Made by a program: the position numbers and the translations under genes
Part shown: positions 1 through 64,000 of the stretch, in pieces
Layout: each line of letters starts with the position of its first letter
Numbering within the stretch: position 1 is the stretch's first letter
The notes under the pieces: model-generated
What the model was told of the DNA's origin: nothing
Databases searched by the model: none
Seen by the model: only the letters and a program-made list of their open reading frames with translations
Virus record (IMG/VR): IMGVR_UViG_3300033077_000655
Reading direction: 5' to 3' (one strand)
DNA: 64,000 nt
DNA from: a virus
Lineage: Duplodnaviria > Heunggongvirae > Uroviricota > Caudoviricetes

Positions 1-33
1 GTCAAGAAGGATCTCACACAGTATCTGGACAAG

Positions 34-393
34 TTGGAACAAAAAGCCAAGCAAGAAATACAAGACAAGAATCCAGCCAAACCTGACAATCAAGATGACT
101 ACGAAGAAGCTGCACAAGAAGAGTCCCAAGAACCCATGCTGAGTGGTACTGCCATGATGACGCCTGTGAGTGTGGGTGAATGTGGCCCTGTGAAAATTAT
201 CACACTGGAAGATGGCACATGTTTAGAATGCTGGGGAGATCAACATCGTGGATTTGAGATACGCCATCAAGACCGTGTGTTGCCCAGCCGATTTGGTACA
301 TTAGATGAAGCCGAAATGGCAGTGGAGATGTTTAGAGCACATCGTCGTTCATTGCCGCAAGATCCCAGTGAAGATTACTTAGAAGAAGCATAA
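34..393 (+). CDS. hypothetical acidic protein
   Basis: Complete ORF; its stop overlaps the next start (TAATATG). No recognisable motifs. Confidence 0.4.
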   Translation: MEQKAKQEIQDKNPAKPDNQDDYEEAAQEESQEPMLSGTAMMTPVSVGECGPVKIITLEDGTCLECWGDQHRGFEIRHQDRVLPSRFGTLDEAEMAVEMFRAHRRSLPQDPSEDYLEEA

Positions 394-394
394 T

Positions 395-3100
395 ATGATC
401 ATAGACGATTTTTTCAAACCCAAACTCACAGTTGCCGAAGCATCTGCTGCCAATGATTATTTCACACGCCGCAAGAGTGAAGAAGATCGTATTGCTGGTG
501 TCAAGGCTCCGGCCAAGAACAAAAAGAATCCTGCCAACACTGACTACGCTAAAAAGCGTAAACAGCAAGATGTGACCGAAGCCGGGCATGATCACCGCAG
601 GCGTGCTGCTGCTTCGCACGATGATGAAGAATGTTCATCATGTGATGGAACTGGTGAAGGTCGGCATGAAGGACAAAGTTGCGGTGCTTGCGGAGGATCA
701 GGTGTGGCCCGCGGTCAATATGATCACGATGATTTTGATATTCCAGACAAAGACGATATGTATGAAGATGTTGCAAAAACTTTGCCAATGAGTGATGCTG
801 TAAAAGTATTGCGTCAGTATGGTGCAGATCATTTCAAAACAACCAGCAATGAATTGCATTTTTATAAGAACGGCCGACCATTCAGTGTTGACTTGATCTG
901 GAACGACGATGCAACTCGTAGTGTAAGTTTGAGCCAGCTGAATTCAGCCACTCGTCGATTAAAAGGGCAAGGTGTGGCGGAAGCAAAACAAGAGCAGACA
1001 TACAAAGTATACATTCAGGACACTGACGGTTCGGAAAGATTGGGTGGTACTTTTGTTGCCAAAAGCCCAGCACACACTAGAGAATTAGCCAAAAAACAAG
1101 GTGTAAAAAATATTACTAGCATTGAATTAAAGCAAGGTGTGAAGAAAGGTGTGGCGGAGGCGTTCCCTAATCCAGGCTCGGGTAACACTGGCAGCAGTAA
1201 AGAAGACAAGCGGATAGCAGCCGCTCTACGAAAAAAGCATATACCCACTACACCTAATGACAAGAAAGAGCAAGGTGTGGCGGAGGGCAAACCACAAAAA
1301 AAAGCAGACCGTTATCACATCAATAAAGATGGTAAGCCGGCGACACTAGCAAGTTACCCCGATAAAGACAGTGCTGTTAAAGACCGCGACAGCAAGTATC
1401 CTGACGCCAAAGTTCATCAAGTTGGACCAAGAGGTAAAGTCAAGGGTGAGTTTGAGGAAGGTGTGGCGGAAGGCAAGGATGAAAAGATTGCCCAACTAAA
1501 GAAAGATCACGACACCGCAGTACATTGGAGCAAGAATGAAACAAGCCCACAGAAGCGTGAGGCTGCTCGTCGAAAGGCTGAGAAGATTAAAAGTCACTTA
1601 GAGAAACAATACAAGCAAGGTGTGGCGGAAGGCAGAGTTGCCCAACTGCCAACTCACGGTGCAGATTACAGCAAGTATGACACCGACCATTTGAAAACAA
1701 TGTTGCGACCTGGTATCTTACATCGTGATGAAGCAAGATTCAAATCACTTATTCGCCAAGAATTAAAGAAGCGTGAACAGCAAAGTCAGCAAGGTGTGGC
1801 GGAGGCTGTTTGGGATCGTCCATCACAATCATATGTCCCACGTGATGGTAGAACATTTGGACAAACAAATCACCCTAGAGAAGAACATTGTGATTTCTGT
1901 GGTGCCGCAACAGGACACGCAGGTACTGGTGAAGATAGTATTGAAGATGACGAAGGTAATGTTTATTGCGATGATTGTTATGCCGATCAGCAAGGTGTGG
2001 CGGAAGGTGAGGAAGAAAATATTGATCAGTTTATTAGCGGAAATTCACCAAATTTTAATGGTGAGAGTAATAGAGTAAGTGCTGACACAGCCCAGTACAA
2101 TTTTATAAACTTTCTTGAAAAGAAAGGTTTCAATGTAGACTATATCAACGATCAAGCATATCCTGTACTTGTGGCAATATGTCAAGGCAAAATGTGTGCA
2201 TGGTATGATTTTAAAAATGCGCACGGGTATGTTTCCGAGCAAGGTGTGGCGGAAGGCTTATCCAAGCGTGATCAAAAGGATGTGGCTGCGATCAAGGCCG
2301 CGATTGAAAGATTAGAGTCACAACTTAAACAACCTAATGCTGATAAAGAATCTATTCAACAAAGTATTGCCCACGAGCGGAAGCGACTGGCATTGTATAA
2401 GCAAGGTGTGGCGGAATCCAACACACTGATGAAAAAACTGCATCAAGCCTTGTTAAAAGAAGGCCGTGTGAAAGAATTAGCCGATGATCTCAAAACTCTC
2501 AACGACACCGAGTTCATGAAGAAATACGGCAAGGCCAAAGCTGCTATCCGCAAGGACATGAAAAAATTACACGAGGCAGTATCAACATTATCTCCTGAAC
2601 AACTTGCATATAATCAACTTAGAGCACAAATAGATAGCGCAAACTTTTTGCGTGGTGGTAATACTGCAAATACAGTTGTGAATACCACTCCTGAAGTACA
2701 AGCGTCTCAGGCCAATATGAATAACAAATTAGCTCAAATGGCCGCTGCATTAAAAGCCAAAGGCATAGATGCAGCAGCTGAGTATGATGCGCCAGAACCA
2801 GGTGCTGCTCCTGCACAACCTGTTGATCTAAATCAAAAGTACAATAGCAAAAATAAAGTGCAACAACCAGTGATAGCACCAGCTCAACCAGGTGTGGCAG
2901 AAGCACGTATGAGTGCAGCACAACGATTGAGCACGGCCTGGGATCGACAACGTGCCAAGAGTGACGCCAGTTTGGCAAGAACTCCCGGCTCAATTCCCAA
3001 AAAGCAAGAACCTAAGAAAGCAGACACTAATACAAAGACCGTAAGCGAACATCGTGTGCAACGTCGGACACTAATGGCGCAGATGTTAAACGGCCATTGA
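395..3100 (+). CDS. 901-aa Lys/Glu-rich protein with at least 11 dispersed QGVAE[GAS] repeats and two Cys-rich zinc-ribbon-like segments
   Basis: Long ORF. The DNA motif caaggtgtggcggaag recurs about every 150-250 bp. The protein contains CSSCDG...CGACGG and CDFCG...CDDCY segments. Confidence 0.6.
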   Translation: MIIDDFFKPKLTVAEASAANDYFTRRKSEEDRIAGVKAPAKNKKNPANTDYAKKRKQQDVTEAGHDHRRRAAASHDDEECSSCDGTGEGRHEGQSCGACGGSGVARGQYDHDDFDIPDKDDMYEDVAKTLPMSDAVKVLRQYGADHFKTTSNELHFYKNGRPFSVDLIWNDDATRSVSLSQLNSATRRLKGQGVAEAKQEQTYKVYIQDTDGSERLGGTFVAKSPAHTRELAKKQGVKNITSIELKQGVKKGVAEAFPNPGSGNTGSSKEDKRIAAALRKKHIPTTPNDKKEQGVAEGKPQKKADRYHINKDGKPATLASYPDKDSAVKDRDSKYPDAKVHQVGPRGKVKGEFEEGVAEGKDEKIAQLKKDHDTAVHWSKNETSPQKREAARRKAEKIKSHLEKQYKQGVAEGRVAQLPTHGADYSKYDTDHLKTMLRPGILHRDEARFKSLIRQELKKREQQSQQGVAEAVWDRPSQSYVPRDGRTFGQTNHPREEHCDFCGAATGHAGTGEDSIEDDEGNVYCDDCYADQQGVAEGEEENIDQFISGNSPNFNGESNRVSADTAQYNFINFLEKKGFNVDYINDQAYPVLVAICQGKMCAWYDFKNAHGYVSEQGVAEGLSKRDQKDVAAIKAAIERLESQLKQPNADKESIQQSIAHERKRLALYKQGVAESNTLMKKLHQALLKEGRVKELADDLKTLNDTEFMKKYGKAKAAIRKDMKKLHEAVSTLSPEQLAYNQLRAQIDSANFLRGGNTANTVVNTTPEVQASQANMNNKLAQMAAALKAKGIDAAAEYDAPEPGAAPAQPVDLNQKYNSKNKVQQPVIAPAQPGVAEARMSAAQRLSTAWDRQRAKSDASLARTPGSIPKKQEPKKADTNTKTVSEHRVQRRTLMAQMLNGH

Positions 3101-3114
3101 GTTAACCAAACCAC

Positions 3115-3143
3115 TTGCATGTAGTCAACACAGTTGCTATAAT
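3115..3143 (+). promoter_or_regulatory. sigma70-like promoter TTGCAT-N17-TATAAT upstream of the 3165 ORF
   Basis: TTGCAT at 3115-3120, a 17-nt spacer, TATAAT at 3138-3143. Confidence 0.45.
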
Positions 3144-3164
3144 GTATTTTTACTGGAGAACTCT

Positions 3165-3428
3165 ATGGACAATCAAAAAACATTCAATGGCGATCAGAAA
3201 ATCAAGCTGATCCAAATCATCAACGAGGGCATGCAAGTCACCCAAGAAATTGAAACACTTACAGGCGGACTCAATGATACCATCAAGGCCATTGCTGAAG
3301 AATTGGAAATCAAACCCGGTGTGCTGAAACGAGCCATCAAGCTGGCACACAAAGCTGAATTTGGTCGAGCCAAACAAGATCACGAATTGCTAGAAACTAT
3401 CCTAGAAACTGTGGGCAAGACTCTTTGA
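3165..3428 (+). CDS. hypothetical protein
   Basis: ORF with an RBS-like sequence upstream; follows the promoter at 3115. Confidence 0.35.
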   Translation: MDNQKTFNGDQKIKLIQIINEGMQVTQEIETLTGGLNDTIKAIAEELEIKPGVLKRAIKLAHKAEFGRAKQDHELLETILETVGKTL

Positions 3429-3733
3429 CACAGACATTTGCCGATTGGCGCAGCAGCGTAGCACAATATGTGCAGGCAGATTTCCGAGCATACCCTCTTA
3501 GATTTTGCTTGGAACTGTTAGGATGGTTTATATCGTTAGGATGTAGTTTGACCTATGCTATTACTGTACCCAATGTTCCGTTTATACTGTTGTATTTTGC
3601 TTTTATCATTGGATGTTTGATCATGGCGTGGTGTGCATACACCCGTGGCAGCTTTGGCATCCTAGGCAACTACTTGATACTAAGTATAATTGACAGCGCA
3701 GGGCTGATAAAACTGTTGTTACAACACAGTTGA
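3425..3733 (+). CDS. hypothetical membrane protein
   Basis: Hydrophobic segments; start overlaps the upstream stop. Confidence 0.35.
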   Translation: MTQTFADWRSSVAQYVQADFRAYPLRFCLELLGWFISLGCSLTYAITVPNVPFILLYFAFIIGCLIMAWCAYTRGSFGILGNYLILSIIDSAGLIKLLLQHS

Positions 3734-3787
3734 GAATCGTTCACTACACGAACATGAAACACGGCCACCAGCCATAATTGGAGATAG

Positions 3788-6454
3788 ATGAGTTACATTG
3801 ATGCACTATATGATCGAGCACACGATCGAATTCACGTTGTAGAACGCCGAGATGGCCGACGGGTATATCAAGAATATCCAGCCAACTATGTGCTTTACTA
3901 TGACGACCCACGTGGCAAGTTTCGTAGCATCTACGACACGCCTGTAAGTAGATTTTCCTCACGCAACAACAAAGAATTCCGCAAGGAAGTGCGTATGCAC
4001 TCCAGTAAGAAAATCTACGAAAGTGATATCAATCCTATTTTTCGTTGTTTAGAGGACAACTACAAAGGCCAAGACGGACCAAAGTTACACACAGCATTTT
4101 ATGACATTGAAGTTGACTTTGATCCAGAACGTGGATTCTCACCGGTAACTGATCCATTCAACCCAATCACCGCTATTTCAGTATACATGGATTGGTTGGA
4201 TCAGATTGTGACCTTGGCAGTACCACCGCGACACATGAGTATGGCAACTGCTAAAGAAATTGCCGCAGAGTTCGACAACTGCTTTATGTTTGAAAAAGAA
4301 GCAGACATGTTGAACACATTTCTAGACTTGATTGAAGATGCGGATATTCTCACTGGATGGAATAGTGAAGGCTATGACATTCCTTACACTGTGAATCGTA
4401 TCACCAGAGTGCTCAGCAAAGATGACACTAGACGTATGTGTTTGTGGAATCAGTATCCCAAGCCACGTATATTTGAACGATTTGGTGCAGAGAACCAAAC
4501 TTACGATTTGGTAGGACGAGTGCATATGGACTATATGCAATTGTATCGCAAATACACTTATGAAGAACGTCACAGCTATGCACTAGATGCCATTGGTGAA
4601 TACGAAGAAATTGGCCGAAAGACTGCATTTGAAGGCACACTGGATCAGCTGTACAACCAGAACTTCAAAATCTTTATTGATTACAACCGCCAAGATACAA
4701 TGCTGATTGGCAAGCTGGACAAGAAACTGAAATTTCTTAGCTTGGCCAATACACTGGCACATGAAAATACCGTGCTGCTGCAAACCACAATGGGTGCAGT
4801 GGCTGTGACTGAGCAAGCAATTATTATTGAAGCTCACGAACGTGGTATGGTAGTTCCTAACCGTAAAGAAAGACTCTCAGATGAAGACACGCAAGCCGCA
4901 GGTGCCTATGTTGCTTATCCCAAAAAAGGAATCCACGACTGGATTGGTAGTATCGACATCAACTCGCTCTATCCCAGTGCTATTCGGGCCCTTAACATGG
5001 GTCCAGAAACCATTGTCGGCCAACTCCGTCCCATAATGACTGACCGGCTGATTCGAGACAACATGACCAAGGGAGATAGCTTTGCTGCTGCTTGGGAAGG
5101 ATTGTTTGCCAGCCTAGAATACACAGCCGTGATGGAACAACAACGCGGTACAGAAATCACAATAGATTGGCAAGATGGCAATGAAACTGTGCATTCTGCT
5201 GCTGAAATATGGAAGATGCTGTTTGATTCAAATCAACCTTGGGTACTCAGTGCTAATGGAACCATATTCACCTATGAGAAAGAAGGTATCATTCCCGGCT
5301 TGCTCAAACGTTGGTATGCTGAACGTAAAGACATGCAGAAAAAAGCCAAGGAATACGAAGGCAAAGATGATGTGCAATTTGAATACTGGGACAAGCGACA
5401 ACTGGTCAAGAAGATTAATCTAAACAGTTTGTATGGTGCTATTCTCAATGCAGGTTGTAGATTCTTTGACAAACGTATTGGACAATCAACCACCTTGGTA
5501 GGTCGCAGCATTGCTAAACATATGGATGCATACGTGAACGAATGTATCACTGGTGAATACGATCACACAGGTAAAAGCATTATCTATGGTGATACTGATT
5601 CATGTTATTTCACAGCATGGCCCATGGTCAAAACTGAAGTCGAGGACGGCAGGATGGATTGGTCTGCAGAGACTTGTATTGCACTGTACAACTCCATTGC
5701 TGATCAAGTGAATGATAGTTTTCCAGGATTCATGGAACAGGCATTCCATTGTCCACGAGAAATGGGATCAGTTATCCGTGGCGGGCGAGAAATTGTAGCA
5801 CGTACCGGACTGTTTATTACCAAGAAACGATATGCTGTATTGTACATTGACAAAGAAAACAAACGTGTGGATGTGAATGGCAAGCCAGGCAAGGTCAAGG
5901 CCATGGGGCTTGATCTCAAAAGGTCAGACACGCCTGTGGTTATTCAAGAGTTCCTTAGCGATCTTCTAAATAAGGTTCTAACAGGAACACAGAGAGAAGA
6001 TATAGTGGCACGAGTCAGAGAGTTCAAATACGTATTCACAGAGCGACCAGGGTGGGAAAAGGGTAGTCCCAAACGTGTGAATAATTTAACCAAATATGGC
6101 AAAGAAGAACAACGACTGGGCAAAGCCAACATGCCTGGGCATGTTCGTGCTGCATTAAACTGGAACAATCTGCGACGAATGAATTCTGACAATTACTCAA
6201 TGCAAATTGTTGATGGTATGAAGACCATTGTGTGCAAACTCAAAAGCAATGCACTTGGGTGGACATCAATTGGTTATCCTACCGATGAACAACATTTACC
6301 ACAGTGGTTCAAAGACTTGCCATTTGATCATGTTGAGATGGAAGCCACTGTGGTAGATCAAAAGATTGATAATCTCTTGGGTGTGTTGGGATGGGACTTA
6401 AAGTCCAGCACCAACACAGCAAATACATTTACCAGCTTGTTCTCATTTGAATGA
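3788..6454 (+). CDS. DNA polymerase, family B (T4 gp43-like)
   Basis: Motifs DINSLYPS (motif A) and YGDTDS (motif C). 888 aa, with an exonuclease-like N-terminal half. Confidence 0.9.
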   Translation: MSYIDALYDRAHDRIHVVERRDGRRVYQEYPANYVLYYDDPRGKFRSIYDTPVSRFSSRNNKEFRKEVRMHSSKKIYESDINPIFRCLEDNYKGQDGPKLHTAFYDIEVDFDPERGFSPVTDPFNPITAISVYMDWLDQIVTLAVPPRHMSMATAKEIAAEFDNCFMFEKEADMLNTFLDLIEDADILTGWNSEGYDIPYTVNRITRVLSKDDTRRMCLWNQYPKPRIFERFGAENQTYDLVGRVHMDYMQLYRKYTYEERHSYALDAIGEYEEIGRKTAFEGTLDQLYNQNFKIFIDYNRQDTMLIGKLDKKLKFLSLANTLAHENTVLLQTTMGAVAVTEQAIIIEAHERGMVVPNRKERLSDEDTQAAGAYVAYPKKGIHDWIGSIDINSLYPSAIRALNMGPETIVGQLRPIMTDRLIRDNMTKGDSFAAAWEGLFASLEYTAVMEQQRGTEITIDWQDGNETVHSAAEIWKMLFDSNQPWVLSANGTIFTYEKEGIIPGLLKRWYAERKDMQKKAKEYEGKDDVQFEYWDKRQLVKKINLNSLYGAILNAGCRFFDKRIGQSTTLVGRSIAKHMDAYVNECITGEYDHTGKSIIYGDTDSCYFTAWPMVKTEVEDGRMDWSAETCIALYNSIADQVNDSFPGFMEQAFHCPREMGSVIRGGREIVARTGLFITKKRYAVLYIDKENKRVDVNGKPGKVKAMGLDLKRSDTPVVIQEFLSDLLNKVLTGTQREDIVARVREFKYVFTERPGWEKGSPKRVNNLTKYGKEEQRLGKANMPGHVRAALNWNNLRRMNSDNYSMQIVDGMKTIVCKLKSNALGWTSIGYPTDEQHLPQWFKDLPFDHVEMEATVVDQKIDNLLGVLGWDLKSSTNTANTFTSLFSFE

Positions 6455-7617
6455 AACTCAGTAGCATAGTTGGATACCTAAATCACCTGGACAGTCTTGG
6501 GGTGGAGTCAGCTGTGACTCTGGGAGATTTAACCAACATCAGTCATGTTGTTCAAACTAGTCAGGTGCAGATCCCCGGCTTAACTGATGAATTGATTGCT
6601 GCACAAAGTCTTGTTGAACTATCTTTACAACAGTACCATCAGAAACTAAACAATATACGTCAAGCTGTGCAGAAATTGATTGAGCAGCACGAGCCAGAAT
6701 ATTTTGCCGCCAGTGAAGATCTTTATCAAAGTATGCAGACGGACACACCTGACTACATACGGAATCGAATCTTGCCCATTGATACTGATAAGAAATTGAT
6801 GTTGCTGAATAGATTGCAAGTGCATTCTAACTGGAAGTATCCTGGATTGATGATCAGACCGGCGCATGGTCTCTGGCTTGAAAATTTAGTGGCGCTGGAT
6901 CCTATGTATTTTGCAGACACACACTGGGAGTTGCTTGCTCCGGTCATTGATCAATATACTCCAGAATATCAACGTAGGATACGGCGACATGTGATTGAAG
7001 AATATACAGATCAACCAGTATTTAAAAATCTACCTCAACAGCAGTTTGGATTTGTGTATGCATTTGGTTATTTTAATTTCAAACCATTAACAATCATCAG
7101 GCAATATTTGCGTGAAGTTTTTGGATTGCTGCGCACCGGCGGCACATTTTTGTTTAGTTTCAACAATTGCGACCATCAACATGCAGTGGGACTAACTGAG
7201 CATCATTTCTGTTGCTATACTCCGGGTAGATTGGTATATGAATATGCTCTAGAGCTAGGCTATGAGATTGTGCATGAAGGATCAGTAGATGGTGCCAATA
7301 CCTGGGTAGAGTTAAAGAAGCCAGGTATCATGACCACGATTCGTGGTGGACAAGCACTGGCTGCAATTGTTAACAAACCAATACCAGTAACTGGTCCAGA
7401 AGTAGTTGACATTTCCATCAAACAAATTTATAATAGCTTAGACCTAGACAAGTTACTCGAACTGGCCAAAACACTGACCATTGACATTTCGGCTGCCACC
7501 AGCAAAGGTATGTACAGTATTAAAAAAGTTCGAACAACTATAGATAACTTTCTGGATGAACATAACTTTCCAGAAGAACAACTGCAACAATTATTTAACA
7601 AAAGGACCACAAAATGA
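6451..7617 (+). CDS. hypothetical protein
   Basis: ATGA overlap with the polymerase stop; 388 aa. Confidence 0.45.
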   Translation: MKLSSIVGYLNHLDSLGVESAVTLGDLTNISHVVQTSQVQIPGLTDELIAAQSLVELSLQQYHQKLNNIRQAVQKLIEQHEPEYFAASEDLYQSMQTDTPDYIRNRILPIDTDKKLMLLNRLQVHSNWKYPGLMIRPAHGLWLENLVALDPMYFADTHWELLAPVIDQYTPEYQRRIRRHVIEEYTDQPVFKNLPQQQFGFVYAFGYFNFKPLTIIRQYLREVFGLLRTGGTFLFSFNNCDHQHAVGLTEHHFCCYTPGRLVYEYALELGYEIVHEGSVDGANTWVELKKPGIMTTIRGGQALAAIVNKPIPVTGPEVVDISIKQIYNSLDLDKLLELAKTLTIDISAATSKGMYSIKKVRTTIDNFLDEHNFPEEQLQQLFNKRTTK

Positions 7618-8336
7618 AAGACCATCTCTTAGACCTAGTACAACACACATTTGATCTTGGATGTATTGACTTGATCAAAATCTCAGGCACCGATGCTGCC
7701 ACCGCAGTAAATGGTGTTGCTGCTGACAATTCAGTTATCTTGGAAGCACAATTTGCCAACCCTGTTGCTGAGTTTATTGGCACGTTTGGTATGCCCAATC
7801 TTGGTAAACTCAAGACCTTGCTTAACTTGCAAGAGTATCGTGAAGATGCCAAACTGGCCATCACACGCAGAACCACAGGTGAGCCTGATGGTATCAACTT
7901 TGAAAACAAAGATGGTGACTTCCGTAACAACTACAGATTCATGACCAGTGAAGTTGTGAATGACAAACTTAAAACTTTGAAATTCAAAGGTGTAAATTGG
8001 CACATCACTGTTGATCCCACAGTATCTGCTATTCAACGTTTGAAAATGCAGTTCCAGGCCAACTCCGAAGAAACAAACTTTCAAGTCAAAGTTGAAAACA
8101 AAAATCTAAAATTCTTCTTTGGAGATCATTCTACACACAGTGGTAATTTTGTGTTTCACCCTGACATTGTGGGAACACTTAAACGCACTTGGTCGTGGCC
8201 GGTGCAGCAAGTTATCAGCATATTGGGACTGGTTGGTGACAAGACCATGAAGATCAGTGATGACGGCTGTATGCAAATCACAGTGGATTCCGGCCTGGCC
8301 GTTTACAACTACATTTTACCTGCACAAACCAAGTGA
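7614..8336 (+). CDS. hypothetical protein
   Basis: ORF with overlapping start. Confidence 0.45.
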   Translation: MKDHLLDLVQHTFDLGCIDLIKISGTDAATAVNGVAADNSVILEAQFANPVAEFIGTFGMPNLGKLKTLLNLQEYREDAKLAITRRTTGEPDGINFENKDGDFRNNYRFMTSEVVNDKLKTLKFKGVNWHITVDPTVSAIQRLKMQFQANSEETNFQVKVENKNLKFFFGDHSTHSGNFVFHPDIVGTLKRTWSWPVQQVISILGLVGDKTMKISDDGCMQITVDSGLAVYNYILPAQTK

Positions 8337-9877
8337 TCAACCAAGACAATCTCACAGCCAAGCAACTGGACTATGCCGTTTTTCTTCCGGCCATCTCGGG
8401 ATTCTATGCCACGTTTGTGGGCAAGCAACGTAATGGACCTTATGTAGATCCTGCACGCATGCCAGCCGGACTGACTGACATGGAAATGATGAACTGGCTC
8501 AACAGTACCAAAGCATTGTTTCCGTACAAGTGGAGTTTGTATTCAGGTGGGCATGCCAATCTAGATCTTGCCAAGCAAGACTGGTCGGAAGACATGGTTC
8601 GCAATCGTGAACCTGGCACATTCATGCTAGGCGACTCGGGCGGATTCCAGATTGCCAAAGGCTTGTGGGAAGGTGATTGGAAAGCCAACTCAGGCTGTGC
8701 CAAAGCACAAAAGAAACGTGCTGCTGTGTTAACATGGCTGGACAGTGTGAGTGATTACGGAATGATCTTGGATATTCCTACCTGGGTTATTCATGACAAG
8801 AAAGCATCCAAGGCCTGTCAGATCACCACACTGCAAGAAGCAGTGGATGCTACCAAGTTCAACAATGAATACTTTATGGCCCATCGCCGGGGCAAAGAAA
8901 ACGGTGGTGCCAAGTTCTTGAATGTTTTGCAAGGTGACAATCATACTTCAGCAGAACAATGGTATCAGGAAATGAAAGACTTTTGCGATCCTATAAAGTA
9001 TCCCAACACACACTTTGATGGGTGGAGCATGGGTGGACAAAACATGTGCGATGTGCATCTGGTACTCAAACGACTGGTGGCTCTGCGACATGATAACTTA
9101 CTGCAACAGGGCAAGCACGATTGGATGCACTTCTTGGGCACATCAAAGCTGGAATGGGCAGTATTGCTTACGGTGATTCAGCGAGCCATTAGAAAATATG
9201 TTAACCCTGCCTTTACCATATCGTTTGATTGTGCCAGTCCATTTTTAGCCACTGCAAATGGACAAGTATATCATCACATTGATCTGGCACACAACGAAAA
9301 GTGGTGCTATAGAATGAGCCCTATTGCAGATGACAAGAAATACAGCACAGACACAAGACCTTATGGTACAGCAGTGGTAGCAGATGGCCTGGTCAATCAC
9401 TTTGATGAAAGCCCACTCAGTCGATTATTGACCATGAAGGATATATGCATCTACCGGCCCGGTGATCTAAACAAGATTGGTAAAGAAGGCAAAACAAGTT
9501 GGGATTCATTCTCGTATGCATTGTTGATGGGTCATAATGTTTGGATGCACCTGGAGGCAGTACAACGTGCCAATCGTACATTTGATTCTGGATCATGGCC
9601 TTACATGATGTGGGACGAAAAAGGTGATCACACTCACTTTGCAGACATTGTGGAGGCTATCTTTGCCACCGACGATCGTGCAGAGTCAGAAGCCATAATT
9701 GAATCCTACAACAGATACTGGATGGATATTATTGGTACTCGCGGATTCAAAGGCAAAAAGGCCATGAATGCCAATACACAGTTTTCGGCATTATTTGATG
9801 TGGTAGAGGTTGACTCAGACTCTGAAGATATGTTAAACTCTGAAGCATTACAACAACTTGAACAGGATCAAGTATGA
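8333..9877 (+). CDS. dpdA: tRNA-guanine transglycosylase-like protein, candidate DpdA-type 7-deazaguanine DNA transglycosylase
   Basis: Contains the LGDSGGFQIAKG motif matching the TGT-family catalytic DSGGFQ block. Lies in the same operon-like run as folE, queD and queE. Confidence 0.55.
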   Translation: MINQDNLTAKQLDYAVFLPAISGFYATFVGKQRNGPYVDPARMPAGLTDMEMMNWLNSTKALFPYKWSLYSGGHANLDLAKQDWSEDMVRNREPGTFMLGDSGGFQIAKGLWEGDWKANSGCAKAQKKRAAVLTWLDSVSDYGMILDIPTWVIHDKKASKACQITTLQEAVDATKFNNEYFMAHRRGKENGGAKFLNVLQGDNHTSAEQWYQEMKDFCDPIKYPNTHFDGWSMGGQNMCDVHLVLKRLVALRHDNLLQQGKHDWMHFLGTSKLEWAVLLTVIQRAIRKYVNPAFTISFDCASPFLATANGQVYHHIDLAHNEKWCYRMSPIADDKKYSTDTRPYGTAVVADGLVNHFDESPLSRLLTMKDICIYRPGDLNKIGKEGKTSWDSFSYALLMGHNVWMHLEAVQRANRTFDSGSWPYMMWDEKGDHTHFADIVEAIFATDDRAESEAIIESYNRYWMDIIGTRGFKGKKAMNANTQFSALFDVVEVDSDSEDMLNSEALQQLEQDQV

Positions 9878-10380
9878 TACGAGCAGGACACGACGATGTG
9901 GCATTCTTCACCGGCACAGAAGTAGAACACACACCCGCATTTGGTAAAAAGACATTGTTTGTAGTAGGCTTGCAGACAGCAGATGATATTGCTGCTCACA
10001 TGCAAGGTTGCGAACATATCTACTTTGGTGCCAATCACAGTTTTCCCAACATCAACACCGACGATTATGTCAAGTGGTCCCGATGGCAAGATATGATTTA
10101 TCCCTTGTTAGATCTTGGTTATCTATGTACATTGGATATCAATGTTGCTCAAGTGGAGGGAATGTTAGAAGGTTCATTCACCGAGTATCACAACTTCATC
10201 CCAATGATATCAGTCAAGCTACCATACATCAAACTGTTAGGCTATAACGCCACACTCAAGCTGGATGACAAGGATTTTGCTGCTACCAACCCAGGCGTTT
10301 GGTGTCACAGCATACATGAACTACAAAAACGAGACCACTTTACTGACTGGTCTAAATATACCAAGGATCAAGTATTATGA
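9874..10380 (+). CDS. hypothetical protein
   Basis: ORF with overlapping start, inside the deazaguanine module. Confidence 0.4.
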   Translation: MIRAGHDDVAFFTGTEVEHTPAFGKKTLFVVGLQTADDIAAHMQGCEHIYFGANHSFPNINTDDYVKWSRWQDMIYPLLDLGYLCTLDINVAQVEGMLEGSFTEYHNFIPMISVKLPYIKLLGYNATLKLDDKDFAATNPGVWCHSIHELQKRDHFTDWSKYTKDQVL

Positions 10381-10829
10381 ATGAACGCAATCAAGCCTTG
10401 GCTGACTCCCGCAAACAAATTAAAAATCATGCAACACGTACAATCTTTGTACGATTCCAAAAGGAAGGCATTCATTGCTATCCAGCAGCAGCTACAGATC
10501 CTGCACTGGCCACAGGTGATGAATACGATGTATCTTTCTTAGCAAGCCCACACCGTCACATATTTCACTTTGAAGTGACCATACAAGTATTCCACAACGA
10601 TCGTGATATTGAGTTTATTCAATTCAAACGCTGGTTAGAAAATCTCTATGCCGGTGGCACATTAGAACTCAACTACAAGAGTTGTGAAATGATCAGCGAT
10701 GATTTGTATGAACAAATTGCTGCTCGCTATCCGGAACGTGGCATCATTATCAGTGTAAGCGAAGATGGTGAAAACGGTGCAACAATCAGTTATAATCTAA
10801 CACAACCTTATCAATCAATCAAACTCTAA
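10377..10829 (+). CDS. hypothetical protein
   Basis: ORF with overlapping start. Confidence 0.4.
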   Translation: MNERNQALADSRKQIKNHATRTIFVRFQKEGIHCYPAAATDPALATGDEYDVSFLASPHRHIFHFEVTIQVFHNDRDIEFIQFKRWLENLYAGGTLELNYKSCEMISDDLYEQIAARYPERGIIISVSEDGENGATISYNLTQPYQSIKL

Positions 10830-10838
10830 GAGGAAACT

Positions 10839-11063
10839 ATGGCTAAAATTATTATCAAAAGCAATCCACGTACTGAACAAACCTGGGAGGAACTGGATCA
10901 ATATCGTGAGTTTTGCGTAGACTACGGATACAAGTTCAATGAGGCGGATCTGTATAACTTCCGCAGTTATGCATTCCAACAGTTCAACAAACATACTCAA
11001 GGCAAGCCTGCCAAGAACATGTGGGATGAAGACACTCGTCGACTGGCAGGATACCGCACATGA
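10839..11063 (+). CDS. hypothetical small protein
   Basis: RBS aggaaact precedes the ATG. Confidence 0.35.
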   Translation: MAKIIIKSNPRTEQTWEELDQYREFCVDYGYKFNEADLYNFRSYAFQQFNKHTQGKPAKNMWDEDTRRLAGYRT

Positions 11064-12229
11064 GAAAACTCTACTACATGGGACTAGAGCCCTATAAAGC
11101 ACGTTATACATTGCAATTGCAAGACTGGAATACTGCGGTGTTTGGTAAAAGAGGCATCAACTATGTTGTTGTGCCCGGTGAAACACTCAGCAACGACCAA
11201 GCAATTGTTACTGGGCAAGTGCTAGATGCCCACGGTCGAACATACTTTGGTATGAGTCAACTTATGAATCTAGTTAAGATGATGAAGGCCGGAGAACTCA
11301 ACAATGAAGATGTTATCTACTTTGAGGACATGTTTCAACCTGGCATTGAATCATTACCGTATATTCTTAAACAAATCGACCCAATTTTCAGGCCTAGGAT
11401 TTATGTTCGCTGTCTTGCTCAGTCCATTGATCCTGATGATTTTGTTCACGTTTGGGGTATGCAGCATTTTATGGCAGCATATGAGTACATGGTTGACTCG
11501 TTCGTAGATGGTATACTTGCTACCAATGAAGAAATGGTAATGCACATGAAGATTGCAGGGTGGGGTGCCCCAATCTATAATATCTCAGGATTGGCATTTG
11601 GCAAGAGTGAAGTACAAAGTCGTGTGGATAGTATCAAACCATTCAACGACCGTAAATTTCGTGTGGTATTTTCTGCACGTTGGGATCAAGAAAAGCAACC
11701 GGACTTTTACATGGATTTAGCAGAACGTGTGAAAGAAAAGAGTCCATTGATTGAGTTTTGTGTATGTAGTGGTAGTAAATTAAAATCCAATAATGATAGT
11801 TACATGGCACGTACTAGAGATTTGCAAGATCGAGGTATATTAACAATTTACGAAGATTTAGAAAAGAATGATTACTACAATATTGTTAATGACAGTCGTG
11901 TTGTGTTTAATTGTGCCCTTCAAGACTGGGTTTCAAACACGGTCTCGGAAGCAGATGCTCTTGGGTGTAATGTTCTATACCCTGCTTATCGTAGTTTCCC
12001 TGAGACTTTTAGTAATGATCATTCCAGACTTTATGTACCCTGGTCAATAGAAGACGCAGAAGCAAAATTGATTCCGTTATTGTATAATCCAAGTCCTAAC
12101 ATGGGCAAGATTAGTGACCGTAATGATAGCACTATAGACAGAATCTGTGATATACTTGAGGGCAAGGGCGAAGATATGCTGCGAATGGGCGTGGACTATC
12201 GCAAGCACACTCGAGAAAGCAAATACTAA
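11060..12229 (+). CDS. glycosyltransferase-like protein (GT-B C-terminal domain-like)
   Basis: C-terminal half has alternating beta-alpha character with acidic residues, typical of group-1 GTs. Weak. Confidence 0.4.
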   Translation: MRKLYYMGLEPYKARYTLQLQDWNTAVFGKRGINYVVVPGETLSNDQAIVTGQVLDAHGRTYFGMSQLMNLVKMMKAGELNNEDVIYFEDMFQPGIESLPYILKQIDPIFRPRIYVRCLAQSIDPDDFVHVWGMQHFMAAYEYMVDSFVDGILATNEEMVMHMKIAGWGAPIYNISGLAFGKSEVQSRVDSIKPFNDRKFRVVFSARWDQEKQPDFYMDLAERVKEKSPLIEFCVCSGSKLKSNNDSYMARTRDLQDRGILTIYEDLEKNDYYNIVNDSRVVFNCALQDWVSNTVSEADALGCNVLYPAYRSFPETFSNDHSRLYVPWSIEDAEAKLIPLLYNPSPNMGKISDRNDSTIDRICDILEGKGEDMLRMGVDYRKHTRESKY

Positions 12230-12230
12230 A

Positions 12231-13184
12231 ATGACTGTGGTAGTAACTGGTGCAGCAGGATATATTGGTGGGCAAATAGCATTGGCCTTGAAGGATTCTG
12301 GTCATGAGGTCATTGGCATTGATCGTCGACCGTGCCCCAAACACCTCGACGAAGCGTTTATTAAGTTTATTCAAGCTGACTTTGACAGTGATCAAGCCAA
12401 AACAAAAATGTTGCAAGTTGGTCCTGCCACAATCATCCACTGTGCCGGCACTAGTTTGGTAGGCCCTAGCGTTAAATATCCCGGTGACTACTATCACAAC
12501 AATGTGATTAAAACCATCCACTTGTTGGATTTTGTGGTCAATGCCTTGCCCAAGACCAGAATTATCTTTAGTTCAAGTGCATCTGTGTATGGCGAACCTA
12601 TCATGACTCCGTGTGCAGAAGTAGATCCGTGTGCGCCTATGAGTCCTTACGGTGAAAGCAAACACATGATTGAACAAGTGTTAGCTAGCTATCATCGTGC
12701 ATACCGTCTTGACTATGTGGCATTTCGTTACTTCAATGCTTGCGGTGCCGATCGACTGGGCCGACATGGACAGGAACCTGGTGCCACTCATGTGATTGCT
12801 AGAATCTTAGAAGCCACACGTGATAACAAACAGTTTTCCTTGTATGGTGATGATTACGAGACCCACGACGGAACTTGTATACGTGATTATGTGCATGTGG
12901 AAGATATTGCGCATGCTCATGTGTGTGCATTGGACGCTGCTGTGCCCTCTGGCGTTTACAATCTAGGCACAAACAATGGTACCAGTGTGAAAGAAATCTT
13001 GGCATGCGCTGCTGCAATTGCAGGCAAGGTGCCAGTATTGCTAGAGCCTCGACGTGAGGGTGATCCTGCTGTGCTTACTGCTAGTGCAGCAAAGTTTGGT
13101 ATGCTGATGCCAAATTGGCGTCAGTACACACTGGACGATATAATTCAACACGCATGGGCTTGGTATGTTCGAAAAAATCCTTGA
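12231..13184 (+). CDS. NAD-dependent epimerase, UDP-glucose 4-epimerase (GalE)-like
   Basis: Begins MTVVVTGAAGYIGG (Rossmann GxxGxxG); YFNACGA motif. Start moved to the ATG at 12231, directly after the upstream stop. Confidence 0.75.
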   Translation: MTVVVTGAAGYIGGQIALALKDSGHEVIGIDRRPCPKHLDEAFIKFIQADFDSDQAKTKMLQVGPATIIHCAGTSLVGPSVKYPGDYYHNNVIKTIHLLDFVVNALPKTRIIFSSSASVYGEPIMTPCAEVDPCAPMSPYGESKHMIEQVLASYHRAYRLDYVAFRYFNACGADRLGRHGQEPGATHVIARILEATRDNKQFSLYGDDYETHDGTCIRDYVHVEDIAHAHVCALDAAVPSGVYNLGTNNGTSVKEILACAAAIAGKVPVLLEPRREGDPAVLTASAAKFGMLMPNWRQYTLDDIIQHAWAWYVRKNP

Positions 13185-13761
13185 ATTTGAACGGGCACTA
13201 GCCCGGTTCACTGGTGCTCCTGCTGCAATCATGACCGATTGCTGCACACATGCCATTGAGATGTGTCTGCGATATGAGCAAGTGAAGGGTCTCAAGATGA
13301 CTCCTTACACTTACTTGAGTGTGCCTATGACCATGCACAAGTTAGGCATTGATTATGTGTATCTGGATGAACCTGAACAAACATGGTCGGGCGAATACAA
13401 TTTCATATACACTAGAGTTTGGGATAGTGCTAGAAGATTGGAACCTGACATGTATCGTACAGGACAGATGCAATGCTTGAGTTTTGGACATTCTAAGCCT
13501 TTACAAATAGGGCATGGTGGTGCTATACTGTTAGATAACAAGCAGGCCTACAACATGATAATAAAACAACGATATGATGGTCGTGACCTAAATATCTCAC
13601 CCTGGAACAAACAAAAAACATTCCAGGTGGGATATCACTACAAACCCTCAATCGAAGATGCTGAACGTGGACTAGAGTTACTTGAGCAGTACAAGTCTGC
13701 ACCTGAACACCCCAAGTTTGTACAGTATCCAGATTTGCGAAACATAACCATTAAGGAATAA
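13165..13761 (+). CDS. DegT/DnrJ/EryC1-like aminotransferase fragment (short)
   Basis: N-terminus FERALARFTGAPAAIMTDCCTHAIEMCL resembles sugar aminotransferases. Only 198 aa, so truncated or divergent. Confidence 0.4.
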   Translation: MFEKILEFERALARFTGAPAAIMTDCCTHAIEMCLRYEQVKGLKMTPYTYLSVPMTMHKLGIDYVYLDEPEQTWSGEYNFIYTRVWDSARRLEPDMYRTGQMQCLSFGHSKPLQIGHGGAILLDNKQAYNMIIKQRYDGRDLNISPWNKQKTFQVGYHYKPSIEDAERGLELLEQYKSAPEHPKFVQYPDLRNITIKE

Positions 13762-13762
13762 C

Positions 13763-14551
13763 ATGCCAGAATTTAAACTAGATCCAATCATACATCCAAG
13801 CACTGACGAGTTTGTTCCGCTAGAAGGACAAAACTTATATGTAAAGAAAACAGACACAGCACAAGGCCGGTATCTAAGCACAGCAATTCGCGAACGTATG
13901 CAAGCAGATGGCAAGAGATTCTGGGCCGGAGACAACATCAGCGACTACTTAACTAAATCTGATCGAGAACATTTGATCAATGAAGCTACTGTGGCATTTG
14001 AAGGTGTGTTGGACACATTGCTGATAGATAGACAAAACGATCCCAACTCAAAAGGCACAGCCAAACGATTGGCCAAAATGTATTTTACTGAAATCATGGA
14101 AGGTCGATATGAACCAGCACCGGACGCAACAGCTTTTCCAAATGATTCACAAGACCGGTATGAAGGCATGCTTGTGGTTAGAAGTGAACTACGTTCAATG
14201 TGTTCGCACCATCATCAACCTGTTAGCGGTGTTGCTTATATTGGTATTATTGCCGCCAACAAACTTATTGGTTTGTCTAAGTATACTCGTATTGCTCAAT
14301 GGTGTGCGCGACGCGGTACGCTACAAGAAGAACTGTGCAACGACATTGCAAGAGAGATTAGCAAAGCCACTGACAGTGAGAATGTTGGTGTGTACATTGA
14401 AATGACACACGGATGCGTAGAAAATAGAGGAGTAATGGCTCATAATAGTCTAACACAAACCACTGTGCTCAAAGGTGCTTTCTTAAAAGACCCAGGAACA
14501 AAGAAAGAGTTCTTTGACAATATTAAACTACAAGCAAGGAATGGCAACTAA
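13763..14551 (+). CDS. folE: GTP cyclohydrolase I (FolE)
   Basis: Motifs CSHHHQPVSGVAYIGI and IGLSKYTRI match the FolE active site. Confidence 0.85.
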   Translation: MPEFKLDPIIHPSTDEFVPLEGQNLYVKKTDTAQGRYLSTAIRERMQADGKRFWAGDNISDYLTKSDREHLINEATVAFEGVLDTLLIDRQNDPNSKGTAKRLAKMYFTEIMEGRYEPAPDATAFPNDSQDRYEGMLVVRSELRSMCSHHHQPVSGVAYIGIIAANKLIGLSKYTRIAQWCARRGTLQEELCNDIAREISKATDSENVGVYIEMTHGCVENRGVMAHNSLTQTTVLKGAFLKDPGTKKEFFDNIKLQARNGN

Positions 14552-14627
14552 CTCAAATTATGATAAAACTTAAAATTGGCTGCTGTAAAAACAGTGGTAT
14601 CAAACTACAACAAGAGTTTGCACCGCG

Positions 14628-15032
14628 ATGATCAATTACGAAACACTAGATGAAGCCCAAGCTGCCGGTGTGGCACCGTGGGACCAACAGGTACAAGAAC
14701 TGAGTGATTTTCATATCACTGTGTTTGAAGATCGCTATCCTGTCACACGTGGTCATTTGTTGTTTGTGCCCAACTACAATACTGATGCAGTGATTATTGA
14801 CTGCATGGAATCTGCCATGTTGTATGGTCGCCGCTTGGTAGAACAAGGCAACTGTGAAGGATTTAACATTGGTATCAACATGGGCACTGCTGCTGGACAA
14901 ACAGTTATGTATCCACATGTGCATTTGATTCCACGCCGGCTGGGTGACACTGCCAATCCTGTTGGCGGGGTGCGTGGAGTTATATTTGGACAAGCTGACT
15001 ATAAAGCCACAGGTTATCAACCACCGATATAA
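14628..15032 (+). CDS. HIT-like nucleotide hydrolase/transferase
   Basis: YPHVHLIPR histidine-triad-like motif. Confidence 0.4.
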   Translation: MINYETLDEAQAAGVAPWDQQVQELSDFHITVFEDRYPVTRGHLLFVPNYNTDAVIIDCMESAMLYGRRLVEQGNCEGFNIGINMGTAAGQTVMYPHVHLIPRRLGDTANPVGGVRGVIFGQADYKATGYQPPI

Positions 15033-15086
15033 ATACTCATACACCGGCCTTTGGCGTTCATCCCGGTATACAAACTCTGCTGCCTA

Positions 15087-15095
15087 TGCTATAAT
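15087..15095 (+). promoter_or_regulatory. extended -10 element TGcTATAAT upstream of queD
   Basis: TGCTATAAT at 15087-15095, about 20 nt before the queD start. Confidence 0.35.
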
Positions 15096-15112
15096 CAACA
15101 TAGGAGAAAATC

Positions 15113-15586
15113 ATGGCAAAATACATTTCCACAAAAACATACAAACAAATAGGTCCAGTGGCCTATCGTCAATGGCGGGCCGATAGTCATTGCAGACTGA
15201 TACACGGATATGCACTTTCATTCCATCTGGAGTTTGAATGTAATACACTGGATGCTCGAAATTGGTGCATGGACTTTGGAGGACTTAAACCTCTCAAAGG
15301 ATTATTGGAAGATTGGTTTGATCACACATTGCTAGTGGCACAAGATGACCCAATGCGTGAACATCTGTTAGAACTTGGTAGATTGAAACTGGCCAAGATT
15401 ACAGAAGTGGAACGCACAGGTTGCGAGGGTATTGCTGACTTTTTGTATGAATACATCAACACTATTTTTTTGCCAAACTGCGGAGAAAAAGAACGTGTTT
15501 GGTGCAGTAGGGTAGAAGTTCGAGAAACTGATGCCAATATGGCCATGCGTGTGGGGCACAGAGAAGATAACGAATTCCAAAACTAA
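15113..15586 (+). CDS. queD: 6-carboxytetrahydropterin synthase (QueD/PTPS-like)
   Basis: CRLIHGY motif of the Cx3HGH type; PTPS size; adjacent to folE and queE. Confidence 0.7.
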   Translation: MAKYISTKTYKQIGPVAYRQWRADSHCRLIHGYALSFHLEFECNTLDARNWCMDFGGLKPLKGLLEDWFDHTLLVAQDDPMREHLLELGRLKLAKITEVERTGCEGIADFLYEYINTIFLPNCGEKERVWCSRVEVRETDANMAMRVGHREDNEFQN

Positions 15587-16416
15587 TGGACATTAGTATT
15601 TTATTGCCCACCCGGGCTCGGTCTGATGCTCTCATGAGCAGCATTGAAAGTCTTTACAATCTTGCTGACAATCCAAATACCATTGAATTTTTGTTTGGTA
15701 TAGACAATGATGATGTAGCAGGCATGGAAAATATGCTGCATAATGTGATTCCCTGGATTGAAAAATACTCAGTAAATCACAAGATAGTCGTATCTGAACG
15801 ATTTGGGTATGTTAAACTACACAAGTATTTCAATGGCCTAGCAGAGCATAGTCAAGGATCTTGGTTGTTTATCTGGAATGATGATGCTGTGATGAAAACC
15901 AAATCATGGGATACCAAGATCCTTGAAAAGTCTGGACAGTTTAAACTACTAAGTGTGCATTCACACAATGACCATCCTTATAGCATATTCCCTATCATAC
16001 CAAGAGCATGGTTTGAGGTGTTAGGGCATCTAAGTCAACACAGTTTGAATGATGCTTATGTGAGTAACATTGCATATTATCTAGACATATTTGAACGTAT
16101 TGATGTACATTGTGATCACGATCGATTTGATATAACAGGTGCCAACAATGATGATACATACAATCAACGTGAAATCATGGAGGGCTATCCGGATCGGGCT
16201 GGAGACTTTAATCATCCTGATATGGTGCAACTACGTCTCAACGATTTAATAACCTTGGCAAATTGGATGCAAACTCAAGGCATGGATACTGAATTTTTCA
16301 CTGATTGTTGTAACAACACCCAGGATCCATGGGTTAAATTACGTGCCAATGATACAAACAATCAAGTCTCTATCTTTCAGGTTGGGCGGGGTCAAAACAA
16401 ATCAATCACTGAGTAA
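15586..16416 (+). CDS. GT-A-like glycosyltransferase candidate (paralog A)
   Basis: LLPTRAR...GIDNDD pattern resembles GT2 IPTYNR...DxD. Paralogous to 18471..19316. Confidence 0.4.
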   Translation: MDISILLPTRARSDALMSSIESLYNLADNPNTIEFLFGIDNDDVAGMENMLHNVIPWIEKYSVNHKIVVSERFGYVKLHKYFNGLAEHSQGSWLFIWNDDAVMKTKSWDTKILEKSGQFKLLSVHSHNDHPYSIFPIIPRAWFEVLGHLSQHSLNDAYVSNIAYYLDIFERIDVHCDHDRFDITGANNDDTYNQREIMEGYPDRAGDFNHPDMVQLRLNDLITLANWMQTQGMDTEFFTDCCNNTQDPWVKLRANDTNNQVSIFQVGRGQNKSITE

Positions 16417-16458
16417 TTAGTTTTATATAATTCAGAATCCAGATACAATAAGTATATA

Positions 16459-18465
16459 ATGAAGAACAAAATTGCCTGGGTTCAACCCAATTTCCAACAA
16501 GGGCCTGCAGAGTTTAATGCATATTACTTGCCCTACTCAGCCGGTGTGGTATGGAGTTACAGTCTAGCTGATCCTTGGATTCGAGAACGGTTTGAAGCCA
16601 CTGATTGGGTATGGCGTAGAGACGCTGTAGAACCATTGGCACAAAAACTGGCACAAAACGACATTGTGACTTTTAGTACCTATGTGTGGAATCATCGTTA
16701 CAATTATGCTGTGGCCAAACGCATCAAGGAAATCAATCCTGCTGTATTGACTGTATTTGGTGGCCCTGAAGTTGCTATAACCGACCCTGACCTGTTTGTT
16801 AAAGAATCTTTTATGGATCTTGTGATTTGCTACGAAGGCGAAATAACTTTCAAACGTGTGCTACAGCACTTTGAAACTAAAGATTGGGAAAATGTACCTG
16901 GACTGTTGATCAACAGAAATGGCCGCGCAATACAAACACAGGATTCTAAACGTATTGAGTCATTAGAGGAAGTGCCCAGCCCGTACTTGGCAGGCATCTT
17001 TGACCAGATGATTGCCGATCATCCTGACATAACATGGCAAGGCACATTAGAAACCAATCGTGGTTGTCCGTTTGCTTGTACATTCTGTGACTGGGGTAGT
17101 TTGACCTACAACAAAGTTAAAAAGTTTGAACTTGAACGTGTGTTTGAAGAACTAGAATGGATGGCCAAACGCAACTTTGATTGGATCTCAATTACCGATG
17201 CTAACTTTGGTATGTTCCCCGAACGTGATGGTATGATTGCTGACAAGATAATTGAGTGCCAAGAAAAATACGGTTCTCCACGCACGTTTAGTGTGGCCTG
17301 GGCTAAAAATCAAAAGAAAGAAGTGATCGACATTGTAAAGAAACTGTTGGATGCTCGTGGCTTCAATCAAGGATTAACACTCAGTGTACAAAGCCTTGAC
17401 CAGGATGTGTTGGAAAATATTCGCCGCAAAAATATGGAAATGAACAAACTGGAGGAAGTGTTTGAATTATGTGATCAGCGTAATATTCCTGCATACACAG
17501 AACTCATACTTGGGTTGCCTGGTGAGACATTGACCACCTGGAAGAAAAACTTTTATGCATTGTACGAGTTAAATCAGCACACTGGCATTACTGTGTTTCA
17601 AGCGCAGTTGTTGGAAAATGCCGAAATGAACTTGTTGCAAAAGAAACTGTTCAAGATCACCAGCCAACCTGTTACAGATTACTTTGCTGGCAGTTACAGC
17701 GTGGAACACATTGAAGAAAGCATTGACGTTATCACCGGCACCAAAGACATGCCCACACCAGTGATGTTGGATGCACAGATCTTTTCCTGGTTCCAGACCA
17801 CATTCCACATAAATGGATTTGCCACATTGATTGCTAGATTTATCAACAAATACACAGGTATAAGTTACAATGATTACTATGAAGAGTTGTTTGCATATTT
17901 TATGACCAATGAGTGGTTGAAGAAAGAACAAAACGAAGCAAGACAATACTTTTCTAATTGGATGACCACTGGCCGAATCAACCATCCCAAGATTGGTGTG
18001 GAAATACACGGGTGGAACATCATACACAGAACCAGCATGAACATGCATCAAGAAGATCGGGTAGATGAGTTGTATGATTTCTTGGAAATATTTTTGCAAC
18101 GATACAATCTACCCGAAGATTTATCAACCAGTCTGATGAAACTACAAAGAAGTTACTACATCAAGTACAATGATAGAAATCAATATCCTATGAATCTTAA
18201 GTTAGATTATAATATTTGGGATTACTTGAGTTTTAATCAACCCTTGACAAAGACTTCTACAACATATCGATTGGACTTTCCAGAGGATAAAACTATGAGT
18301 CTTAATCGATTCTTAGAACTGTTTTATTTTGCAAGACGCAGAAACTTTGGTAAAGCCACTGTGGATCTTGTGGGAGTCGAAAATGCCAATGGAACACAAC
18401 GTGGTGCTGGGAGTGCCAAAGCACAAGGCAGTTTTTCTGTGAAGAAAAAATTATTAACCATATAA
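16459..18465 (+). CDS. B12-binding-domain radical SAM protein
   Basis: NRGCPFACTFCDW (Cx3Cx2C) follows an N-terminal Rossmann-like B12-binding-like domain. Confidence 0.7.
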   Translation: MKNKIAWVQPNFQQGPAEFNAYYLPYSAGVVWSYSLADPWIRERFEATDWVWRRDAVEPLAQKLAQNDIVTFSTYVWNHRYNYAVAKRIKEINPAVLTVFGGPEVAITDPDLFVKESFMDLVICYEGEITFKRVLQHFETKDWENVPGLLINRNGRAIQTQDSKRIESLEEVPSPYLAGIFDQMIADHPDITWQGTLETNRGCPFACTFCDWGSLTYNKVKKFELERVFEELEWMAKRNFDWISITDANFGMFPERDGMIADKIIECQEKYGSPRTFSVAWAKNQKKEVIDIVKKLLDARGFNQGLTLSVQSLDQDVLENIRRKNMEMNKLEEVFELCDQRNIPAYTELILGLPGETLTTWKKNFYALYELNQHTGITVFQAQLLENAEMNLLQKKLFKITSQPVTDYFAGSYSVEHIEESIDVITGTKDMPTPVMLDAQIFSWFQTTFHINGFATLIARFINKYTGISYNDYYEELFAYFMTNEWLKKEQNEARQYFSNWMTTGRINHPKIGVEIHGWNIIHRTSMNMHQEDRVDELYDFLEIFLQRYNLPEDLSTSLMKLQRSYYIKYNDRNQYPMNLKLDYNIWDYLSFNQPLTKTSTTYRLDFPEDKTMSLNRFLELFYFARRRNFGKATVDLVGVENANGTQRGAGSAKAQGSFSVKKKLLTI

Positions 18466-18470
18466 AATAA

Positions 18471-19316
18471 TTGTTAAAAATTATGGATTTTAATTTCGAG
18501 TATGATATCGGGGTGTTGTTGCCTACCCGAGGAAGAACCACCGCACTAATGACCAGTGTGAAATCACTGTATGATCATGCAGCTGATCCCAAGTCAATGA
18601 GATTACTATTGGCATTTGATCAAGACGATTCAGTTGGACTGGAATATTTTAACACTGATTTAAAACCATGGTTAGATTTGATCGGTGCAGAATATTTGGC
18701 TTTGAATTTTGTTCCGTTAGGCTATATACGCCTGAATGAATATGTGAATTTCTTGGCAAAACACGTTGATGCTCGATGGTATCTAGTCTGGAACGATGAT
18801 GCAGTAATGACCACTCCCCATTGGGATAACGTGATTCGACAATACAACGATCAATTTGCATTGCTGCGAGCAGAAACCAATCATGATCATCCATATGCTA
18901 TTTTTCCTATCCTGCCAAAAAAATGGTTAGAACTTACCGGACACATATCACCACATCAACTCAATGATGCGTGGACCAGCCAGGTTGCATGGATGTTGGA
19001 CGTTGTGATTACTATACCTGTGATGATCGAACACCAACGATTTGATCTCACCGGCAAGAATGGTGACGATGTGTTTATGAATCGTCCTATGCTAGAAGGT
19101 AATCCTACACATACTAGAGATTTTAATCATATTTCATGGCGTATGCGCCGACAGGATGATGCTGCAAAGATTGCACATTATTTGGAAAAATTAGGATATG
19201 ACCTGACACATTTTAAATTGGGTATAGAAAACAAAATTGACATCTGGCATAAGATGTTGAAATTAGACACCAAGGGGCTAATGAAATCATGGAGCAGCAC
19301 TGATCTTGAAAAATGA
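18471..19316 (+). CDS. GT-A-like glycosyltransferase candidate (paralog B)
   Basis: VLLPTRGR...AFDQDD; clear paralog of 15586..16416, including shared HNDHPY, IFPI and HQRFD blocks. Confidence 0.4.
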   Translation: MLKIMDFNFEYDIGVLLPTRGRTTALMTSVKSLYDHAADPKSMRLLLAFDQDDSVGLEYFNTDLKPWLDLIGAEYLALNFVPLGYIRLNEYVNFLAKHVDARWYLVWNDDAVMTTPHWDNVIRQYNDQFALLRAETNHDHPYAIFPILPKKWLELTGHISPHQLNDAWTSQVAWMLDVVITIPVMIEHQRFDLTGKNGDDVFMNRPMLEGNPTHTRDFNHISWRMRRQDDAAKIAHYLEKLGYDLTHFKLGIENKIDIWHKMLKLDTKGLMKSWSSTDLEK

Positions 19317-20085
19317 ACTTGTAGACCGAATTAAACAGTATTGGAATACTCAGCCTTGCAACGTCAAGCACAGTCTTAGTGTTCCGGGCACAGAACAGTA
19401 TTGGAATGAAGTTTCCAAACGTAGATTCTTTGTAGAACCCCATCAATTTGACTTTGCTAGCTTTAATCTTTGGCACGGTAAACGTGTTTTAGAAATAGGA
19501 TCCGGAATCGGAACCCATGCTGTGGAGTTTGCACGTCACGGTGCTGACTATGTGGGGATCGATCTTTCAGCAGAGTCGGTGGCCATGAGTCAACAACGAT
19601 TTGAACTGTTTGGATTAACTGGCAAATTCCATGTGATGGATGGCGCCGACTCTGCTGCGGTTGCTGGTCTAGGAAAATTTGATCTAGTATACAGTTGCGG
19701 GGTATTGCACCACTATCCGGACATGACCGCTTGTTTGAATAACATCCATGCTGCATTAGTACCCAACGGAGAGTTCCGTATGTTGGTATACGCAAAGAAC
19801 TCATGGAAGTACGCCATGATCCAAAAAGGTCTAGATCAATTTGAAGCACAAGCAGATTGCCCGTATGCCAAGGCCTATAGCAAAGAAGAAATTTATGATC
19901 TCTTAAAAGGACAATTTGAGGTACAAAGCATTAGACAAGATCATTGTTTCATGTATAATGTAGTTAAGTATCGCACTGGCGAGTACGAATTGGAGCCTTG
20001 GTTTGCTGCCATGCCCGAAGACATGCGAGCAGCAGTTAAAGAATATCTAGGTTGGCATTTGTTAATTAAAGCACAAAAAATATGA
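19306..20085 (+). CDS. class I SAM-dependent methyltransferase
   Basis: VLEIGSGIGTHAVEF motif I and DLVYSCGVLHH. Confidence 0.65.
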   Translation: MKNELVDRIKQYWNTQPCNVKHSLSVPGTEQYWNEVSKRRFFVEPHQFDFASFNLWHGKRVLEIGSGIGTHAVEFARHGADYVGIDLSAESVAMSQQRFELFGLTGKFHVMDGADSAAVAGLGKFDLVYSCGVLHHYPDMTACLNNIHAALVPNGEFRMLVYAKNSWKYAMIQKGLDQFEAQADCPYAKAYSKEEIYDLLKGQFEVQSIRQDHCFMYNVVKYRTGEYELEPWFAAMPEDMRAAVKEYLGWHLLIKAQKI

Positions 20086-20945
20086 GCAAACTAAAAGTAG
20101 CAGAATTGTTTTACTCAATTCAAGGGGAAGGTAGATATATGGGGGTACCCAGCGTCTTCTTGAGAACTTTTGGCTGCAATTTTTCTTGCAAGGGCTTCGG
20201 CATGCCACGTGGCGAACTCAGCAAGGAAGCTGATGAAGTAGCAGTAATGAATGCCATGCATCGATTTGAGAAATATGAAGAACTTCCACTTGTTAGCACA
20301 GGATGTGACAGCTATGCTAGTTGGCATCCTGACTTCAAGAATCTAAGTCCCATGCTGACCAGTGATGCTATCGTAGATCGCATTATGGATATTATTCCGT
20401 ACAAAGAATGGCGTGACGAGCATCTTGTGATCACAGGTGGCGAGCCATTGCTAGGCTGGCAACGTGCATATCCTAGTTTATTAGACAATCCCAAGATGGC
20501 AAGTCTTAAAGAAATTACGTTTGAAACCAATGGTACTCAAGAACTCAGCACTGAGTTTAGAAAGTATTTGTTAAATTGGACACTAGGTAACAAGGCACGT
20601 GGCCGAGAAGCATTGACATTTAGTGTGAGTGCTAAACTGCCTTGTTCAGGTGAGAAGTGGTCGGATGCTATTTGTCCTGAGATTGTGTGTCAATATCAAG
20701 ATGTTGGGCACACATACTTGAAACTGGTAATTTCTACCAATGAAGATTTTGCAGATGCTCAACGTGCAGTGGCAGAATATCGTGCAGCTGGATTCAAGGG
20801 TCATGTGTATTTGATGCCTGTTGGTGGAGTTGAAAGTGTATATGCGTTGAACAATAAGAATGTAGCTATTTTGGCCATGAATCATGGTTGGCGTTACAGT
20901 GATCGACTTCAAGTACCATTGTTCAAGAACGAATGGGGCACCTGA
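20082..20945 (+). CDS. queE: 7-carboxy-7-deazaguanine synthase (QueE)-like radical SAM
   Basis: N-terminus AELFYSIQGEGRYMGVPSVFLRTFGCNFSC resembles QueE. Confidence 0.65.
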   Translation: MSKLKVAELFYSIQGEGRYMGVPSVFLRTFGCNFSCKGFGMPRGELSKEADEVAVMNAMHRFEKYEELPLVSTGCDSYASWHPDFKNLSPMLTSDAIVDRIMDIIPYKEWRDEHLVITGGEPLLGWQRAYPSLLDNPKMASLKEITFETNGTQELSTEFRKYLLNWTLGNKARGREALTFSVSAKLPCSGEKWSDAICPEIVCQYQDVGHTYLKLVISTNEDFADAQRAVAEYRAAGFKGHVYLMPVGGVESVYALNNKNVAILAMNHGWRYSDRLQVPLFKNEWGT

Positions 20946-21162
20946 TGCCCATGGATAGTTTTGCACCCGAACCTCGATCGAAAGATTATGGATTGAATAG
21001 AACACAGAGATGGGATTTGAAACTTTGTTGGCTTCCAAATAAATGTTTTATCAGCGGAAAATCATTATGGGGCAAGCGGGCCTATCATGGTATTAGATGG
21101 ATACATGGCCCCGGAGAGCCAGTTGAGCAAACTTATTGGGTTGATAAACATGAGTTTTTGAT

Positions 21163-21645
21163 TTGGCAATTGAAACGATGACTAAAAATTCAGCAAACGG
21201 TGTCAGCAGTTTTGACAGTGAATCAACTGGTACCCTAGTGCATTTCCTCAACAGAAATGTAACACCTTATGCTACATCCACGCTGGGTCCTAAGTTTGAT
21301 CTGGTGCCTGTTGAAAAGCAGAAGGACATCATGATCAATGTTGCCAGAATGCATTCTCAACAAGAATACAATCGCATCATGGATCTAGTTCGAGTGTTAG
21401 AATCACAAGCACAAGATATCAAACGACGACTGGAAATAACAGATGCAGTACATGCTGCCGAGTATCAGTTTCAAACACATCATGGGCAGACTTATTGGTT
21501 GGTTTTTGATAAAGACAAAAAGAAAACCATCTTGGCAAGATCGGGCCCCAATGACTGGAGCAGTAGTGCTCCTGAGCATTATGAATATATTGCCCAAGTC
21601 AAGTGGCTGGGTGATTATACCTGGATAGAAGTAAAAGAGGATTAA
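21163..21645 (+). CDS. hypothetical protein
   Basis: ORF. Confidence 0.35.
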   Translation: MAIETMTKNSANGVSSFDSESTGTLVHFLNRNVTPYATSTLGPKFDLVPVEKQKDIMINVARMHSQQEYNRIMDLVRVLESQAQDIKRRLEITDAVHAAEYQFQTHHGQTYWLVFDKDKKKTILARSGPNDWSSSAPEHYEYIAQVKWLGDYTWIEVKED

Positions 21646-21646
21646 C

Positions 21647-22069
21647 ATGGCATTTTTTGATTGGTTTCGAAAGAACCCCACACCTGTAGGACAAAAGTTA
21701 CCCGAACCCAAAGTAGCACCACCTGTGCCACGATCCAAGACTCCCAAAGAAGAATCCAAAACAGCCAAGCAATTGGCCACCGAGAACAATGCACCGTATG
21801 TGAATATTCTCAGTATGGATGTGGATTTGGACAACTTGCATCAAGGTGCATTTGAATTAGACTGGAATGAGATCTTTGTAGCACGACTGGTCAAAGCTGG
21901 CTACATGATCAAGAAAGACGATACTGATTCTGAAATAGTGGATCGTTGGTTCCAAAATGTATGCCGCCATGTTGTGATGGAAACTTGGGAACAAGAAGAA
22001 GCCATCAGCAAGAGTGGTGTATGGGTACGTAGCACAGATATTGGTGGCGGCCGTACTGAAGTATCGTGA
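21647..22069 (+). CDS. hypothetical protein
   Basis: ORF. Confidence 0.35.
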   Translation: MAFFDWFRKNPTPVGQKLPEPKVAPPVPRSKTPKEESKTAKQLATENNAPYVNILSMDVDLDNLHQGAFELDWNEIFVARLVKAGYMIKKDDTDSEIVDRWFQNVCRHVVMETWEQEEAISKSGVWVRSTDIGGGRTEVS

Positions 22070-22797
22070 GGCTGTACGTCAACGGCGATAGCCATACAGC
22101 AGGTGCAGAAGCAGTATCACCGGCAGCATTTGCCGAGGATGATGGCCATCCTGAACTGGGGCGCCGACCACATCCTGCTAATCTAGCAGTAAGCTGGGGA
22201 CAACAACTGGCTGACAAATTAGGCATTGAATTGGTATGTGATGCTGAATCTGCTGCATCTAACTACAGAATTCTTCGTACCACACGAAACTGGATGAATA
22301 GTTTACAGCCCTGGGAATCGGCGGTGGCAATCATACAGTGGAGCACTTGGGAGCGCGAAGAGTGGTTGCACAATGGTGAATACTTGCAAGTAGGCAGTTC
22401 GGGTCTGGATTTGGTTCCTGACGAACTAGCGGATCAGTACAAGCGATTTGTAGTTGGTGTAGATTGGACTTGGTGCCAACAATACTGGCACGATGAGATT
22501 TGGCAACTGCATCAGGACCTGGATGCAGCAAAGATCCCGCATGTGTTCTTTAACGGCAACAATTCATTTGATCGAATCCGTAATGGTGCCTGGCACCAAG
22601 TTGATTGGAACAACGCATACATCGCACCATATTCAGAATACACTTACGATCATATACTACGTGAAGCCAATTTTGTCACGGTGAATCCTGAGTCCTGGCA
22701 TTTCGGTAAAGATGCCCATTGCTTTTGGGCTGAATTTGTGTTACAATACTGTATAGAAAACAATATATTGGATCCCCATGCGATATCTCTTGATTGA
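22066..22797 (+). CDS. SGNH/GDSL-like hydrolase candidate
   Basis: N-terminus LYVNGDSHTAG resembles SGNH block I. Paralogous to the interrupted gene at 45596-46245. Confidence 0.45.
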   Translation: MRLYVNGDSHTAGAEAVSPAAFAEDDGHPELGRRPHPANLAVSWGQQLADKLGIELVCDAESAASNYRILRTTRNWMNSLQPWESAVAIIQWSTWEREEWLHNGEYLQVGSSGLDLVPDELADQYKRFVVGVDWTWCQQYWHDEIWQLHQDLDAAKIPHVFFNGNNSFDRIRNGAWHQVDWNNAYIAPYSEYTYDHILREANFVTVNPESWHFGKDAHCFWAEFVLQYCIENNILDPHAISLD

Positions 22798-23800
22798 TAC
22801 AGCTAACACTTTTTTCCGTGCTCGCCACTCTGTTTTCCGTGCTGCTGATGCTTGGGAAAAAGTAGGATATGCTTTACACATTGTGATGAGTAGTGTGAAC
22901 AAAGTACACAAACAGTTTCAAGCAGATCACGTGATTTTCGCACTAGAAGGGCGATCATGGCGCAAGGACTTTTATGGTCCCTACAAGAAAAACCGCGCTG
23001 TGGCTCGTGCTGCATTATCGGATACAGAACAAGAAGAGGATAAATTGTTTTGGGAAACCTATGATAGCCTCACTAAATACTTGGCTGAAGGTACTAACTG
23101 TAGCGTTATCCGACATCCTGAAGCCGAAGCAGACGACGTGATTGCTCGCTGGATAGCCTTGCATCCGCAGGACGAGCACTACGTGATTTCATCAGACACA
23201 GATTTTGTGCAATTACTAGCACCCAATGTTAGCCAATATAATGGCATTACCGATGAACTTCACACGGTAACAGGCATATTTGATGCCAAGGGCAAGCGTG
23301 TGAAAGACAAAAAGACCAAGACAGACAAAGTGATTCCTGATCCAGAATGGCTGTTGTTTGAAAAATGCATGCGTGGTGATACGTCTGATAACGTATTTTC
23401 GGCGTATCCTGGTGTGCGAACCAAAGGCACCAAAAACAAAGTTGGCTTGCAAGAAGCATTTGAAGACCGCAATAACAAAGGCTTCAATTGGAACAATCTC
23501 ATGTTACAACGTTGGTCTGACCACAATGGTGACGAACATCGTGTGAAAGACGACTACGAACGCAATCGTGTACTGATTGATCTCACTGCACAACCCAAAG
23601 AGATCAAAGACAAAGTGGATGGTGCGATACGTGAACAGATCAGCCACAAAGACATTGGCCAAGTTGGCGTGCGATTCATGAAGTTCTGCGGCAAGTACGA
23701 ACTCAACAAAATATCTGAGTCAGCGGAGCAGTATGCTCGCTGGCTTAACGAAACCTATAAAGGAACACTAGATGAGCATCATAGCCAAGCCCATAGTTAA
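22778..23800 (+). CDS. 5'-3' exonuclease / flap endonuclease (T4 RNase H-like)
   Basis: N-terminus MRYLLIDTANTFFRA (PIN-like); acidic clusters throughout. Confidence 0.6.
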   Translation: MRYLLIDTANTFFRARHSVFRAADAWEKVGYALHIVMSSVNKVHKQFQADHVIFALEGRSWRKDFYGPYKKNRAVARAALSDTEQEEDKLFWETYDSLTKYLAEGTNCSVIRHPEAEADDVIARWIALHPQDEHYVISSDTDFVQLLAPNVSQYNGITDELHTVTGIFDAKGKRVKDKKTKTDKVIPDPEWLLFEKCMRGDTSDNVFSAYPGVRTKGTKNKVGLQEAFEDRNNKGFNWNNLMLQRWSDHNGDEHRVKDDYERNRVLIDLTAQPKEIKDKVDGAIREQISHKDIGQVGVRFMKFCGKYELNKISESAEQYARWLNETYKGTLDEHHSQAHS

Positions 23801-24230
23801 AGATCAGTTTTACATCCTTACACAGGATGATAAAAAGGTCGGCAACATCGAAGCCACAGGAGATGGCTTTGCAGTCAGGATCAACAATCGGGTCATGCCA
23901 TTCAAGACCATTGCAATGATCCGCAAACAAGTTGATATTGAATTTCCAGCAGTGGGTAACAAACCCAATCGAGAACCTGCTAGTTTTCAAGTACAAGGTT
24001 ATCCATCAGGATCTCGAGTATACAATCCCATTTGGGATGTGCAACACAAACTGCCATTGTATACTAAGAATCGCAAGTCACGTTCGTGGTTTGCAGCCGG
24101 ATGGTATCAGGTCAAACAACGACGAACCTGGACTATTGTACAAAGCCCTAAACTCATTACCTTGGAACGTTATCAGTATCAAGGTCCATTTTATACCCGA
24201 GAAGAAGCCAATGTTAAATCCCTTCCGTGA
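23772..24230 (+). CDS. hypothetical protein
   Basis: ORF whose 3' end overlaps the MazG start. Confidence 0.35.
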   Translation: MSIIAKPIVKDQFYILTQDDKKVGNIEATGDGFAVRINNRVMPFKTIAMIRKQVDIEFPAVGNKPNREPASFQVQGYPSGSRVYNPIWDVQHKLPLYTKNRKSRSWFAAGWYQVKQRRTWTIVQSPKLITLERYQYQGPFYTREEANVKSLP

Positions 24231-24603
24231 TCAAGAAAAATTTATGCGAGCCTGTGACCAAAGTGTTGACGGGTTTGACGAAAAACAATTCGCGATGTAT
24301 GTTAATCTAATCAGTGAAGAATATCAAGAATTGTTAGAAGCAACACTATCAGATGATCAAGTTGAAACATTAGATGCGTTAATTGATATTCTAGTTGTGA
24401 CCATTGGCGCTATACATAGTGCAGGATGGGATGCAGAAGGCGCCTGGAAAGAAGTTATGGCCACAAACTTTGCTAAAATTGACAGTGACACTGGTAAAGT
24501 TCGCAAGCGTGAAGATGGCAAGGTACTTAAACCACAAGGTTGGGAACCGCCAAACTTGAAACCATTCTTGAAAAAGAAGGGTGCGTTTAATAAGTTCTCC
24601 TGA
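24211..24603 (+). CDS. mazG: MazG-like NTP pyrophosphohydrolase
   Basis: EEYQELLEA and DALIDIL motifs. Start set at the internal Met so the protein is 131 aa. Confidence 0.65.
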   Translation: MLNPFRDQEKFMRACDQSVDGFDEKQFAMYVNLISEEYQELLEATLSDDQVETLDALIDILVVTIGAIHSAGWDAEGAWKEVMATNFAKIDSDTGKVRKREDGKVLKPQGWEPPNLKPFLKKKGAFNKFS

Positions 24604-24854
24604 TGAGTATCCATATCAATCGATTTGTTGATTCAGTAAAGGCACATGAAGCACGTGGACAACGTGACTTCATAATGTCAATGAAGGATGCCAAAGACCT
24701 ACATGCTGACATAACCAAGATACTGTTGGCCATGATTGACATGCAAAATACCTTGCTACAGGTACAGAAAGAACAAGTTATTACGGTGGAACTGGACGGC
24801 AAAGACTTCTAAAACTACATATATTTCTGCTAAATAAATGTAGGAGTATAATGA

Positions 24855-25151
24855 ATGAGTCGTCCAAAACCGTCGGTATTAATTGAAAACACCAACAAGC
24901 AGACCTACAAAACTGAGCAAGTATTAGCCAGTGAAGGTATCTGGGCAGTGTTTTTTGATGGTCGGCCAATCAATCTCAAGACTTCTAACTTGCTCACACA
25001 GTATCCAGGTCCCAAGTATAAAAAGGTTTCGTTCTCAAACAGCGGACACGCAATCAATTTGGCACGTAAACTAAATGTTCAATTTAGAACTGACAAGTTT
25101 TCTGTAGTATTACTCAAGCAAGGGGATAAGATATATCCCAATGCGAAATAA
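24855..25151 (+). CDS. hypothetical protein
   Basis: ORF preceded by the RBS ggagtat. Confidence 0.35.
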   Translation: MSRPKPSVLIENTNKQTYKTEQVLASEGIWAVFFDGRPINLKTSNLLTQYPGPKYKKVSFSNSGHAINLARKLNVQFRTDKFSVVLLKQGDKIYPNAK

Positions 25152-25503
25152 GCAGGCCATTACTGAAGCACTGATCAGGCAGTATCCTGAATTGCAGCGC
25201 CCTGGATTAGATTGGGCCATGCAAACTTGGTGGCGTAATTCTCGTCAAGGTGCGGGCATGCGACTTAGTCCCCATGGTTATATTGTGATGCAACGAATGA
25301 ATATCGAGCATTATAATTTTGATATTCAACTGGAACAAATACGTCCTAAATTATTGATTATGTTGGATCAAAGATTACAAGATCCATATTATCTCAATCT
25401 AGATAGAAAGAATCCCAATATTAAATTCTACGGATCTAAGGAAGCATTTTTAGCAAATCTGTATGGGGATTTAGATCGTTTTCTTGAGCACTATACCCAG
25501 TAA
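25141..25503 (+). CDS. hypothetical protein
   Basis: ORF. Confidence 0.35.
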   Translation: MRNKQAITEALIRQYPELQRPGLDWAMQTWWRNSRQGAGMRLSPHGYIVMQRMNIEHYNFDIQLEQIRPKLLIMLDQRLQDPYYLNLDRKNPNIKFYGSKEAFLANLYGDLDRFLEHYTQ

Positions 25504-25533
25504 AAGTGTTGTAAAAAAGCCACAATATTTTGG

Positions 25534-25562
25534 TTGACCGGATTTGCTAGATCGGCTATAAT
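25534..25562 (+). promoter_or_regulatory. consensus-like sigma70 promoter TTGACC-N17-TATAAT
   Basis: TTGACC at 25534-25539 and TATAAT at 25557-25562, immediately upstream of the GIY-YIG gene. Confidence 0.55.
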
Positions 25563-25913
25563 ATGTGTATGGAAGCAACAAAAGCCACTCGTAAAAAGCG
25601 TGTTGATCGCACTCATATTGTGTATGCTCTGCACATTGGTACAGAGTTTTACATTGGTATCACTGCAAAGACTCAGCGCACAATCCCCATGAGCCTGCGT
25701 AGCCGTGTTAACAAACACATCTATCGTTCGCGTACTGAGGACAAATCTTGGTGCCTGTACGAAGCAATTCGCATCGCAGGTGCTGACAGCATCACTGCTG
25801 TGATTGTAGACATTGTGCGTGGCAAAGCTGCTGCACATAAACTCGAACGCGAGCTGATTGCTCAGTACACACCTGCACTGAACACTGATGTGCGTGTGAA
25901 GCAGAACGGTTGA
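25563..25913 (+). CDS. GIY-YIG domain nuclease
   Basis: [15 protein letters not shown] matches the GIY...YIG motif. Confidence 0.55.
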
Positions 25914-25938
25914 CCAGAAATTACCGTTCTGCTATAAT
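25910..25938 (+). promoter_or_regulatory. promoter TTGACC-N17-TATAAT with its -35 inside a 9-bp inverted repeat
   Basis: GCAGAACGG-ttgaccagaaatta-CCGTTCTGC followed by TATAAT at 25933-25938. Overlaps the upstream stop codon. Confidence 0.55.
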
Positions 25939-25958
25939 ACACTTATTGCAACAAGGAG

Positions 25959-26324
25959 TTGATTATGGCACGTAAGACAAAAGCAGAACTCACAGCTGAG
26001 AACGAAGCATTTATGGCTCAGCGTGAAGCAGAAGAAGTTGCTTCCTTTTTCGGCCTGTTGATGGCACAGTTGGAACGAGCAACAAATAGTCCTAACTTCT
26101 TTAGTCTCACAGTGCGTGACGCTAAGTTCCTTCTGGTTGAAGGTCGTGACACTTGGACATTGTCTCCGGTACACTCTATGCAGGCTCAAATAGACTTGGA
26201 AGGCCTAATGTGGGACCTGGATCAGCTGGATGAAGAACGGCGTGTGGTAGCGGAGCGCGAAGCAGCCAAGAAGGAAGCATTAGCCAAGTTGACTGCCTTT
26301 GAACGCGAACTGTTGGGACTGTAA
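25959..26324 (+). CDS. hypothetical protein
   Basis: ORF with the RBS aaggagt. Confidence 0.35.
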   Translation: MIMARKTKAELTAENEAFMAQREAEEVASFFGLLMAQLERATNSPNFFSLTVRDAKFLLVEGRDTWTLSPVHSMQAQIDLEGLMWDLDQLDEERRVVAEREAAKKEALAKLTAFERELLGL

Positions 26325-26704
26325 GGAATCACTATGACCAAACTAGAACAAATCCAAGCACTACTACCTACTGAGCTCTACAAAGACTCAAAGGACTGGC
26401 GTGAAGGCAGTGTAGTAGAACGTGTGGAGTGGTTGCTCTCCATGTACCAAAGTAGCCACGAGGATGTGCTACGCCTGGAACAAGATGTGGATGACCTGAA
26501 GATGGGTCGCTACTATCCAGCAGAAGAGTTTGACAAATGATCCGTAAAAAATTAATCACTGGGCATTACATCATCAAAGCCTCGGCCTACTACGGTAGAA
26601 AGAGCCCCGGATGGATTGCGGTACTGCATGGCTATCCTTGGCACCACACCGGACCCACGGGCAAGAGAGATGCCCAAACCGCAGCTGATCAAGCCAATAA
26701 AACG

Positions 26705-26734
26705 GTTGACCAGAATTGACAAATCGATTATAAT
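26705..26734 (+). promoter_or_regulatory. promoter TTGACC-N18-TATAAT
   Basis: ggTTGACCagaattgac...gatTATAAT; same family as the promoters at 25910 and 39235. Confidence 0.5.
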
Positions 26735-26960
26735 ACGCACATACACAGCAACACGCAGGAGAACGTTATGAAATTCTTTTGGAACAAAGCAAAAGGGCTC
26801 AATGCAGACGTTGAGCGCCACCGTGCAAAGGAACAAGAGTTAGAAGCAAAGATTGCCGAACTTGAAGGCAAGACAGATCCCATGAGCATTGCCTCATTGC
26901 GAGTATACCGTAGATTCCTGTACCAACTGCACTTGAGCAAGGCTAACGTAGTATCAAAGA

Positions 26961-27311
26961 TTGGAAAGAAGTAATATGACCTTGGATAGGTTGATTGCTG
27001 GTCAAGGTAACAAGTGTCATTATTGCAATTGCGAAATGAATCGTGAGAAGAAGTCACCACAATTGGCAACTGTTGAGCATCTTGTGGATAAGTGGTCGAG
27101 TCCAAAACACAGGAAAATCGAAGTTGCTTCCAATTTGGTGGCGGCTTGTTTTCAATGTAACAATAGTCGCGGTTCAACACGAAATCGTATTGCCCGCAAC
27201 TATTATAAAATAGTAGTGGCCAAGCGAGGAATCAAACTTGCGGTTGCTTCAACATCAAGTAAGGTTTTATATTCGATGTTTGGTCCAGTGCCACAACATC
27301 TCTTAACGTAA
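26961..27311 (+). CDS. HNH endonuclease
   Basis: CHYCNCEM...VEHLVDKW...CFQCNNSRG (CxxC...H...N...CxxCN). Confidence 0.55.
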   Translation: MERSNMTLDRLIAGQGNKCHYCNCEMNREKKSPQLATVEHLVDKWSSPKHRKIEVASNLVAACFQCNNSRGSTRNRIARNYYKIVVAKRGIKLAVASTSSKVLYSMFGPVPQHLLT

Positions 27312-27323
27312 AGGAAATTAAAA

Positions 27324-28337
27324 ATGCGTAAGATGGCAACTATTCGACAAATTGATGCACTGAATCCTATTGAGGGTGCAGATGCTATTGAGTGCGCTAC
27401 CATTGGTGGATGGAAGGTAGTGGTAAAGAAGGGTGAGTTTGCGGTAGGCGACCGTGCAGTGTATTGCGAGATTGACTCTTGGATTCCCACCGAGATTGCA
27501 TCATTCCTAAGCAAGGGCAAGGAGCCTCGCGAGTTTGAAGGTATCCGCGGCGAACGTCTGCGTACTGTAAAGCTACGAGGCCAACTGAGCCAAGGTCTGC
27601 TGCTGAATCTTGATGATGTTATTCCACAAACCAATTCATTCGTCGAAGGTGATGATGTATCAGAACTGCTGAACATTGTGAAGTGGGAAATGCCCATGAA
27701 TGCACAACTAGCCGGAATGGCCAAGGGTAATTTTCCTTCTGAGATTCCCAAGACTGACCAAGAACGTGCGCAGAATCTTGTTGGAGAAATCCAGGCTGCT
27801 GCCGAAACAGGCACTGAGTTCGAAGTGACTGAAAAGCTAGAAGGCTCTTCAATGACTGTGTACTTGATTGATGGCGAGTTTGGTGTTTGCTCTCGCAACC
27901 TGGACCTTAAGGAAACTGAAGGCAATACATTTTGGCAAGTGGCACGGCGTGATGACATTGAGGCAAAGATGCGTTCAGTTGTTGGTACTGATTTTGCAAT
28001 TCAAGGCGAATTGATTGGCCCTGGAATTCAAGGCAATATCTACAAACTACGTGAACCAGAGTTCCGTGTGTTTGATATTTACAGCATTACTACAGGTGCT
28101 TATCTGTCTCCTCAAAAGCGCAGAGAACTAATTCGAAATCTTGGTCTACTCCATGTTCCTTTTATCTCTGTTGACAAAGACCTTGGTGTTGGCTCTATTG
28201 ACGAAATTCTTCAATGGGCAGAGGACATATCAATTTTAAATCCTACTGTACAGCGTGAAGGCATCGTGTTCAAGGAAGTGAATGGCGGCATGAGCTTCAA
28301 GGCAATCTCTAACAAGTACCTGCTGGGAGAAAAGTAA
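27324..28337 (+). CDS. ATP-dependent RNA ligase, second type (Rnl2/DraRnl-like)
   Basis: N-terminal OB-like IRQIDALNPIEGADAIECATIGGWKVVVKKGEF; nucleotidyltransferase motif I-like KLEGSS; 337 aa. Confidence 0.5.
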   Translation: MRKMATIRQIDALNPIEGADAIECATIGGWKVVVKKGEFAVGDRAVYCEIDSWIPTEIASFLSKGKEPREFEGIRGERLRTVKLRGQLSQGLLLNLDDVIPQTNSFVEGDDVSELLNIVKWEMPMNAQLAGMAKGNFPSEIPKTDQERAQNLVGEIQAAAETGTEFEVTEKLEGSSMTVYLIDGEFGVCSRNLDLKETEGNTFWQVARRDDIEAKMRSVVGTDFAIQGELIGPGIQGNIYKLREPEFRVFDIYSITTGAYLSPQKRRELIRNLGLLHVPFISVDKDLGVGSIDEILQWAEDISILNPTVQREGIVFKEVNGGMSFKAISNKYLLGEK

Positions 28338-28609
28338 TGTCATTCTACATAAAAGATCTTGACAAGTGGATATCTTATTATCAATGGTTGATATTATTGA
28401 ATGTTGTAACTGTGGCACTGTTTGCTATAGCTGTGGCCTTGATCATTGATAGTGTATTCAATGGCAATTTAAATCAGAGTTTCAAACAACTAACTGATAC
28501 AATCGCACAGGCAATTCACAAAACTGGATCGCATGCTGAACTGATTGACACAGCTGGGTTTGTGGCTGTTTTTGCTTTGAGTGTGTATTGTTTATTTCAA
28601 ATTAAGTAA
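28337..28609 (+). CDS. small transmembrane protein
   Basis: Hydrophobic segment LILLNVVTVALFAIAVALII; ATGA overlap with the upstream stop. Confidence 0.35.
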   Translation: MSFYIKDLDKWISYYQWLILLNVVTVALFAIAVALIIDSVFNGNLNQSFKQLTDTIAQAIHKTGSHAELIDTAGFVAVFALSVYCLFQIK

Positions 28610-28614
28610 TAATT

Positions 28615-28956
28615 ATGTTAAAAAATCTTGTGTTATCTATTACAATATGTTTGGTTGCAAGCACTGCGAATGCACAGTGGAATTTTAATAATTCTGGTAG
28701 TCGTGTATTTGATATGAAAAAAAATAGCACCAACAAAACAACAGTAGAGATACAGTATGTCAAAGCGTCCGAAATTCAAGCAGCCTGTGATGCTCAAAGT
28801 CACAATTTTGGATTGGGGGGGTTTCCTAAAGGTGCATTGGCTTGTACTTGGCAATGGCCAGATCGATGCTTGATAATTTTGCCCGAAAAAGTAGATATGC
28901 GTACAGTAGGGCATGAATTTTTGCATTGTTTGCAAGGCAATTGGCATGCCGAATAA
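28615..28956 (+). CDS. secreted small HExxH zinc-metalloprotease-like protein
   Basis: Signal peptide MLKNLVLSITICLVASTANA; VGHEFLHCLQG (HExxH). Confidence 0.4.
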   Translation: MLKNLVLSITICLVASTANAQWNFNNSGSRVFDMKKNSTNKTTVEIQYVKASEIQAACDAQSHNFGLGGFPKGALACTWQWPDRCLIILPEKVDMRTVGHEFLHCLQGNWHAE

Positions 28957-30294
28957 TGGCAGGAGCAAGATTGAAACAACATTTTGGAGTTGAAGAATGA
29001 TTGAAGATGAAGATCCACAACGAGAAAAGATATTTGAACTTGAACAAGAGATTGTTCGGTTGCGTGGACAGATCACATATCTTCAAGAAGAACTGTCAAG
29101 CTCAGAGGATGAAGTGGCTCGAGTTACAAACCGTTTTGAATATCAAATTGACCGCTTGGAACAAGAACTAGGTGATGCATTGTATAGATCGGAATCCAAA
29201 TGACCGAAGAAGAATACCGAGCCAATATTAAACGACAGGCAGACAACTGCCGAGAGCAAATAGAAACATCAGAACGTTTTCGTGACGAAGCGTTTGGGTT
29301 GTTAGCATTAGCACATTTAAATTTGATGCAACACCTCAAGTATGGATTCAATCCTAAGACTGCACACAGCACCTTGATCAGTGTGGGGCAGCAGTATCCC
29401 TTGCTAAAAGCAAAGATGGACAAATTAGAATCGGAGTTGAACTATGAAACCGACATCAGCTGATGGTGTGGAAGGTGTGTTGATCCAGATAGGCGCTGGT
29501 GTTTACAAGTTCCGAGTGTATGATTCTGAACACAACTTTGTGGATTATGACTTGCATCATAGCGATTTGTGTGTTACAATAACGGATCCAGACGCATTCT
29601 TTTATTGTGAAGATGGTGTCGATCGACTGGATCACAGCCCTCAAACATTAGGACACGAAGAATGAACGAACGAATTCGAGAACTTGCTGAACAGGCTACC
29701 ACTATTGTAGAAATGGTAGGTCCACAAGGTTATGCCAGCAGTTATGCTAACTTTGATAGAGAAAAGTTCGCCGAGCTGATTGTGAAAGAATGTGCTGATA
29801 TTGCCACAAACAGATATCAGAGGCTCATGGATGGCGGAAAAGCAATCAAAGAACATTTTGAAGTTGAAGAATGAACGAACTTACTAGACCAATGCCACCA
29901 AGGGCAAGACTAAGATGTGACGCATGTGGCACTATCGGCGAGGATGGAAAGCACAATAGTATAATTTGCAGGTTCCTACATTGGGTCGACAAACATTTTG
30001 GAGTTGAAGAATGAAAAGCAACCTGGTTCACTCTTACATCACAGGATTTAAGTTTAAAAACATCTACGGTGGTGAGACTGATGACTATTCACGCAGTATC
30101 ATGCAGATAAAATATTTGGATCCTGTGACAGCACAGAAGTTTCCGATGATTAAAAATAAATGGAAACTAAGTGATCATGCTCGATCATACGGATACTTTG
30201 ACACGCTTGAAGAAGCAAAGACAGAAGCACAACGTATTTGGACAGGATGTGGATTTAAGACACCAGAAGAGTGTAGAACAGAAGAGGTTGAAGA

Positions 30295-30633
30295 ATGATT
30301 ACCTTACAACTACTTGAAAAAGATGATACTGTCCAGCCTGAAGATTGGTGTCGGCCATTGAGCATTGTATCAATGAGTGGTGGTCAATCTGACTACTACA
30401 GTTTTTCGAGCCAATACACAGGTGCTCCCGAGAACAATGTTAAATGGGTTAAAGTTAAGTATATTCTAGGCAGGCCATGGCACGGATGCACAGTTAAAGC
30501 AATTGACGACGGCCTTGGAAAGTATGTCAAATACGAGTTCGTTCGAGGGGATATTCCACAGCGTAGTAAGTTAAGTCTCAAGGACTATAAAATTACTGAC
30601 CATACTAAGAAGTTTGTAGGAGTTGAACTATGA
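30295..30633 (+). CDS. hypothetical protein
   Basis: One of a run of small ORFs at 28997-30633 that share start contexts. Confidence 0.35.
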   Translation: MITLQLLEKDDTVQPEDWCRPLSIVSMSGGQSDYYSFSSQYTGAPENNVKWVKVKYILGRPWHGCTVKAIDDGLGKYVKYEFVRGDIPQRSKLSLKDYKITDHTKKFVGVEL

Positions 30634-30742
30634 CATATATTACTAACCGTTACGAATCAGTCAAACTGCCTTGGGAGCCAGGGTTAGTCGAATGGCTGCA
30701 ACAACGTTATCCAATGAGCCTATATCGAATTGTAGAGAAATA

Positions 30743-31207
30743 ATGCCAAAAGTTTATGTATTAGTGGGAGTGCCAGGTTCAGGCAAAAGCACCTGGATAC
30801 GGGATCAAGACTGGGCCCTGGGGCTGACTATAGTTAGTACAGATGCGTTTGTGGAAGACTATGCTAGAGCACAAGGCAAAACTTACAATCAAGTGTTCAA
30901 GGAGTATATGCCTACGGCTGTCAACTTGATGACTGAACAAGTTGTATTTGCACGTGAGCACAATCACAGTATAATTTGGGATCAAACATCAACCACAATC
31001 AAAAGTCGTCTAAAGAAGTTCCGCATGTTGCCCGACTATGAACATGTTGCTGTGGTGTTTCGCACCCCCGAGGCTGAAGAATTGGCTCGTCGATTGTCCG
31101 GCCGAGCAGGAAAGAACATTCCTGATCATGTCATGCATAGCATGATTGCAGGTTGGGAAGAACCTACCGAACAAGAAGGATATGCGGAGATTTGGAATGC
31201 CAGCTGA
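30743..31207 (+). CDS. P-loop kinase (polynucleotide/nucleotide kinase-like)
   Basis: Walker A VLVGVPGSGKST directly after the Met at 30743. The longer upstream ORF start was rejected. Confidence 0.5.
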   Translation: MPKVYVLVGVPGSGKSTWIRDQDWALGLTIVSTDAFVEDYARAQGKTYNQVFKEYMPTAVNLMTEQVVFAREHNHSIIWDQTSTTIKSRLKKFRMLPDYEHVAVVFRTPEAEELARRLSGRAGKNIPDHVMHSMIAGWEEPTEQEGYAEIWNAS

Positions 31208-31610
31208 AATCATGTGGTTTTTAAAACAAAAGGAATAATATGAGCAAACTAAAACAACTAATTGAAGAGATCAGATCTCTACTTGAAGAAGGTTACCGAC
31301 CAGTGACCATTTCTGGTATGTTGGATGTGTCGGTGGACCTGGTGTATCAAGTGGCCGAGTTAACAGAAGTTGACAGCTATTCGTAATAGTGTTATAGTGT
31401 AATTTTTAACAAAGGGGTATTATGATTAAACTTTGGTTTGCGTTTGCTATCCTTGCTGTGTTAATACACGTTGGTATTAGTACATGGAGGAAAATGGACG
31501 GCAAGGAACAATTGGCCTTGACAAAAAGCATAGGTTATAGTATACTTGTATCACTGGCAGCAGTGATGTTGATGACAGTGCTTGTAATTTTATTTTAAGG
31601 AAACACGGAA

Positions 31611-32405
31611 ATGAAACGTATTTTGACTCTCTCTATTTTGGCTGCTGCTGTGTTGGCTGCAGGCTGTACTCGTATTGAAACTGGTGAAGTTGGTGTACGA
31701 GTTGGATTTGATAAACAAGTCCAATCAGGTGAACTGCTTCCCGGTTCTTTTAATCAATCACTAATTGGCGAGGTACTGACGTTCCCAATTAAAGATGTTA
31801 ATGTTCAGTTAAGTGATATGACCCCGGTTGCCAAAGACAACTCGACCATGAAGGACTTTGATGCTGTGGTTGTTTATAATATCAACCCACAACAAGTGTC
31901 TGAGCTGTACTCCACTAAGAACAAGAGTTTCCATGCCGAGTTCAAAGGCGACACATACGTGATGTACAACTACATTGTTCAAAATGCTCGTAATGCTATC
32001 TACAAAGCTGCTCGTAAGCACGAGGCTCTGGATATGGCAGACGCTCGTAGCGACATGGAAAACTTCATCAAGGAAGAAATTGTTCGCAATCTTGCCGAGG
32101 AAAAGCTGGACGGCAGCATCACTATTAGTCAAGTGTTGATTCGTAATATTGTTCCTGCAGATTCAGTTGTGGCCAGTGCCAATGAATTGGTCAAATCCAA
32201 GAACGAACTAAAGCAGAAGGAAATTGAAGTCAAAACTGCTGAAGCTGAAAGCCGTCGTATGGCAGCCCTGGCCAACAACAGCGGCAGCTCAATTGCATTT
32301 ATGCAAGCTCAGGCCATGTTGAATATCTCGGAAGGTATTAAGACAGGCAAGGTTCAGACCATTGTTGTTCCAAGTAACTTCAACGCACTAATGATGTCTA
32401 AGTAA
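31611..32405 (+). CDS. SPFH/band-7 domain lipoprotein
   Basis: Lipobox signal MKRILTLSILAAAVLAAGC; central prohibitin/stomatin-like region; coiled-coil C-terminus. Confidence 0.55.
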   Translation: MKRILTLSILAAAVLAAGCTRIETGEVGVRVGFDKQVQSGELLPGSFNQSLIGEVLTFPIKDVNVQLSDMTPVAKDNSTMKDFDAVVVYNINPQQVSELYSTKNKSFHAEFKGDTYVMYNYIVQNARNAIYKAARKHEALDMADARSDMENFIKEEIVRNLAEEKLDGSITISQVLIRNIVPADSVVASANELVKSKNELKQKEIEVKTAEAESRRMAALANNSGSSIAFMQAQAMLNISEGIKTGKVQTIVVPSNFNALMMSK

Positions 32406-32423
32406 TTACAATAGGAGTCGGAT

Positions 32424-32696
32424 ATGTTTGGATGGCGTAAACGGCAAATTGCCGACCGTGTTGATCGAGACAGCAATAATGCTGCACCATTGCCAGTTGA
32501 TGAAATCCCGGCAGTATCGACTCCTGTTGTTGAGAACAAAGATGCTTTGTACACGGTTGGAGTGAATGAAGTAGGTAACACACAGTTAGTGTTAAAGATC
32601 AATTACGGCACAACTACATTGACTATGGACCCGGGCTCGGTACGTCGATTGATTCGACAGCTGGAAGCTACGTTGGAAAAAGAAGAACAGCGGTAA
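32424..32696 (+). CDS. hypothetical protein
   Basis: ORF with the RBS aggagt. Confidence 0.35.
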   Translation: MFGWRKRQIADRVDRDSNNAAPLPVDEIPAVSTPVVENKDALYTVGVNEVGNTQLVLKINYGTTTLTMDPGSVRRLIRQLEATLEKEEQR

Positions 32697-32919
32697 CTGA
32701 TAAGTAAAAGTATGAAAGTTGACAGCGTCCACACACACAATAACGAAGTTTACAGGCTTCAAGAGATTCGCCGTGTGGATCGCCGTCACCTTGAACGTGT
32801 ACAGGATGAGGCCCGGATCAAACATCAACATGAAATTGACGAGGCTAAACATATAGAAATGAACAGGCGCATGAATCGCAATGGCCAAAACGTAGATCGT
32901 TTGGCGTAACAAATAACCA

Positions 32920-32994
32920 GGGACCTTAGCTCATGTTGGTTAGAGCAGCAGACTCATAATCTGTTGGTGCTGTGTTCGACTCACAGAGGTCCCA
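32920..32994 (+). tRNA. tRNA-Met (anticodon CAT)
   Basis: Perfect acceptor GGGACCT/AGGTCCC; D arm GCTC...GAGC; anticodon loop CTCATAA; T arm CTGTG-TTCGACT-CACAG; CCA encoded. Confidence 0.8.
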
Positions 32995-33216
32995 CCATTT
33001 TTCACAAGGATACATTATGAAAGTACAATTTGCACCTGGAGCATTTGATGATTTTGATGGCACTCAGGAAGAACTGGATGCCTTGATAGCAGAACTTGAA
33101 GAAATGTTCAAATCCATGACTTCCGAAGAACTTGCTGCACAAAGCACGGAAGTTGATTTTGCGGATCTTCCAGATCGTGTGCAAGCCGATCTCCAGGATG
33201 AACCACGTACTTTGCA

Positions 33217-33582
33217 ATGAGAGACGATCCGGACAATAATCTTGAAGAAGATATTGTTGCATGTGAATGGATGGTGAAGAAAGTAATTGACAGCGACACA
33301 TACGCCCAGAACCTCTATGCGTCCATGTGCAATAATACATTCCAAAAAAACGATGTTTGGCCCAGACTTGCAGATCTAACATGGTCATGCAGTTGGCGCT
33401 ATGCTGGTGGGATCATCGCCAATATACGCAAGCAAGGTGACTACATGGACTGGTACTGTAGCGGTATTGGTGGCGCTGTAGGCGCTTATGTGAACGAGAG
33501 TGTGGTCACAGATGAAATCCGTCAAGATTTGTTTTCTATCGGGTGGACAGTAGAACCCTATGATGAGGATATAGAATTTTAG
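33217..33582 (+). CDS. hypothetical protein
   Basis: ORF. Confidence 0.35.
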   Translation: MRDDPDNNLEEDIVACEWMVKKVIDSDTYAQNLYASMCNNTFQKNDVWPRLADLTWSCSWRYAGGIIANIRKQGDYMDWYCSGIGGAVGAYVNESVVTDEIRQDLFSIGWTVEPYDEDIEF

Positions 33583-33617
33583 AAGAATACCAAGAGCTGG
33601 CTGTGTAAGGCGTAAAT

Positions 33618-34289
33618 ATGGGTACGATGCCCATATCATCAAAACCTTTAATTGCCTTGTTCTCTCACCATCCAGAATGCAGCAATCAAAGCTGTAATGG
33701 GGTGGAGCAGAGCCTGGGCAGTCACTATCGTGTACAGAGATTCAACGAAAAAACCCTAAATTCAGACTTGTTGGCACAATCAGCAATGGTTGTGTTTCCG
33801 GGTGGGATTGGTGAGGCTGATCGCTACTACGATTTCTTCCTGCGCAAACGAGCCAACATGATAGCTGATTTTGTAGAATCGGGCGGCAGGTACTTGGGTA
33901 TTTGCATGGGAGCATACTGGGCCGGACATTGGTTTTTTGATATTCTGCAGGACGTAAAGTGCGAACAATACATCAAACGCCCAGGTGCCGATGTACGTAG
34001 AAGTTATGGCACTGTTACTCCAATCAACTGGCAAGGACAACAGCATAACATGTTCTTTTGGGACGGATGTGCCTTGATTGGTGATGAGACCAAATTTACC
34101 ACTGTGGGTCGCTATGCAAATGGTGACCCAATGGCCATAATCCAAAACAGAGTCGGAGTGATTGGTTGCCACTTGGAAAGTACCCGATTATGGTATCAAA
34201 AACCTTGGCAATATCTAGCACCACACTGGCATCACGGGCTGCATCATCAACTGTTGTTGCAATTTACCCACACACTGATGTCAACATAG
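33618..34289 (+). CDS. class-I glutamine amidotransferase-like fold protein (weak)
   Basis: VFPGGIGEAD...LGICMGAYWAG resembles the GATase1 nucleophile-elbow context. Confidence 0.3.
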   Translation: MGTMPISSKPLIALFSHHPECSNQSCNGVEQSLGSHYRVQRFNEKTLNSDLLAQSAMVVFPGGIGEADRYYDFFLRKRANMIADFVESGGRYLGICMGAYWAGHWFFDILQDVKCEQYIKRPGADVRRSYGTVTPINWQGQQHNMFFWDGCALIGDETKFTTVGRYANGDPMAIIQNRVGVIGCHLESTRLWYQKPWQYLAPHWHHGLHHQLLLQFTHTLMST

Positions 34290-34290
34290 C

Positions 34291-34319
34291 TTGACTATAA
34301 TAGTCCTATGCTATATAAT
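34291..34319 (+). promoter_or_regulatory. promoter TTGACT-N17-TATAAT
   Basis: TTGACT at 34291-34296 and TATAAT at 34314-34319, upstream of the 34308 ORF. Confidence 0.45.
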
Positions 34320-34554
34320 AGGGATATGTTTAAAATCTACTATACAGATCCGGTAACCAATTGGTCACACGCACGTGATGCTGACACATTGAACGAAGCA
34401 TTGAAGTATACCGAGGCCTTTCGCAAGTTAGGTATGATCTTTGTCACCGTGGTATCAGAAGATCCTAATCACGTGGGCAAGCCAGGTGTGGATGCAGTGG
34501 TAGATGGCCGGACTCCTGATGGAGTAGCATACACCTGGAACAAGGCCAGTCGTA

Positions 34555-35124
34555 TTGGCCAAACAAAACGGAAATAATATGAAAACTTGGGTAACATCAG
34601 ACTTACACTTTGGGCACAAAAATATCATGAGTTTTTGTCCTAACACCCGTGCGCGGTTTCGCAACGACGTTGCATACATGAACGAACAAATGGTGATCGA
34701 ATGGAATGCCATGATTGCTCCTGAAGATACTGTTTACATCCTAGGCGATGTGGCATTCTTGCCAGCGGCCAAAGCAGCAGAATACATGATGCGTTGCAAT
34801 GGCAACAAGATCCTGATTGAAGGCAATCACGATCGCAAGACCTTGCAGGATAATGGATTCCGTGCATGTTTTCGAGAAGTCCACAAGTATCTGGATGTGC
34901 AGTTCAACGAAATCAAAGTTGTGATGTTTCACTATCCTATTGCAGAATGGGATCAAATGCATCGCGGTGCTGTTCACTTGCACGGTCATTTGCACGGTGG
35001 TGTAAGTGGATTGGAGCGATATCGCGCTGTGGATGTGGGTATGGATTCCACTGGTGCAATTGCCATCTCCATGGACGAAGCAATTCGACTTGGCCTAAAG
35101 GGTGCAATCAAAGGACATCATTAA
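34555..35124 (+). CDS. calcineurin-like metallophosphoesterase
   Basis: DLHFGH, ILGDVAF and GNHD motifs. Confidence 0.7.
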   Translation: MAKQNGNNMKTWVTSDLHFGHKNIMSFCPNTRARFRNDVAYMNEQMVIEWNAMIAPEDTVYILGDVAFLPAAKAAEYMMRCNGNKILIEGNHDRKTLQDNGFRACFREVHKYLDVQFNEIKVVMFHYPIAEWDQMHRGAVHLHGHLHGGVSGLERYRAVDVGMDSTGAIAISMDEAIRLGLKGAIKGHH

Positions 35125-35971
35125 CATGATCACTGATATCATCGGCCGTGAAATTCAAGTGGATAACTTGACCGTATCAGCCTTGTCTTTTTATCAGACA
35201 CAATATGCTAATATAAAAACAGTGCGAGATTATTTTTCTTGGATGGACAACTATGAAAATCTCATAGACATTCTAGGTCCCGATGTATATAAAATTTCTA
35301 AGTTAGCAACCAGCATCACCATTAGAGAATACAAAATAGAGCATGTTGCCACAGTCACATCCCCAACTCTAATAGATCTAGCTAATAAAATCTCCAAAGA
35401 CAACAAGCATATTACTGCTTCAAATAGTTCTTTTGATACCAACTATCTAGGTGGTGAGCATGCTATGCAAAAAGCCGCAGGATTCAATTCGATAACACAC
35501 AGTATAATCAATCCTGTAGCGTATCCTGAATTATTAACCATAGCACAAGCATTTGATCTAGAGCATTGTGCCGTAGCAATACAATATCAACCAACTGCTT
35601 GTATTTTTCCAGCACATGTGGATACTATGTTGACCATGTGGCGGAACATAGCTGCTAGCGATCCTACAGTATTAGATTTGCCATTTGATGTGTCCACAAA
35701 GTCAATAAAAGGAATGACATCTATTAGGTTGTTGTTGGCACTGACTGATTATGTACCCGGGCATGTGTTAGGAGTAGATGATCAATATTGGACCAATTGG
35801 AAAATTGGAGATGCAGTGGTATTTGATAATTGTAATCGAATGCACTACACAGCAAATACTGCATGGGTTCCTAGGGTGTTTTTAAGAATCAGTGGCATGA
35901 TCAATAACTCATCAGACCATTGGATCATCAATAACATCAACCAACACTTGGTCAAGCAGATACAATTATAA
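35102..35971 (+). CDS. hypothetical protein, possible 2OG-Fe(II) oxygenase-like
   Basis: PAHVDT (HxD) and a later His. Weak. Confidence 0.3.
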   Translation: MQSKDIINMITDIIGREIQVDNLTVSALSFYQTQYANIKTVRDYFSWMDNYENLIDILGPDVYKISKLATSITIREYKIEHVATVTSPTLIDLANKISKDNKHITASNSSFDTNYLGGEHAMQKAAGFNSITHSIINPVAYPELLTIAQAFDLEHCAVAIQYQPTACIFPAHVDTMLTMWRNIAASDPTVLDLPFDVSTKSIKGMTSIRLLLALTDYVPGHVLGVDDQYWTNWKIGDAVVFDNCNRMHYTANTAWVPRVFLRISGMINNSSDHWIINNINQHLVKQIQL

Positions 35972-35977
35972 ATTGTC

Positions 35978-37282
35978 ATGGAATTTTTTATAATATTTCT
36001 TGCAATTCCAATAGGACTCTTGGTAGGAATGTTGCCAGCAATAGGAGACAGCGTGATGATGATCATGCTATATCCATTTGTAGCACATTTAGAATTCAAC
36101 ACTTTGATTGCATTTTATGCTACTATGATCACGTGTGGGCAGTTTAGCTCAAGTGTAGTTGGGCTGTGGCTTGGCCTTGCTGGTGATGTCACAGCCATTC
36201 CAGTTCTTAAAGAACGACGAGAAATCATCAACTCCAACTTGTTATGGACTGCATTGTATAGGACCGGGCAGGCTAGTGCTATTGCCACGTTAGCATCTGT
36301 AGCAATGCTGAGCTTGTTAATTCAGTTTGGTACTGAATTTCGATATTTTCTTCGCACAGATGTATTTTTTGTCATTATAGTTATGGTAGCAGTTTCTGCA
36401 CTGGCTTGGTCTGGAAATAAATTCAAAACAAATTTACTATTGTGCTTGATTGGTCTAGTAGGTAGCTTGATTGGATACAATCAGTTTTTAGGTAAATCTA
36501 TCCTGACCATGGGGGTAGAATTTTTGGTCAATGGCTTGCCTTTCCTTCCTATACTGTTAGGCATGTATGCCATCCCTATGTTGTTTGCTGCCATGGCAGA
36601 TATGTCCAATGCAAGTCCAGTGGATCACACCAAAATTGATACTAGTCAACCTATACAATTAGTACCTGCAGCAGTGATGGCCCGAGGTACTATCATTGGA
36701 TTTTTAACAGGGCTATTGCCGTTGATTGGAGTAACAGTAAGTGCTGCTACTGCACATTTTGTTGAATCCAAAATCAAATCTAGCACAGCACTGACAAGAA
36801 TAAGTTCAGCAGAAGCAGCTGACAATGCGGCTGTGATATCTGTGCTGTTTCCATTATTGGTATTTGGTGTGGCAATACAACCAAGTGAGGCCATAGTGGT
36901 CAATTTGCTGACTGATCGCGGATGGTCAATTAACCAACTCAAAGCAGACACTTATTTGAAAATGGGCGTGGGTATATCAGTTGGAGTGGTGGCATGTCTT
37001 GCATTTTGTGTGCATTATATTGTTCAGATGATCAACTGGTTTACCAGATATTACCAATATGTATTTTATTTTATTTTTGCATTGATAGCATGTGATGTTT
37101 GGTATTTGGGCATGGACTCAGACCGATCAGTCTTTTACATGATTGTTTTTGCAATTTCCACGGTGGTGGGATATTTTTTGTACAAGAAAAAAATTGATCC
37201 AGTTCCAATGATTTTTGTATGGATGCTGGGTCCGTATTTTTGGCCGACTGCATATAGACTTTTACAGCTATATGTTTTATAA
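35978..37282 (+). CDS. polytopic membrane protein, TctA-family-like transporter subunit
   Basis: At least 10 hydrophobic segments; N-terminal GLLVGMLPAIGDS resembles the TctA GxLPGxG signature. Confidence 0.5.
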   Translation: MEFFIIFLAIPIGLLVGMLPAIGDSVMMIMLYPFVAHLEFNTLIAFYATMITCGQFSSSVVGLWLGLAGDVTAIPVLKERREIINSNLLWTALYRTGQASAIATLASVAMLSLLIQFGTEFRYFLRTDVFFVIIVMVAVSALAWSGNKFKTNLLLCLIGLVGSLIGYNQFLGKSILTMGVEFLVNGLPFLPILLGMYAIPMLFAAMADMSNASPVDHTKIDTSQPIQLVPAAVMARGTIIGFLTGLLPLIGVTVSAATAHFVESKIKSSTALTRISSAEAADNAAVISVLFPLLVFGVAIQPSEAIVVNLLTDRGWSINQLKADTYLKMGVGISVGVVACLAFCVHYIVQMINWFTRYYQYVFYFIFALIACDVWYLGMDSDRSVFYMIVFAISTVVGYFLYKKKIDPVPMIFVWMLGPYFWPTAYRLLQLYVL

Positions 37283-37302
37283 TTAACTAGAAAGGATACT
37301 CT

Positions 37303-38166
37303 ATGATTAAAAAACTATTAACCGTCGTGACTGCAATGGTTATCGCTGCCGGTGCGTCCGCAGCTGACAAAACATTTACATTTTTAATTCCTTGGGGTGG
37401 CGGTTCAAATGATCAAAATATTGCCGAACTACTAACCCCCGGCCTTAAACAACTGGGATGGGATACATCGATTGTTTTGTACAATGGCAATTGTGCAGCT
37501 ATGGCACAGGATCTTAAAAATACCAAAAAACCAACAATAGCAGTGTGGTCTAATAGAGACCATTTGTTGCCTCTTGATCACGAATGCTATCTTGTGCCAC
37601 CTACTGCACAAAATATGATATCAATTTGGTATTATGCACCCGATTATCTTTGTGCTGTTGGTAAGACTGCACCTGATGCTATTTTTACCACGCCCGGTAC
37701 ATATCGTATTAGTGTACAGTCATTCCCGAGCACTTTGAATTGGGTCACTGATGCTATCAAATCTGTCAGCCCCGGCACAGTCAAAACTGTAATCTACAGC
37801 GGTAGTGGAGCGCAGATCCGTGCCGCTGCTGCACAAGAAACTGAGTATGTGTTAGGAACGTCAGGCAAGGTCATTGAACGCAATGGTCAAGCTGTATGTA
37901 CTCACAATACCGGCCCGACTGAGTCACTGGGCACACGCCCACTGGGAGAGATCAACCAAAGTGTAATGAATTATTACATGATGGTTTATGCTTCTTCCAA
38001 AAATATTCCTGCTAATCTTCAAACTGAACTACGTTCTGATATGGCTCGTTTGTTGCAAACCCAACTGCTACAAGATTATTTTAAGACCAGACAGTTTATA
38101 ACAAAAATGTCTACAGCATCAACCGACGAACAAGTTAACTTTTTGGTGAAATCAATTAAAAAATAA
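37303..38166 (+). CDS. periplasmic solute-binding protein, TctC/Bug-family-like
   Basis: Signal peptide MIKKLLTVVTAMVIAAGASA; FLIPWGGGSNDQNIAELLTPGLKQLG resembles the TctC PxxGGxxD...LG motif. Confidence 0.5.
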   Translation: MIKKLLTVVTAMVIAAGASAADKTFTFLIPWGGGSNDQNIAELLTPGLKQLGWDTSIVLYNGNCAAMAQDLKNTKKPTIAVWSNRDHLLPLDHECYLVPPTAQNMISIWYYAPDYLCAVGKTAPDAIFTTPGTYRISVQSFPSTLNWVTDAIKSVSPGTVKTVIYSGSGAQIRAAAAQETEYVLGTSGKVIERNGQAVCTHNTGPTESLGTRPLGEINQSVMNYYMMVYASSKNIPANLQTELRSDMARLLQTQLLQDYFKTRQFITKMSTASTDEQVNFLVKSIKK

Positions 38167-39218
38167 TGCACTACGTCAATGATACAAAAATTGTATATTC
38201 TCAATGGGATATCAACTACACTACTGATTATAAGTTTGTGTTAGGCAACGGGTTTGACAATTACAAATTCTCAATCAATCGGGCTATTAGTTTTGAACAT
38301 GCAGTTAGAGATCATCTGATTCAACTGAGAGATCAACATTCGTATTTGCGTTTTTGGTTTTCGGGTGGACCAGACTCGCGTATAGTTCTTGATACTGCCT
38401 ACAAATACAATATTGCGTTTGACGAAATTGTAATGATTCGATATACCCCGACTGATCCACTGGTTGTGTTTTGTAATTTGGCCGAAGTTGATCGATGTGC
38501 TATTCCAATTGCACACAACTACAAAGAAAAATTTGTGTCAACTAAGTTAACAGTAATCAATTGCGACAACAATTATTTTAATTGGTTTTACACTGCCCCT
38601 GAGTGGCACAAGAAGTTCATGCATTTTTGCTATGTAGAGCCGGGTATGATGAAAGGCATCTATGAATACAATCGATGTTATCCCATACTGGATGATGTAA
38701 ATCCGTTTGATTTATTTGGATTTCAACAGCCTACCATATGGTTTGACACAGATCAACAATGTTGGAAATTTTTATACATTGATAGAACATTTAATCAAAT
38801 CATGGATACTCCAGAATCAATTTGCACTGGTTCAGGATCTGCTGTTCTAAATGCATATCTGTCAGAACTTATACCAAAGTTTGAGTCACTGGGATACTTT
38901 CCAAAAAAATTCAAAGAGACTATCACTGGTAGAGAACAAAAAAATATGTTGTCTTTGTTTCAAAATTTAACATATCCTGCCGGGGCAATTCTTATGCCCA
39001 AGAAATCCCATCAACTACAAAAAACATATCCCACTGCTGATAAATTTTGGTATGCAACCGGTGATTTTTCTGACGAACTACACACATTGATATTTTATGG
39101 ACTAGATCAACGTCCAAGTTCTTTTGAAAACTGGGCGTTTAAATCCAACTGGGATGAAATTTTAATCAATCTCCGCAGAGGTGGAATTTTATCTCAAGAG
39201 TTTATATTTCAAACTTGA
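38166..39218 (+). CDS. PP-loop ATP pyrophosphatase-like protein (QueC/asparagine-synthase-like?)
   Basis: LRFWFSGGPDSRIVLD (SGGxDS PP-loop). Confidence 0.4.
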   Translation: MHYVNDTKIVYSQWDINYTTDYKFVLGNGFDNYKFSINRAISFEHAVRDHLIQLRDQHSYLRFWFSGGPDSRIVLDTAYKYNIAFDEIVMIRYTPTDPLVVFCNLAEVDRCAIPIAHNYKEKFVSTKLTVINCDNNYFNWFYTAPEWHKKFMHFCYVEPGMMKGIYEYNRCYPILDDVNPFDLFGFQQPTIWFDTDQQCWKFLYIDRTFNQIMDTPESICTGSGSAVLNAYLSELIPKFESLGYFPKKFKETITGREQKNMLSLFQNLTYPAGAILMPKKSHQLQKTYPTADKFWYATGDFSDELHTLIFYGLDQRPSSFENWAFKSNWDEILINLRRGGILSQEFIFQT

Positions 39219-39234
39219 TTGTAATGCAGCCCGG

Positions 39235-39263
39235 TTGACCAGAATTGCCCGTTCTGCTATAAT
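39235..39263 (+). promoter_or_regulatory. promoter TTGACC-N17-TATAAT (GTTGACCAGAATTGCCCGTTCTGCTATAAT family)
   Basis: TTGACC at 39235-39240 and TATAAT at 39258-39263. Confidence 0.55.
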
Positions 39264-39482
39264 ATACACATAAACAGAGATAGGAGCATATGATGACTGA
39301 AGACGACATCCGCAAAGTTTCCGCAGAACACGGGCTAACATCCAAGAGTTCAGCTGATGAAATCCGTCAAGTGTTTCCCAACCTGCCCGAACACGGTGCA
39401 TTTCCGGAGTTTCGTATCCTGCGATTGATCGACGGTATTCCTGGATTCCGGTTGGATCATTCGTTTCGTTAAGGAGTCAATT

Positions 39483-39986
39483 ATGACCATGGTAGAAAGA
39501 GCCCGAGTATTTGCCACCGCTGCCCACGCTGCGGTTGGACAAGTGCGTAAGTATACATTTGAGCCGTACATTATGCATCCTGCCGAAGTTGCAGGCATTG
39601 TTGCAACTGTGCCACATACAGATGTGATGTTGGCTGCTGCTTGGTTGCACGACACAGTGGAAGACACTGGTGTTAGCATTGTGGATATCCAAAAAGAATT
39701 TGGCAATGAGGTTGCATCCTTAGTCAGCTGGTTGACTGATGTCAGTGAGCCAGAACAAGGCAACAGGGCTGTTCGCAAAGCCATAGACCGTGAGCATACT
39801 GCAATGGCACCTGCCGCTGCACAAACTGTGAAGTTGGCTGACTTGATCGCCAACAGTCGCAGCATCTTGGCACACGACCCTGCATTTGCAAAAGTGTATT
39901 TGGAAGAAAAGCGCATGTTGTTGGAAGTATTAACCCGCGGTGACGCCACATTGATGGTTCAAGCCCGACAGATTGTAGGAGCATAA
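39483..39986 (+). CDS. HD-domain phosphohydrolase, SpoT/Mesh1-like (p)ppGpp hydrolase candidate
   Basis: RKYTFEPYIMHPAEVAGIV...AAWLHDTVEDT matches the SpoT N-terminal HD motif. Confidence 0.65.
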   Translation: MTMVERARVFATAAHAAVGQVRKYTFEPYIMHPAEVAGIVATVPHTDVMLAAAWLHDTVEDTGVSIVDIQKEFGNEVASLVSWLTDVSEPEQGNRAVRKAIDREHTAMAPAAAQTVKLADLIANSRSILAHDPAFAKVYLEEKRMLLEVLTRGDATLMVQARQIVGA

Positions 39987-40365
39987 AATGTCCGACAAAG
40001 AATTGTCTGTTCTGGAAAAAGCCCAGCGTGAGGTAGAGTTGTTGGAGTGGTCCATGAGCTCTGTCAAAATCGCTGGGCAGGCACACCAACGCATGTACCA
40101 CACTGCTCACATTCCGCTAAATTATCGATCTGCCATTGATGCACTAGAGACACAACTGTGCGGAGCACAGGCCTTGCTGAAACGAATTGAAACTTTAGTA
40201 CGCTAACATGAAACCTGAAAAGTTTGCTGAGTTGTTAGACGAGATTGAAGAATTCATTGGTGAACACAATCTCAGCAATCCACACTATTTATTTGATGAA
40301 GAAATTATCAAATATTTCTCACATTACAAAAAGAAGCATGTTAAACGAGCATTAGAGGAATTAAG

Positions 40366-41256
40366 ATGAACAAAGAACTATTGAAAGAGTTTGTGCTAGC
40401 CAACCCACGGTTGGTTAGTATGAAGCCTGCTGGCGATGGTATCTTTGTGCTCAAGTACAAGAAGGCTGTGTTCTACGACAACTTGTGGAATGACTTTTTG
40501 GAAGAATGTCGCGGTACAATTGTTGACATTGACTTTAATGTGGTGTCACGTCCATTCACAAAGATCTACAACTACGGTGTAGAAGCCAAGGCTCCTGTGC
40601 TGAGTGAAGATACTGTGGTAGAATGCTTTCGTAAGGTCAATGGCTTTATGGTTGCAGTGACTTGGCACGACGGTCGACTGCTGGTATCCACAACTGGATC
40701 CACATCTGGTGACTTTGTAGACATGGCCAACTCCTTCATTGACCGGCGTCGCGGCACCTTTGAACGGTATGTGAGTGGCTTCCCTGACTTGACTTTTATG
40801 TTTGAATGTGTGCATGCAAATGATCCACACATCATTGTAGAAAAGCCAGGACTGTACTTGCTGGGCTATCGTAAAAAGACTTGGGAAAGCCGTAGCGAAA
40901 ACGATGGACTCAGCCTGTATCACCAATATGCATTGTCAGACCACGTGGTAGAATGGAAGCGTTGTACTCTGGGCGAACTAGTACAGGAAGTGAAAACTGT
41001 TCGGCATGAAGGTTTTGTAGTATATGCTAACGACTATACTACATCCTTCAAGATCAAAAGCCCATACTACCTAACTGCAAAGTGGGTGGCACGTAACCCT
41101 CGCACCGACAAACTGATGACACAAGAATTCCGAGAACAATTGGATGAAGAGTATTACCCGCTGCTGGAGCACATCCGTGCTAACATAGAGGCTTATACTG
41201 TTATGGATGAACAAGCACGCCTGGCCTGGGTGCGTGAATATTTGGAGATGGTATGA
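40366..41256 (+). CDS. rnlA: RNA ligase 1 (T4 RnlA-like)
   Basis: LEECRGTIV...SRPFTKIYN aligns with T4 RnlA ALECRGIMF...SRPMEKFFN; KVNGFM matches motif I KxDG; EGFVVY matches motif IV. Confidence 0.7.
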   Translation: MNKELLKEFVLANPRLVSMKPAGDGIFVLKYKKAVFYDNLWNDFLEECRGTIVDIDFNVVSRPFTKIYNYGVEAKAPVLSEDTVVECFRKVNGFMVAVTWHDGRLLVSTTGSTSGDFVDMANSFIDRRRGTFERYVSGFPDLTFMFECVHANDPHIIVEKPGLYLLGYRKKTWESRSENDGLSLYHQYALSDHVVEWKRCTLGELVQEVKTVRHEGFVVYANDYTTSFKIKSPYYLTAKWVARNPRTDKLMTQEFREQLDEEYYPLLEHIRANIEAYTVMDEQARLAWVREYLEMV

Positions 41257-41468
41257 ACGAAGAATTTGACCGATTTGAAGAACACATGGCCAAGGACGAA
41301 AGTCACTTGCCCGTGAGTGAACAAAGTTTGATCTTTCGTTTGCGCAAGCGAGCAGAGATCCGTCGGCAGATCACTTCACGTAAAAGTGTGCAAGAAGGTG
41401 CGCCTGACCGTATTGCTGACCTCTTGGAAGAAGCTGCTGCTGCACTAGAAGCAGCCGAATCAAGATAA
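41253..41468 (+). CDS. hypothetical small protein
   Basis: ORF with overlapping start. Confidence 0.3.
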   Translation: MNEEFDRFEEHMAKDESHLPVSEQSLIFRLRKRAEIRRQITSRKSVQEGAPDRIADLLEEAAAALEAAESR

Positions 41469-41712
41469 AAATATCTTTAACTTTTTTGCCAAAATACTGT
41501 AAAAAAATCAATCTTAGAGGTTGACAAGGTATAAATAAACATATACAATACATGCTATGAGACACTCGATACATCATTTAACACTCAAATCACTGACACC
41601 AAGTCAGGGCACCTGCCCCGCCTTGTGGTTTGCGATTGAGATGAATTATGATCGCGGGGCCTGGGTCCAAGGAGACCGAGTATAACAAAATAGCATACTC
41701 AACTTCCAAGGA

Positions 41713-41747
41713 CCCTAGGACTAAAAACCCTGGGGTTTTTTGTTTTG
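41713..41747 (+). terminator. intrinsic terminator
   Basis: CCCTAGG-actaaaaac-CCTGGGG stem followed by TTTTTTGTTTTG. Confidence 0.6.
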
Positions 41748-41984
41748 TAGAGTAGGAAAATAGTGTGAAGTATCCCAGTAACGAGGACTGGGCCCTGCAC
41801 TTTAAACATGGGGCAAACGGGCGGTGACGAGGATGGCTTATCTTCTTGTAGATAAAAAAATTCGTCATATTTAAATACATTCATTGTCTTTCATGGTAGA
41901 ACATGTTTAACTTTGGGCTTTGCCGCCCGAGGGGATAGTAAATGTGTTTTAATATACGCATTCTAAAGAGTGCGTAAATAATCA

Positions 41985-42743
41985 ATGTCCGTATTCTTAG
42001 ACTCAGTGATAGAGTTCTACATCACCAATCAATGCAACCTAGCCTGCACCAACTGCAATAGGTTCAATGATCACGATTTCCGTGGTCACTACTATTGGGA
42101 GGATTCTGCACCTGCTGTCACAGCATGGAGTCAACGTATCAATGCATCAATGATAGTGATCATTGGCGGTGAACCCAGCTTGCATCCTGGGTTAGAAACT
42201 TGGGTGATGAATCTTCGCAGATTATGGCCGGACACCACAATCATGATTCAGAGTAATGGCACTAATGCAAAAATAGCAAAAGATCTCGACTCTTACAGCA
42301 AGTACCATGTGGGATGGGGTATAAGTGTACATCGTCCTGAGATGCGACCTGCATTAGAACGACAATGGGGCAACCTTATTGACAACACAGAATTTACCCC
42401 GGCTGCAATTATTCCGCAAGGTGATGCATTTGTTGTTCATCAGAGCAATCCGATAACTGCATTCAAAGCCTGCACCATGCGGCATAGTCACACTGTATTC
42501 AAAGGAAAACTGTACAAGTGTCCTGTGATGGCTGTGCTGCCAGAGTTCCGCACACAGCAATCAGTAATCATGGATACCAGGCAAGAACAGTTGTTGGCTC
42601 AGTATCAACCATTGAGTGCGGACTGTACTGAGCAACAGTTGACGGACTTTGTAGACACAAGAAATCAACCCATTGATCAATGTGAATTTTGCCCTGGTGA
42701 ATTTGATTTCCAGCCAGTGGTATTTCACAAAAGAAAAAAATAA
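41985..42743 (+). CDS. radical SAM protein (single Cx3Cx2C cluster)
   Basis: FYITNQCNLACTNCNRF...IIGGEPSLHPGL. Confidence 0.5.
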   Translation: MSVFLDSVIEFYITNQCNLACTNCNRFNDHDFRGHYYWEDSAPAVTAWSQRINASMIVIIGGEPSLHPGLETWVMNLRRLWPDTTIMIQSNGTNAKIAKDLDSYSKYHVGWGISVHRPEMRPALERQWGNLIDNTEFTPAAIIPQGDAFVVHQSNPITAFKACTMRHSHTVFKGKLYKCPVMAVLPEFRTQQSVIMDTRQEQLLAQYQPLSADCTEQQLTDFVDTRNQPIDQCEFCPGEFDFQPVVFHKRKK

Positions 42744-42744
42744 C

Positions 42745-42819
42745 GCCCTTGTGGACAAATTGGCAAAGTCGCTTCTCTCAAAAGGAAGAGTTCTCTCGGT
42801 TCGAGTCCGAGCAAGGGTA
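42745..42819 (+). tRNA. tRNA, anticodon CAA (Leu by anticodon) but without a long variable arm
   Basis: Acceptor GCCCTTG/CAAGGGT; anticodon arm CTTCT-CTCAAAA-GGAAG; T arm CTCGG-TTCGAGT-CCGAG; CCA encoded. Confidence 0.5.
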
Positions 42820-42830
42820 CCAAAATTTAT

Positions 42831-42901
42831 AGGCGTGTGGTGTAATGGTAACACAACAGACTTTGACTCTGTCGTTCTAGGTTCGAGCCCTGGCACGTCT
42901 G
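42831..42901 (+). tRNA. tRNA-Gln (TTG)
   Basis: Acceptor AGGCGTG/CACGTCT; anticodon arm ACAGA-CTTTGAC-TCTGT; T arm CTAGG-TTCGAGC-CCTGG. Confidence 0.7.
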
Positions 42902-42930
42902 CCATGTAACAAAGACCCTTCAAACAGGAA

Positions 42931-43090
42931 GGGCTTTACAAAACAAGTTGACCAGTATCGCACATGGTGTTATACTAGAGACTAGTTAGAAAGCAACAAG
43001 ATTTGCAAAGTCCTTCCAAGTTGTAGGGCTTTACAAAACAAGTTGACCAGTATCGCACATGGTGTTATACTAGAGACTAGTTAGAAAGCA
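42931..43090 (+). repeat. two copies of a 65-bp direct repeat, each carrying a TTGACC-N17-TATACT promoter
   Basis: Copy 1 at 42931-42995 and copy 2 at 43026-43090 are identical over 65 bp. Promoter hexamers at 42948-42953/42971-42976 and 43043-43048/43066-43071. Confidence 0.7.
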
Positions 43091-43406
43091 GCACAGTGCA
43101 TCGACACTGTGCAGCAAGGTTCATTAAAAATTCAATTTTGTATAGTGTACCCAGATTCAGTTCTGGGCACTATATGTAAACATATTAGGTTACCTACACC
43201 GTTAGGTAGTTTAAGAAAGGAGCAACAGGGGCACCTGACGCAATCTTAGACCACATGAAATAGGGTACTCTTGCGTAGCTGAGAGACCACCCGGAAAAGC
43301 GACGGACTATGTAGGAAGTAATGACCGCAACAGCCTGTGAGAGATGCGCTTACAAGTGGACATAGAGTTGCAATGGTTCCTTAATGTGTTTTCATATAGT
43401 GATTTT

Positions 43407-43478
43407 GCTGCATTCGTCTATCGGTTAGGACAGCGGGTTTTCAGTCCGCTAAGAGGAGTTCGACTCTCCTATGCAGTA
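43407..43478 (+). tRNA. tRNA-Glu (TTC)
   Basis: Acceptor GCTGCAT/ATGCAGT; anticodon arm GCGGG-TTTTCAG-TCCGC; T arm AGGAG-TTCGACT-CTCCT; CCA encoded. Confidence 0.7.
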
Positions 43479-43487
43479 CCAAATTTA

Positions 43488-43559
43488 GGTGCGTTCATAT
43501 AACGGTCATTATCCTGGATTGTCTATCCAGAGACGGGAGTTCGACTCTCCCACGCATCG
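43488..43559 (+). tRNA. tRNA-Asp (GTC)
   Basis: Acceptor GGTGCGT/ACGCATC; anticodon arm CTGGA-TTGTCTA-TCCAG; T arm GGGAG-TTCGACT-CTCCC. Confidence 0.7.
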
Positions 43560-43658
43560 CCAAGTTAATGGAGAAGCGGGTGCTGCGGCATCTGTTATCC
43601 ACCATACATTAACGTCCGCTTTCCTGGCGAGTGTTATAAATACTTGTAGGAGAACACT

Positions 43659-44060
43659 ATGAGTATATCGAATGAAAAGGGAGAAATAGGAGAAGCGGCA
43701 TTTGTGCTTGCTTCTGCTAAACAAGGATACTGGACTGGTAAAATGCCACAAGGGTGTCCTTATGATTATGTGTTAGATAGACATGATGGAAAACTTTTAA
43801 GAGTTCAAGTCAAATTTAGATCGTTAGAAAGTAACGGAGTAGTTACTATTAAGCTAACGCAAAACACATTCACAAACAGAGTTTCTTACAACAAAAGCAA
43901 CATTGATTATATAGCAGTTTATGTAAATGAATTAGATAAAGTATATCTTATACCTATTACAGAAATATGTGATGTGAAAGAAGTTAAACTTCGTTGTATA
44001 GAATCTATAAAAAGAAAAGATAATAACTCTCGTATAATAACAGAATACGCAGAGTGGTAA
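43659..44060 (+). CDS. small PD-(D/E)XK-like nuclease candidate
   Basis: GEIGE...PYDYVLD...LRVQVK resembles an E...PD...(E/Q)xK arrangement. Weak. Confidence 0.3.
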   Translation: MSISNEKGEIGEAAFVLASAKQGYWTGKMPQGCPYDYVLDRHDGKLLRVQVKFRSLESNGVVTIKLTQNTFTNRVSYNKSNIDYIAVYVNELDKVYLIPITEICDVKEVKLRCIESIKRKDNNSRIITEYAEW

Positions 44061-44063
44061 TTT

Positions 44064-44135
44064 GGCCGTGTAACTCAGAGGCAGAGTAATCCCTTGATAA
44101 GGGATAAGTCGACATTTCGAAATTGTCCATGGCTA
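44064..44135 (+). tRNA. tRNA-Ile (GAT)
   Basis: Anticodon arm ATCCC-TTGATAA-GGGAT; atypical T arm GACA-TTTCGAAAT-TGTC (9-nt loop, or a T·T closing pair). Confidence 0.6.
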
Positions 44136-44148
44136 CCAATTAAATAAT

Positions 44149-44232
44149 GGAGTAGACGCCTGAGAGGAAGGGCACCCGGCTGTAACCCGGAGGTCAGCAA
44201 GTTCTGTAGAGGTTCGAACCCTCTCTGCTCCA
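44149..44232 (+). tRNA. class-II tRNA, anticodon GTA (Tyr-like)
   Basis: Acceptor GGAGTAG/CTGCTCC; anticodon loop CTGTAAC on a CCGG/CCGG stem; variable-arm hairpin CAGcaagttCTG; T arm AGAGG-TTCGAAC-CCTCT. Confidence 0.6.
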
Positions 44233-44244
44233 CCAATATAATAC

Positions 44245-44315
44245 ATCCTCCTAGTGTAATGGCAGCACTACAGTCTCCAAAACTGTCAGTCAAGGTTCGA
44301 GTCCTTGGGTCGATG
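44245..44315 (+). tRNA. tRNA-Trp (CCA)-like with two acceptor-stem mismatches
   Basis: Anticodon arm ACAGT-CTCCAAA-ACTGT; T arm CAAGG-TTCGAGT-CCTTG; acceptor ATCCTCC/GGTCGAT has C·C and T·T mismatches. A better copy lies at 52169. Confidence 0.4.
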
Positions 44316-44326
44316 CCAAACAATAT

Positions 44327-44398
44327 GGGGGCAGCAGAGGGCTGCGGAGTTGCCTTGCAAGCATCTTGTCTAGAGGGGTTCGATACCCCCGGCCTCCA
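44327..44398 (+). tRNA. tRNA-Ala (TGC)
   Basis: G3·U70 wobble in the acceptor GGGGGCA/GGCCTCC; anticodon loop CTTGCAA; T loop TTCGATA. Confidence 0.65.
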
Positions 44399-44516
44399 CC
44401 AATTTTCGGAGACTGAAACTTGCTACTTGCATCCTCTTAGATCAGGGCAAAGGCAAGCGGATAAAGTGGACGGCACATGGGGCATGCCTGTGTGTAGGCT
44501 GTCTCCATCTTTTTAT

Positions 44517-44587
44517 GCGGGGTTCGTATAGTGGTAATACCTTAGCCTTCCAAGCTAAAGCGAGGAGTTCGATTCTCCTACCCCGCT
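44517..44587 (+). tRNA. tRNA-Gly (TCC)
   Basis: Perfect acceptor GCGGGGT/ACCCCGC; anticodon arm TTAGC-CTTCCAA-GCTAA; T arm GAGGAG-TTCGATT-CTCCT. Confidence 0.85.
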
Positions 44588-44598
44588 CCAAGTTTAAT

Positions 44599-44672
44599 CT
44601 GTGTTTAGCTCAGTCTGGTAGAGTTCTTGGCCTGGAACCAAGGGGTCGTAGGTTCGAATCCTACAGCGCAGA
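44599..44672 (+). tRNA. tRNA-Pro (TGG)-like
   Basis: Anticodon arm CTTGG-CCTGGAA-CCAAG (C at position 33 is unusual); T arm GTAGG-TTCGAAT-CCTAC. Confidence 0.6.
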
Positions 44673-44680
44673 CCAATTAA

Positions 44681-44767
44681 GGAACGGTCCCATAATGGCA
44701 TTGGAGAAGATTGCTAATCTTTCGATCGTAGTAATACGGTTTCTGAGTTCGAGTCTCAGTCGTTCCG
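44681..44767 (+). tRNA. tRNA-Ser (GCT), class II
   Basis: Acceptor GGAACGG/TCGTTCC; anticodon arm GAAGA-TTGCTAA-TCTTT; variable-arm hairpin CGTAgtaaTACG; T arm CTGAG-TTCGAGT-CTCAG. Confidence 0.8.
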
Positions 44768-44777
44768 CCAATACAAT

Positions 44778-44850
44778 GCCGCGGTAGCTCATCAGGTAGA
44801 GCAGCAGACTGAAAATCTGTGTGTGGCTGGTTCGAGTCCAGCTCGTGGTA
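44778..44850 (+). tRNA. tRNA-Phe (GAA)
   Basis: D arm GCTC-ATCAGGTA-GAGC; anticodon arm GCAGA-CTGAAAA-TCTGT; T arm GCTGG-TTCGAGT-CCAGC. Confidence 0.7.
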
Positions 44851-45325
44851 CCAAGTTTATCCCTGCGTGGTGTACAAGTAGCACGACGCCGTATACACGT
44901 AAGCAGTAAGCGCAATTCTTACTCGCAGGGGCCAAGTTTATGTGTGAGAGCCGGATTAGTGACGGTGCCGATGTAGTTCGGTGAAAGGGTGAGCGAACCC
45001 ACCCCCACACACCAAGTTTTGCACCTGGCGTAATGGAAGCGTTACAGGTTAGTATCGAAAGATATACCCGAGAGGCGATGCGGGGGGTGCAGGGTTCGAT
45101 TCCCTGCGGTGCATTCAAGTTTTGTAAGTGTCAGCAAGAGAAAGACTCGCTGGGAAGATTCTTCGAAGGTCAACCCAGTGTAAAAGTAGATCCGGTTCAA
45201 ATCCGGCTAGGCTACGGAGCGTCTATGTCAGAGTATCCCAAGTGACGGACCACCTACCGTCCGGACTAGTGCATTCGGTTAAAAGGTTGCGATAACAGTG
45301 GCGCAACTACTTGCAAATTCAATCT

Positions 45326-45406
45326 GGAGATGTGGCAGAGTGGCCGATTGCGACAGACTGTAAATCTGTTCTTAACAGCGCGGTGGTTCGAATCCATCCG
45401 TCTCCA
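45326..45406 (+). tRNA. tRNA-Tyr (GTA), class II
   Basis: Acceptor GGAGATG/CGTCTCC; anticodon arm ACAGA-CTGTAAA-TCTGT; 12-nt variable region; T arm GGTGG-TTCGAAT-CCATC. Confidence 0.7.
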
Positions 45407-45433
45407 CCACACAAGAGATATATAAAGTATTAT

Positions 45434-45506
45434 TCCGACGAAGCAAACACGGTGTGGGCAGAGGACTGTTAATCCTTGAAGGCTGGTTCGATTCCAGCGG
45501 TCGGAG
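45434..45506 (+). tRNA. tRNA-Asn (GTT)-like with a weak D arm and a 7:66 mismatch
   Basis: Anticodon arm GAGGA-CTGTTAA-TCCTT; T arm GCTGG-TTCGATT-CCAGC. Confidence 0.45.
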
Positions 45507-45516
45507 CCAAATTCAA

Positions 45517-45587
45517 GCCCTATTAGTATAATGGCATTATCACGGTTTTGTAATCCGTTGACGGGAGTTCGATTCTCTCATGGGGCA
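45517..45587 (+). tRNA. tRNA-Thr (TGT)
   Basis: Acceptor GCCCTAT/ATGGGGC; anticodon loop TTTGTAA; T arm GGGAG-TTCGATT-CTCTC. Confidence 0.65.
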
Positions 45588-45595
45588 CCATACAT

Positions 45596-46245
45596 ATGAA
45601 AAAAGCATTGATATTAGGATGTAGTCATTCAGTAGGAGAGGAGATGAGTAAAGAACCAGGATTGGTTTTTAATGATTTGGCTCAGGCCACAGACTACGAG
45701 ATAACCCACTGTTATCCTGCACAAATTGCCCGAAAGCTGGGATATACCGCGTCAATCGAGGTATATCCGGAGGCAGTAACGATGCCATGTTTAGATTGTT
45801 TTTAAATGGGACATTAACACCCAACGACATAGTAATTGCTTGTTGGTCCGGAGTAGATCGAAGTGAAGTCTATGATAAAACATGGTTGCAATTATGCCCG
45901 GGTGCTCCAATACCAAAAGAAATTACTTCCGACTACTTTAAACAATGGTTGTTGTATTCAGCTAATACCGAAGTAGGTATGTTAAATAAAACAAAAAACA
46001 TACTAGCACTTAATGCATTGGCTCACGCACAAGGCATACGAGTCATAAACATAGATAGTTTTTGGCCTGTTAATTTTTGGCCTATAGTAAATTACGTCTG
46101 GCCCAACACAGTAAAATGGGCTGTGGACATTGATTTTATGTCGTGGTGCCAACGACACAACTTTCCTCATACAGAAAGAGTTCATTTTTTTAAACCAGCA
46201 CATGATTCGTTTGCCGAACATGTGCTAGAGAATATCGCGGAGTAG
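45596..46245 (+). pseudogene. SGNH-like hydrolase gene split by a frameshift in a T5 run (ORFs 45596-45805 and 45787-46245)
   Basis: ILGCSHSVGEE N-terminus parallels NGDSHTAGAE of the 22066 ORF. The two frames abut at gtttttaaa (about 45798-45803). Confidence 0.4.
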
Positions 46246-46311
46246 GGGAGTCTAGCCGTCCCCGCCAGTCTCATAAGCTGGAGATCGCAGGTGCGAATCC
46301 TGCCTCCGCAA
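46236..46311 (+). tRNA. tRNA-Met (CAT) with a C1·A72 mismatch, initiator-like
   Basis: CGCGGAG...CTCCGCA-A acceptor with unpaired C1/A72; D stem GGGG/CCCC; anticodon loop CTCATAA; T arm GCAGG-TGCGAAT-CCTGC; CCA encoded. Confidence 0.65.
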
Positions 46312-46387
46312 CCAAGTCAAGTCCATGCGTCACTCACTTTGACTGAGTGTTTGTTCCGTTATTGGAGAGTCTCTGGACTGTTTTTTT

Positions 46388-46461
46388 ACCGCCTTGGCTC
46401 AATTGGATAGAGCACTGGATTACGAATCCGGGGGTTGGGAGTTCGAATCTCTCAGGTGGTA
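46388..46461 (+). tRNA. tRNA-Arg (ACG)
   Basis: D arm GCTC-AATTGGATA-GAGC; anticodon arm CTGGA-TTACGAA-TCCGG; T arm GGGAG-TTCGAAT-CTCTC. Preceded by a T7 run. Confidence 0.75.
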
Positions 46462-46474
46462 CCAAAAATAACGG

Positions 46475-46503
46475 TTGACAACTACCGCAAAAGGTTGTAT
46501 AAT
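46475..46503 (+). promoter_or_regulatory. perfect-consensus sigma70 promoter TTGACA-N17-TATAAT
   Basis: TTGACA at 46475-46480 and TATAAT at 46498-46503. Confidence 0.6.
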
Positions 46504-46617
46504 TAACACATAAACAAAAAGGAACTATATGAAGCCAACAGCTAAACTATAGTGTCAATCATAGATCCCGTATATGGTCTTGGGTTGGCACATTAAAGAC
46601 AATTTGATATGCACAAC

Positions 46618-46689
46618 CCATGCTAAACTTTAGTGGTGAAGTAACCGGCTCTTAACCGGAGGAACAGAGTTCGAGTCTCTGAGCATGGA
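46618..46689 (+). tRNA. tRNA-Lys (CTT)
   Basis: Acceptor CCATGCT/AGCATGG; anticodon loop CTCTTAA; T arm CAGAG-TTCGAGT-CTCTG. Confidence 0.65.
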
Positions 46690-46696
46690 CCATATA

Positions 46697-46768
46697 CGGG
46701 GTATAATTCAATGGTTAGAATAGCCGGCTTTTAACCGGTCTATCACGGTTCGAGTCCGTGTGCCCCGA
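46697..46768 (+). tRNA. tRNA-Lys (TTT)
   Basis: Acceptor CGGGGTA/TGCCCCG; anticodon arm GCCGG-CTTTTAA-CCGGT; T arm CACGG-TTCGAGT-CCGTG. Confidence 0.75.
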
Positions 46769-46927
46769 CCATATAAAAACATACTGTGAGGCGCTAGTTG
46801 CATGGCGAATTTAAACAGAATGCAACCCGTCATGTAATAAGTGTACATAAAGATGATGAGCAGTGTGTTTTTATATGGTAAAACAGGAGTAATTACCCTG
46901 CACCATAATCGGGAGTCATGACCCGAT

Positions 46928-47027
46928 GAACTCGTAGTGATGGAATGGTCAAACATAGGCCTCTTATCGGGCCGGTGGAGTTAAATGCCCACTTGCAGGT
47001 TTCGAAATCCTGCCTACAATGAGTTCG
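46928..47027 (+). ncRNA. 100-nt tRNA-like RNA of unclear identity
   Basis: GAACTCG...TGAGTTC-G-CCA acceptor-like pairing; T-arm-like GCAGG-TTTCGAAAT-CCTGC; internal hairpins; no canonical anticodon arm found. Confidence 0.35.
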
Positions 47028-47110
47028 CCATATAAAAACACATTTTTAACTAGGCATGCCCCTGCAAGGGTTTAACAGCAGTTTTGAGTGTGTTTCTATA
47101 TGGTTTTATG

Positions 47111-47181
47111 TTGGCCATGGTGTAATGGAAGCACCCGACTCTGTGAAAGTCGTAGCATGGGATCGTTACCCATTGGTCAAC
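47111..47181 (+). tRNA. tRNA-His (GTG)
   Basis: G-1 at 47110 and discriminator C; anticodon arm CGACT-CTGTGAA-AGTCG; T arm ATGGG-ATCGTTA-CCCAT (A at position 54). Confidence 0.7.
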
Positions 47182-47364
47182 CCAAATTAAAGATTGTTTA
47201 TAAAACGCAAAGCTAGATTCACGTTGGTAAAATAACGCAACTGAGCTTCGGCCGTAAACACATCATACACGATGATGCAGCAAACACCGATATCGCTTAG
47301 GCTTAGATGAAAATTCAAGCCCTGTGGTGTTAGGTTTTGATAGCGTCTCACACAAGTATTTATT

Positions 47365-47436
47365 GGTCATGTGGCGTAGATGGATGCGCACCGCCCTCAT
47401 AAGGCGAGGAGGTTGGATCGATACCAACCATGACCA
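47365..47436 (+). tRNA. tRNA-Met/Ile2 (CAT)
   Basis: Perfect acceptor GGTCATG/CATGACC; anticodon loop CTCATAA; T arm GTTGG-ATCGATA-CCAAC. Confidence 0.7.
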
Positions 47437-47440
47437 CCAT

Positions 47441-47513
47441 GCCCTGGTGACGGAATGGCATACGTACTGGTCTTAGAAACCAGGTTCTGTGGGTTCGAGT
47501 CCCACCTAGGGCA
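47441..47513 (+). tRNA. tRNA with anticodon TAG (Leu by anticodon) but class-I length
   Basis: Acceptor GCCCTGG/CTAGGGC; perfect anticodon arm CTGGT-CTTAGAA-ACCAG; T arm GTGGG-TTCGAGT-CCCAC. Confidence 0.6.
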
Positions 47514-47526
47514 CCATGATTAGTTT

Positions 47527-47598
47527 GGGGGATTGATATAGTTGGAAACATACTGTCATGGCATGGCAGCATCAGCAGTTCGAATCTGCTATCCTCCA
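47527..47598 (+). tRNA. tRNA-Ala (GGC)
   Basis: G3·U70 in the acceptor GGGGGAT/ATCCTCC; anticodon arm CTGTC-ATGGCAT-GGCAG; T arm AGCAG-TTCGAAT-CTGCT. Confidence 0.7.
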
Positions 47599-47668
47599 CC
47601 AACGCAGACTCTTGGTTCAATGGTAGAACGGTATTACTATAAATAGTATTCTACCATTGGAGAATAAG

Positions 47669-48055
47669 ATGCCAAAACCAAAAATCCATCCTCGCATATA
47701 TAATTGTATTCATTGTGGAACAGAGAATGAATGGACCACAAAAAAGAATAATAAGTTTTGTAACCATTCTTGTCAGCAAAATTATAGATGGATAAATGAA
47801 ACAAAACCATTGATAGAATCTGGGAAAAAAAATACAAACAATTTTAGAGCCTTACTAAAATATGTCAAAGAACGAGATGGCTATAAATGTAAAATTTGTG
47901 ATTTAACCAATTGGCAAGGAAACCCTATATCATTGGATTTAGATCACATAGATGGAAATAATAAAAACAATTTTCCAAGTAACCTACGATTGTTATGTCC
48001 TAACTGTCATAGGCAAACTCCTACTTGGGGTAATAAAACTCGTTCTGGTCTATAG
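47669..48055 (+). CDS. HNH homing endonuclease
   Basis: LDLDHIDGNNKNN...LRLLCPNCH. Start set at the ATG at 47669, which has a GGAG RBS. Confidence 0.7.
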   Translation: MPKPKIHPRIYNCIHCGTENEWTTKKNNKFCNHSCQQNYRWINETKPLIESGKKNTNNFRALLKYVKERDGYKCKICDLTNWQGNPISLDLDHIDGNNKNNFPSNLRLLCPNCHRQTPTWGNKTRSGL

Positions 48056-48117
48056 ATTAGCGGTAAATCGTTACGTTGACATCGTAAAGATCACTGGTTC
48101 GATTCCAGTTAGACCAA
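48046..48117 (+). tRNA. tRNA-Val (GAC)
   Basis: Perfect acceptor TGGTCTA/TAGACCA; anticodon arm TTACG-TTGACAT-CGTAA; T arm ACTGG-TTCGATT-CCAGT. Overlaps the HNH stop. Confidence 0.75.
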
Positions 48118-48121
48118 CCAG

Positions 48122-48150
48122 TTGACAAGTATCACAAGTGATGCTATAAT
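48122..48150 (+). promoter_or_regulatory. consensus promoter TTGACA-N17-TATAAT
   Basis: TTGACA at 48122-48127 and TATAAT at 48145-48150; the spacer contains the palindrome ATCACAAGTGAT. Confidence 0.55.
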
Positions 48151-48358
48151 TGCAGCATGTTAAGAAATTAACATACGCTCATTAAAAATTTATTGATATA
48201 AAGACTGGAAACAGTCCAAGTCTTTATATCCACATGCACAAATGCCTTGCGCAGGCAGATGTAGCGGATTACAGCTCTGGTCAATCCGGGGTAGGCAGGT
48301 TCAATTCCTGCAAGTGTATGTGGATATAGAGATTTTGATAATTCAAAATAAAAAATTT

Positions 48359-48431
48359 GCCTGGTTGCGTAGAGAGGTTATACGTCTCCTTTACACGGAG
48401 AGCGATGACAGTTCGAGTCTGTCACCAGGTA
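48359..48431 (+). tRNA. tRNA-Val (TAC)
   Basis: Acceptor GCCTGGT/ACCAGGT; anticodon arm TCTCC-TTTACAC-GGAGA; T arm GACAG-TTCGAGT-CTGTC. Confidence 0.75.
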
Positions 48432-48438
48432 CCAATAT

Positions 48439-48513
48439 GCAACGGTGGCAGAGCGGCCCAATGCAAGGGATTGCAAATCCCTAAAACCGGGGGTTCAAAT
48501 CCCTCCCGTTGCT
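48439..48513 (+). tRNA. tRNA-Cys (GCA)
   Basis: Perfect acceptor GCAACGG/CCGTTGC; anticodon arm AGGGA-TTGCAAA-TCCCT; T loop TTCAAAT. Confidence 0.8.
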
Positions 48514-48523
48514 CCACATAATC

Positions 48524-48594
48524 CTCGGTATAGTGAAATGGTATCACCCGTGCTTTGGGAGCATGAAGCGGAAGTTCGATTCTTCCTACCGAGA
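48524..48594 (+). tRNA. tRNA-Pro (TGG) with G37
   Basis: Perfect acceptor CTCGGTA/TACCGAG; anticodon arm CGTGC-TTTGGGA-GCATG; T arm GGAAG-TTCGATT-CTTCC. Confidence 0.7.
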
Positions 48595-48601
48595 CCAACA
48601 A

Positions 48602-48688
48602 GCGACTGTAGCCGAATTGGTCTAGGCATCAGATTTAAAATCTGACGATTCCGAAAGGGTCTTGTGGGTTCGAGTCCCACCAGTCGCA
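48602..48688 (+). tRNA. tRNA-Leu (TAA), class II
   Basis: Perfect acceptor GCGACTG/CAGTCGC; anticodon arm TCAGA-TTTAAAA-TCTGA; long variable arm; T arm GTGGG-TTCGAGT-CCCAC. Confidence 0.85.
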
Positions 48689-48692
48689 CCAG

Positions 48693-48767
48693 CTGGCGTT
48701 AGTATAATGGATAATACAGGGGATTTCTACTCCCTAAATGGCAGTTCGATTCCGGCCAGTTGCACCA
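48693..48767 (+). pseudogene. degenerate copy of tRNA-Arg (TCT): 5' two-thirds intact, 3' acceptor does not pair
   Basis: Identical to the 50320 tRNA through the anticodon arm (GGGGA-TTTCTAC-TCCCT), then diverges (AATGGCAGTTCGATTCCGGCCAGTTGCACCA). Confidence 0.5.
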
Positions 48768-48783
48768 CTCATAAATAAATTAC

Positions 48784-50310
48784 ATGTACAATGCTATACT
48801 TTTTACAGATCGAACCGACAACATATTTGGATCGGTCACTATTGGGGCATTTAAATGTGCTCATGTTTTAAGAAAACACGGATACTCGTGTTTGGTAGTC
48901 AATCATTATTCAGAATATACACATGAGGATCTGGTTGAACTTGTTGATTTAGCAGTGTCAGATCAAACTATCCTGATTGGGTTTAGTTCTACATATTTAA
49001 AAAATACTCAAATACAAAAACAAGTAGGAGAACCCACACCACCATATCCTGACATTGTTGATGACTCGGTATTCCCGCAAGGCAAAGATTTTGAAAATAA
49101 ATTTTTTGAATATTTGCATAAAACAAATAGCAAACTAAAAATCATAGTAGGTGGTACAAGGGTAACACAACAATATTCTAACAGGAATATTGACTATGCA
49201 TTTATTGGATATAGTGAAATATCTATAGTTAATCTAGCCAATCATCTGACCACCGGCGAACGCTTAGATAAAAGCAGTAAAAATATATACGGTGTGGTCA
49301 TCGTTGATGATCGATTTGCTCCTGCATATAATTTTAATAGTGAAGATATGAGTTGGGAAGCCACAGATATAGTGAATCATCACAGTCTTCCTATAGAAAT
49401 AGGTCGTGGATGTATTTTTAAATGCAAGTTTTGTGCCTTTCCGATGAATGGAAAACAAAATTTAGATTTTGTTAAAACTGCTGATATACTGGAAGCTGAG
49501 TTAAAAAACAACTACGATAGGTATGGTGTTCGACATTATCACATTGTGGATGATACCTTCAATGACCATATTGAAAAATTAGAATCTATACGTCGTGTGG
49601 TTGATCGTTTGAATTTTCAACCGGTATTTTGGGGGTATCACAGATTAGATCTACTGTGTACTAGACCAGAAACAGTAAAAATATTGCACGATATTGGTGT
49701 TAGATCAATGTATTTTGGCATTGAGACTTTGAATGAAAAAGCAGGAAAAATAATTGGTAAAGGATACAACAAATCACGTCAGATTGACATGATTCAAACC
49801 ATTCGCAATCAATATTCTGACATCTCAATGCACGGAAGTTTTATTCTAGGATTGCCCGAGGAGAGTATTGACAGCGTGTGGGAAACTCATAATAGTTTAA
49901 TAAGTCAACAGATTCCATTGCATAGTTGGATGTCAAATGGATTGCACATGTATAACAACGATAAATCTACATACGTCAGTGAGTTTGAAAAAAACTTTAC
50001 CAAATATGGGTATGTTGATATTGGCACTGATAATGAATCTAATTCAAGAAATTGGAAGAACAATTTTACTAACAGTGAAGAAGTCAGAGTATTGGCTGCA
50101 AAATTTACCAACGAATCTCGACGGTTACCAAATTTTATGCTGCCCGGGCATGATGCATTGGCTTTGTCAACATATGGCGTTGATTTTGATATATCACGAT
50201 TTACCCCATATCATCAATTTGATTTCCATGCTGTAGAGCACACTGTTAAACCAAATTTTGATAAAGAATATAAAAAACAATTGTTGAATCTTATTCAACA
50301 TTCTAAATAA
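48784..50310 (+). CDS. B12-binding-domain radical SAM protein (paralog 1)
   Basis: GRGCIFKCKFCAF (Cx3Cx2C); N-terminal Rossmann-like domain; paralog of 50508..52154. Confidence 0.7.
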   Translation: MYNAILFTDRTDNIFGSVTIGAFKCAHVLRKHGYSCLVVNHYSEYTHEDLVELVDLAVSDQTILIGFSSTYLKNTQIQKQVGEPTPPYPDIVDDSVFPQGKDFENKFFEYLHKTNSKLKIIVGGTRVTQQYSNRNIDYAFIGYSEISIVNLANHLTTGERLDKSSKNIYGVVIVDDRFAPAYNFNSEDMSWEATDIVNHHSLPIEIGRGCIFKCKFCAFPMNGKQNLDFVKTADILEAELKNNYDRYGVRHYHIVDDTFNDHIEKLESIRRVVDRLNFQPVFWGYHRLDLLCTRPETVKILHDIGVRSMYFGIETLNEKAGKIIGKGYNKSRQIDMIQTIRNQYSDISMHGSFILGLPEESIDSVWETHNSLISQQIPLHSWMSNGLHMYNNDKSTYVSEFEKNFTKYGYVDIGTDNESNSRNWKNNFTNSEEVRVLAAKFTNESRRLPNFMLPGHDALALSTYGVDFDISRFTPYHQFDFHAVEHTVKPNFDKEYKKQLLNLIQHSK

Positions 50311-50319
50311 CCCAAACAT

Positions 50320-50391
50320 CTGGCGTTAGTATAATGGATAATACAGGGGATTTCTACTCCCTAGATAGCAGTTCGATTCTGTTACGCCGGA
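50320..50391 (+). tRNA. tRNA-Arg (TCT)
   Basis: Acceptor CTGGCGT/ACGCCGG; D arm GTAT-AATGGAT-AATAC; anticodon arm GGGGA-TTTCTAC-TCCCT; T arm AGCAG-TTCGATT-CTGTT. Confidence 0.65.
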
Positions 50392-50401
50392 CCAGCCAAA
50401 T

Positions 50402-50490
50402 GCCAGCGAGACTTGGAAGTCAGAGAGGTCTTATACGCCTTTTAGCCCCAGATTAGGGTTCTTGAGAGAGTTCGATCCTCTCCGCTGGTA
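50402..50490 (+). tRNA. class-II-length tRNA of uncertain identity (possible anticodon TAT)
   Basis: Acceptor GCCAGCG/CGCTGGT; T arm GAGAG-TTCGATC-CTCTC; variable-arm hairpin AGCCCcagattaGGGTT; best anticodon arm GAGGT-CTTATAC-GCCTT (two G·U pairs). Confidence 0.45.
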
Positions 50491-50507
50491 CCACACATAA
50501 GTAATGA

Positions 50508-52154
50508 ATGTTTAATAATAAAAAACCTAATGTTATTTTAATTACAGATTCTACTGATATAATTTCTTTAAACATTCTACTTGGGCCATTTAAAGTAGCA
50601 CATGTTCTTAAAGAGCATGGAATAGAAGTTGCAATGATACATCATGCATCAGCATTGTCATTTAAAGAAATAACTACTATTCTCAAAGAGATAATATCTG
50701 ATCAAACTTTGTTGGTGGGTATAAACAATTTCTATTATTCTTCCATTGAACTTAATAAAGATAATGGCAGTGATGGCATGACATTAAAAGAAATTGACCC
50801 AGGTAGTTTTTTACCTCATGGAAAAAGCAAAAATATTGAGTTAAAAACACTGATTAAATCATTGAATCCCAAAACCAAAATAGTGCTTGGCGGTGTGACT
50901 GCATTAGATACCAAGTACAACAAAGATTTTGATTATCTTGTGTTAGGATACGCCGAAACTGCAATATTGGATCTGGTGGATCATCTTAGGTCATCGTCTC
51001 CTATAGAAAAAAGTTATAAAAGTATCTATGGGCCAATAGTGCTGACAGACAAGGTAGCGTCTAGATATGATTTTTCATCATCCCATATGCGGTATGATCC
51101 AGACTGGTCAATACTGCCTGGATCAACATTTCATCTAGAATTAGGTCGTGGATGCATTTTTAAATGTGCATTTTGCGCTTATCCTTTCAATGGAAAAAAG
51201 AAAACTGATTATATTAGATCAAAAGAATCTATTCAGGCTGAGATGATAGACAATTACAACAGATTTGGTGTCACACGTTATTTGATGGGTGACGATACGT
51301 TTAACGACAACGTTGATAAATGCCGAATGATTTATGAAATATCCCAAGAACTTCCATTTAAATTAGAGTACTGGGCGTATTTGAGATTAGACCTGCTGAC
51401 GGCACATCCTGAAACAATAGATTATTTGTTTGACAGCGGCTTAAAAGCGGCGTTTTTTGGTATTGAAACTCTGAACCCCAAGACTGCATCTATAATAGGC
51501 AAAGGTGGCAATCGAGATAAAATGTTTAAAACTATAGCTGATATTAAATCTAAGTGGGGTGATTTAGTTTCGTTAGCCGCTGGGTTTATTTATGGATTAC
51601 CCGAAGAAGATTTAGATAGCCTACAACGCACAACTGATTTTTTGATCAGTGACCAAAACAAACTAGATCAGTGGCTAGTTGAAGCTTTAAACATACGCCC
51701 TACCGTTGATTATGATAATAGCTTTATCAGCGATATAGAAAAAAATTATGAAAAATATGGTTATAGTAAAATAGACAACCACACTCGTCCAGGTGGGTCC
51801 AATATAGGCACTGATCGCCGACGACATGCTATAGTCTGGAAGAATAAACACACAGACTATTACTCTGTTTTAAACATTACCGAAGCACTGAATGCTAGAA
51901 TAAAACCACACTTGAAAATTCCCGGCGATGCGGCTCTCCTGTTGAGTGGGCTAGGCATAGATTTAGACCAACTATTAAACAAACAACATGACCAAGTGCC
52001 GTGGAATAAACTAGATCAACTACATTTAAAAAAAGTTTTTGAGTATAAAAAACTCTTAGCTAAGAATTTAAATTTTGATATTAATCTCATTGACATGAAA
52101 ATTTTGCATCACAAAACGTACGGTAATTATCTCAAAGCAATGTTTGAAAAATAA
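50508..52154 (+). CDS. B12-binding-domain radical SAM protein (paralog 2)
   Basis: GRGCIFKCAFCAY; domain order as in 48784..50310. Confidence 0.7.
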   Translation: MFNNKKPNVILITDSTDIISLNILLGPFKVAHVLKEHGIEVAMIHHASALSFKEITTILKEIISDQTLLVGINNFYYSSIELNKDNGSDGMTLKEIDPGSFLPHGKSKNIELKTLIKSLNPKTKIVLGGVTALDTKYNKDFDYLVLGYAETAILDLVDHLRSSSPIEKSYKSIYGPIVLTDKVASRYDFSSSHMRYDPDWSILPGSTFHLELGRGCIFKCAFCAYPFNGKKKTDYIRSKESIQAEMIDNYNRFGVTRYLMGDDTFNDNVDKCRMIYEISQELPFKLEYWAYLRLDLLTAHPETIDYLFDSGLKAAFFGIETLNPKTASIIGKGGNRDKMFKTIADIKSKWGDLVSLAAGFIYGLPEEDLDSLQRTTDFLISDQNKLDQWLVEALNIRPTVDYDNSFISDIEKNYEKYGYSKIDNHTRPGGSNIGTDRRRHAIVWKNKHTDYYSVLNITEALNARIKPHLKIPGDAALLLSGLGIDLDQLLNKQHDQVPWNKLDQLHLKKVFEYKKLLAKNLNFDINLIDMKILHHKTYGNYLKAMFEK

Positions 52155-52168
52155 CATTTTCCAAAAAT

Positions 52169-52239
52169 GTATCCATAGTGTAATGGCAGCATCGCGGTCT
52201 CCAAAACCGTCAGTCTAGGTTCGAGTCCTAGTGGGTACG
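52169..52239 (+). tRNA. tRNA-Trp (CCA)
   Basis: Acceptor GTATCCA/TGGGTAC; anticodon arm GCGGT-CTCCAAA-ACCGT; T arm CTAGG-TTCGAGT-CCTAG. Confidence 0.7.
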
Positions 52240-52259
52240 CCAATCAAAGAAAGTAAATT

Positions 52260-52742
52260 ATGAAAAAAATGGACATGACTCAGGTTAAAGAATACATTAC
52301 TGCTCAAAGTCCAGAAACTGCGGTATATCTGGGCTGCGACAGCGAACGAGTAAAGATCAATGGCGTATGGTACGCAGACTATGCTCTGGCTGTGGTTGTA
52401 CACATTGATAGCTGCCATGGTTGCAAAATCTTTGGTGAGGTACAACGTGAACGTGACTGGGATCAACGCAGCGACAAACCTGCCATGAGACTGATGAACG
52501 AAGTATACAAGGTTTCCGAACTGTTCCAAAAGATGAGTGATGTGCTGGAAGATCGTCTTGTGGAAGTACACTTGGACATCAACCCTGATCAGATGCACAA
52601 GAGCTCAGTGGTAGTAAATCAAGCCATTGGTTACATCAAAGGCACTTGCAACGTGATACCGATGGTCAAGCCTCGAGCCTTTGCTGCCAGCTATGCTGCT
52701 GACAGACTGGATTGGGTGTTGAGCAATCGCCGAGCAGCTTAA
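52260..52742 (+). CDS. hypothetical protein
   Basis: ORF with an RBS; 160 aa; no clear motif. Confidence 0.4.
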   Translation: MKKMDMTQVKEYITAQSPETAVYLGCDSERVKINGVWYADYALAVVVHIDSCHGCKIFGEVQRERDWDQRSDKPAMRLMNEVYKVSELFQKMSDVLEDRLVEVHLDINPDQMHKSSVVVNQAIGYIKGTCNVIPMVKPRAFAASYAADRLDWVLSNRRAA

Positions 52743-53048
52743 CCAAAACAGTTGATCTCTATTGCTGTTTTGCATATAATTAGTTTTTGTCAGCGAAAGC
52801 TGGCAGGCAAGAATCAAGTAGATTAGAACAGACAATAGTTGGATTATTCCGACTCAGCCTTAACAGCTGAAACTTAAAATGGCCTCCGGGGAAACCTGGA
52901 TCGTGCTTGTGTGACCCGGTCCTATTATAGACATCTGCACTTTGATAACCGGACATACGCAGGCCACTGTGGTTTGTATTTTGCATGTTGCATATTGCAC
53001 CTTGCTCAGTCTGCGACTTGACTTGGGTCTTGCCACCCTTATTGTTTA

Positions 53049-53633
53049 ATGAAAGAAATTATGAAAATTAATCTACGTAAAGCCAACGCATTGCAACTGA
53101 GTGTTCAGGAAGCAATCAAAGGTATCAAATTTGATACCGAAGTCAAGATCAACGAATTTCAAGTGGCAGAAGATGTGATTGCCAAGGCACGTGAAGACTT
53201 TGCCGTGAAGCAAGAACGGCACCGTGGGCTGCTAAACAGCCTGTACGATATCCGCAAGGCAGTGAGCCAGGCTAATAGTGCCCAAGGTGTAGATGTCAAG
53301 CTGGCCGATGTGGCCTTGATGGACAAGAAGATCCAGTACCTGGCTGATCTAGCCGGCAAAAGTACACGTGACAGCGCAGAGGTTGTGGCCGGTAAGATGG
53401 AAAAATTGCGTAATCGCAAGGAAAGCAACAGCTCTTTGTACTACGGGCACGATGCCACTGTGGACACTTCTATCTTTACTCAAGAAGATATCACAGGATT
53501 CCGTACAGCAGTGAGCCTGGGCAAGAAAGCCAAACAGAAGTTGCAAGACGAATTGTTGGAGATCAATGTTCGTACCGAGATTGAGCTTGGTGCTGATGCG
53601 GTTACTGTGTTGACTACAGAAGGTCTTCTATAG
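53049..53633 (+). CDS. hypothetical protein
   Basis: ORF; predicted helical. Confidence 0.4.
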   Translation: MKEIMKINLRKANALQLSVQEAIKGIKFDTEVKINEFQVAEDVIAKAREDFAVKQERHRGLLNSLYDIRKAVSQANSAQGVDVKLADVALMDKKIQYLADLAGKSTRDSAEVVAGKMEKLRNRKESNSSLYYGHDATVDTSIFTQEDITGFRTAVSLGKKAKQKLQDELLEINVRTEIELGADAVTVLTTEGLL

Positions 53634-53898
53634 GCCCAAGCCTGTGAAGAATGTTTGTTGCTCGAGTTCTAAGTCTCATTGAGAATTCGGCCTCGGTCAA
53701 CACACCTTTTGCTAGATTACACTTACGGCAAGTCACTTGTAGATTGTGGTAAGTGGTTGAGCCACCTTTTGATTCAGGAACCACATGATCCATATGGATC
53801 TCAGAATCAGACAGGTCCTCGTCACAGTACACACAACGCAAGCCATCGCGTTCAATGATTCTGCGACGAAGATTCAATGGGATACGTTGTTTTAGCAT
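53614..53898 (-). CDS. HNH endonuclease (McrA-like)
   Basis: CVYCDEDL...HMDHVVPESKGG...NLQVTCRKCNLAKG. Confidence 0.6.
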   Translation of the reverse strand: MLKQRIPLNLRRRIIERDGLRCVYCDEDLSDSEIHMDHVVPESKGGSTTYHNLQVTCRKCNLAKGVLTEAEFSMRLRTRATNILHRLGPIEDLL

Positions 53899-53951
53899 GA
53901 CAACTATTTATTAGTCAACAGATTACGTATTTGAATATATAGTAGCATAAG

Positions 53952-54023
53952 CGGGCATGGTGCTAGTGGTAACACATATCCTTGCCAAGGATAAGTTGCG
54001 GGTTCGATTCCCGCTGCCCGCTC
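53952..54023 (+). tRNA. tRNA-Gly (GCC)
   Basis: Perfect acceptor GCGGGCA/TGCCCGC; anticodon arm TATCC-TTGCCAA-GGATA; T arm GCGGG-TTCGATT-CCCGC. Confidence 0.85.
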
Positions 54024-54171
54024 CAAAGCAGCGGCGAAGTCTCATTCGCCAGTATGAGTCACTAAGGTAGTCAACTAATCCTTAGGGCAAGCAATAGTAC
54101 ACGAATGCAATGAGATAGGCGGTAGTGATCTACTCACCGGGACGGGCCTCAAAACCGCATCCCACTAATTT

Positions 54172-54260
54172 GGAGAGTAATGCAGCGGGGATGGTCCTGC
54201 GACTGGCCTTGAAAACCAGGTTCTCAGAAATGGGATGGGGTTCGACTCCTCTGCTCTCCG
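54172..54260 (+). tRNA. tRNA-Ser (TGA), class II
   Basis: Acceptor GGAGAGT/GCTCTCC; D stem GCAG/CTGC; anticodon loop CTTGAAA; long variable arm; T loop TTCGACT. Confidence 0.7.
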
Positions 54261-54334
54261 CCAGACAACACGGCCCTGCCCTCTGTGTAACTGCCACTCC
54301 CAGAAGTTGTTGCATACGGTAGGGTTTTTCTTTA

Positions 54335-54406
54335 GGGCTCTTAGTTCAACGGATAGAATACGAGTCTTCGAAACTCAAGATGCAAGTTCGATTCTTGCAG
54401 AGCCCA
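54335..54406 (+). tRNA. tRNA-Arg (TCG)
   Basis: Perfect acceptor GGGCTCT/AGAGCCC; anticodon loop CTTCGAA; T arm GCAAG-TTCGATT-CTTGC. Confidence 0.65.
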
Positions 54407-54409
54407 CCA

Positions 54410-55273
54410 TCAATGTTGATTCATAATGTACCACAGTGGAAGATCGGATCCGTATAACTTCCATAGTGTTGAATAATACTCGTAAGATTTCAAGTGACAA
54501 TATATCTCTTGCGGAACGTCTAAGGTTGAAGAAAAAGGTTTTTCCACCAATAACGGAATATTATAAACTGAATCAGTTAGTCTAGAGAATAGTACATTTT
54601 CAACTGTTGCAAATCTAAAAAGTTTAGGACTGGCTGGGTTGTCGTCTGGATTATCAAGTATTTCAAAATTAAAATTTAAAGAATCTATCCAGTGTCGATC
54701 TAGTATTTTTTTAACGTAGCCACGTTTAAATAATCCAGCACCACCAAAATCATCCCATCGTCTTTTTCGCAATTGCAGAGTTGGTATTTCAAATTTGCTT
54801 GGATCATGAGCCAATACAGAATTGTTGGTCAATCCTGCTGACCAATTGTTAATACGTACCAGTTGTATACATTCCCACTCTTGAGGTAAATTATCTAGTA
54901 ATTCTTGCCAGGTAAAACTCCAGTGATCAATGCTTTCAAAACTCATGTCGTCATCGCAAAATATTGCATATTCTTCATTGGTGTTGTCATACCAATGGCG
55001 CATTGCAGTCAAGTAACTGATAACTGTGCCCGGATGGCTGAATCCTTGAAACATAGCAGCATGCTGGTGTGTAATGTCAGGCCATGTAATATTAACGTTA
55101 TGTGCAAACACAGTGTACCTGTTATTCAACCATATCATGTAATATATACCATATCTAGTCAACTGCTCATTCATGAACTCCATTCGAGCCACGTTTTCGT
55201 AAAGAGTGATATAATTTACAGCAGGGAAGTTAGTTAGCTTGGTCATAATGTAAGCATATTTATTTCCGTGCAT
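54410..55273 (-). CDS. hypothetical protein (possible GT-A-like, CDDD motif)
   Basis: 287-aa ORF on the minus strand, between tRNA genes. Confidence 0.4.
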   Translation of the reverse strand: MHGNKYAYIMTKLTNFPAVNYITLYENVARMEFMNEQLTRYGIYYMIWLNNRYTVFAHNVNITWPDITHQHAAMFQGFSHPGTVISYLTAMRHWYDNTNEEYAIFCDDDMSFESIDHWSFTWQELLDNLPQEWECIQLVRINNWSAGLTNNSVLAHDPSKFEIPTLQLRKRRWDDFGGAGLFKRGYVKKILDRHWIDSLNFNFEILDNPDDNPASPKLFRFATVENVLFSRLTDSVYNIPLLVEKPFSSTLDVPQEIYCHLKSYEYYSTLWKLYGSDLPLWYIMNQH

Positions 55274-55293
55274 ATTTGATGTTTAAAATATAT

Positions 55294-55365
55294 CTCTGCA
55301 TAGTTCAATGGATAGAACAAGTCTTTCCTAAAGACAAAATATCAGTTCAATTCTGGTTGCAGAGA
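55294..55365 (+). tRNA. tRNA-Arg (CCT)
   Basis: Perfect acceptor CTCTGCA/TGCAGAG; D arm GTTC-AATGGATA-GAAC; anticodon loop TTCCTAA; T loop TTCAATT. Confidence 0.65.
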
Positions 55366-55370
55366 CCACA

Positions 55371-55441
55371 GCTCTTATAGTATAATGGCAATACACGTCC
55401 TTGGTAAGGACGAGTTACAAGTTCGATTCTTGTTAGGAGCA
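55371..55441 (+). tRNA. tRNA-Thr (GGT)
   Basis: Acceptor GCTCTTA/TAGGAGC; anticodon arm CGTCC-TTGGTAA-GGACG; T arm ACAAG-TTCGATT-CTTGT. Confidence 0.8.
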
Positions 55442-55480
55442 CCAGTGCACCACTAAGTACACACAATCAAGGAGATAGTT

Positions 55481-55585
55481 ATGCCAAGTCCACGTAGAGC
55501 AAGTCAAATCCTCAAAGGTAAAAAACCACCAAAACCCAAGACCATGAAAGCCATGGCCAAACGTGTGGTACGAAAGAAAAAGTAA
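55481..55585 (+). CDS. small basic protein (34 aa)
   Basis: RBS aaggagatagtt-ATG; sequence MPSPRRASQILKGKKPPKPKTMKAMAKRVVRKKK; its stop overlaps the next start (TAATG). Confidence 0.3.
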   Translation: MPSPRRASQILKGKKPPKPKTMKAMAKRVVRKKK

Positions 55586-56814
55586 TGAGCAAACTCCTAT
55601 TAGAAATGGGTGATCACTGCGTAAGTGATTTTATCAAGAATGATAGTGAAGGCCTAGGCCGTAAAAAATACAGTCTAGACCTATACCAAGATGATCGGTT
55701 TGGCGCTGTTCGTCTTCACGGTGTTGCACCAGCAGATACCATGTGGGGTCAATATTGGTATCGCAGCGGTATCAACGCCAGCATGACTAAAGAATTGCAA
55801 GGCATTGTTGCAGAAGTAACTTCAAGGGTAAAGACCAAAGCCGGTGATATTTGGCTGGACATTGCATGCAATGACGGTACACTATTAAAAAGTGTGCCCG
55901 ATAACATGATCAAAATTGGTATTGATCCAGCCGACGACAGCTTCCGTAGTGAAAGCACCCGGGTTGCGCATGAAGTTGTTCAAGAATATTTCAGCTATGA
56001 TGCCTGGCAGAAAACAGGGTATGGGCATGCCAAAGCCAAGATCATTACTTGCATTGCAATGTTCTATGACTTAGATGATCCAGTTCCATTCATACAGGAT
56101 TTGTACCGTGTGCTGGATGACAATGGAACGTTGGTATTACAGATGAGCCATACCCCATTGATGGTGAAGCAGCTGGCATTTGACAATATCTGCCACGAAC
56201 ACGTTTACTACTATGATCTCAAGAGTATCACTAGACTATTTGCTGAAAATGGATTCAGGGTAGTTGATTGCAGTCTCAATGACACCAACGGTGGCAGCTT
56301 CAGAGTATATCTTCAGAAGGATGTGGCAGAAGTTTCTAGCTTTGCCACAGCACCCTTGCGTGATGTATGCAACTTTAGAGTCAATAGCATTCTTGCATAT
56401 GAAAGAGTAGAGAACGATATCACTGATCCCAAAACATGGAAATTGTTCGGCGATCGACTTGTTGTGCTAAAGGAACAAGTTGTTTCTTTTGTTCATCAGG
56501 CTGTGAAACAAGGAAAAACAGTTTATGGTTATGGAGCAAGCACCAAGGGCAATACACTGCTGCAATACTTTGGGCTGGACCATAATTATATCACTGCTAT
56601 TGCAGAACGCAGCCCTTACAAATTTGGCATGAAGACCATTGGTACCAACATTCCAATCATCAGTGAAGAAGAAATGCGTGTGGCCAAGCCAGACTACATG
56701 TTGGTATTGCCTTGGCACTTTATCAACGAATTTGAACAGCGTGAACAAGATTACTTGAAATCTGGTGGTACATTCATTGTTCCTTGTCCTGCATTTAGAT
56801 TGGTCACTGCATAG
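55585..56814 (+). CDS. SAM-dependent C-methyltransferase (NDP-hexose C-methyltransferase, TylCIII-like)
   Basis: WLDIACNDGTLL (motif I), IAMFYDLDDP, and a C-terminal YGYGASTKGNTLLQYF block typical of the C-methyltransferase C-terminal domain. Confidence 0.6.
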   Translation: MSKLLLEMGDHCVSDFIKNDSEGLGRKKYSLDLYQDDRFGAVRLHGVAPADTMWGQYWYRSGINASMTKELQGIVAEVTSRVKTKAGDIWLDIACNDGTLLKSVPDNMIKIGIDPADDSFRSESTRVAHEVVQEYFSYDAWQKTGYGHAKAKIITCIAMFYDLDDPVPFIQDLYRVLDDNGTLVLQMSHTPLMVKQLAFDNICHEHVYYYDLKSITRLFAENGFRVVDCSLNDTNGGSFRVYLQKDVAEVSSFATAPLRDVCNFRVNSILAYERVENDITDPKTWKLFGDRLVVLKEQVVSFVHQAVKQGKTVYGYGASTKGNTLLQYFGLDHNYITAIAERSPYKFGMKTIGTNIPIISEEEMRVAKPDYMLVLPWHFINEFEQREQDYLKSGGTFIVPCPAFRLVTA

Positions 56815-56817
56815 TCT

Positions 56818-57771
56818 ATGAACAAGATAGTTTTTTTCAATTTCTTCCATAATGGCGATTGTTTTGTCACTAAAGAATATGTGAGAGATATAATTTCAAA
56901 GTTGCCTGAGATTGAATTTGAATATGCACACAACAATCATGACAACATAATATGTGATTTAGATTGCAAACATGTGCCAATAACCAGTATGCCAGATCGA
57001 TTTGATCTAACATATTATGGCATGCCTGATCAATCAGCGCCTATTCCGTATCACATGCCCATGTTGGTTGATACATTGACTGACACAGTTTACATCAATA
57101 CATGGGTTGGGAGTTTTCAGGATCTTCCCAAATGGGGCAGGCACGCCAATTTTACAACTTTTCCACATATGTGGAAGGAAATATATGACTACTTGAAAAT
57201 TCCAATGGTTGGTGACTATACCTGCTATCAGCCTGAGATACGATTTGACCAATGTAATATATCACATGCTCAAAAATATCTCTCGAACATAGGTCATGCA
57301 CCATTAGTTGTGTTCTGTAATAATAATGTTTTGAGCAGACAGAGTGATATGGGTGATATGGAGAAGATCATTGACAATATCTCTTCACAGTTTCCCGATC
57401 ACCAATTTTTGGTCACAGACAGAGTCAATGTACACAAATCAAATGTGAAATATTCTGAAGATGTGCTCAACGGGATTGTGGGAAACTTAAATCAAATTTC
57501 ATACATAACACATGCTGCCAAACTGATTGTTGGAAAGAACAGCGGACCATTCTCATATGCTCACACTAGATCAAATATGACCGATCCACACAAGACCTTC
57601 ATGTGTTTTAGCAAACAGATAGCTGAGTGTTTGATGGGCGGTGGCGAATACTTGGCAAATAGTTATTTTAGCAACAGTACAGATGATACAGTAGCCAGCG
57701 ATATTATCTCAAAATTAATCTCAAATCCAATCCGTAATCCTGTAGCCAAACCTACGCAATACATATCATGA
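56818..57771 (+). CDS. hypothetical protein
   Basis: ORF within the sugar-modification gene run. Confidence 0.4.
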   Translation: MNKIVFFNFFHNGDCFVTKEYVRDIISKLPEIEFEYAHNNHDNIICDLDCKHVPITSMPDRFDLTYYGMPDQSAPIPYHMPMLVDTLTDTVYINTWVGSFQDLPKWGRHANFTTFPHMWKEIYDYLKIPMVGDYTCYQPEIRFDQCNISHAQKYLSNIGHAPLVVFCNNNVLSRQSDMGDMEKIIDNISSQFPDHQFLVTDRVNVHKSNVKYSEDVLNGIVGNLNQISYITHAAKLIVGKNSGPFSYAHTRSNMTDPHKTFMCFSKQIAECLMGGGEYLANSYFSNSTDDTVASDIISKLISNPIRNPVAKPTQYIS

Positions 57772-58430
57772 AAATTATTTTGCAAAATTGTTATGCAGAC
57801 AATTATCTTTCTCTAGGAAATTTAACTTGGCACAAAAATAAAGTTGCATATGCAGCTAAACATGGATACGACACTAGATTAAACATCTACCAGAATGAAG
57901 CTGATACCCCACATCCACTATCATTTTATGGATTTAAAAAGATATATCATCTACAGAAAATTTTCATTGAGGACAATCCCGATTGGGTTTGGGTAACAGG
58001 TTGTGATTCTTTAATCACAAACTTTAATATAAAATTAGAATCAATCATTGATGAAAATTTTCATTTCATTATTGCAAAAGATGTGAATGGAATTAACATG
58101 GATAGTTTTCTAGTTAAAAATTCTCATGAGGGTAGATCTTTCATAGACCTCATTGCGTCAAGCTATGAAAAATATAAAGATCATTCTTTAGCCGAGCAAG
58201 GATGTGTGATTGATAATCTAAAAGAATTTAACAATATTATAAAAATAGTTCATCAAAAAACTTTTAATTCATATAATTATGAAATTATGTATAATCAAGG
58301 AATTATTCACCATCCTCCTCCATGGGAAGGGATGTGGGAACATGGGGATTTATTAATTCATTGGCCTGCAATGCAATTGTATAGAAGATTGCAATTGGCT
58401 GAAGAATATTCTCAACACGTCATATTATGA
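57768..58430 (+). CDS. hypothetical protein
   Basis: ORF with ATGA overlap. Confidence 0.4.
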   Translation: MKIILQNCYADNYLSLGNLTWHKNKVAYAAKHGYDTRLNIYQNEADTPHPLSFYGFKKIYHLQKIFIEDNPDWVWVTGCDSLITNFNIKLESIIDENFHFIIAKDVNGINMDSFLVKNSHEGRSFIDLIASSYEKYKDHSLAEQGCVIDNLKEFNNIIKIVHQKTFNSYNYEIMYNQGIIHHPPPWEGMWEHGDLLIHWPAMQLYRRLQLAEEYSQHVIL

Positions 58431-59251
58431 AAATCTTTATCACAGGATCAACTGGATTTATAGGCCTAAACTTAATTAGATTCTACAAAAAAACAAACAA
58501 TATCACTGAGTACAAACGTGGCGAATGTCTTTCGACTGCATTAAATAATTGTTGTCCAGATTTAATTTTTCATTGTGCAGGTGAGATTTATAAAGATGAT
58601 CTTATGATATCAACTAACGTCCTTATGACTAAAGATATTCTTGAGTACGTTAAATTAAATCCAAAAACTAAACTGATATACACAGGGTCAAGCAGTGAAT
58701 ATGGCAAAGTTCCTAGAGCAAGTGTAGAAACTGATAGGATAAATCCTGTAGATATGTATCAAGCAACCAAAGGCGCTGCTACACTATTGTGTCAAGGTTA
58801 TGCCAGACATTATGAGTTAGACATAAAGATTGCAAGACCATATAGTGTATACGGAAGATTTGAAAGAAATCACAGGCTATTTCCTACTATGTGGAGATCA
58901 TTTTTTAAAGATGAGCCGATGACACTTTGGCAAGGATATCATGATTTTATTTACATAGATGACTTTATTCGCGGCTTAGATATTATTGCTACCTCTGGAA
59001 AGAATCCTGGTGATATCATTAATTTAGGTTCAGGAATACAATCACCCAACTTTGGCGAAAACGGTGTCTATGATATCTTTAAAGAGTTGACCAATCGTCG
59101 AGGCAATGTTAAAATAATACACCATCTAAGTAAGAATTTTGAATCGGAAGTATGGCAATGCGATACTGCATATTCCAAAAGTGCATATGCGTTTGAAGCA
59201 GAATACACATTGAGAGATGGCATCAAAGAATTTTTAGAATACACAAAATAA
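58427..59251 (+). CDS. NAD-dependent epimerase/dehydratase (SDR family)
   Basis: MKIFITGSTGFIGLNL (GxxGxxG) and YQATK (YxxxK). Confidence 0.7.
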   Translation: MKIFITGSTGFIGLNLIRFYKKTNNITEYKRGECLSTALNNCCPDLIFHCAGEIYKDDLMISTNVLMTKDILEYVKLNPKTKLIYTGSSSEYGKVPRASVETDRINPVDMYQATKGAATLLCQGYARHYELDIKIARPYSVYGRFERNHRLFPTMWRSFFKDEPMTLWQGYHDFIYIDDFIRGLDIIATSGKNPGDIINLGSGIQSPNFGENGVYDIFKELTNRRGNVKIIHHLSKNFESEVWQCDTAYSKSAYAFEAEYTLRDGIKEFLEYTK

Positions 59252-59261
59252 GGAAAATAAC

Positions 59262-59834
59262 ATGACAAAATTTGGACAAAACGAAGCAGTGAAAATTGAT
59301 TGGGCACATGCAGGCCTCTTAGAGGGACTGGTATCATCTAGTAAACCTAAAAAAATTCTAGAACTCGGAGTTGGCGGTGGACGTAGTTTAGAAAGTATTC
59401 TGAAAGGGATAGAATACAATAGTCAACCTTATGAATATACATTAGTTGATAATTGGGGAGACTGGGGAGGTGTTATGCCGCCCGAGGTAACAGAGTTATA
59501 TCAAGAGAAAGTCCATAATATAATTACAAGCGACGAAAAAGATTTTGTGTTTTCTTGTCAAGAAAAATTTGATTTTATTATGAGCGATGCTGATCACTAT
59601 CGAGCAGATCAGTGGTTTGAATACGTATACAATAACTTATTAAACGATAATGGTATATTGATTTATCACGACGTGAATATGGATGACCATTGGCATGCTG
59701 GTAATTTCTTCAATTTAAGAAATATATACAAAGCTGTTAAAACTAAAAAAATTAGTCATCGGTTGTTTAATGTAAGCTCTTTACCAGAAGAACAATGCGA
59801 ACGCGGACTGTTAGTTATTTTTAAGAATAGCTGA
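59262..59834 (+). CDS. class I SAM methyltransferase (O-methyltransferase-like)
   Basis: ILELGVGGGRSL motif I; DADH. Confidence 0.5.
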   Translation: MTKFGQNEAVKIDWAHAGLLEGLVSSSKPKKILELGVGGGRSLESILKGIEYNSQPYEYTLVDNWGDWGGVMPPEVTELYQEKVHNIITSDEKDFVFSCQEKFDFIMSDADHYRADQWFEYVYNNLLNDNGILIYHDVNMDDHWHAGNFFNLRNIYKAVKTKKISHRLFNVSSLPEEQCERGLLVIFKNS

Positions 59835-59875
59835 TATGAGAAAAGTTTGTTCTTTAATGAAACAATAATGAAAGA

Positions 59876-60490
59876 TTGATCATGCATCAAATTGAAAAAA
59901 GAATCGTAGATATTACATATCAAGAGAAGTTATGTCATCTAAGTAGTTGTCTTAGTGCCTGGCCTATAATTCATGAAATTTACAATATCAAAAAAGACGA
60001 TGAAGTATTCATCCTTAGCAATGGTCATGCTGGTCTAGCACTATATTGTGAACTTGAATTTAGATATGGAATTGATCCTGTTATGCTTCTTCATAAGCAT
60101 GGAATTCACCCAGGAAAAGATTTAGAGAACAAACTATATTGCTCTACAGGAAGTTTAGGGTCCGGCCTTCCAATTGCGGTAGGCCATGCATTGGCTAATA
60201 AAGATAAATCCGTTTACTGTATAATTAGTGATGGCGAATGCGCCGAAGGCAGTATTTGGGAATCTCTTGCATTTATTAACAAACAAAAACTTAATAATAT
60301 TCATGTTTATGCAAATATCAATGGTATGGGTGCATATGAGTACATTGACGTTGAGAATCTGTCAGATAGACTTCGAGCGTTCTTGCCCACAATTACTTTA
60401 AGAATAAGTGTGCCAATTGATTTGGGATTCACAAAAGGTCTTGAATCTCATTACCACATAATTAAACCTGAAGAGTACAATACATTATGA
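59876..60490 (+). CDS. transketolase N-terminal (TPP-binding) subunit
   Basis: LSNGHAGLALY, GSLGSGLPIAVGHALA and ISDGECAEGS motifs. Confidence 0.7.
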   Translation: MIMHQIEKRIVDITYQEKLCHLSSCLSAWPIIHEIYNIKKDDEVFILSNGHAGLALYCELEFRYGIDPVMLLHKHGIHPGKDLENKLYCSTGSLGSGLPIAVGHALANKDKSVYCIISDGECAEGSIWESLAFINKQKLNNIHVYANINGMGAYEYIDVENLSDRLRAFLPTITLRISVPIDLGFTKGLESHYHIIKPEEYNTL

Positions 60491-60972
60491 GAAAAACATG
60501 CATGAATCTTCTGTCGCAAAAGATGACAGAAAACAAAGATGTGATTTTGCTTACCGCAGATTTAGGTTTTGGATTGCTAGACGTAGTGCGTGATGCACAT
60601 CCAGACAGATTCTATAATGTTGGTGCAGCAGAACAATTACTAATTGGTGCTGGTGTAGGACTTGCCGAACAAGGCAAGATTCCTGTTTGTTATAGCATGA
60701 GTAGTTTTGTTTTATATCGTCCATTTGAATTCTTACGCAACTATCTTAATGCAGAAAACATTCCAGTTAAACTTATTGGAAGTGGAAGAGATAAAGATTA
60801 CTCGCATGATGGACTATCACATTGGGCACATGATGCAGATGAAGTTCTGGCATGTTTACCAAACATTAAAATATACAAGCCACAATCTTTAGTAGAGTTA
60901 ACAGATCAATTTGACGACTTTATAAACAATAAAAGTCCATCGTTTCTAAGCCTAACTAGAAAAGTTTTTTAA
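60487..60972 (+). CDS. transketolase C-terminal (pyrimidine-binding) subunit
   Basis: GAGVGLAEQGKIPV...HDGLSHWAHDADEVLACLPNIKIYKP. Confidence 0.65.
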   Translation: MRKTCMNLLSQKMTENKDVILLTADLGFGLLDVVRDAHPDRFYNVGAAEQLLIGAGVGLAEQGKIPVCYSMSSFVLYRPFEFLRNYLNAENIPVKLIGSGRDKDYSHDGLSHWAHDADEVLACLPNIKIYKPQSLVELTDQFDDFINNKSPSFLSLTRKVF

Positions 60973-60978
60973 GAATCC

Positions 60979-61368
60979 ATGGAAAAACTATCAATTAAAA
61001 TTCCAGTCTCTCTTGGTGAACTTGTCGATAAAATCACTATTCTCAGAATCAAGCAAGCGTGTATGACCGACGCAGAAAAACTTTTCAATGTAACGCATGA
61101 GTATAATATGCTTGTTGCTATTCCAGAATACGTAGCAGTCAAAGACACAATCGCAGAACATGAAGAAGCTTTGCATAAAGTAAATCAGCGTCTTTGGTTT
61201 TACGAAGACGACATTCGAGACTTTGATAAGATGCAAAGCCCAAACACCACTTCATACATGCAAGTCGCAAGAGGCATTCATATCACAAATGATGAACGAA
61301 GCAGAATCAAAAAAGCAATCAACATTATGTGTAATTCAGAACTGGTTGAAGAAAAATCTTATGAGTAA
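60979..61368 (+). CDS. hypothetical protein
   Basis: ORF. Confidence 0.35.
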   Translation: MEKLSIKIPVSLGELVDKITILRIKQACMTDAEKLFNVTHEYNMLVAIPEYVAVKDTIAEHEEALHKVNQRLWFYEDDIRDFDKMQSPNTTSYMQVARGIHITNDERSRIKKAINIMCNSELVEEKSYE

Positions 61369-61418
61369 TGTCGACATATTATAAATATATGTAACATAAA
61401 TTAATACAAGGATTTAAA

Positions 61419-61988
61419 ATGACTTCACCCATACTTTTTACTGATCATATATTGGCATTTTTTAAAAATAATTTGCTCAATCTCAATTCAAACTATTTAG
61501 AGATTGGAGTTTACTTTGGCATAAGCATATCAGAATTGGCTAATGAATTCCCAAACAAGAAAATTTTTGCCATTGATCCTTTCATTGAAGATGGAAATAC
61601 ATCTTGGCACAGCGGGATCACACATACTGAACAATTGAACACACAACGTACACATGCCCTTAAATTAGCCGAATCTAAAACTAATCTTAAACTTTTTGAG
61701 ATGACCAGCCAAGAATTTTATAATACCTTGACTGAAGAACAAATTCAACTGATGAATGTAGGCGCTGTCTTTATTGACGGAGACCATCATTATGAACATG
61801 CTACCATTGATTACAAATTGGCTTTGGCATTAATTGGTAAAAAGCAAGGTCTTATTGTATTTGATGATGATAACATAGATTCCGTTAGAAGAGCTATGGA
61901 TGAGTTTGAACTAGCAGCTCGAGATATAATTACAGAAAAGATTCCCCTTCCTAGAACTTCTACTGCTTATAGATTAAACTCACTCTAA
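61419..61988 (+). CDS. class I SAM methyltransferase-like (CmcI/O-MT family 3-like)
   Basis: LEIGVYFGISI...IFAIDPF...FIDGDHHYEH. Confidence 0.5.
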   Translation: MTSPILFTDHILAFFKNNLLNLNSNYLEIGVYFGISISELANEFPNKKIFAIDPFIEDGNTSWHSGITHTEQLNTQRTHALKLAESKTNLKLFEMTSQEFYNTLTEEQIQLMNVGAVFIDGDHHYEHATIDYKLALALIGKKQGLIVFDDDNIDSVRRAMDEFELAARDIITEKIPLPRTSTAYRLNSL

Positions 61989-62085
61989 ACTTCCTATCTA
62001 TGGTGTGTGTTCAGATTATATAGAAACTATATTGTCTAAATAAATATATGAATAGTCGTAATCCCTTCAAAACAAAGGAATCCAA

Positions 62086-62366
62086 GACTCGGGGGCAGTG
62101 CCCGAATGGTCCACCAGAAGCATAATCGATTGGCTCAGAGCCAGTTGAGACATAAGAAACATGATTGTGCTTTTGATGGGCCATACACAGGATCGATTGG
62201 GTTAGATAGTGGCGACGGCGACTCGGTAGGCGATGACCGTTAATCAAGCGAAACCTATAAATGCCAACGACAGCGTTTATTCCTTAGCTGCCTAAACTCA
62301 GCTTAGGGTAGTTATACCTCGTAACAGAAAATAACAGAAGCCCGCTTCGGCGGGCTTTCTTTTGAC
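62086..62366 (+). ncRNA. ssrA: candidate tmRNA (ssrA)-like RNA with tag reading frame ANDSVYSLAA-stop; architecture unresolved
   Basis: Sits in a 380-bp non-coding gap. GCC AAC GAC AGC GTT TAT TCC TTA GCT GCC TAA at 62263-62295, preceded by CTATAAAT. Upstream ...GGTCCACCA at 62112-62120. Ends in a strong terminator. Confidence 0.5.
62338..62364 (+). terminator. intrinsic terminator
   Basis: AAGCCCGC-TTCG-GCGGGCTT followed by TCTTTTG. Confidence 0.8.
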
Positions 62367-62393
62367 TGTTATTTTTGATCACTATATACTAGC

Positions 62394-62636
62394 ATGGGTA
62401 AGCAAACTGAATACTTTGAACGCATTGGATATCAACCCAAATACTGGATTGGTGATCGAGTGTTCGGACACTGGAACAAGATACCATTTGTTGGCACTGT
62501 GGGCAACGACACAGTGATTGACAACACCGGGCCCAGGATCTCAATACACTTGGATCTTCCAATCAAACATGAAAACAAAATACACAACATCATCATAGTC
62601 AAGCATAAGGATATTACCAAATTGAAAGAGTTTTGA
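62394..62636 (+). CDS. hypothetical protein
   Basis: ORF after the terminator. Confidence 0.35.
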   Translation: MGKQTEYFERIGYQPKYWIGDRVFGHWNKIPFVGTVGNDTVIDNTGPRISIHLDLPIKHENKIHNIIIVKHKDITKLKEF

Positions 62637-62694
62637 CTTGACTTTGACCACATGATGCTGTATACTGTATAAATCATCAACACCGGAGAATAAC

Positions 62695-62928
62695 ATGGCA
62701 AGAATCACTAGTCAAGACGCAGCAGCAATGATTGGCAACCGTTACGAATTGGTGCTAATTGCATCACGTCGTGCTCGAGAACTATCCCGCGGGGACATGC
62801 CAAAAGTAACCAAAGTTTCTGGACATTTGGTCACTGCTTTGCGTGAAATTGAACAGGGCTTTGTGGATCGTAGTTGGCTGTACAAACCACAAGATGTGGT
62901 GTCAAAAAGCCATCACAGGAAATATTGA
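62695..62928 (+). CDS. rpoZ: RNA polymerase omega subunit (RpoZ) homologue
   Basis: MARITSQDAAAMIGNRYELVLIASRRARELS aligns with E. coli omega [31 protein letters not shown]; RBS ggagaataac-ATG. Confidence 0.7.
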   Translation: MARITSQDAAAMIGNRYELVLIASRRARELSRGDMPKVTKVSGHLVTALREIEQGFVDRSWLYKPQDVVSKSHHRKY

Positions 62929-62964
62929 TAAAGCGTGTGCTCATGAAAAAGGATAAATATCTGC

Positions 62965-64000
62965 ATGAGCACTAATCAATTCCGCCGGTACCTTGACCTC
63001 TTGAATGAGGCAGATCTAGTACCACCCAACACCAATGTGGCACTCCCGAGTTCGGGCACATTCAGCAATGATGATGCCATTGCCAACTTGAATCAGCAAA
63101 TGTCCGGAGGCACAGTGCCGCGCTGTGCAGTTTGTGGCACACCACAAAGTAAACATCAGCAGTTAAAACACCAGTTTGTGGCCGGTGGTGCAGCAGATCG
63201 ACCTGATCCAGTGCCGCAACCACAAACAGCAGGTGGTAGCGACGTTGGTCGTATCCGACAACTACAAGCAGAGCTCAAAGCTGCTGGTGCAAATTTAGGT
63301 GCAACAGGGCCAAATCATGATGGTATAGATGGTGACATAGGTCCGTTGACCCGTGCTGCCATGACTCAGTATCCAAACATTTCTGCCAAATATAAAGATC
63401 TTGGTGTTGAGCAAGGAGCCGCACCCGCAGGGACAACTGGTAATATTGCACAATTAAATACTGCACTTACTGCCATTGAAGGCATACTGGCCAAGTACAA
63501 AGTCAAACTCAGTGAAGGCCGCGAATACTCAACTCCTGCAAGTCAGATGAAACAGTGGAGTTTACTGTTGGAGGCAGGGCCAACTGCCCAACAACGTCAA
63601 GAGTATCTGGATGCTATACAACGTAATCAACTTCCAGATCCTGTAACACCCGCAGCTCAGCCAACAGCACAAAGGACAATGCCACGCTTGTCAGGAGCCA
63701 ATCCGACACCAGCGCAGCAAGCAGTACAAAGAGCAGGAATAGGGATGCCAAGGTTGGCAGGGGCTGGGCCTTATGCCGGACCGGCTGCTGCTGCTGCCAA
63801 AACAGGTGCATCAAAAGTTGCAGCTGGTGTAGCAGGTAAAACCCTAGGCAGACTAGTACCCGGAGTTGGACTGGCGTTAAGTGGGTATGATGCCATTGAT
63901 CGAACTAAACAAGGCGACTATGTAGGTGCTGGTATTTCTGGACTAGCTGGTATAGCTTCTTTGTTTCCAGGTCTGGGCACATGGATTTCAGCAGGCCTGT
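62965..64000 (+). CDS. peptidoglycan-binding-domain protein (structural or lysis-associated), partial at window end
   Basis: DGDIGPLTRAAM (PG_binding_1-like); Ala/Gly/Pro-rich C-terminal region. The ORF runs off the window. Confidence 0.5.
   Translation, partial: MSTNQFRRYLDLLNEADLVPPNTNVALPSSGTFSNDDAIANLNQQMSGGTVPRCAVCGTPQSKHQQLKHQFVAGGAADRPDPVPQPQTAGGSDVGRIRQLQAELKAAGANLGATGPNHDGIDGDIGPLTRAAMTQYPNISAKYKDLGVEQGAAPAGTTGNIAQLNTALTAIEGILAKYKVKLSEGREYSTPASQMKQWSLLLEAGPTAQQRQEYLDAIQRNQLPDPVTPAAQPTAQRTMPRLSGANPTPAQQAVQRAGIGMPRLAGAGPYAGPAAAAAKTGASKVAAGVAGKTLGRLVPGVGLALSGYDAIDRTKQGDYVGAGISGLAGIASLFPGLGTWISAGL

What the first reader, a model, noticed from the sequence alone, without database searches (positions are those of the whole stretch)
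11060..20085. Sugar- and cofactor-modifying enzymes interleaved with the deazapurine genes
A glycosyltransferase-like protein, a GalE-like epimerase, a truncated DegT-like aminotransferase, a HIT-like nucleotidyl enzyme, two paralogous GT-A-like proteins (LLPTRxR...DxDD), a B12-binding radical SAM and a SAM methyltransferase all lie between dpdA/folE/queD and queE. Co-transcription is suggested by the overlapping starts. This could mean the deazaguanine or another base is further methylated or glycosylated, or that a separate glycan such as a virion glycan is made here. Either would be an unusual composite module.
Basis: inference. Interest (0 to 1): 0.75.

Follow-up and report, generated by a model that had tools for sequence, protein, structure and literature searches.

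The report
Sugar-decorated deazaguanine DNA modification island
A giant-phage gene block mixes the genes that make and insert 7-deazaguanine into DNA with glycosyltransferases, sugar-tailoring enzymes and methylases, and comparison with about 250 related phage loci suggests that they form one pathway, possibly putting a methylated sugar chain on a DNA purine, which has not been described.

Summary
Upstream lie a divergent TGT-superfamily DpdA (8333-9877) and a DpdL homologue (10377-10829, LxxxHRHxF motif). There is no QueC, so the pathway branches at CDG as in phiST-type phages.

The new result is comparative. The GT4-like GT-B glycosyltransferase (11060-12229) always accompanies DpdA and DpdL. 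This holds in 70 of 70 metagenomic loci with enough flank and in the cultured phages PA5oct and ACP17; in Phosso, BUDD/X1 and BCSR5 it lies beside DpdL. The other enzymes accrete in nested sets at the same site:
- GalE plus a conserved 198-aa mini-DegT
- HIT
- GT-A plus a TokK-like cobalamin radical SAM (adjacent in 74 of 74 loci)
- a second GT-A plus a SAM methyltransferase

Other lineages carry different tailoring enzymes at the same positions.

My best reading (about 0.5) is one hypermodification pathway that glycosylates and methylates the deazaguanine. The chemistry and the acceptor atom are unproven. GT-A relatives also occur outside deazapurine contexts, and a second sugar cluster lies at 48.8-62 kb. 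Mass spectrometry of PA5oct or ACP17 DNA would test it.

The parts
8333..9877 (+). DpdA-like DNA guanine transglycosylase (TGT superfamily, closest to the DpdA3 type)
   Evidence: DSGGFQ motif. The family has 953 representatives, with D101 and D299 invariant. hhalign of the 63-sequence profile gives probability 89.5% and E 2e-6 against E. coli Tgt, 96.8% against the ACP17 DpdA and 73% against phiST DpdA3. It is 34% identical to PA5oct gp316.
9874..10380 (+). g168, a conserved partner of unknown fold and function
   Evidence: No Pfam, PHROG or PDB hit. Homologues lie in the marine lineage L082 (51% identity) and in ACP17 directly upstream of DpdA (hhalign 98.3%, E 1e-14). It is present in 29 of 70 GT-B-seeded loci and in every locus that also has GalE or DegT.
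10377..10829 (+). DpdL homologue (QueD paralogue, proposed CDG decarboxylase)
   Evidence: It carries the LxxxHRHxF signature defined for DpdL in PMC10516641. hhalign against phiST gp040/CGPG_00067 gives 99% and E 7e-18. It is 56-69% identical to ACP17, PA5oct and Phosso and matches phrog_17812.
10839..11063 (+). g74, a small conserved ORF directly upstream of GT-B
   Evidence: Present in 62 of 70 GT-B-seeded loci. No family hit.
11060..12229 (+). GT-B fold, GT4-like glycosyltransferase; the core sugar enzyme of the island
12231..13184 (+). GalE, UDP-hexose 4-epimerase
   Evidence: TIGR01179 scores 291.9 bits against a cutoff of 262.3, and PF01370 gives E 4e-55. GxxGxxG and YxxxK are present. 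The ATG at 12231 was checked.
13165..13761 (+). Mini DegT/DnrJ/EryC1-like PLP protein (198 aa)
   Evidence: PF01041 E 3e-13. Residues 6-74 and 98-140 align to residues 35-106 and 174-216 of solved DegT enzymes. K111 (SFGHxK) and D87 are invariant in 17 diverse homologues. It co-occurs with GalE.
13763..14551 (+). FolE, GTP cyclohydrolase I
   Evidence: PF01227 E 5e-38.
14628..15032 (+). HIT-family nucleotide hydrolase or transferase
   Evidence: PF01230 scores 34.3 bits against a cutoff of 21.5. The nearest solved chains are a HIT family protein and Ap4A phosphorylase. It is 49% identical to the HIT in the marine island L082. In the L093 lineage a cytidylyltransferase-like gene occupies the same slot between folE and queD.
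15113..15586 (+). QueD, CPH4 synthase
   Evidence: PF01242 E 2e-15. It is 70% identical to the ACP17 QueD.
15586..16416 (+). GT-A fold glycosyltransferase, paralogue 1
   Evidence: phrog_14945 E 7e-14. The AF2 model has pLDDT 88.8. Foldseek top hits are PcManGT, RmlT, TarP and TarS, with E 3e-9 to 1e-7. Some relatives carry PF00535. A GT-A lies directly next to the radical SAM in 74 of 74 loci.
16459..18465 (+). Cobalamin-dependent radical SAM, TokK/CysS/KedN5-like C-methyltransferase
   Evidence: PF02310 plus PF04055. NF033712 KedN5 gives E 2e-77, below the curated cutoff. TokK 7kdx gives E 2.4e-79 over residues 22-482 and CysS gives E 3.7e-49. The CPFACTFC cluster motif is present.
18471..19316 (+). 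GT-A fold glycosyltransferase, paralogue 2
   Evidence: 38% identical to paralogue 1 with the same invariant motifs. All 8 related loci that carry the methyltransferase also have this copy; 7 show both GT-A copies and L057 is cut upstream.
19306..20085 (+). Class I SAM-dependent methyltransferase
   Evidence: PF08242 and PF13649 give E about 1e-16, and phrog_22502 gives E 7e-55. Weak similarity to small-molecule O- and carboxyl-methyltransferases.
20082..20945 (+). QueE, CDG synthase (radical SAM)
   Evidence: QueE NCBIfam models give E about 3e-14, below their cutoffs. It is 30% identical to the PA5oct protein annotated as QueE. It lies downstream of the radical SAM in 74 of 74 loci.
23932..24603 (+). 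MazG-like nucleotide pyrophosphohydrolase; a possible accessory whose membership is uncertain
   Evidence: PF01503 E 7e-9 and phrog_671 E 2e-37. phiST has a MazG-like gene beside DpdL.

Best explanation
The block is the most elaborate variant of a widespread DNA-hypermodification island of large and jumbo phages. The island sits between the family-B DNA polymerase and the 5'-3' exonuclease.

Steps supported by homology:
1. FolE, QueD and QueE convert GTP to 7-carboxy-7-deazaguanine (CDG).
2. There is no QueC, so preQ0 is not made by the phage.
3. A DpdL homologue, proposed in the literature to decarboxylate CDG, acts on it.
4. A divergent TGT-superfamily DpdA exchanges guanine in DNA for the deazaguanine.

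Steps inferred from gene linkage:
1. The GT4-like GT-B enzyme, which accompanies DpdA and DpdL in every relative examined, transfers a first hexose from an NDP-sugar onto the deazaguanine. Most likely this happens on DNA, as the T4 glucosyltransferases do on 5hmC. Transfer onto the free base before insertion is less likely.
2. In this lineage GalE and the overlapping mini-DegT change the donor sugar, through a 4-epimer and possibly a 4-amino sugar.
3. HIT does a nucleotidyl-transfer or hydrolysis step in donor supply.
4. The GT-A enzyme adds a further sugar, and its always-adjacent TokK-like cobalamin radical SAM C-methylates an sp3 carbon of that sugar.
5. The second GT-A with its obligate SAM methyltransferase adds and methylates one more residue.

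The product would be a bulky glycosylated and methylated 7-deazaguanine that shields DNA from restriction enzymes. The swapping of decorating genes between close genomes fits an arms race.
For: Identity of the deazapurine core:
- Pfam and NCBIfam hits for FolE, QueD and QueE.
- DpdL signature, and hhalign 99% to phiST DpdL.
- The DpdA profile against Tgt gives 89.5%.
- No QueC in the window or in 165 related loci.

Linkage of GT-B to the core:
- 70 of 70 GT-B-seeded loci with at least 3.5 kb of upstream flank carry both DpdA and DpdL.
- The same adjacency holds in PA5oct and ACP17.
- In Phosso, GT-B lies between DpdL and FolE, with QueE nearby.
- In BUDD/X1 and BCSR5, GT-B lies within a few kb of DpdL.
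- A marine lineage, L082, has the same arrangement.

Nested accretion at one site: none < g168 < +GalE < +DegT < +HIT < +GT-A and radical SAM < +GT-A2 and MT.

From radical-SAM-seeded loci:
- GT-A adjacent in 74 of 74.
- QueD in 65 of 65.
- FolE in 46 of 46.
- GalE and DegT in 31 of 31.
- QueE in 74 of 74.

The pair stays between queD and queE even when its order is inverted (L170).

Other lineages place non-orthologous tailoring enzymes in the same slots:
- a cytidylyltransferase-like gene, a SPASM radical SAM and a second GT in L093;
- 2OG oxygenases, a PRTase and an SDR in L082.

Folds fit the proposed roles:
- The top solved matches of the GT-A model include TarP, the same top PDB homologue reported for phage DNA GT-A enzymes, which also have epimerases and secondary GTs nearby (10.1101/2023.12.21.572611).
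- The radical SAM is closest to the sp3 C-methylases TokK and CysS.

Experimental context: PA5oct DNA resists restriction at G-containing sites and is targeted by nucleases that sense hypermodified DNA, but the modification is not identified (PMC12191111). ACP17 DpdA plus DpdL alone did not give dDG in E. coli, and the authors suggested that other enzymes may be needed (PMC10516641).
Against: - No modified nucleoside has been measured for any member of the GT-B-containing group.
- If DpdL really yields unsubstituted 7-deazaguanine, there is no obvious hydroxyl acceptor. The sugar would have to go on N2, O6 or a CDG carboxylate, or DpdL would have to do something else.
- No hydroxylase is seen in the window cluster.
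- The fold matches are generic GT4 and GT2 hits and do not single out DNA-acting enzymes.
- The GT-B model is only moderately confident, and residues 120-177 are below pLDDT 50.
- GT-A relatives at about 40% identity occur beside a terminase and portal, and in a pelagiphage sugar cluster, with no deazapurine genes nearby.
- Much of the linkage evidence comes from related genomes with conserved synteny, so the loci are not all independent.
- PRTase genes in PA5oct and the marine lineage hint at a nucleotide-level route that this model does not explain.
- The mini-DegT may be catalytically dead.
Confidence: 0.5

Rival explanations
1. A separate glycan. The sugar enzymes build a glycan unrelated to DNA, such as glycosylation of virion proteins or remodelling of host surface polysaccharide. 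They sit among the deazapurine genes only because this early or middle region between polymerase and exonuclease collects metabolic genes.
For: - The best solved matches of the GT-A model are teichoic-acid and polysaccharide transferases.
- GT-A relatives occur next to a terminase and portal (L171) and in a pelagiphage sugar cluster without deazapurine genes.
- The window has another large sugar-tailoring cluster at 48.8-62 kb, so this phage clearly invests in glycans.
- Deazaguanine offers no obvious acceptor.
Against: - GT-B is next to DpdA and DpdL in 70 of 70 loci and beside DpdL (and DpdA where it is nearby) in unrelated cultured phages, including the T4-like ACP17, where the whole set is only seven genes.
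- The genes are interleaved with overlapping start and stop codons rather than forming a neighbouring block.
- The GT-A and radical SAM pair stays between queD and queE even after inversion.
- The location is the replication module, not the structural module.
Confidence: 0.2
2. Glycosylation of a different DNA base. The transferases decorate a hydroxymethyl pyrimidine or similar base made elsewhere in the genome. The island merely gathers two independent DNA modifications.
For: - All characterised phage DNA glycosylations are on 5hmC, 5hmU or 5-hydroxycytosine (one search list).
- The GT-A and GT-B folds match that enzymology.
- Only 64 kb of a probably 300 kb or larger genome is visible.
Against: - No thymidylate-synthase-like hydroxymethylase or TET/JBP-type dioxygenase was found among the window ORFs scanned against Pfam.
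- None was seen in the partly scanned related loci; only a handful of extra ORFs in L002, L070, L082, L093 and PA5oct were scanned.
- GT-B tracks DpdL and DpdA specifically.
- PA5oct restriction data point to modified G.
Confidence: 0.1
3. A free deazapurine or pterin glycoside. The cluster makes a soluble glycosylated 7-deazapurine (huimycin- or dapiramicin-like), a nucleotide-level precursor, or a pterin glycoside (FolE plus a PTPS-like T-fold plus an SDR plus a BGluT-like GT4). The product would be a metabolite for host takeover rather than a DNA base decoration.
For: - Huimycin biosynthesis combines FolE, QueD, QueE and QueC with a glycosyltransferase and a SAM methyltransferase acting on the base (PMC7439116).
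- PA5oct and marine relatives carry a phosphoribosyltransferase in the island.
Against: - A TGT-superfamily DpdA with both catalytic aspartates is present in every relative.
- Secondary-metabolite deazapurine clusters characteristically lack a nucleic-acid insertion enzyme.
- QueC, needed for the huimycin core, is absent.
- QueE would be pointless in a pterin glycoside pathway.
Confidence: 0.12

Closest known systems
phiST/CP220-type DpdA3-DpdL 7-deazaguanine systems (Cui et al. 2023, PMC10516641)
   Same: - FolE, QueD and QueE without QueC.
- A DpdL with the LxxxHRHxF motif (hhalign 99% to phiST DpdL).
- A very divergent TGT-like DpdA.
- A MazG-like gene nearby.
   Different: - phiST has no GT-B, g168, GalE, DegT, HIT, GT-A, cobalamin radical SAM or SAM methyltransferase in its cluster, and its DNA carries plain dDG.
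- Here DpdA is about 514 aa, against 259 aa in phiST.
- ACP17, used in that study, does carry the GT-B and g168 between its DpdA and DpdL. The paper's main text does not discuss them.
T4 alpha/beta-glucosyltransferases and phage 5hmC glycan hypermodification clusters (10.1101/2023.12.21.572611)
   Same: - GT-A and GT-B fold enzymes in DNA-metabolism neighbourhoods.
- Epimerases and secondary GTs are nearby.
- TarP is among the top solved homologues of the GT-A enzymes.
- There is fold similarity to T4 AGT.
   Different: - Those systems glycosylate a hydroxylated pyrimidine made by a ThyS-like hydroxymethylase or a TET-like dioxygenase, and none is present here.
- The R...DDD...EDY/F motif set reported there was not recognised in this GT-A family.
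- The partner here is a purine-replacement pathway.
Galactosyl- and mannosyl-queuosine in vertebrate tRNA (QTGAL/QTMAN; PMC12518689)
   Same: They are the only known glycosylated 7-deazaguanines in a nucleic acid. From my own knowledge, not tested here, the two enzymes are a GT-A type and a GT4 GT-B type transferase. That is the same pair of folds as in this window.
   Different: - The substrate is RNA.
- The sugar sits on the cyclopentenediol of queuosine, which this phage cannot make because it has no QueC, QueF, QueA or QueG.
- No sequence relationship was tested.
Huimycin/dapiramicin biosynthetic clusters (PMC7439116)
   Same: Deazapurine core genes are combined with a glycosyltransferase and a SAM methyltransferase that act directly on the 7-deazaguanine base, giving an N2-glycoside and an O6-methyl group. 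This shows that such chemistry exists.
   Different: - They are bacterial secondary metabolism.
- They need QueC.
- They have no DpdA or TGT.
- The product is a free small molecule.
Class B cobalamin radical SAM methylases TokK, ThnK, CysS and KedN5
   Same: An N-terminal B12 domain plus a CxxxCxxC core. TokK gives E 2.4e-79 over 460 residues and CysS gives E 3.7e-49. KedN5 family model NF033712 gives E 2e-77.
   Different: - The score is far below the curated KedN5 cutoff (260 against 700 bits).
- The context is a phage DNA-modification island instead of an antibiotic cluster.
- The substrate is unknown.

Membership tests
Phage 7-deazaguanine DNA modification system (DpdA plus deazapurine synthesis) | A TGT-superfamily transglycosylase with the two catalytic aspartates | tested here: met
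   hhalign of the 63-sequence profile against E. coli Tgt gives probability 89.5% and E 2e-6. D101 (DSGGFQ) and D299 (FDC) are invariant. There is no direct Pfam hit for the window protein, and only 2 of 63 relatives touch PF01702 weakly.
Phage 7-deazaguanine DNA modification system (DpdA plus deazapurine synthesis) | FolE, QueD and QueE encoded together | tested here: met
   PF01227 E 5e-38, PF01242 E 2e-15, and QueE NCBIfam models at E about 3e-14, below their cutoffs.
Phage 7-deazaguanine DNA modification system (DpdA plus deazapurine synthesis) | QueC (preQ0 branch) | tested here: not met
   tblastn with E. coli QueC finds nothing in the window (best E 5.7) or in 165 related loci. The system therefore belongs to the CDG/DG branch and not the preQ0 branch.
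Phage 7-deazaguanine DNA modification system (DpdA plus deazapurine synthesis) | A deazaguanine nucleoside actually present in virion DNA | not testable with these tools
   This needs mass spectrometry. There are only indirect restriction data for the distant relative PA5oct.
DpdL (QueD paralogue, proposed CDG decarboxylase) | LxxxHRHxF in place of the QueD CxxxHGH motif, and co-occurrence with DpdA, FolE, QueE and QueD without QueC | tested here: met
   The sequence LASPHRHIF is present. The definition comes from PMC10516641. hhalign gives 99% and E 7e-18 to phiST DpdL.
Phage DNA sugar hypermodification (T4 AGT/BGT, 5hmC glycans) | A GT-A or GT-B glycosyltransferase in a DNA-metabolism neighbourhood | tested here: met
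Phage DNA sugar hypermodification (T4 AGT/BGT, 5hmC glycans) | An enzyme that makes a hydroxylated acceptor base (ThyS-like hydroxymethylase or TET/JBP dioxygenase) | tested here: not met
   None was found among the window ORFs scanned against Pfam. The marine relative has 2OG oxygenases of other families.
Phage DNA sugar hypermodification (T4 AGT/BGT, 5hmC glycans) | A glycosylated nucleoside in DNA | not testable with these tools
   This needs LC-MS/MS of digested virion DNA.
Class B cobalamin-dependent radical SAM methyltransferase | An N-terminal B12-binding domain, a CxxxCxxC radical SAM core, and similarity to solved members | tested here: met
   PF02310 and PF04055. The CPFACTFC motif is present. 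TokK gives E 2.4e-79 and CysS gives E 3.7e-49.
KedN5 subfamily (NF033712) | A score above the curated cutoff of 700 bits | tested here: not met
   260.6 bits, covering only the N-terminal 390 residues.
GalE, UDP-glucose 4-epimerase (TIGR01179) | A score above the curated cutoff, plus the GxxGxxG and YxxxK motifs | tested here: met
   291.9 bits against 262.3. GAAGYIG and YGESK are in the sequence.
DegT/DnrJ/EryC1/StrS sugar aminotransferase | The PLP lysine motif and the aspartate that binds the pyridine nitrogen | tested here: met
   K111 in SFGHxK and D87 are invariant in 17 homologues and align to solved DegT enzymes.
DegT/DnrJ/EryC1/StrS sugar aminotransferase | A full two-domain fold of about 360-390 residues | tested here: not met
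   It is only 198 aa. Profile positions about 100-170 and the C-terminal domain are missing. I therefore file it as DegT-like and not as a bona fide aminotransferase.
HIT superfamily | The HIT domain and the histidine triad HxHxHxx | tested here: inconclusive
   PF01230 scores 34.3 bits against a cutoff of 21.5. The motif reads YPHVHLI: the first His is replaced by Tyr, and the central and last His are kept.
Huimycin/dapiramicin-type deazapurine glycoside cluster | A full preQ0 pathway including QueC, and no nucleic-acid insertion enzyme | tested here: not met
   QueC is absent and DpdA is present.

The most novel reading that the evidence does not exclude
These phages carry the first glycosylated purine in DNA: a 7-deazaguanine derivative bearing a sugar. 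In this lineage the sugar would be a di- or trisaccharide that is C- and O-methylated. The GT4-like GT-B enzyme, with g168, would be an obligatory third component of the DpdA3/DpdL system. That would explain why DpdA plus DpdL of ACP17 could not be reconstituted, and what the unidentified G modification of the therapeutic jumbo phage PA5oct is.
Probability: 0.4. Interest if true: 0.9.

Novelty: new variant of a known kind. Interest (0 to 1): 0.78.

Why it matters
Known 7-deazaguanine DNA modifications carry only small substituents: cyano, amido, aminomethyl, methyl or formyl derivatives, carboxy or hydrogen. All known DNA glycosylations are on pyrimidines. A sugar-decorated deazaguanine would be a new chemical class of DNA base.

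The family is very abundant. Each of the two searches hit the limit of 8000 scored protein clusters (grouped at 90% identity): one with the window GT-B and one with its PA5oct homologue. It occurs in freshwater and marine viromes.

It would also matter for three practical reasons:
- It would affect how such DNA behaves in sequencing and cloning.
- It would bear on defence and counter-defence, such as type IV restriction, END nucleases and DNA glycosylases.
- It would supply new enzymes for DNA labelling.

The question can be tested at once, because cultured members exist (PA5oct, ACP17, Phosso, Xanthomonas BUDD/X1, Burkholderia BCSR5). PA5oct is already known to carry an unidentified G modification.

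Tried and rejected
- Megablast of the 9-kb block against 50,697 phage records found no match.
- Sequence or profile searches of GT-A, DpdL, g168, GT-B and DpdA against PDB found nothing significant.
- A single-family hhalign of DpdA against E. coli Tgt was weak (12.7%). It became convincing only with a 63-sequence profile.
- Direct Pfam scanning of 63 DpdA relatives gave only two weak TGT hits.
- I considered that the 198-aa DegT-like ORF is a pseudogene remnant. I rejected this because it is conserved at 53-82% identity with an invariant lysine and aspartate.
- I considered that g150 is a second QueD. It is DpdL by motif and by homology.
- I tested whether g168 equals the short SDR of PA5oct or the Phosso 'glycosylase'. 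It equals neither.
- I checked whether the methyltransferase could be DpdM. DpdM is a DUF3109 metal protein, not a class I SAM enzyme.
- The genome-contig scan with the GT-A profile returned only six MAG contigs. One is a misbinned island. The others lack deazapurine genes and have largely unannotatable neighbours.
- Promoter and terminator scans were at chance level.
- Literature searches found no report of glycosylated 7-deazaguanine in DNA and no report of a GT linked to DpdL. The library is incomplete.

Full report
**1. The observation**

The region 6-24 kb of the window is a single + strand array.

| Coordinates | Call | Main evidence |
|---|---|---|
| 11060-12229 | weak Glycos_transf_1 protein (GT-B) | PF00534 |
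| 12231-13184 | GalE | TIGR01179 above its curated cutoff; ATG checked |
| 13165-13761 | 198-aa DegT-like protein | PF01041 |
| 13763-14551 | FolE | PF01227 |
| 14628-15032 | HIT protein | PF01230 |
| 15113-15586 | QueD | PF01242 |
| 15586-16416 and 18471-19316 | two paralogous proteins without Pfam hits | phrog_14945 'glycosyltransferase'; 38% identical to each other |
| 16459-18465 | B12-binding radical SAM | PF02310 plus PF04055 |
| 19306-20085 | class I SAM methyltransferase | PF08242, PF13649 |
| 20082-20945 | QueE | QueE NCBIfam models |

Start and stop codons overlap or abut at most junctions. The largest gaps are 76, 80 and 42 nt. Terminator-like sites are no more frequent than in shuffled sequence, and none of note lies on the + strand.

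The block is flanked by a family-B DNA polymerase (3788-6454), a 5'-3' exonuclease (22778-23800), a MazG-like pyrophosphohydrolase and an RNA ligase. It is therefore part of the replication module.

**2. The deazapurine core**

- **DpdA.** The 514-aa protein at 8333-9877 has no Pfam, NCBIfam, PHROG or PDB sequence hit, but it carries DSGGFQ.
  - An exhaustive search found 953 representatives of its family.
  - In an alignment of 63 of them the only invariant residues include D101 (DSGGFQ) and D299 (FDC).
  - That profile aligns to E. coli Tgt with probability 89.5% and E 2e-6 over 179 columns, through the canonical TGT motifs in order.
  - It also matches the ACP17 DpdA (96.8%) and phiST DpdA3 (73%).
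- **DpdL.** The 150-aa protein at 10377-10829 is a DpdL homologue.
  - It has exactly the LxxxHRHxF signature that Cui et al. give for this QueD paralogue.
  - It matches phiST DpdL with hhalign probability 99% and E 7e-18.
- **QueC.** It is absent from the window and from all 165 related loci fetched.

The phage-encoded pathway therefore stops at CDG and DpdL, as in the phiST/CP220-type systems where dDG or dADG replaces dG.

**3. The sugar and methyl enzymes**

- **GT-A.** An AlphaFold model of the first paralogue (pLDDT 88.8) is a GT-A fold. Its best solved matches are PcManGT, RmlT, TarP and TarS.
- **GT-B.** The model of the protein at 11060-12229 is moderately confident (pLDDT 71.5, with the N-domain partly poor).
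  - Among viral models, the second-best match and the best named one is the ACP17 protein next to DpdL.
- **Radical SAM.** It is closest to TokK (E 2.4e-79) and CysS. These are cobalamin-dependent methylases of sp3 carbons.
- **Mini-DegT.** It keeps the PLP lysine and the aspartate but lacks about 45 internal residues and the C-terminal domain.
- **HIT.** It resembles HIT hydrolases and Ap4A phosphorylase, with the first histidine of the triad replaced by tyrosine.

**4. Comparative genomics, the main new evidence**

(a) Loci seeded with the radical SAM. I fetched 80 IMG/VR loci. Counts are given where the flank reaches far enough.

| Gene | Present |
|---|---|
| GT-A, median 42 nt from the radical SAM | 74 of 74 |
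| QueD | 65 of 65 |
| FolE | 46 of 46 |
| HIT | 44 of 46 |
| GalE and mini-DegT | 31 of 31 |
| QueE downstream | 74 of 74 |

The second GT-A and the methyltransferase occur only together, in a minority of loci.

(b) Loci seeded with the GT-B. I fetched another 80 loci. All 70 with at least 3.5 kb of upstream flank carry both DpdA and DpdL. The accessory genes form nested sets:
- none: 20 loci
- g168 only: 3
- plus GalE: 1
- plus mini-DegT: 11
- plus HIT: 1
- plus GT-A and radical SAM: 1

(c) The GT-B family extends to very distant phages.
- PA5oct gp317, the gene directly after its DpdA, is a homologue (hhalign 97%).
- A marine lineage has DpdA, g168, DpdL, g74 and GT-B in the same order.
- In cultured phages, GT-B lies between DpdA and DpdL in ACP17. 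It lies beside DpdL in Phosso, where the DpdA-like hit is about 170 kb away. In Xanthomonas BUDD/X1 and Burkholderia BCSR5, tblastn places GT-B and DpdL a few kb apart.
- ACP17 is a T4-like phage whose whole module is QueD, FolE, g168, DpdA, GT-B, DpdL and QueE.

(d) Different lineages fill the same slots with non-orthologous tailoring enzymes.
- L093 has a cytidylyltransferase-like gene where this window has HIT, a SPASM radical SAM where this window has GT-A plus the cobalamin radical SAM, and a further weak GT-B.
- The marine lineage has an SDR, three 2OG oxygenases and a PRTase.

(e) The decorating genes are exchanged between otherwise near-identical genomes.
- L100: neighbours 94-100% identical, GT-B 81%.
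- L098: DpdA 93%, radical SAM 54%.

**5. Interpretation**

A conserved core with lineage-specific, nested and swappable tailoring genes interleaved inside it is the signature of a single diversifying pathway.

I therefore think the sugar and methyl enzymes most likely decorate the deazaguanine that DpdA puts into DNA.
- GT-B would add the first sugar.
- GalE and mini-DegT, with HIT, would shape the donor.
- GT-A and the cobalamin radical SAM would add and C-methylate a further sugar.
- GT-A2 and the methyltransferase would add and methylate another.

Published context fits this reading.
- PA5oct DNA resists restriction at G sites and is sensed as hypermodified, but the modification is unknown (PMC12191111).
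- ACP17 DpdA plus DpdL failed to give dDG in E. coli (PMC10516641).
- Phage DNA GT-A enzymes also have TarP as their nearest solved homologue and travel with epimerases and secondary GTs.

**6. What is not shown**

- No chemistry is known.
- If DpdL produces unsubstituted 7-deazaguanine, no hydroxyl is available. The sugar would have to sit on N2 (as in huimycin and dapiramicin), on O6 or on a CDG carboxylate, or DpdL would have to do something other than decarboxylation.
- The fold matches are generic.
- GT-A relatives of about 40% identity exist beside a terminase and portal, and in a pelagiphage sugar cluster, without deazapurine genes.
- Many loci share ancestry, so the counts overstate independence. 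The independent support comes from the five or so distant lineages.
- PRTases in two lineages hint at a nucleotide-level step.
- A second sugar cluster at 48.8-62 kb shows that the phage also makes other modified sugars.

**7. Rivals, novelty and scores**

I weigh three rivals:
- a separate glycan, 0.2;
- glycosylation of another DNA base, 0.1;
- a free deazapurine or pterin glycoside, 0.12.

The searchable literature contains no glycosylated 7-deazaguanine in DNA and no link between a glycosyltransferase and DpdL. The nearest precedents are galQ and manQ in tRNA and the huimycin-type N-glycosides.

I rate this a new variant of a known kind, phage DNA hypermodification built on the DpdA3/DpdL system. 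Interest is high because cultured phages make it directly testable.

Noticed in passing
window 48784-61988: A second, separate sugar-tailoring cluster lies in a low-GC stretch (0.33-0.39). It contains:
- two further B12-binding radical SAM proteins (48784-50310 and 50508-52154);
- an NDP-sugar C-methyltransferase, PF08484 (55585-56814);
- a GT34-like transferase (57768-58430);
- an SDR epimerase/dehydratase (58427-59251);
- two Methyltransf_24 proteins;
- a split transketolase (59876-60490 plus 60487-60972);
- a DUF6165 protein.

It looks like a branched or methylated deoxysugar pathway. Its relation to the deazapurine island is unknown.
   Followed up: partly
window 9874-10380; L086 7323-7718; L082 8788-9300: g168 is a conserved protein with no detectable family. 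Its motifs are TLFVVG, HIxFGANHSF and LKxDDxxFxATNPGVW. It accompanies DpdA, DpdL and GT-B in the window lineage, the marine lineage and the T4-like phage ACP17. It is always present when GalE and mini-DegT are present.
   Followed up: partly
L100, L098 and L002-L081 compared with window 11060-18465: The decorating genes are mosaic.
- In L100 the neighbours are 94-100% identical to the window, but GT-B is 81% and GalE 87%.
- In L098, DpdA is 93% but GT-A is 69% and the radical SAM 54%.
- Conversely, the radical SAM is 86-92% identical in genomes whose GT-A is only 45-49%.

This suggests cassette exchange or diversifying selection.
   Followed up: partly
L093 9804-10262, 10819-11913 and 13272-14639: A sister lineage interleaves different enzymes at the same positions: a cytidylyltransferase-like protein between folE and queD, a SPASM-domain radical SAM between queD and queE, and a second weak GT-B after queE.
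   Followed up: partly
L001 (PA5oct) 15946-16380; L082 12489-13037: A phosphoribosyltransferase (PF00156) lies inside the island in PA5oct and in the marine lineage. This hints that the deazapurine base may also be converted to a nucleotide there. No PRTase was seen in the window cluster.
   Followed up: no
L082 17-553, 7989-8597 and 11855-12496: The marine relative carries three 2OG-Fe(II) oxygenase genes within its DpdA/DpdL/GT-B island. They are candidates for creating a hydroxyl acceptor in that lineage.
   Followed up: no
L171 2156-3007 with 2946-4448 and 7786-9987; L087 (HTVC008M) 6983-8074: GT-A family members at about 29-41% identity occur without deazapurine genes nearby. One lies directly upstream of a terminase large subunit and a portal. 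One lies in a pelagiphage cluster with a methyltransferase, a carbamoyltransferase, a PP-loop 'NAD synthetase' and UDP-glucose dehydrogenase.
   Followed up: partly
window 31611-32405, 33618-34289, 35978-37282 and 41985-42743: Unusual auxiliary genes for a phage: an SPFH/Band 7 protein, a biotin-protein-ligase N-terminal domain protein, a TctA-family tricarboxylate transporter subunit and a small radical SAM protein.
   Followed up: no
window 6451-7617: The 388-aa ORF between the polymerase and the g240 protein has a class I methyltransferase-like GGTFLFSFNN stretch but no significant family hit. It is conserved at 31-61% identity in some relatives (L026, L070, L097, L098).
   Followed up: no
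L070 11977-12636 and equivalents in most radical-SAM-seeded loci: In most relatives a protein of about 219 aa with an N-terminal FGCSFT motif (SGNH/GDSL-hydrolase-like by eye, no Pfam hit) fills the gap between the radical SAM and queE. The window has GT-A2 plus the methyltransferase in that gap.
   Followed up: partly

Follow-up and report, generated by a model that had tools for sequence, protein, structure and literature searches.

A homolog of cobalamin-dependent radical-SAM C-methylases inside a deazaguanine and sugar gene block of a jumbo T4-like phage

Five radical-SAM genes in two separate sets

The DNA analyzed here, a stretch of 64,000 nucleotides (the window), belongs to a jumbo T4-like freshwater phage that is a member of a large uncultivated group. 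A preliminary description of the window had listed five radical-SAM (rSAM) proteins. All five open reading frames were found on the + strand and confirmed by Radical_SAM or QueE profiles: R1 (16459..18465), QueE (20082..20945), R3 (41985..42743), R4 (48784..50310) and R5 (50508..52154). Pfam Radical_SAM E values were 1.7e-11 for R1, 7e-8 for R3, 2e-19 for R4, 4e-16 for R5 and 5e-5 for QueE, the last lying under the gathering threshold. Exactly four genes of the window contain CX3CX2C, where ∼0.04 would be expected by chance from the Cys frequency, and no gene of the window beyond the five carries the rSAM motif. QueE counts as an rSAM protein but lacks CX3CX2C; its cluster motif is C32-x3-C36-x38-C75, which is invariant in its relatives.

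These genes belong to two separate sets, set 1 (11060-20945) with R1 and set 2 consisting of R3, R4 and R5, and outside the rSAM core R4 and R5 show no relationship to R1. Three of the proteins had been credited with B12-binding-like N-termini. The class-B architecture, in which a B12-binding domain is combined with rSAM, was indeed found in R1, R4 and R5, but only R1 exceeds the PF02310 (B12-binding) gathering threshold of 32.1 bits, with 34 bits as opposed to 18.5 for R4 and 22.4 for R5, and the use of cobalamin by the latter two is likely though unproven. None of the three resolved into a housekeeping family, the RNR activase for example, and their NCBIfam scores were all far under the cut-offs. 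Related genes are common in viral metagenomes and missing or nearly missing from cultured phages; even weak relatives of R1 occur in only 2 of 50,697 GenBank phage records.

The gene block around R1

The genes at 11060-20945 form a single tightly packed block on the + strand (intergenic gaps of -20 to +80 nt throughout 11060-23800), flanked by PolB on one side and by a 5'-3' exonuclease and MazG on the other. Preceding it is o150 (10377..10829, +), a small conserved protein that matches phrog_17812 and is a companion of DpdA-type deazaguanine clusters, with 48% identity to a Xanthomonas phage X1 gene sited between DpdA and QueE and 49-51% to counterparts in loci L245, L247 and L248. The block opens with a GT1-like (GT-B type) putative glycosyltransferase (11060..12229; Pfam Glycos_transf_1 E 1.4e-5, just under the gathering threshold), which is 64.5% identical to a gene of cyanophage BUCT-ZZ01 and 53-55% identical to genes in the same three loci. 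In phage X1 the GT1-like gene adjoins DpdA, and genes of this kind recur alongside phage deazaguanine clusters.

It is followed by an intact 317-aa NAD-dependent sugar-nucleotide epimerase/dehydratase (12231..13184), 66% identical to an L001 gene annotated Epimerase/GDP_Man_Dehyd; a short DegT/DnrJ/EryC1-type aminotransferase-like protein of 198 aa (13165..13761), matching only the N-terminal part of PF01041 (E 3e-13); FolE, GTP cyclohydrolase I (13763..14551; Pfam E 5e-38), with 68-72% identity to FolE of the DpdA-type clusters L245-249; a HIT-family nucleotide hydrolase/transferase (14628..15032; Pfam HIT E 4e-8); and a QueD/PTPS-family 6-carboxytetrahydropterin synthase (15113..15586; Pfam PTPS E 2e-15, NCBIfam QueD E 1e-8, under the cut-off). 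R1 is bracketed by two paralogs of 40% identity, GT-like protein a (15586..16416), a putative GT-A-type glycosyltransferase, and GT-like protein b (18471..19316). Their assignment has one PHROG match as its sole basis (phrog_14945 'glycosyltransferase', E 7e-14, for protein a), searches of Pfam and of PDB sequences having returned no match. Next come a class I SAM-dependent methyltransferase (19306..20085; Pfam Methyltransf_12/25/23/11 about 1e-16, phrog_22502 E 7e-55) and the phage-type QueE, 7-carboxy-7-deazaguanine synthase (NCBIfam QueE models about 1e-14), whose PDB matches are QueEs only. Full-length QueE homologs were found in 134 cultured phage records (135 matches in total), including phages of Campylobacter, Cellulophaga and Vibrio and haloviruses.

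R1 itself is predicted to be a cobalamin-dependent rSAM C-methyltransferase of the TokK/CysS type, with PF02310 and PF04055 both above threshold. Its matches to PDB sequences (TokK, E 2.4e-79 over residues 22-482; CysS, E 3.7e-49) make us confident that it is a homolog of these sequential C-methylases. Residues W77 and W212, which correspond to Trp76 and Trp215 of TokK, do not vary among 30 relatives at 32-54% identity. These two tryptophans are common to TokK, ThnK and CysS and are missing in the other characterised cobalamin methylases compared (bioRxiv 10.1101/2021.07.10.451909).

Linkage of R1 and ancestry of the block

Where contigs allow a count, which for these related phages does not represent independent events, a GT-like gene directly adjoins R1 upstream at 65/65 loci, QueD lies within 2 kb upstream at 56/56, FolE is upstream at 35/35 and the HIT gene at 33/35, while QueE is downstream at all 74 loci. 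Across three subgroups that together span 53-98% identity, no locus has R1 anywhere but between QueD and QueE, and the arrangement is preserved in subgroups at only 53-75% identity. Two members of the block are less widespread: GT-like protein b is restricted to the window-like and 54%-identity R1 subgroups, and the class I methyltransferase gene, found at 8 loci among the first 80, is also carried by most of the 54%-identity subgroup. The placement of R1 next to deazapurine and sugar genes, which the preliminary description had stressed, is thus a physical integration.

In phages X1 and BUCT-ZZ01 and in loci L245-249, QueE, FolE and DpdA are clustered with o150-like and GT1-like genes. All these genes are 48-72% identical to those of the window, except that X1 genes other than o150 show 24-35%. 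The QueE subtype of the window is found in cultured phages of genera with known DNA deazaguanines (PMC10516641). Judged from these gene relationships, the R1 cluster is derived from phage clusters for 7-deazaguanine DNA modification of the DpdA type. Searches of the window, and of the 6-10 kb around R1 or R4 at about 240 related loci, turned up no DpdA/TGT, QueC or phosphoribosyltransferase, a result that leaves insertion of the base into DNA without an explanation.

A candidate hypermodification pathway

The location of R1 inside a deazaguanine and sugar cluster suggests a modification of DNA (or of a sugar) not yet described for phages. From the family assignments, motifs, linkage and kinship shown above we infer the following pathway, including its substrate, product and DNA target. 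FolE, QueD and QueE would make 7-carboxy-7-deazaguanine (CDG), and interleaved with their genes are those for sugar-nucleotide enzymes (epimerase/dehydratase and DegT-like), HIT, one GT-B-like and two GT-A-like proteins, the SAM methyltransferase and R1. By homology, R1 would use a first SAM to methylate Co(I) of bound cobalamin; its [4Fe-4S] cluster would cleave a second SAM to a 5'-deoxyadenosyl radical, which would take hydrogen from an unactivated sp3 carbon; and a methyl radical would then pass from methylcobalamin to that carbon, possibly repeatedly. The acceptor would be a sugar or side chain joined to the CDG-derived base by the neighbouring glycosyltransferase-like enzymes. The outcome would be a bulky 7-deazaguanine hypermodification of a new kind, carried most likely by phage DNA and serving as an anti-restriction device. 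We favor this as the best explanation, with R3, R4 and R5 as separate accessory tailoring enzymes, but hold it tentatively, at somewhat less than even confidence.

A competing explanation, which we regard as rather unlikely, is that R1 and its GT-like neighbours tailor a non-nucleic-acid sugar or glycan, such as a virion glycan or host surface polysaccharide. FolE, QueD and QueE would then be mere neighbours in a hyperplastic region, and R3, R4, R5 and a sugar module at 55-61 kb would belong to the same glycan chemistry. That module (54410..61368) comprises a glucosyltransferase on the minus strand, an NDP-hexose C-methyltransferase type protein, a GT34, an epimerase, two Methyltransf_24 proteins and a split transketolase, which together with the epimerase, DegT-like and GT1-like genes near R1 give the window many sugar genes. 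Cobalamin-dependent rSAM C-methylation of sugars is known, e.g. by GenK and GenD1, and R3 resembles sugar/cyclitol dehydrogenases. R1 homologs at 53-55% identity also occur at loci without any deazapurine genes (L231, L239-242), so R1-type enzymes need no deazapurine partner; there they sit in operons with an NAD-dependent epimerase and several more CX3CX2C (rSAM-like) proteins. Arguing against a glycan substrate, throughout the three subgroups R1 interrupts the QueD-QueE gene order and does not merely adjoin it, and the GT1-like and o150 genes accompany DpdA in genuine deazaguanine clusters.

R4 and R5 are class-B-like paralogs

R4 and its paralog R5 (35% identity) constitute a new family of class-B architecture, so far seen on phage-type contigs. 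A sequence search of the PDB returned no relative of R4. Its AlphaFold2 model (pLDDT 93) is best matched by the cobalamin rSAM enzymes TsrM (9e-18), CysS, MgmA, OxsB and TokK. Among NCBIfam families R4 and R5 match PhpK best, with the match confined to the core, and some members of their family carry PF02310 in precomputed annotation. The N-terminal domain has no invariant Cys across the family, and methylthiotransferases were ruled out on this ground.

A further reading, also rather unlikely in our view, is that R4 and R5 have a degenerate N-terminal Rossmann fold that binds no cobalamin, as in AprD4, and carry out a non-methylating radical reaction. AprD4, which reportedly has the same domain and does not use the cofactor, ranks high among the fold matches of R4 (2.5e-12); the Pfam B12-binding scores of both proteins fall short of the threshold, and both lack the DxHxxG motif. 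The last point is offset by the base-off, His-off binding of cobalamin in class-B rSAM enzymes, on account of which they generally have no DxHxxG. Moreover, the five best-matching proteins are all cobalamin-binding. Profile-profile comparison of R4 with the R1 family (93% probability) aligns the R4 motifs 'KIIVGG' and 'GYSE' with 'VFGGPE' and 'YEGE' of this TokK-like family, and G123, G124, G142 and E145 never vary within the R4 family.

R3 and the tRNA array

R3 is a twitch-domain rSAM protein similar to SpeY and BtrN, which are sugar/cyclitol dehydrogenases (PDB sequence match 7wzv, E 6e-8). In Foldseek its AlphaFold2 model (pLDDT 94) matches SpeY at 7.5e-14 (TM 0.70) and BtrN at 4.9e-5. R3 had been described as having a single Cx3Cx2C cluster, which does not hold: C163, C179 and C214 are also invariant, and C233 and C236 nearly so.

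The stop codon of R3 lies 1 nt ahead of the first tRNA of an array of 35 tRNA genes (ARAGORN; 42745..55444, +) that carries R4, R5 and homing-endonuclease-type ORFs of the PD-(D/E)XK and HNH kinds. Promoter-like sites matching 12/12 consensus positions occur in the array at 46475 and 48122. In relatives the same array also holds ClpP, ClpS, hydroxylases, ACP and KS. Only 17/80 R4-family loci (homologs at 29-96% identity) are in tRNA arrays, whereas 55/80 have no tRNA within 6 kb, and a further lineage has its R4 homolog at another site of the same phage backbone. Given the 17/80 count and the homing-endonuclease-type ORFs that share the array, the closeness of R3, R4 and R5 to tRNA genes appears to be a matter of position, and as the functional clue for which it had been taken it is weak. 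We see these three as probable accessory tailoring enzymes lodged in a hyperplastic tRNA array, more likely acting on a sugar, another small molecule or a peptide than on tRNAs.

We consider it improbable that R4 and R5 mature a peptide or protein, RiPP-like, with a SPASM/twitch partner. The model would be the proteusins, in which cobalamin rSAM C-methyltransferases work together with an rSAM epimerase. Comparable signs here are a second CX3CX2C protein within 6 kb at 25/80 R4 loci, the ClpP, ClpS and Asp/Arg hydroxylase genes that adjoin R4 in relatives, and an L119-type lineage in which an rSAM/SPASM gene and a conserved, translationally coupled 89-aa ORF precede the R4 homolog. Against it, no candidate precursor adjoins R4 or R5 in the window, where the 89-aa ORF has its homolog far off (62394-62633); read by eye, the 89-aa protein has no obvious leader-core features; and the nearest structures to R3 act on sugars, not peptides.

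Also improbable to us is modification of phage tRNAs or other RNA by R3, R4 and R5 (e.g. ribose or base C-methylation), with R1 and QueE serving a queuosine-like tRNA modification: flanking tRNA genes are no more than 15 nt from R3, R4 and R5, without a + strand terminator-like site in the gaps, an R3 homolog of 24% identity is beside an R4 homolog in the L016 array, an RNA-repair gene set is nearby in the window, and RlmX of E. coli, an rRNA methylase of the cobalamin-dependent rSAM type, is a precedent (PMC13602947), but in addition to the locus counts and mixed array content given above, an R3 homolog of 47% identity is beside RNR genes with no tRNA array evident in the gene map (no tRNA scan), the C-terminal domain of the R4 model is mostly helical with no TRAM-like barrel, and no TGT was found in the window or near R1 or R4 in related loci.

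Comparison with known systems

The interpretation given in the preliminary description is partly supported as a whole, its chemistry and substrate being matters of inference. Its view that the chemistry is not described for phages stands insofar as we found no published description of cobalamin-type rSAM enzymes in phages, but not for 7-deazaguanine DNA modification as such, which is well described in them (PMC6884629, PMC10516641).

R3 shares the fold of the aminoglycoside/aminocyclitol twitch dehydrogenases SpeY and BtrN over its whole length; it has an N-terminal CX3CX2C, and its conserved C-terminal Cys are consistent with an auxiliary cluster. It differs in having only 20-23% identity to them and 252 aa compared with about 300, and in being phage-borne and abutting a tRNA array. 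R4 and R5 have the two-domain architecture of class B rSAM enzymes (TsrM, OxsB, MgmA/QCMT, PhpK and RlmX), their best structural matches, but the C-terminal domain of R4 is distinct and helical, and all family scores are far under the cut-offs.

R1 has the three-domain layout of TokK, ThnK and CysS (a cobalamin Rossmann domain, rSAM core and large C-terminal domain), as well as CX3CX2C and both signature tryptophans. TokK and ThnK perform carbapenem C6 alkylation and CysS performs cystobactamid alkoxy extension, on pantetheine-linked substrates, whereas the R1 block has no carrier protein gene. Unlike these enzymes of antibiotic gene clusters, R1 sits in a phage deazapurine/sugar cluster, scores 260 bits against the 700-bit cut-off of their NCBIfam KedN5 family and, in the alignment, has Ser in place of the substrate-binding Arg280 of TokK.

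Like phage 7-deazaguanine systems, the window has the same phage-type QueE, FolE and QueD in a block inside the replication module, and it shares the o150-like and GT1-like accessory genes with the DpdA clusters of X1, BUCT-ZZ01 and L245-249. It differs in that no DpdA, QueC or XGPRT was detected locally. The eight described derivatives (dPreQ0, dADG, dG+, dPreQ1, mdPreQ1, fdPreQ1, dDG and dCDG) require neither a cobalamin rSAM enzyme nor a glycosyltransferase (PMC10516641). Beyond such systems, the window adds R1, the GT-A-like genes, HIT, the epimerase, the DegT-like protein and the methyltransferase.

The five radical SAM proteins of the window

The preliminary description had counted five radical SAM (rSAM) proteins in the window, and profile matches confirm all five ORFs. 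R1 (16459-18465), R3 (41985-42743), R4 (48784-50310) and R5 (50508-52154) score above the PF04055 threshold, while the protein at 20082-20945 falls below it and is recognized by QueE models and structures. The CX3CX2C motif is present in four window genes and nowhere else in the window, with ∼0.04 occurrences expected by chance. The 20082-20945 protein has the variant C32-x3-C36-x38-C75 in its place, which is invariant among relatives. Five QueE NCBIfam models match this protein at 1e-10 to 1e-14, all under cut-off, its PDB matches are QueEs only, and FolE and QueD share its gene block. Full-length homologs of this subtype (at least 80% of protein length) occur in 134 cultured phage records, where they are annotated as QueE (135 records match in all). 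These include Campylobacter, Cellulophaga and Vibrio phages and haloviruses; DNA of these genera is known by measurement to contain 7-deazaguanines (PMC10516641). Based on these matches we classify 20082-20945 as a predicted QueE. The phage-type QueE pattern is C-x3-C-x36-38-C, with an insert of ∼36 residues between the second and third cluster Cys, as seen in the window, in related loci L001 (12693-13538) and L017 (14358-15209), and in Synechococcus phage BUCT-ZZ01 (L100, 9001-9861).

An identity as anaerobic RNR activase (NrdG), which had been named beforehand as an example of a known family that would speak against the proposal, did not emerge. R3 and QueE reach 24.9 and 16.2 bits, respectively, against an NrdG cut-off of 131, and no NrdD was found among the ∼60 window genes scanned.

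R1 resembles the TokK/CysS methylases

R1 exceeds the PF02310 gathering threshold (34 bits versus 32.1) in addition to that of PF04055, and by this domain architecture it is a predicted class B (cobalamin-dependent) rSAM enzyme. Against PDB sequences R1 matches TokK (E 2.4e-79, residues 22-482) and CysS (E 3.7e-49), with the TokK cobalamin domain aligned from R1 residue 22 onward. Two tryptophans, Trp76 under the cobalt and Trp215 in the active site, are common to TokK, ThnK and CysS and absent from the other cobalamin-binding rSAM methylases compared (bioRxiv 10.1101/2021.07.10.451909). R1 keeps both of them, as W77 in STYVWNH and W212 in FCDWGS, and in 30 R1 relatives (32–54% identity) these two residues are invariant together with the three cluster Cys, G101-G102, and E126 and E128 of YEGE. 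In contrast, the carboxylate-binding Arg280 of TokK is replaced by Ser in R1, and because of this replacement the substrate of R1 is expected to differ from that of TokK. The best NCBIfam model for R1, NF033712 (KedN5), gives 260.6 bits and is matched over positions 6-388 of 624. Membership in the KedN5 family was rejected on this partial coverage and on a score far under the curated cut-off. Since that score is 260 versus a required 700, we regard R1 as a TokK/CysS-type predicted methylase that lies outside any named equivalog family.

At E ≤ 1e-30 the R1 family comprises 1,544 representative clusters, and in IMG/VR it is present in at least 594 stretches. Records from cultured or deposited phages gave two weak matches only (26% and 25% identity), both on human faecal contigs; on the larger one (MT835514) no deazapurine gene is closer than 10 kb to the R1-like match. 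In bacterial genomes the sole close relative is on a 1-kb MAG contig that is probably mis-binned. Some relatives have two R1 paralogs per cluster (L216 and L225; 32% + 66% and 57% + 44% identity).

R1 is embedded in a deazapurine and sugar gene block

Genes between 11060 and 23800 are closely packed, with gaps of -20 to +80 nt. The series begins with a GT1-like protein (11060-12229), an NAD-dependent epimerase/dehydratase (12231-13184), a short DegT-like protein (13165-13761), FolE (13763-14551), a HIT protein (14628-15032), QueD (15113-15586) and GT-like a, a putative GT-A type glycosyltransferase (15586-16416). R1 follows, and then GT-like b (18471-19316), a paralog of GT-like a at 40% identity, a class I methyltransferase (19306-20085), QueE, small unknown proteins plus DUF6071 (20933-22797) and a 5'-3' exonuclease (22778-23800), with a MazG-like protein (23932-24603) just 3' of the packed block. 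A pseudogene between 12229 and 13165 was considered and dismissed, as the epimerase ORF is intact.

The proximity of R1 to deazapurine and sugar genes, pointed out in the preliminary description, proves to be kept in related phages. In 80 IMG/VR loci with R1 at 71–98% identity, counted wherever the contig is long enough, a GT-like gene is immediately 5' of R1 in 65 of 65, QueD is within 2 kb upstream in 56 of 56 and QueE is within 2.7 kb downstream in 74 of 74, while FolE (35/35) and HIT (33/35) are also found upstream; these counts come from kindred phages and are thus not independent. Subgroups in which R1 is 65–75% and 53–57% identical show the same arrangement. R1 is constantly sandwiched in this way despite variable surroundings, the variable neighbours being the methyltransferase, the second GT-like gene, an SGNH-like gene "x", a CTP_transf-like gene and DUF2452.

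Gene "x" encodes ∼235 residues with SGNH/GDSL-like motifs (FGCSFT, GGGN, DPHPSPEEH) and lies between R1 and QueE in most relatives, for example at 11995-12696 in L001 and 13624-14361 in L017. We considered it as a candidate QueC and rejected it on these motifs and the lack of a Pfam match. The CTP_transf_like gene (158 aa) follows o140 in L001-L004, the loci with precomputed Pfam annotation, and a gap of fitting size is present in most others. The window has neither of these two genes, with the second GT-like gene and the methyltransferase present instead. A scheme of O- followed by C-methylation, in which the 19306 methyltransferase makes a methyl ester of 7-carboxy-7-deazaguanine (CDG) that R1 extends in the manner of CysS/KedN5, was also set aside, as this methyltransferase is a generic class I enzyme that just 8 of the first 80 related loci contain.

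A pure sugar or glycan role for R1 is a serious rival to a role in deazaguanine modification, and we retain it because R1 homologs (53–55% identity) occur in five loci without deazapurine genes (L231 and L239-242), which are the main ground for it; the constant flanking by QueD and QueE described above weighs on the other side. In the three of these loci mapped in detail (L239, L241 and L242) R1 shares a long operon with an NAD-dependent epimerase. It is flanked by a multi-copy paralog family in L239 and L241, and L241 additionally has three further CX3CX2C proteins. The genes around R1 in the loci that lack deazapurine genes had no relatives in the PDB. Islands rich in rSAM-like genes are seen in related phages (L241 1425-16007, L172, L174 and L176), with 3–6 CX3CX2C proteins per 13–18 kb; the types represented are SPASM, Zn-ribbon, R1 and R4, accompanied by an epimerase and multi-copy unknown paralogs.

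Relation of the R1 block to DpdA-type clusters

In Xanthomonas phage X1 (L244, 6653-12757) a homolog of the GT1-like gene adjoins an annotated transglycosylase (DpdA), a homolog of the small window protein o150 (10377-10829) and QueE, all beside the DNA polymerase. In cyanophage BUCT-ZZ01 (9001-15935) the order QueE-XGPRT-QueD-FolE is accompanied by a DpdA homolog (35% identity to that of X1), an o150-like gene and a GT1-like gene whose product is 64.5% identical to that of the window. Five uncultivated loci (L245-249) have the order QueE-XGPRT-FolE-DpdA, followed after a gap by o150-like and GT1-like genes in L245, L247 and L248, as far as the contigs reach, and by QueD beyond GT1-like in L247 and L248. 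Identities of these genes to those of the window are 68–72% for FolE, 49–51% for o150 and 53–55% for GT1-like. Because X1, BUCT-ZZ01 and L245-249 share QueE, FolE, o150-like and GT1-like genes with it, the window block is on sequence grounds a derivative of DpdA-type DNA-modification clusters. To our knowledge GT1-like and o150-like proteins have never been discussed as parts of a deazaguanine pathway. Both are unannotated "hypothetical" proteins in X1 and BUCT-ZZ01, as is the DpdA homolog in BUCT-ZZ01 only.

Gains of the window block relative to the DpdA-type clusters are R1 and the genes for the epimerase and the DegT-like, HIT and GT-A-like proteins, whereas DpdA, XGPRT and QueC are absent from it. 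Searches by tblastn, hmmsearch --max and jackhmmer with the X1 and BUCT-ZZ01 queries detected no DpdA in the window, which is part of a roughly 350-kb genome, or in ∼240 related loci. A cyanophage DpdA query found five loci, none of the five on an R1 contig. There was no Pfam or PHROG match to TGT among the window genes, nor any match to a QueC-type enzyme (converting CDG to preQ0/ADG) among the annotated ones. In one related locus (L051) R1 and QueE are separated by an XGPRT-like gene. The DUF6071, 514-aa and 388-aa proteins were considered as a hidden DpdA and found no Pfam or PHROG support; DUF6071 and the 514-aa protein have no PDB relative, and DUF6071 has no match in phages.

R3, R4 and R5

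R3 had been described as having a single Cx3Cx2C cluster. In fact six Cys are invariant across its family, C163, C179 and C214 among them, and two more (C233 and C236) are nearly so. The R3 model (pLDDT 94) matches SpeY over its full length in Foldseek (7.5e-14, TM 0.70) and also BtrN (4.9e-5), whereas structural matches to viperin and MoaA are limited to the N-terminal half. These matches suggest that R3 is a SpeY/BtrN-type twitch rSAM protein, a predicted dehydrogenase. RNR activase, MoaA, viperin and HxsC were rejected as identities for R3, since they match the N-terminal 100 residues only and far under cut-offs whereas SpeY matches full length.

R4 and R5 are paralogs (35% identity). By sequence R4 has no relative in the PDB, and the best NCBIfam matches of both proteins cover the rSAM core only and are far under cut-offs. 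For the R4 family the protein collection yields 1,413 relatives; among UniProt-derived viral structures its named members are exclusively "uncultured Caudovirales phage" entries. An AlphaFold2 model of R4 made from 54 sequences (pLDDT 93.2) has its best solved matches in TsrM (9e-18), CysS, MgmA, OxsB and TokK, with AprD4 also matched, followed by MiaB, RimO and MtaB. A methylthiotransferase of the MiaB/RimO kind is excluded because the N-terminal domain of the R4 family has no invariant Cys; the C-terminal domain of the model is mostly helical, and cobalamin enzymes are stronger fold matches than MiaB/RimO.

Of the three rSAM proteins initially proposed to have B12-binding-like N-termini, R1 is above the PF02310 threshold, whereas R4 and R5 score under it and have fold and profile matches in their favour. 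An hhalign comparison of the R4 and R1 families (93% probability) aligned the VGG and G..E motifs of the cobalamin domain. Because of the fold matches and this motif alignment, cobalamin binding by R4 and R5 is likely. On the other side, AprD4, also among the top fold matches, has a cobalamin-type domain and not the cofactor. Model and sequence point to R4 and R5 as a new phage-borne subfamily of class-B-like rSAM proteins.

Adjacency of R3, R4 and R5 to tRNA genes is mainly positional

The R3 stop codon is 1 nt 5' of the first tRNA of the array (42745-55444), and R4 and R5 are within about 20 nt of their closest tRNA genes. There are strong promoter-like sites upstream of the tRNA-flanked R3, R4 and R5 genes, and no + strand terminator-like sites in the gaps between them and the flanking tRNAs. 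The predicted tRNA-Ile(UAU) between R4 and R5 (50402-50493) is unusually long (92–95 nt), with its anticodon at position 31, and is conserved in relatives (L009 7619-7710, L016 2191-2285). An 87-nt "tRNA-Cys(ACA)" at 48234-48320 looks doubtful.

The placement beside tRNA genes had been taken as a functional hint, which survives only in part. R4 homologs (29–96% identity) are inside tRNA arrays in 17 of 80 loci, and in one of the related loci (L016) an R3 homolog (24% identity, E 2e-23) adjoins the R4 homolog within the array. This is contrasted by 55 of the 80 R4 loci with no tRNA within 6 kb, and by a 47%-identical R3 homolog that adjoins RNR genes instead. The R4 homolog of the L119-type lineage is accompanied by an rSAM/SPASM gene and an 89-aa ORF, and this group is inserted with the exonuclease on one side and c3/o98/o120 on the other, the same backbone as is found downstream of the R1 block in the window. 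ORFs of PD-(D/E)XK_5 and HNH homing-endonuclease type lie between tRNA genes (43659-44060 and 47657-48055), and arrays of relatives carry ClpP, ClpS, hydroxylases, ACP and KS. Because of the tRNA-free loci, the RNR-side R3 homolog, the endonuclease ORFs and the alternative slot in the L119 lineage, we regard the tRNA array as a hot-spot for insertions and the proximity of R3, R4 and R5 to it as mainly positional. Adjacency to a jumbo-phage tRNA array is, taken alone, no functional signal. The 89-aa ORF (L119 5732-6001) is translationally coupled to the R4 homolog in that tRNA-free lineage, and its window homolog (62394-62633) is just after the tmRNA and far from R4 and R5.

A second sugar module extends over 54410-61368. 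It encodes a glucosyltransferase (minus strand), a protein of NDP-hexose C-methyltransferase type (Methyltransf_14), GT34, an epimerase/dehydratase, two Methyltransf_24 proteins, a split transketolase (59876, 60487) and DUF6165. Sugar tailoring is our most economical guess for R3, R4 and R5, because of this module and the affinity of R3 to sugar dehydrogenases. An RNA role is a possible alternative by analogy, kept open by the precedent of RlmX, a cobalamin-dependent rSAM enzyme that methylates the ribose C5' in E. coli 23S rRNA (PMC13602947), and it loses ground with the mainly positional nature of the tRNA adjacency.

Phage lineage and possible host

On the + strand are 81 of the 106 predicted window ORFs (greedy filter), and the window holds 36 tRNA genes and one tmRNA. 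The closest cultured matches of its family-B DNA polymerase are Sinorhizobium phage Phosso (48.6%) and Agrobacterium phage Atu_ph07 (46.4%), both jumbo phages of 470–490 kb. A nucleotide search against 50,697 GenBank phage records found no relative of the window; its close relatives, hundreds in number, are on contigs from metagenomes and IMG/VR, the longest of 476 kb. The phage group is uncultivated and its habitat apparently freshwater. The tmRNA (62007-62360) belongs to the two-piece, permuted type of betaproteobacteria (RF01850 at 125 bits, RF04321 at 121 bits) and has the tag peptide ANDSVYSLAA; as the sole host clue it suggests a betaproteobacterial host.

Upstream of the tRNA array is an RNA-repair set (27324-28337, 30671-31207, 34555-35124 and 40366-41256), whose members are an Rnl2-like ligase with a PHA02142 OB domain, a PNK-like kinase, a phosphoesterase and a T4 Rnl1-like ligase. 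The window also has auxiliary genes that are odd for a phage, encoding a TctA tricarboxylate transporter subunit (35978-37282) and SPFH/Band 7 (31611-32405), BPL_N (33618-34289) and HD_4 (RelA/SpoT-type hydrolase; 39483-39986) proteins.

Comparison with known deazaguanine modification

DNA hypermodification is the main counter of phages to restriction and CRISPR and a source of new enzymology. R1 is a known kind of enzyme in a new setting, and the inferred pathway, if right, would be a new version of phage deazaguanine modification. The chemistry had been proposed to be undescribed for phages, and we indeed found no paper describing such cobalamin-type rSAM enzymes in phages; a nucleic-acid or sugar substrate, and the product, are what we infer. 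R1, locked between QueD and QueE, is present in at least 594 viral metagenome stretches and in no cultured phage, and indicates a widespread unstudied pathway. Should the pathway act on DNA, it would extend natural DNA chemistry, predict resistance to defences that recognize the known deazaguanines, and link the infection success of abundant, apparently freshwater jumbo phages to cobalamin. Cobalamin is a scarce, traded vitamin in aquatic communities. For the other proteins, R3 represents a phage homolog of aminoglycoside-type sugar dehydrogenases and R4 and R5 a new class-B-like branch.

One specific proposal, which we consider rather improbable, is that these jumbo phages replace or decorate DNA guanine by a DpdA-free route with a 7-deazaguanine that bears a sugar and is C-methylated, once or repeatedly, by a B12-dependent rSAM enzyme. 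If true, viral nucleic-acid modification would have its first known cobalamin-dependent step, and phage replication would be tied to host cobalamin status. The modified base would then be a ninth and far bulkier class of deazaguanine base beside the eight known 7-deazaguanine derivatives of viral DNA, which are made without radical methylation or glycosylation (PMC10516641).

Follow-up and report, generated by a model that had tools for sequence, protein, structure and literature searches.

A TctA-TctC gene pair without a detectable TctB in uncultured phages: a candidate carboxylate importer linked to ligase-type enzymes

The window analyzed here, a 64-kb stretch of a virus genome (IMG/VR record IMGVR_UViG_3300033077_000655), carries on its + strand a tctA gene (35978..37282, 434 aa) and a tctC-like gene (37303..38166, 287-aa precursor), co-oriented and 20 nt apart. 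A sequence-only reading had described both open reading frames in this arrangement and taken them for two parts of a tripartite tricarboxylate transporter (TTT). Upstream on the same strand are genes for a class-I glutamine-amidotransferase (GATase)-like protein (33618..34289, 223 aa), a metallophosphoesterase that is part of the co-oriented block but of uncertain membership in the module (34555..35124), and a tentative 2OG/Fe(II)-oxygenase-like protein (35102..35971, 289 aa) that ends 6 nt 5' of tctA. A PP-loop ATP-pyrophosphatase-like enzyme (38166..39218, + strand, 350 aa) follows, its TAATG stop/start overlap with tctC indicating translational coupling. Promoter-like sites are found upstream of the block (34291..34319, + strand, 11/12 match to the sigma-70 consensus) and directly 3' of the PP-loop gene (39235..39263, + strand, 11/12 match with a TG extension), where the next transcription unit possibly starts; both are weak evidence, the counts of promoter-like sites and terminators in the region being at chance level.

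The 434-aa protein matches the Pfam TctA family (PF01970) with an E value of 1.5e-39 and 136 bits (cut-off, 28.9) over profile positions 2 to 422 of 423, and 11 transmembrane (TM) segments are predicted from hydropathy (cellular TctA has approximately 12), which bears out the polytopic TctA-like protein proposed from the letters. Its N terminus, MEFFIIFLAIPIGLLVGMLPAIG, contains the "GxLPxxG" start noticed at that time. TctA of the TTT has a duplicated motif, G-Hy3-G-Hy3-G-Hy2-P-G-Hy-G, located in TM1 and TM7 (PMC5812351), and both copies can be read in the phage protein, the first as A9-IPI-G13-LLV-G17-ML-P20-A-I-G23 and the second as G237-TII-G241-FLT-G245-LL-P248-L-I-G251. Both halves keep the Gly/Pro motif with two Gly positions substituted (A9, A21/L249), and G237, G241, G245, and P248 are invariant across the viral alignment. 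This is a divergent and short member of the family, no more than 24% identical to cellular TctAs and, according to the alignment, shortened in viruses by approximately 13 N-terminal and 40 C-terminal residues, the last TM helix included. The loss of that C-terminal helix counts against a function as importer.

The second protein is predicted to be exported through a Sec signal peptide (residues 1 to 20; 37303..37362, + strand), whose cleavage site after A-S-A was placed by eye and not by a predictor: MIKKLLTVVTAMVIAAGASA precedes the cut, ADKTF follows it, there is no lipobox, and the segment LIPWGGGSNDQ comes next. In the family as a whole, a hydrophobic region is present in 73 of 75 N termini and a lipobox-like motif in only one, and four conserved Cys (C64, C95, C117, and C199) fit a disulfide-bonded periplasmic protein. 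Direct searches with the 287-aa protein in Pfam, NCBIfam, and PHROGs, in the PDB with phmmer, and among phages with tblastn turned up either nothing or spurious matches, for example to jacalin-like lectins, with no Pfam match at an E value of ≤0.1, and a word-indexed homology search retrieved only four near-identical proteins. An AF2 prediction on an alignment of five TctC sequences reached a pLDDT of 42.7, and the depth needed came only from an exhaustive HMMER search. The fold is that of the TctC/Bug type-II periplasmic binding proteins, nearer to TctC structures than to other classes of solute-binding proteins (SBPs), and the BFVD entry A0A6J5M1T7 matched the model with an E value of 1.4e-13 and a TM-score of 0.72.

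In the structures of BugD and BugE, two strand-turn-helix "pincer" segments (PFxAGGxxD and PYxG...) reportedly hold the ligand carboxylate. The residues conserved in the viral TctC family, namely, P30 (51/74), G34, G35 (71/74), Y165 (73/75), S168, and (E/D)179, align with the pincer segments of 25hk and 7ndr. The window protein reads PWGGGS, in which Ser replaces the second Gly of the GG motif, a residue kept by 71 of 74 family members, and this substitution also counts against an importer. Pfam TctC (PF03401) matches just 3 of the 75 family members (best E value, 1.5e-5), so the window TctC is a remote homologue lying outside the current Pfam model. Of the TctC-like signal-peptide protein described earlier, the signal peptide, the PWGGGSNDQ pattern, and a remote TctC/Bug homology and fold stood, and the reading of the two proteins as TTT parts is supported. 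There is an annotation gap here, since PHROG, NCBIfam, and, for all but those three members, Pfam miss this viral family.

The window belongs to a giant phage. Its DNA polymerase is of T4 type (phrog_262, E = 1.4e-194) and 46 to 49% identical to those of the jumbo phages Phosso and Atu_ph07. Also encoded are 36 tRNAs and a tmRNA of betaproteobacterial type, and 98%-identical viral contigs exist in IMG/VR, all of which confirms that a phage carries the pair. The whole genome probably exceeds 300 kb, of which 64 kb are seen here (there are contigs of ≥125 kb), and the host likely belongs to the Betaproteobacteria. Source samples include SRR8942307, SRR8942313, and SRR31615961. TctA-like matches in INPHARED turned out to be clearly cellular DNA in dubious records, and by the same token the block could have come from the host, through misassembly into a phage contig or as a recently acquired "moron." However, this explanation is effectively refuted: the tctA-tctC block occurs with the same phage neighbors in five independent sequencing runs and several IMG/VR contigs, its GC content is that of the window, and its low identity to any cellular TctA goes with membership of a clade that is seen in viruses only and is deeply split internally (neighbor-joining tree with 14 cellular sequences).

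This TctA-TctC clade, found on viral contigs only, comprises 14 deeply diverged groups of uncultured phages from different environments. TctC accompanies TctA in 78 of 83 related TctA-bearing viral sequences, which, together with the Pfam score of TctA, is far beyond chance. The pair is under purifying selection, with dN/dS values of 0.04 to 0.10 (0.075 to 0.10 for tctA). Membrane and periplasmic proteins of phages commonly have roles other than transport, and in marine loci the module adjoins tail-fiber-like genes, so superinfection exclusion, receptor masking, lysis control, or signaling (TctC serving as the ligand of a sensor, in the manner of BctC with BctDE) might be proposed instead. The strong purifying selection and the retention of full-length transporter and binding-protein architectures with their family motifs make such a role very unlikely. 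No holin, virion, or exclusion family shows a resemblance to either protein, which disposes of the virion or lysis proteins that the sequence-only reading had allowed for, and no sensor-kinase partner is encoded nearby.

As anticipated, no TctB-like gene accompanies the pair: besides TctA, the 64-kb window has no open reading frame of ≥60 aa with three or more TM segments. A scan near TctA in 82 viral loci found no consistent small multi-TM open reading frame, and none of the small multi-TM candidates matched Pfam TctB, whereas in a cellular control (L085) the same scan detected one of 174 aa (five scan peaks) directly 5' of TctA. Given that only part of the genome is seen, TctB could sit elsewhere in it. 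The analogous TRAP systems cannot do without their small subunit (PMC5812351), and by that comparison the pair might have no function of its own or might need a host TctB.

A host-dependent hybrid, in which phage TctA would recruit host TctB or phage TctC would feed a host TctAB, re-targeting the host TTT, would agree with the lack of a phage TctB in the window and in the scanned viral loci. Cyanophage PstS is likewise thought to work with host PstCAB. The Betaproteobacteria, the likely hosts, are rich in orphan TctC/Bug proteins and have few TctAB pairs (PMC5812351, and established knowledge). Nevertheless, we consider this arrangement improbable, because phage TctA is so distant from cellular TctAs and is devoid of their C-terminal helix, and because the nearly constant co-inheritance of TctA and TctC suggests that they are each other's partners. 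In addition, TctB is poorly conserved, so that one interface common to all hosts of the 14 phage groups seems unlikely.

An ATP-dependent ligase-type gene adjoins TctA-TctC in 13 of the 14 groups, often translationally coupled to the pair, the exception being L001, with neither of the two types. The types are mutually exclusive by clade, with a PP-loop enzyme in the clade of the window and a tentatively ATP-grasp-like family (A7) in the marine clade. The PP-loop gene, in one to three copies, lies beside TctA in groups 0, 6, 9, 10, 11, 12, and 13 and in loci L091 and L093, with dN/dS values of 0.08 to 0.13. The signature S66-G67-G68-x-D70-S71 is invariant in an alignment of 13 family members, and profile matches are marginal, to the N-type ATP pyrophosphatase PH1257 in the PDB (E = 0.034) and, for one member, to the Pfam PP-loop family ATP_bind_3 (E = 0.046). 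A search with the PP-loop family retrieved unannotated metagenomic proteins only. A7 had no PDB match and only marginal ones to Pfam ATP-grasp (E = 0.04), hence a tentative call, and another family, A8, reached just E = 0.06 with beta-hydroxylases. As profile-profile comparison left the neighbor families of the two clades unmerged, we treat PP-loop and A7 as analogous and not homologous. In L001, a 348-aa gene 3' of tctC was ruled out by BLASTP as a homologue of the 350-aa gene of the window, and the window gene 5' of tctA has no detectable kinship to the Asp_Arg_Hydrox gene of that locus. Bug27 and Bug69 reportedly bind quinolinate (PMC11452294); uptake of nicotinate or quinolinate to feed a NadE-like PP-loop enzyme was considered and set aside, since the PP-loop family has no detectable similarity to NAD synthetase.

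Oxygenase-like genes are also common near the viral pair. The one of the window has relatives alongside TctA in groups 0, 7, and 8, with H172-x-D174...H248...R258 invariant in the family alignment, the pattern expected of an iron triad with a 2OG-binding Arg, and a profile match to the C-terminal part of AtsK, a TauD-type 2OG dioxygenase (E = 7e-4, over 46 residues only). It has no match in Pfam and hence its assignment is tentative. The GATase-like protein matches Pfam BPL_N, which has a GATase-like fold (E = 5.2e-14), and GATase itself below the cut-off (E = 0.02). In the distant locus L017, a homologue is encoded immediately 5' of tctC, tctA, and the PP-loop gene, both proteins having the nucleophile elbow G-I-C-M-G and the motif G-C-H-(L/P)-E-S, and it is possible that this protein partners the PP-loop enzyme. 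The metallophosphoesterase (Pfam Metallophos, E = 6e-6; phrog_547, E = 2.9e-52) has a homologue in group 13 (L018 and L020), close to the module but on the opposite strand. None of the proteins of the module is found in PHROGs. The identities of these neighbors come from invariant motifs and marginal profile matches, and co-location is no proof of a shared pathway, both of which count against a coupling of transport to the enzymes.

A simpler proposal is a nutrient-scavenging auxiliary metabolic gene (AMG) pair that boosts the uptake of common di- and tricarboxylates (for example, citrate, 2-oxoglutarate, or succinate) for energy and carbon, with the neighboring enzymes unrelated to it. This is the default function of the TTT (PMC5812351), adjacency often means little in mosaic phage genomes, and the weak identities of the neighbors and the absence of both ligase families from L001 are in its favor. 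However, chance adjacency does not predict a ligase-type gene in 13 of 14 groups, often coupled and drawn from two unrelated, mutually exclusive families, and we find scavenging of this kind unlikely.

It seems likely, then, that the phage pair is a carboxylate importer that depends on its binding protein but lacks TctB, and the enzymes encoded alongside might draw on what it takes up. In a mechanism drawn from knowledge of the TTT family, Sec would export TctC to the periplasm of the host (Gram-negative and probably betaproteobacterial), where its cleft would capture a carboxylate-bearing solute and dock on phage TctA in the inner membrane, and an ion gradient would drive the import of the solute via TctA. 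The pair would be transcribed within the tightly packed co-oriented block together with the oxygenase-like and PP-loop enzymes, with the GATase-like protein upstream, and in other phage lineages the tentatively ATP-grasp-like family would replace the PP-loop enzyme. During infection, uptake of an organic acid by these phages is probable, and its subsequent conversion possible. Most economically, this acid would be a substrate or co-substrate of the phage enzymes, ATP-activated and amidated or ligated, and not bulk carbon alone.

More tentatively, it is possible that the pair is a phage-evolved, TctB-independent, two-component TTT serving as the entry to an "import-and-convert" pathway, with ATP activation (by the PP-loop enzyme with GATase-supplied ammonia or by the marine ATP-grasp-like ligase) and tailoring by an Fe/2OG-type oxygenase, the product being a metabolite or a macromolecular modification needed for infection. 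If so, viruses would have a metabolic module of a new class, and the TTT family a naturally minimal member. The linkage to ligase-type and oxygenase-type genes suggests that a specific compound is imported for phage chemistry, which would change how "AMGs" are read in viromes. The TTT family is poorly understood, with neither its energy coupling measured nor a role for TctB established (PMC5812351); a natural TctB-less TctA and TctC pair would offer a direct test of the need for TctB and a compact structural target.

Viral TTT parts were known before only as passing mentions: SUP05 viral contigs have a tctA recorded as "domain hit only" (PMC4164917), the scaffold of an OMZ myovirus has a tricarboxylate-transport gene (PMC8115048), and UniProt/BFVD lists "Bordetella uptake protein / PBP2_Bug_TTT" entries from uncultured Caudovirales. 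These are single-gene automatic annotations, probably belonging to the same viral gene pool, and in the searchable literature we found no analysis of the TctA-TctC pairing, the lack of TctB, a virus-specific clade, or conserved enzyme neighbors. The present pair spans at least 14 deeply diverged lineages of uncultured phages.

Like the cellular TTT (TC 2.A.80), the phage system pairs a permease of the TctA family, its Gly/Pro motif duplicated, with an exported protein of TctC/Bug fold, both encoded by adjacent and co-oriented genes, and presumably performs SBP-dependent, ion-gradient-driven carboxylate uptake. Unlike it, the phage pair has no TctB, its TctA is approximately 65 residues shorter with the last TM helix gone, and its TctC is compact (255 to 293 aa versus approximately 320) and too divergent for Pfam TctC. 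Its genes are linked to PP-loop/ATP-grasp-like and oxygenase-like genes instead of a TctDE regulator, and so far they are known from viral contigs only. Stand-alone archaeal TctA homologues, in the account of Winnen et al. (2003) relayed in PMC5812351, have neither TctB nor TctC, and their predicted TM helices fall short of the 12 in bacteria; the phage version shares the lack of TctB and the smaller predicted number of helices but keeps a dedicated binding protein. Most nutrient-uptake genes known from phages encode a lone binding protein that works through host machinery, whereas here the phage brings both parts. Cyanophage PstS is an ABC-type SBP relying on the permease and ATPase of the host. 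As with PstS and the uptake AMGs of giant viruses, a virus-encoded binding protein or transporter is presumed to raise import during infection, but unlike PstS, these phages supply the SBP, a secondary-transporter permease, and enzymes of their own that might act on the solute.

The two genes discussed here, tctA and tctC, are phage encoded, tightly linked and part of an operon-like block. In the ORF listing of the window, tctA (35978-37282, plus strand, 434 aa) is followed after 20 nt by tctC (37303-38166, plus strand, 287 aa), exactly where the sequence-only reading had placed an adjacent, co-oriented pair. That reading had also called the first product polytopic and TctA-like, and both calls were borne out: hydropathy predicts 11 TM segments, and the Pfam TctA profile matches over the full length of the protein (E = 1.5e-39, profile positions 2-422 of 423). 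Its N-terminus is MEFFIIFLAIPIGLLVGMLPAIG, and it keeps the duplicated Gly/Pro motif (TM1 and TM7), which includes invariant columns of the viral alignment; this duplication is a defining feature of the TctA family (PMC5812351). Cellular TctAs are at most 24% identical to it, and no related solved structure is detectable by sequence. Aligned with 14 cellular TctAs, the viral proteins lack ~13 N-terminal residues and the C-terminal ~40 residues, including the last TM helix.

The window is phage DNA. One strand carries nearly all its long ORFs, ORF 3788-6454 is a T4-type DNA polymerase (phrog_262, E = 1.4e-194) whose closest relatives are those of the jumbo phages Phosso and Atu_ph07 (46-49% identity), and there are 36 tRNA genes plus one tmRNA. 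The neighbors of tctA-tctC include a phage phosphoesterase, an HD phosphohydrolase and an RNA ligase. No DNA-level similarity to any cultured phage was found for the window. Since the block recurs in five independent sequencing runs, in ENA assemblies and in IMG/VR contigs (TctA 98% identical, local gene order identical), and GC content is even across the region, mis-assembly and contamination are ruled out, and an artefact is hardly credible. The 2-kb bin 36001-38000 is the only one in the window with negative AT skew (-0.08 versus +0.02 to +0.24 elsewhere), which probably reflects the T-rich codons of the hydrophobic TctA and not a foreign origin, because its GC content is typical. An SPFH/Band-7 membrane-scaffold gene (31611-32405, plus strand, E = 1.3e-16) lies a few kilobases upstream of tctA and is also kept in the close relatives L002-L005. 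Immediately downstream of the module is an HD_4 phosphohydrolase resembling RelA/SpoT-type hydrolases (39483-39986, plus strand), with the RNA ligase (phrog_562; 40366-41256, plus strand) also directly 3' of the module. Rubrerythrin and rubredoxin-like genes follow the module at a distance of ~4.5 kb in L002 (10685-11280 of that locus), L003, and L004 and were not found in the matching part of the window's neighborhood.

The 287-aa product of tctC begins with MIKKLLTVVTAMVIAAGASA/AD, which reads as a Sec-type signal peptide, and continues with LIPWGGGSNDQ, in agreement with the signal peptide and PWGGGSNDQ pattern pointed out earlier. It had no match in Pfam, NCBIfam, PHROGs, phmmer against the PDB, or tblastn against phages, and a word-indexed database returned only four near-identical relatives. 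An exhaustive HMMER search gathered around it 78 cluster representatives of one family, each ~260 to 305 aa long. The best solved match of the family profile (a 75-sequence alignment) was the TctC/Bug structure 25hk (E = 1.4e-13, full length), followed by 7ndr, 2dvz, 4x9t, 2f5x, 8hka, and 2qpq. Modeled by AF2 with the deep family alignment, the window protein reached a pLDDT of 93.1 and a pTM of 0.87 (pLDDT of 42.7 with a 5-sequence alignment only), and the top twelve Foldseek matches of the model were all TctC/Bug structures (TM ~0.70), other binding-protein classes reaching TM ~0.5. The family also keeps segments that line up with PFxAGGxxD and PYxG...D in the solved TctCs, four conserved cysteines and, in 73 of 75 members, a hydrophobic N-terminal region. 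On the strength of these profile, fold and sequence features, the protein is read as a remote but genuine TctC homologue, predicted to be exported to the periplasm, and its sequence-only identification as TctC-like holds by both profile and fold. The Pfam TctC check proposed for it succeeded in part: three family members match directly, but the window protein itself does not and falls outside the current Pfam model.

A scan of IMG/VR recovered 93 viral contigs with a short TctA (419 to 453 aa), the best 80 of which (79 distinct loci) were kept. Using HMMs from our own alignments, we found a TctC-family ORF within ~2 kb of TctA in 78 of 83 sequences (82 loci plus the window); four of the other five are at contig ends, and only locus L013 is without TctC in the DNA available. 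At 70% identity, the viral TctAs form 14 groups, and TctC is present in 13 of them. Because gene order varies (tctA then tctC adjacent, tctC then tctA, convergent around a third gene, or tctA then tctC with a gap) while the pair stays together, linkage has outlasted rearrangement. The order tctA, tctC, PP-loop gene is seen again in two distant members of the TctC family that were sampled independently. Selection on both tctA and tctC is strongly purifying, since dN/dS among close relatives is 0.075 to 0.10 for TctA and 0.04 to 0.10 for TctC (dS up to ~1). In a midpoint-rooted NJ tree, the viral TctAs are one clade, separate from the 14 sampled cellular TctAs. Across 185,579 species genomes, a pattern-based scan turned up a single ordinary TctA (22% identical), and tblastn with the window TctA and one marine viral TctA as queries detected the gene in no cultured phage among 50,697 phage records.

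The absence of TctB, remarked on from the sequence, withstood a search of nearby ORFs. Besides TctA, the 64-kb window has no ORF of at least 60 aa with at least three hydrophobic segments, and no small multi-TM ORF lies consistently near TctA across the 82 related loci. In the positive control, cellular locus L085 of Mameliella alba, the same scan picks up a multi-TM ORF of 174 aa (5 scan peaks) immediately 5' of a 500-aa TctA, with TctC ~2 kb upstream. Small multi-TM candidates near viral TctAs were rejected as TctB, being members of other families (DUF6580, fatty-acid hydroxylase) or matchless, and none had a Pfam TctB match. The DUF6580 protein, a small 3-TM membrane protein of group 7 (3840-4229 in L053, and relatives; Pfam E = 2e-17), is encoded ~1.7 kb upstream of tctA and by Pfam is not TctB-like. 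Dependence of the pair on a TctB or TctAB of the host seems unlikely.

Neighbor families were defined by clustering flanking ORFs and by HMM searches. In the window's clade (groups 0, 6, 9, 10, 11, 12, and 13 plus loci L091 and L093), TctA/TctC are accompanied by one to three genes of a PP-loop family (350 to 430 aa, ATP-pyrophosphatase-like) with an invariant S-G-G-x-D-S motif and marginal profile matches. The start of the window member (38166-39218, plus strand) overlaps the stop codon of tctC (TAATG). In L012 (1059-5975), L010 (4811-8524), and L029 (1039-3352), tctA is adjoined by two or three paralogues in tandem; among those of L012 lies a gene of the membrane fatty-acid-hydroxylase family (4225-4668, Pfam E = 2.6e-15). 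The HMM search of flanking ORFs found no PP-loop gene in the marine clade (groups 2, 3, 4, 5, 7, and 8), every group of which has the A7 family (~390 aa, KPxxGxG and DxNxR motifs, marginal ATP-grasp matches); a ~214-aa family with an invariant HxD...H pattern also occurs there. On marine contigs (L025 9451-11795 and similar), the module lies directly beside genes that by eye look tail-fibre-like or structural; if they are structural, it would be in or beside a host-recognition region.

Upstream of tctA, an oxygenase-like ORF (35102-35971, plus strand) has an invariant H-x-D...H...R and a partial match to AtsK, a TauD-type dioxygenase; homologues recur in groups 7 and 8, and locus L001 has a Pfam Asp_Arg_Hydrox gene in its place. 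A GATase-like protein (33618-34289, plus strand; Pfam BPL_N, E = 5e-14) has a homologue in the distant locus L017, where it immediately precedes tctC-tctA-PP-loop; the Cys elbow and H-x-E are conserved between the two. The usual build of a glutamine-dependent amidotransferase is a GATase combined with a PP-loop enzyme, and ATP-driven activation of carboxylates is common to PP-loop and ATP-grasp enzymes. By analogy with the TTT family, TctC would bind a carboxylate in the periplasm and pass it to TctA for ion-gradient-driven import; with lower confidence, the imported solute may feed the adjacent ATP-dependent ligase/amidotransferase and oxygenase. Plain carbon scavenging by the pair is an improbable alternative to this import-and-ligation scheme, and a non-transport role for TctA/TctC is far less probable still.

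The tmRNA (62007-62360, plus strand; ARAGORN tag peptide ANDSVYSLAA) is of the two-piece (permuted) betaproteobacterial type (Rfam beta_tmRNA RF01850, 125 bits versus a gathering score of 84), which suggests a betaproteobacterial host; it is unusual phage cargo and a useful host indicator. Betaproteobacteria have large TctC/"Bug" repertoires (PMC5812351). The 36-tRNA array (32920-55444, plus strand) covers nearly all amino acids, with Tyr, Trp, Pro, and Met genes duplicated and two ARAGORN oddities, a tRNA-Cys with anticodon ACA (48234-48320) and a 92-nt tRNA-Ile with anticodon TAT (50402-50493). Three large radical-SAM proteins (16459-18465, 48784-50310, and 50508-52154, all plus strand), the first and third with B12-binding domains and the last two encoded inside the tRNA array, possibly methylate RNA, DNA, or metabolites. 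A C-methyltransferase (55585-56814, plus strand; Methyltransf_14 C-terminal domain, E = 1.7e-42) and a group-1 glycosyltransferase-like protein (11060-12229, plus strand) would provide sugar-modification-type chemistry.

That such viral genes exist is already known: for SUP05 viral contigs, tctA is given as "protein domain hit only" (PMC4164917), an entry that a review took over (PMC6359870), one OMZ myovirus scaffold is noted to carry a tricarboxylate-transport gene (PMC8115048), and five uncultured-phage proteins in BFVD/UniProt are auto-annotated as Bug/TTT binding proteins. Our literature search found no paper analyzing the pairing, TctB absence, the virus-specific clade, or the linked enzymes. 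By analogy, the phage pair may work like a bacterial TTT, of which TctB is a defining feature; for the phage system, however, no TctB was found in the 64-kb window or near TctA in the related loci. Archaeal TctAs share this absence but are also without TctC (PMC5812351), whereas the phage system has it. What is new is this reduced two-component architecture, together with a conserved "importer plus ligase" module.
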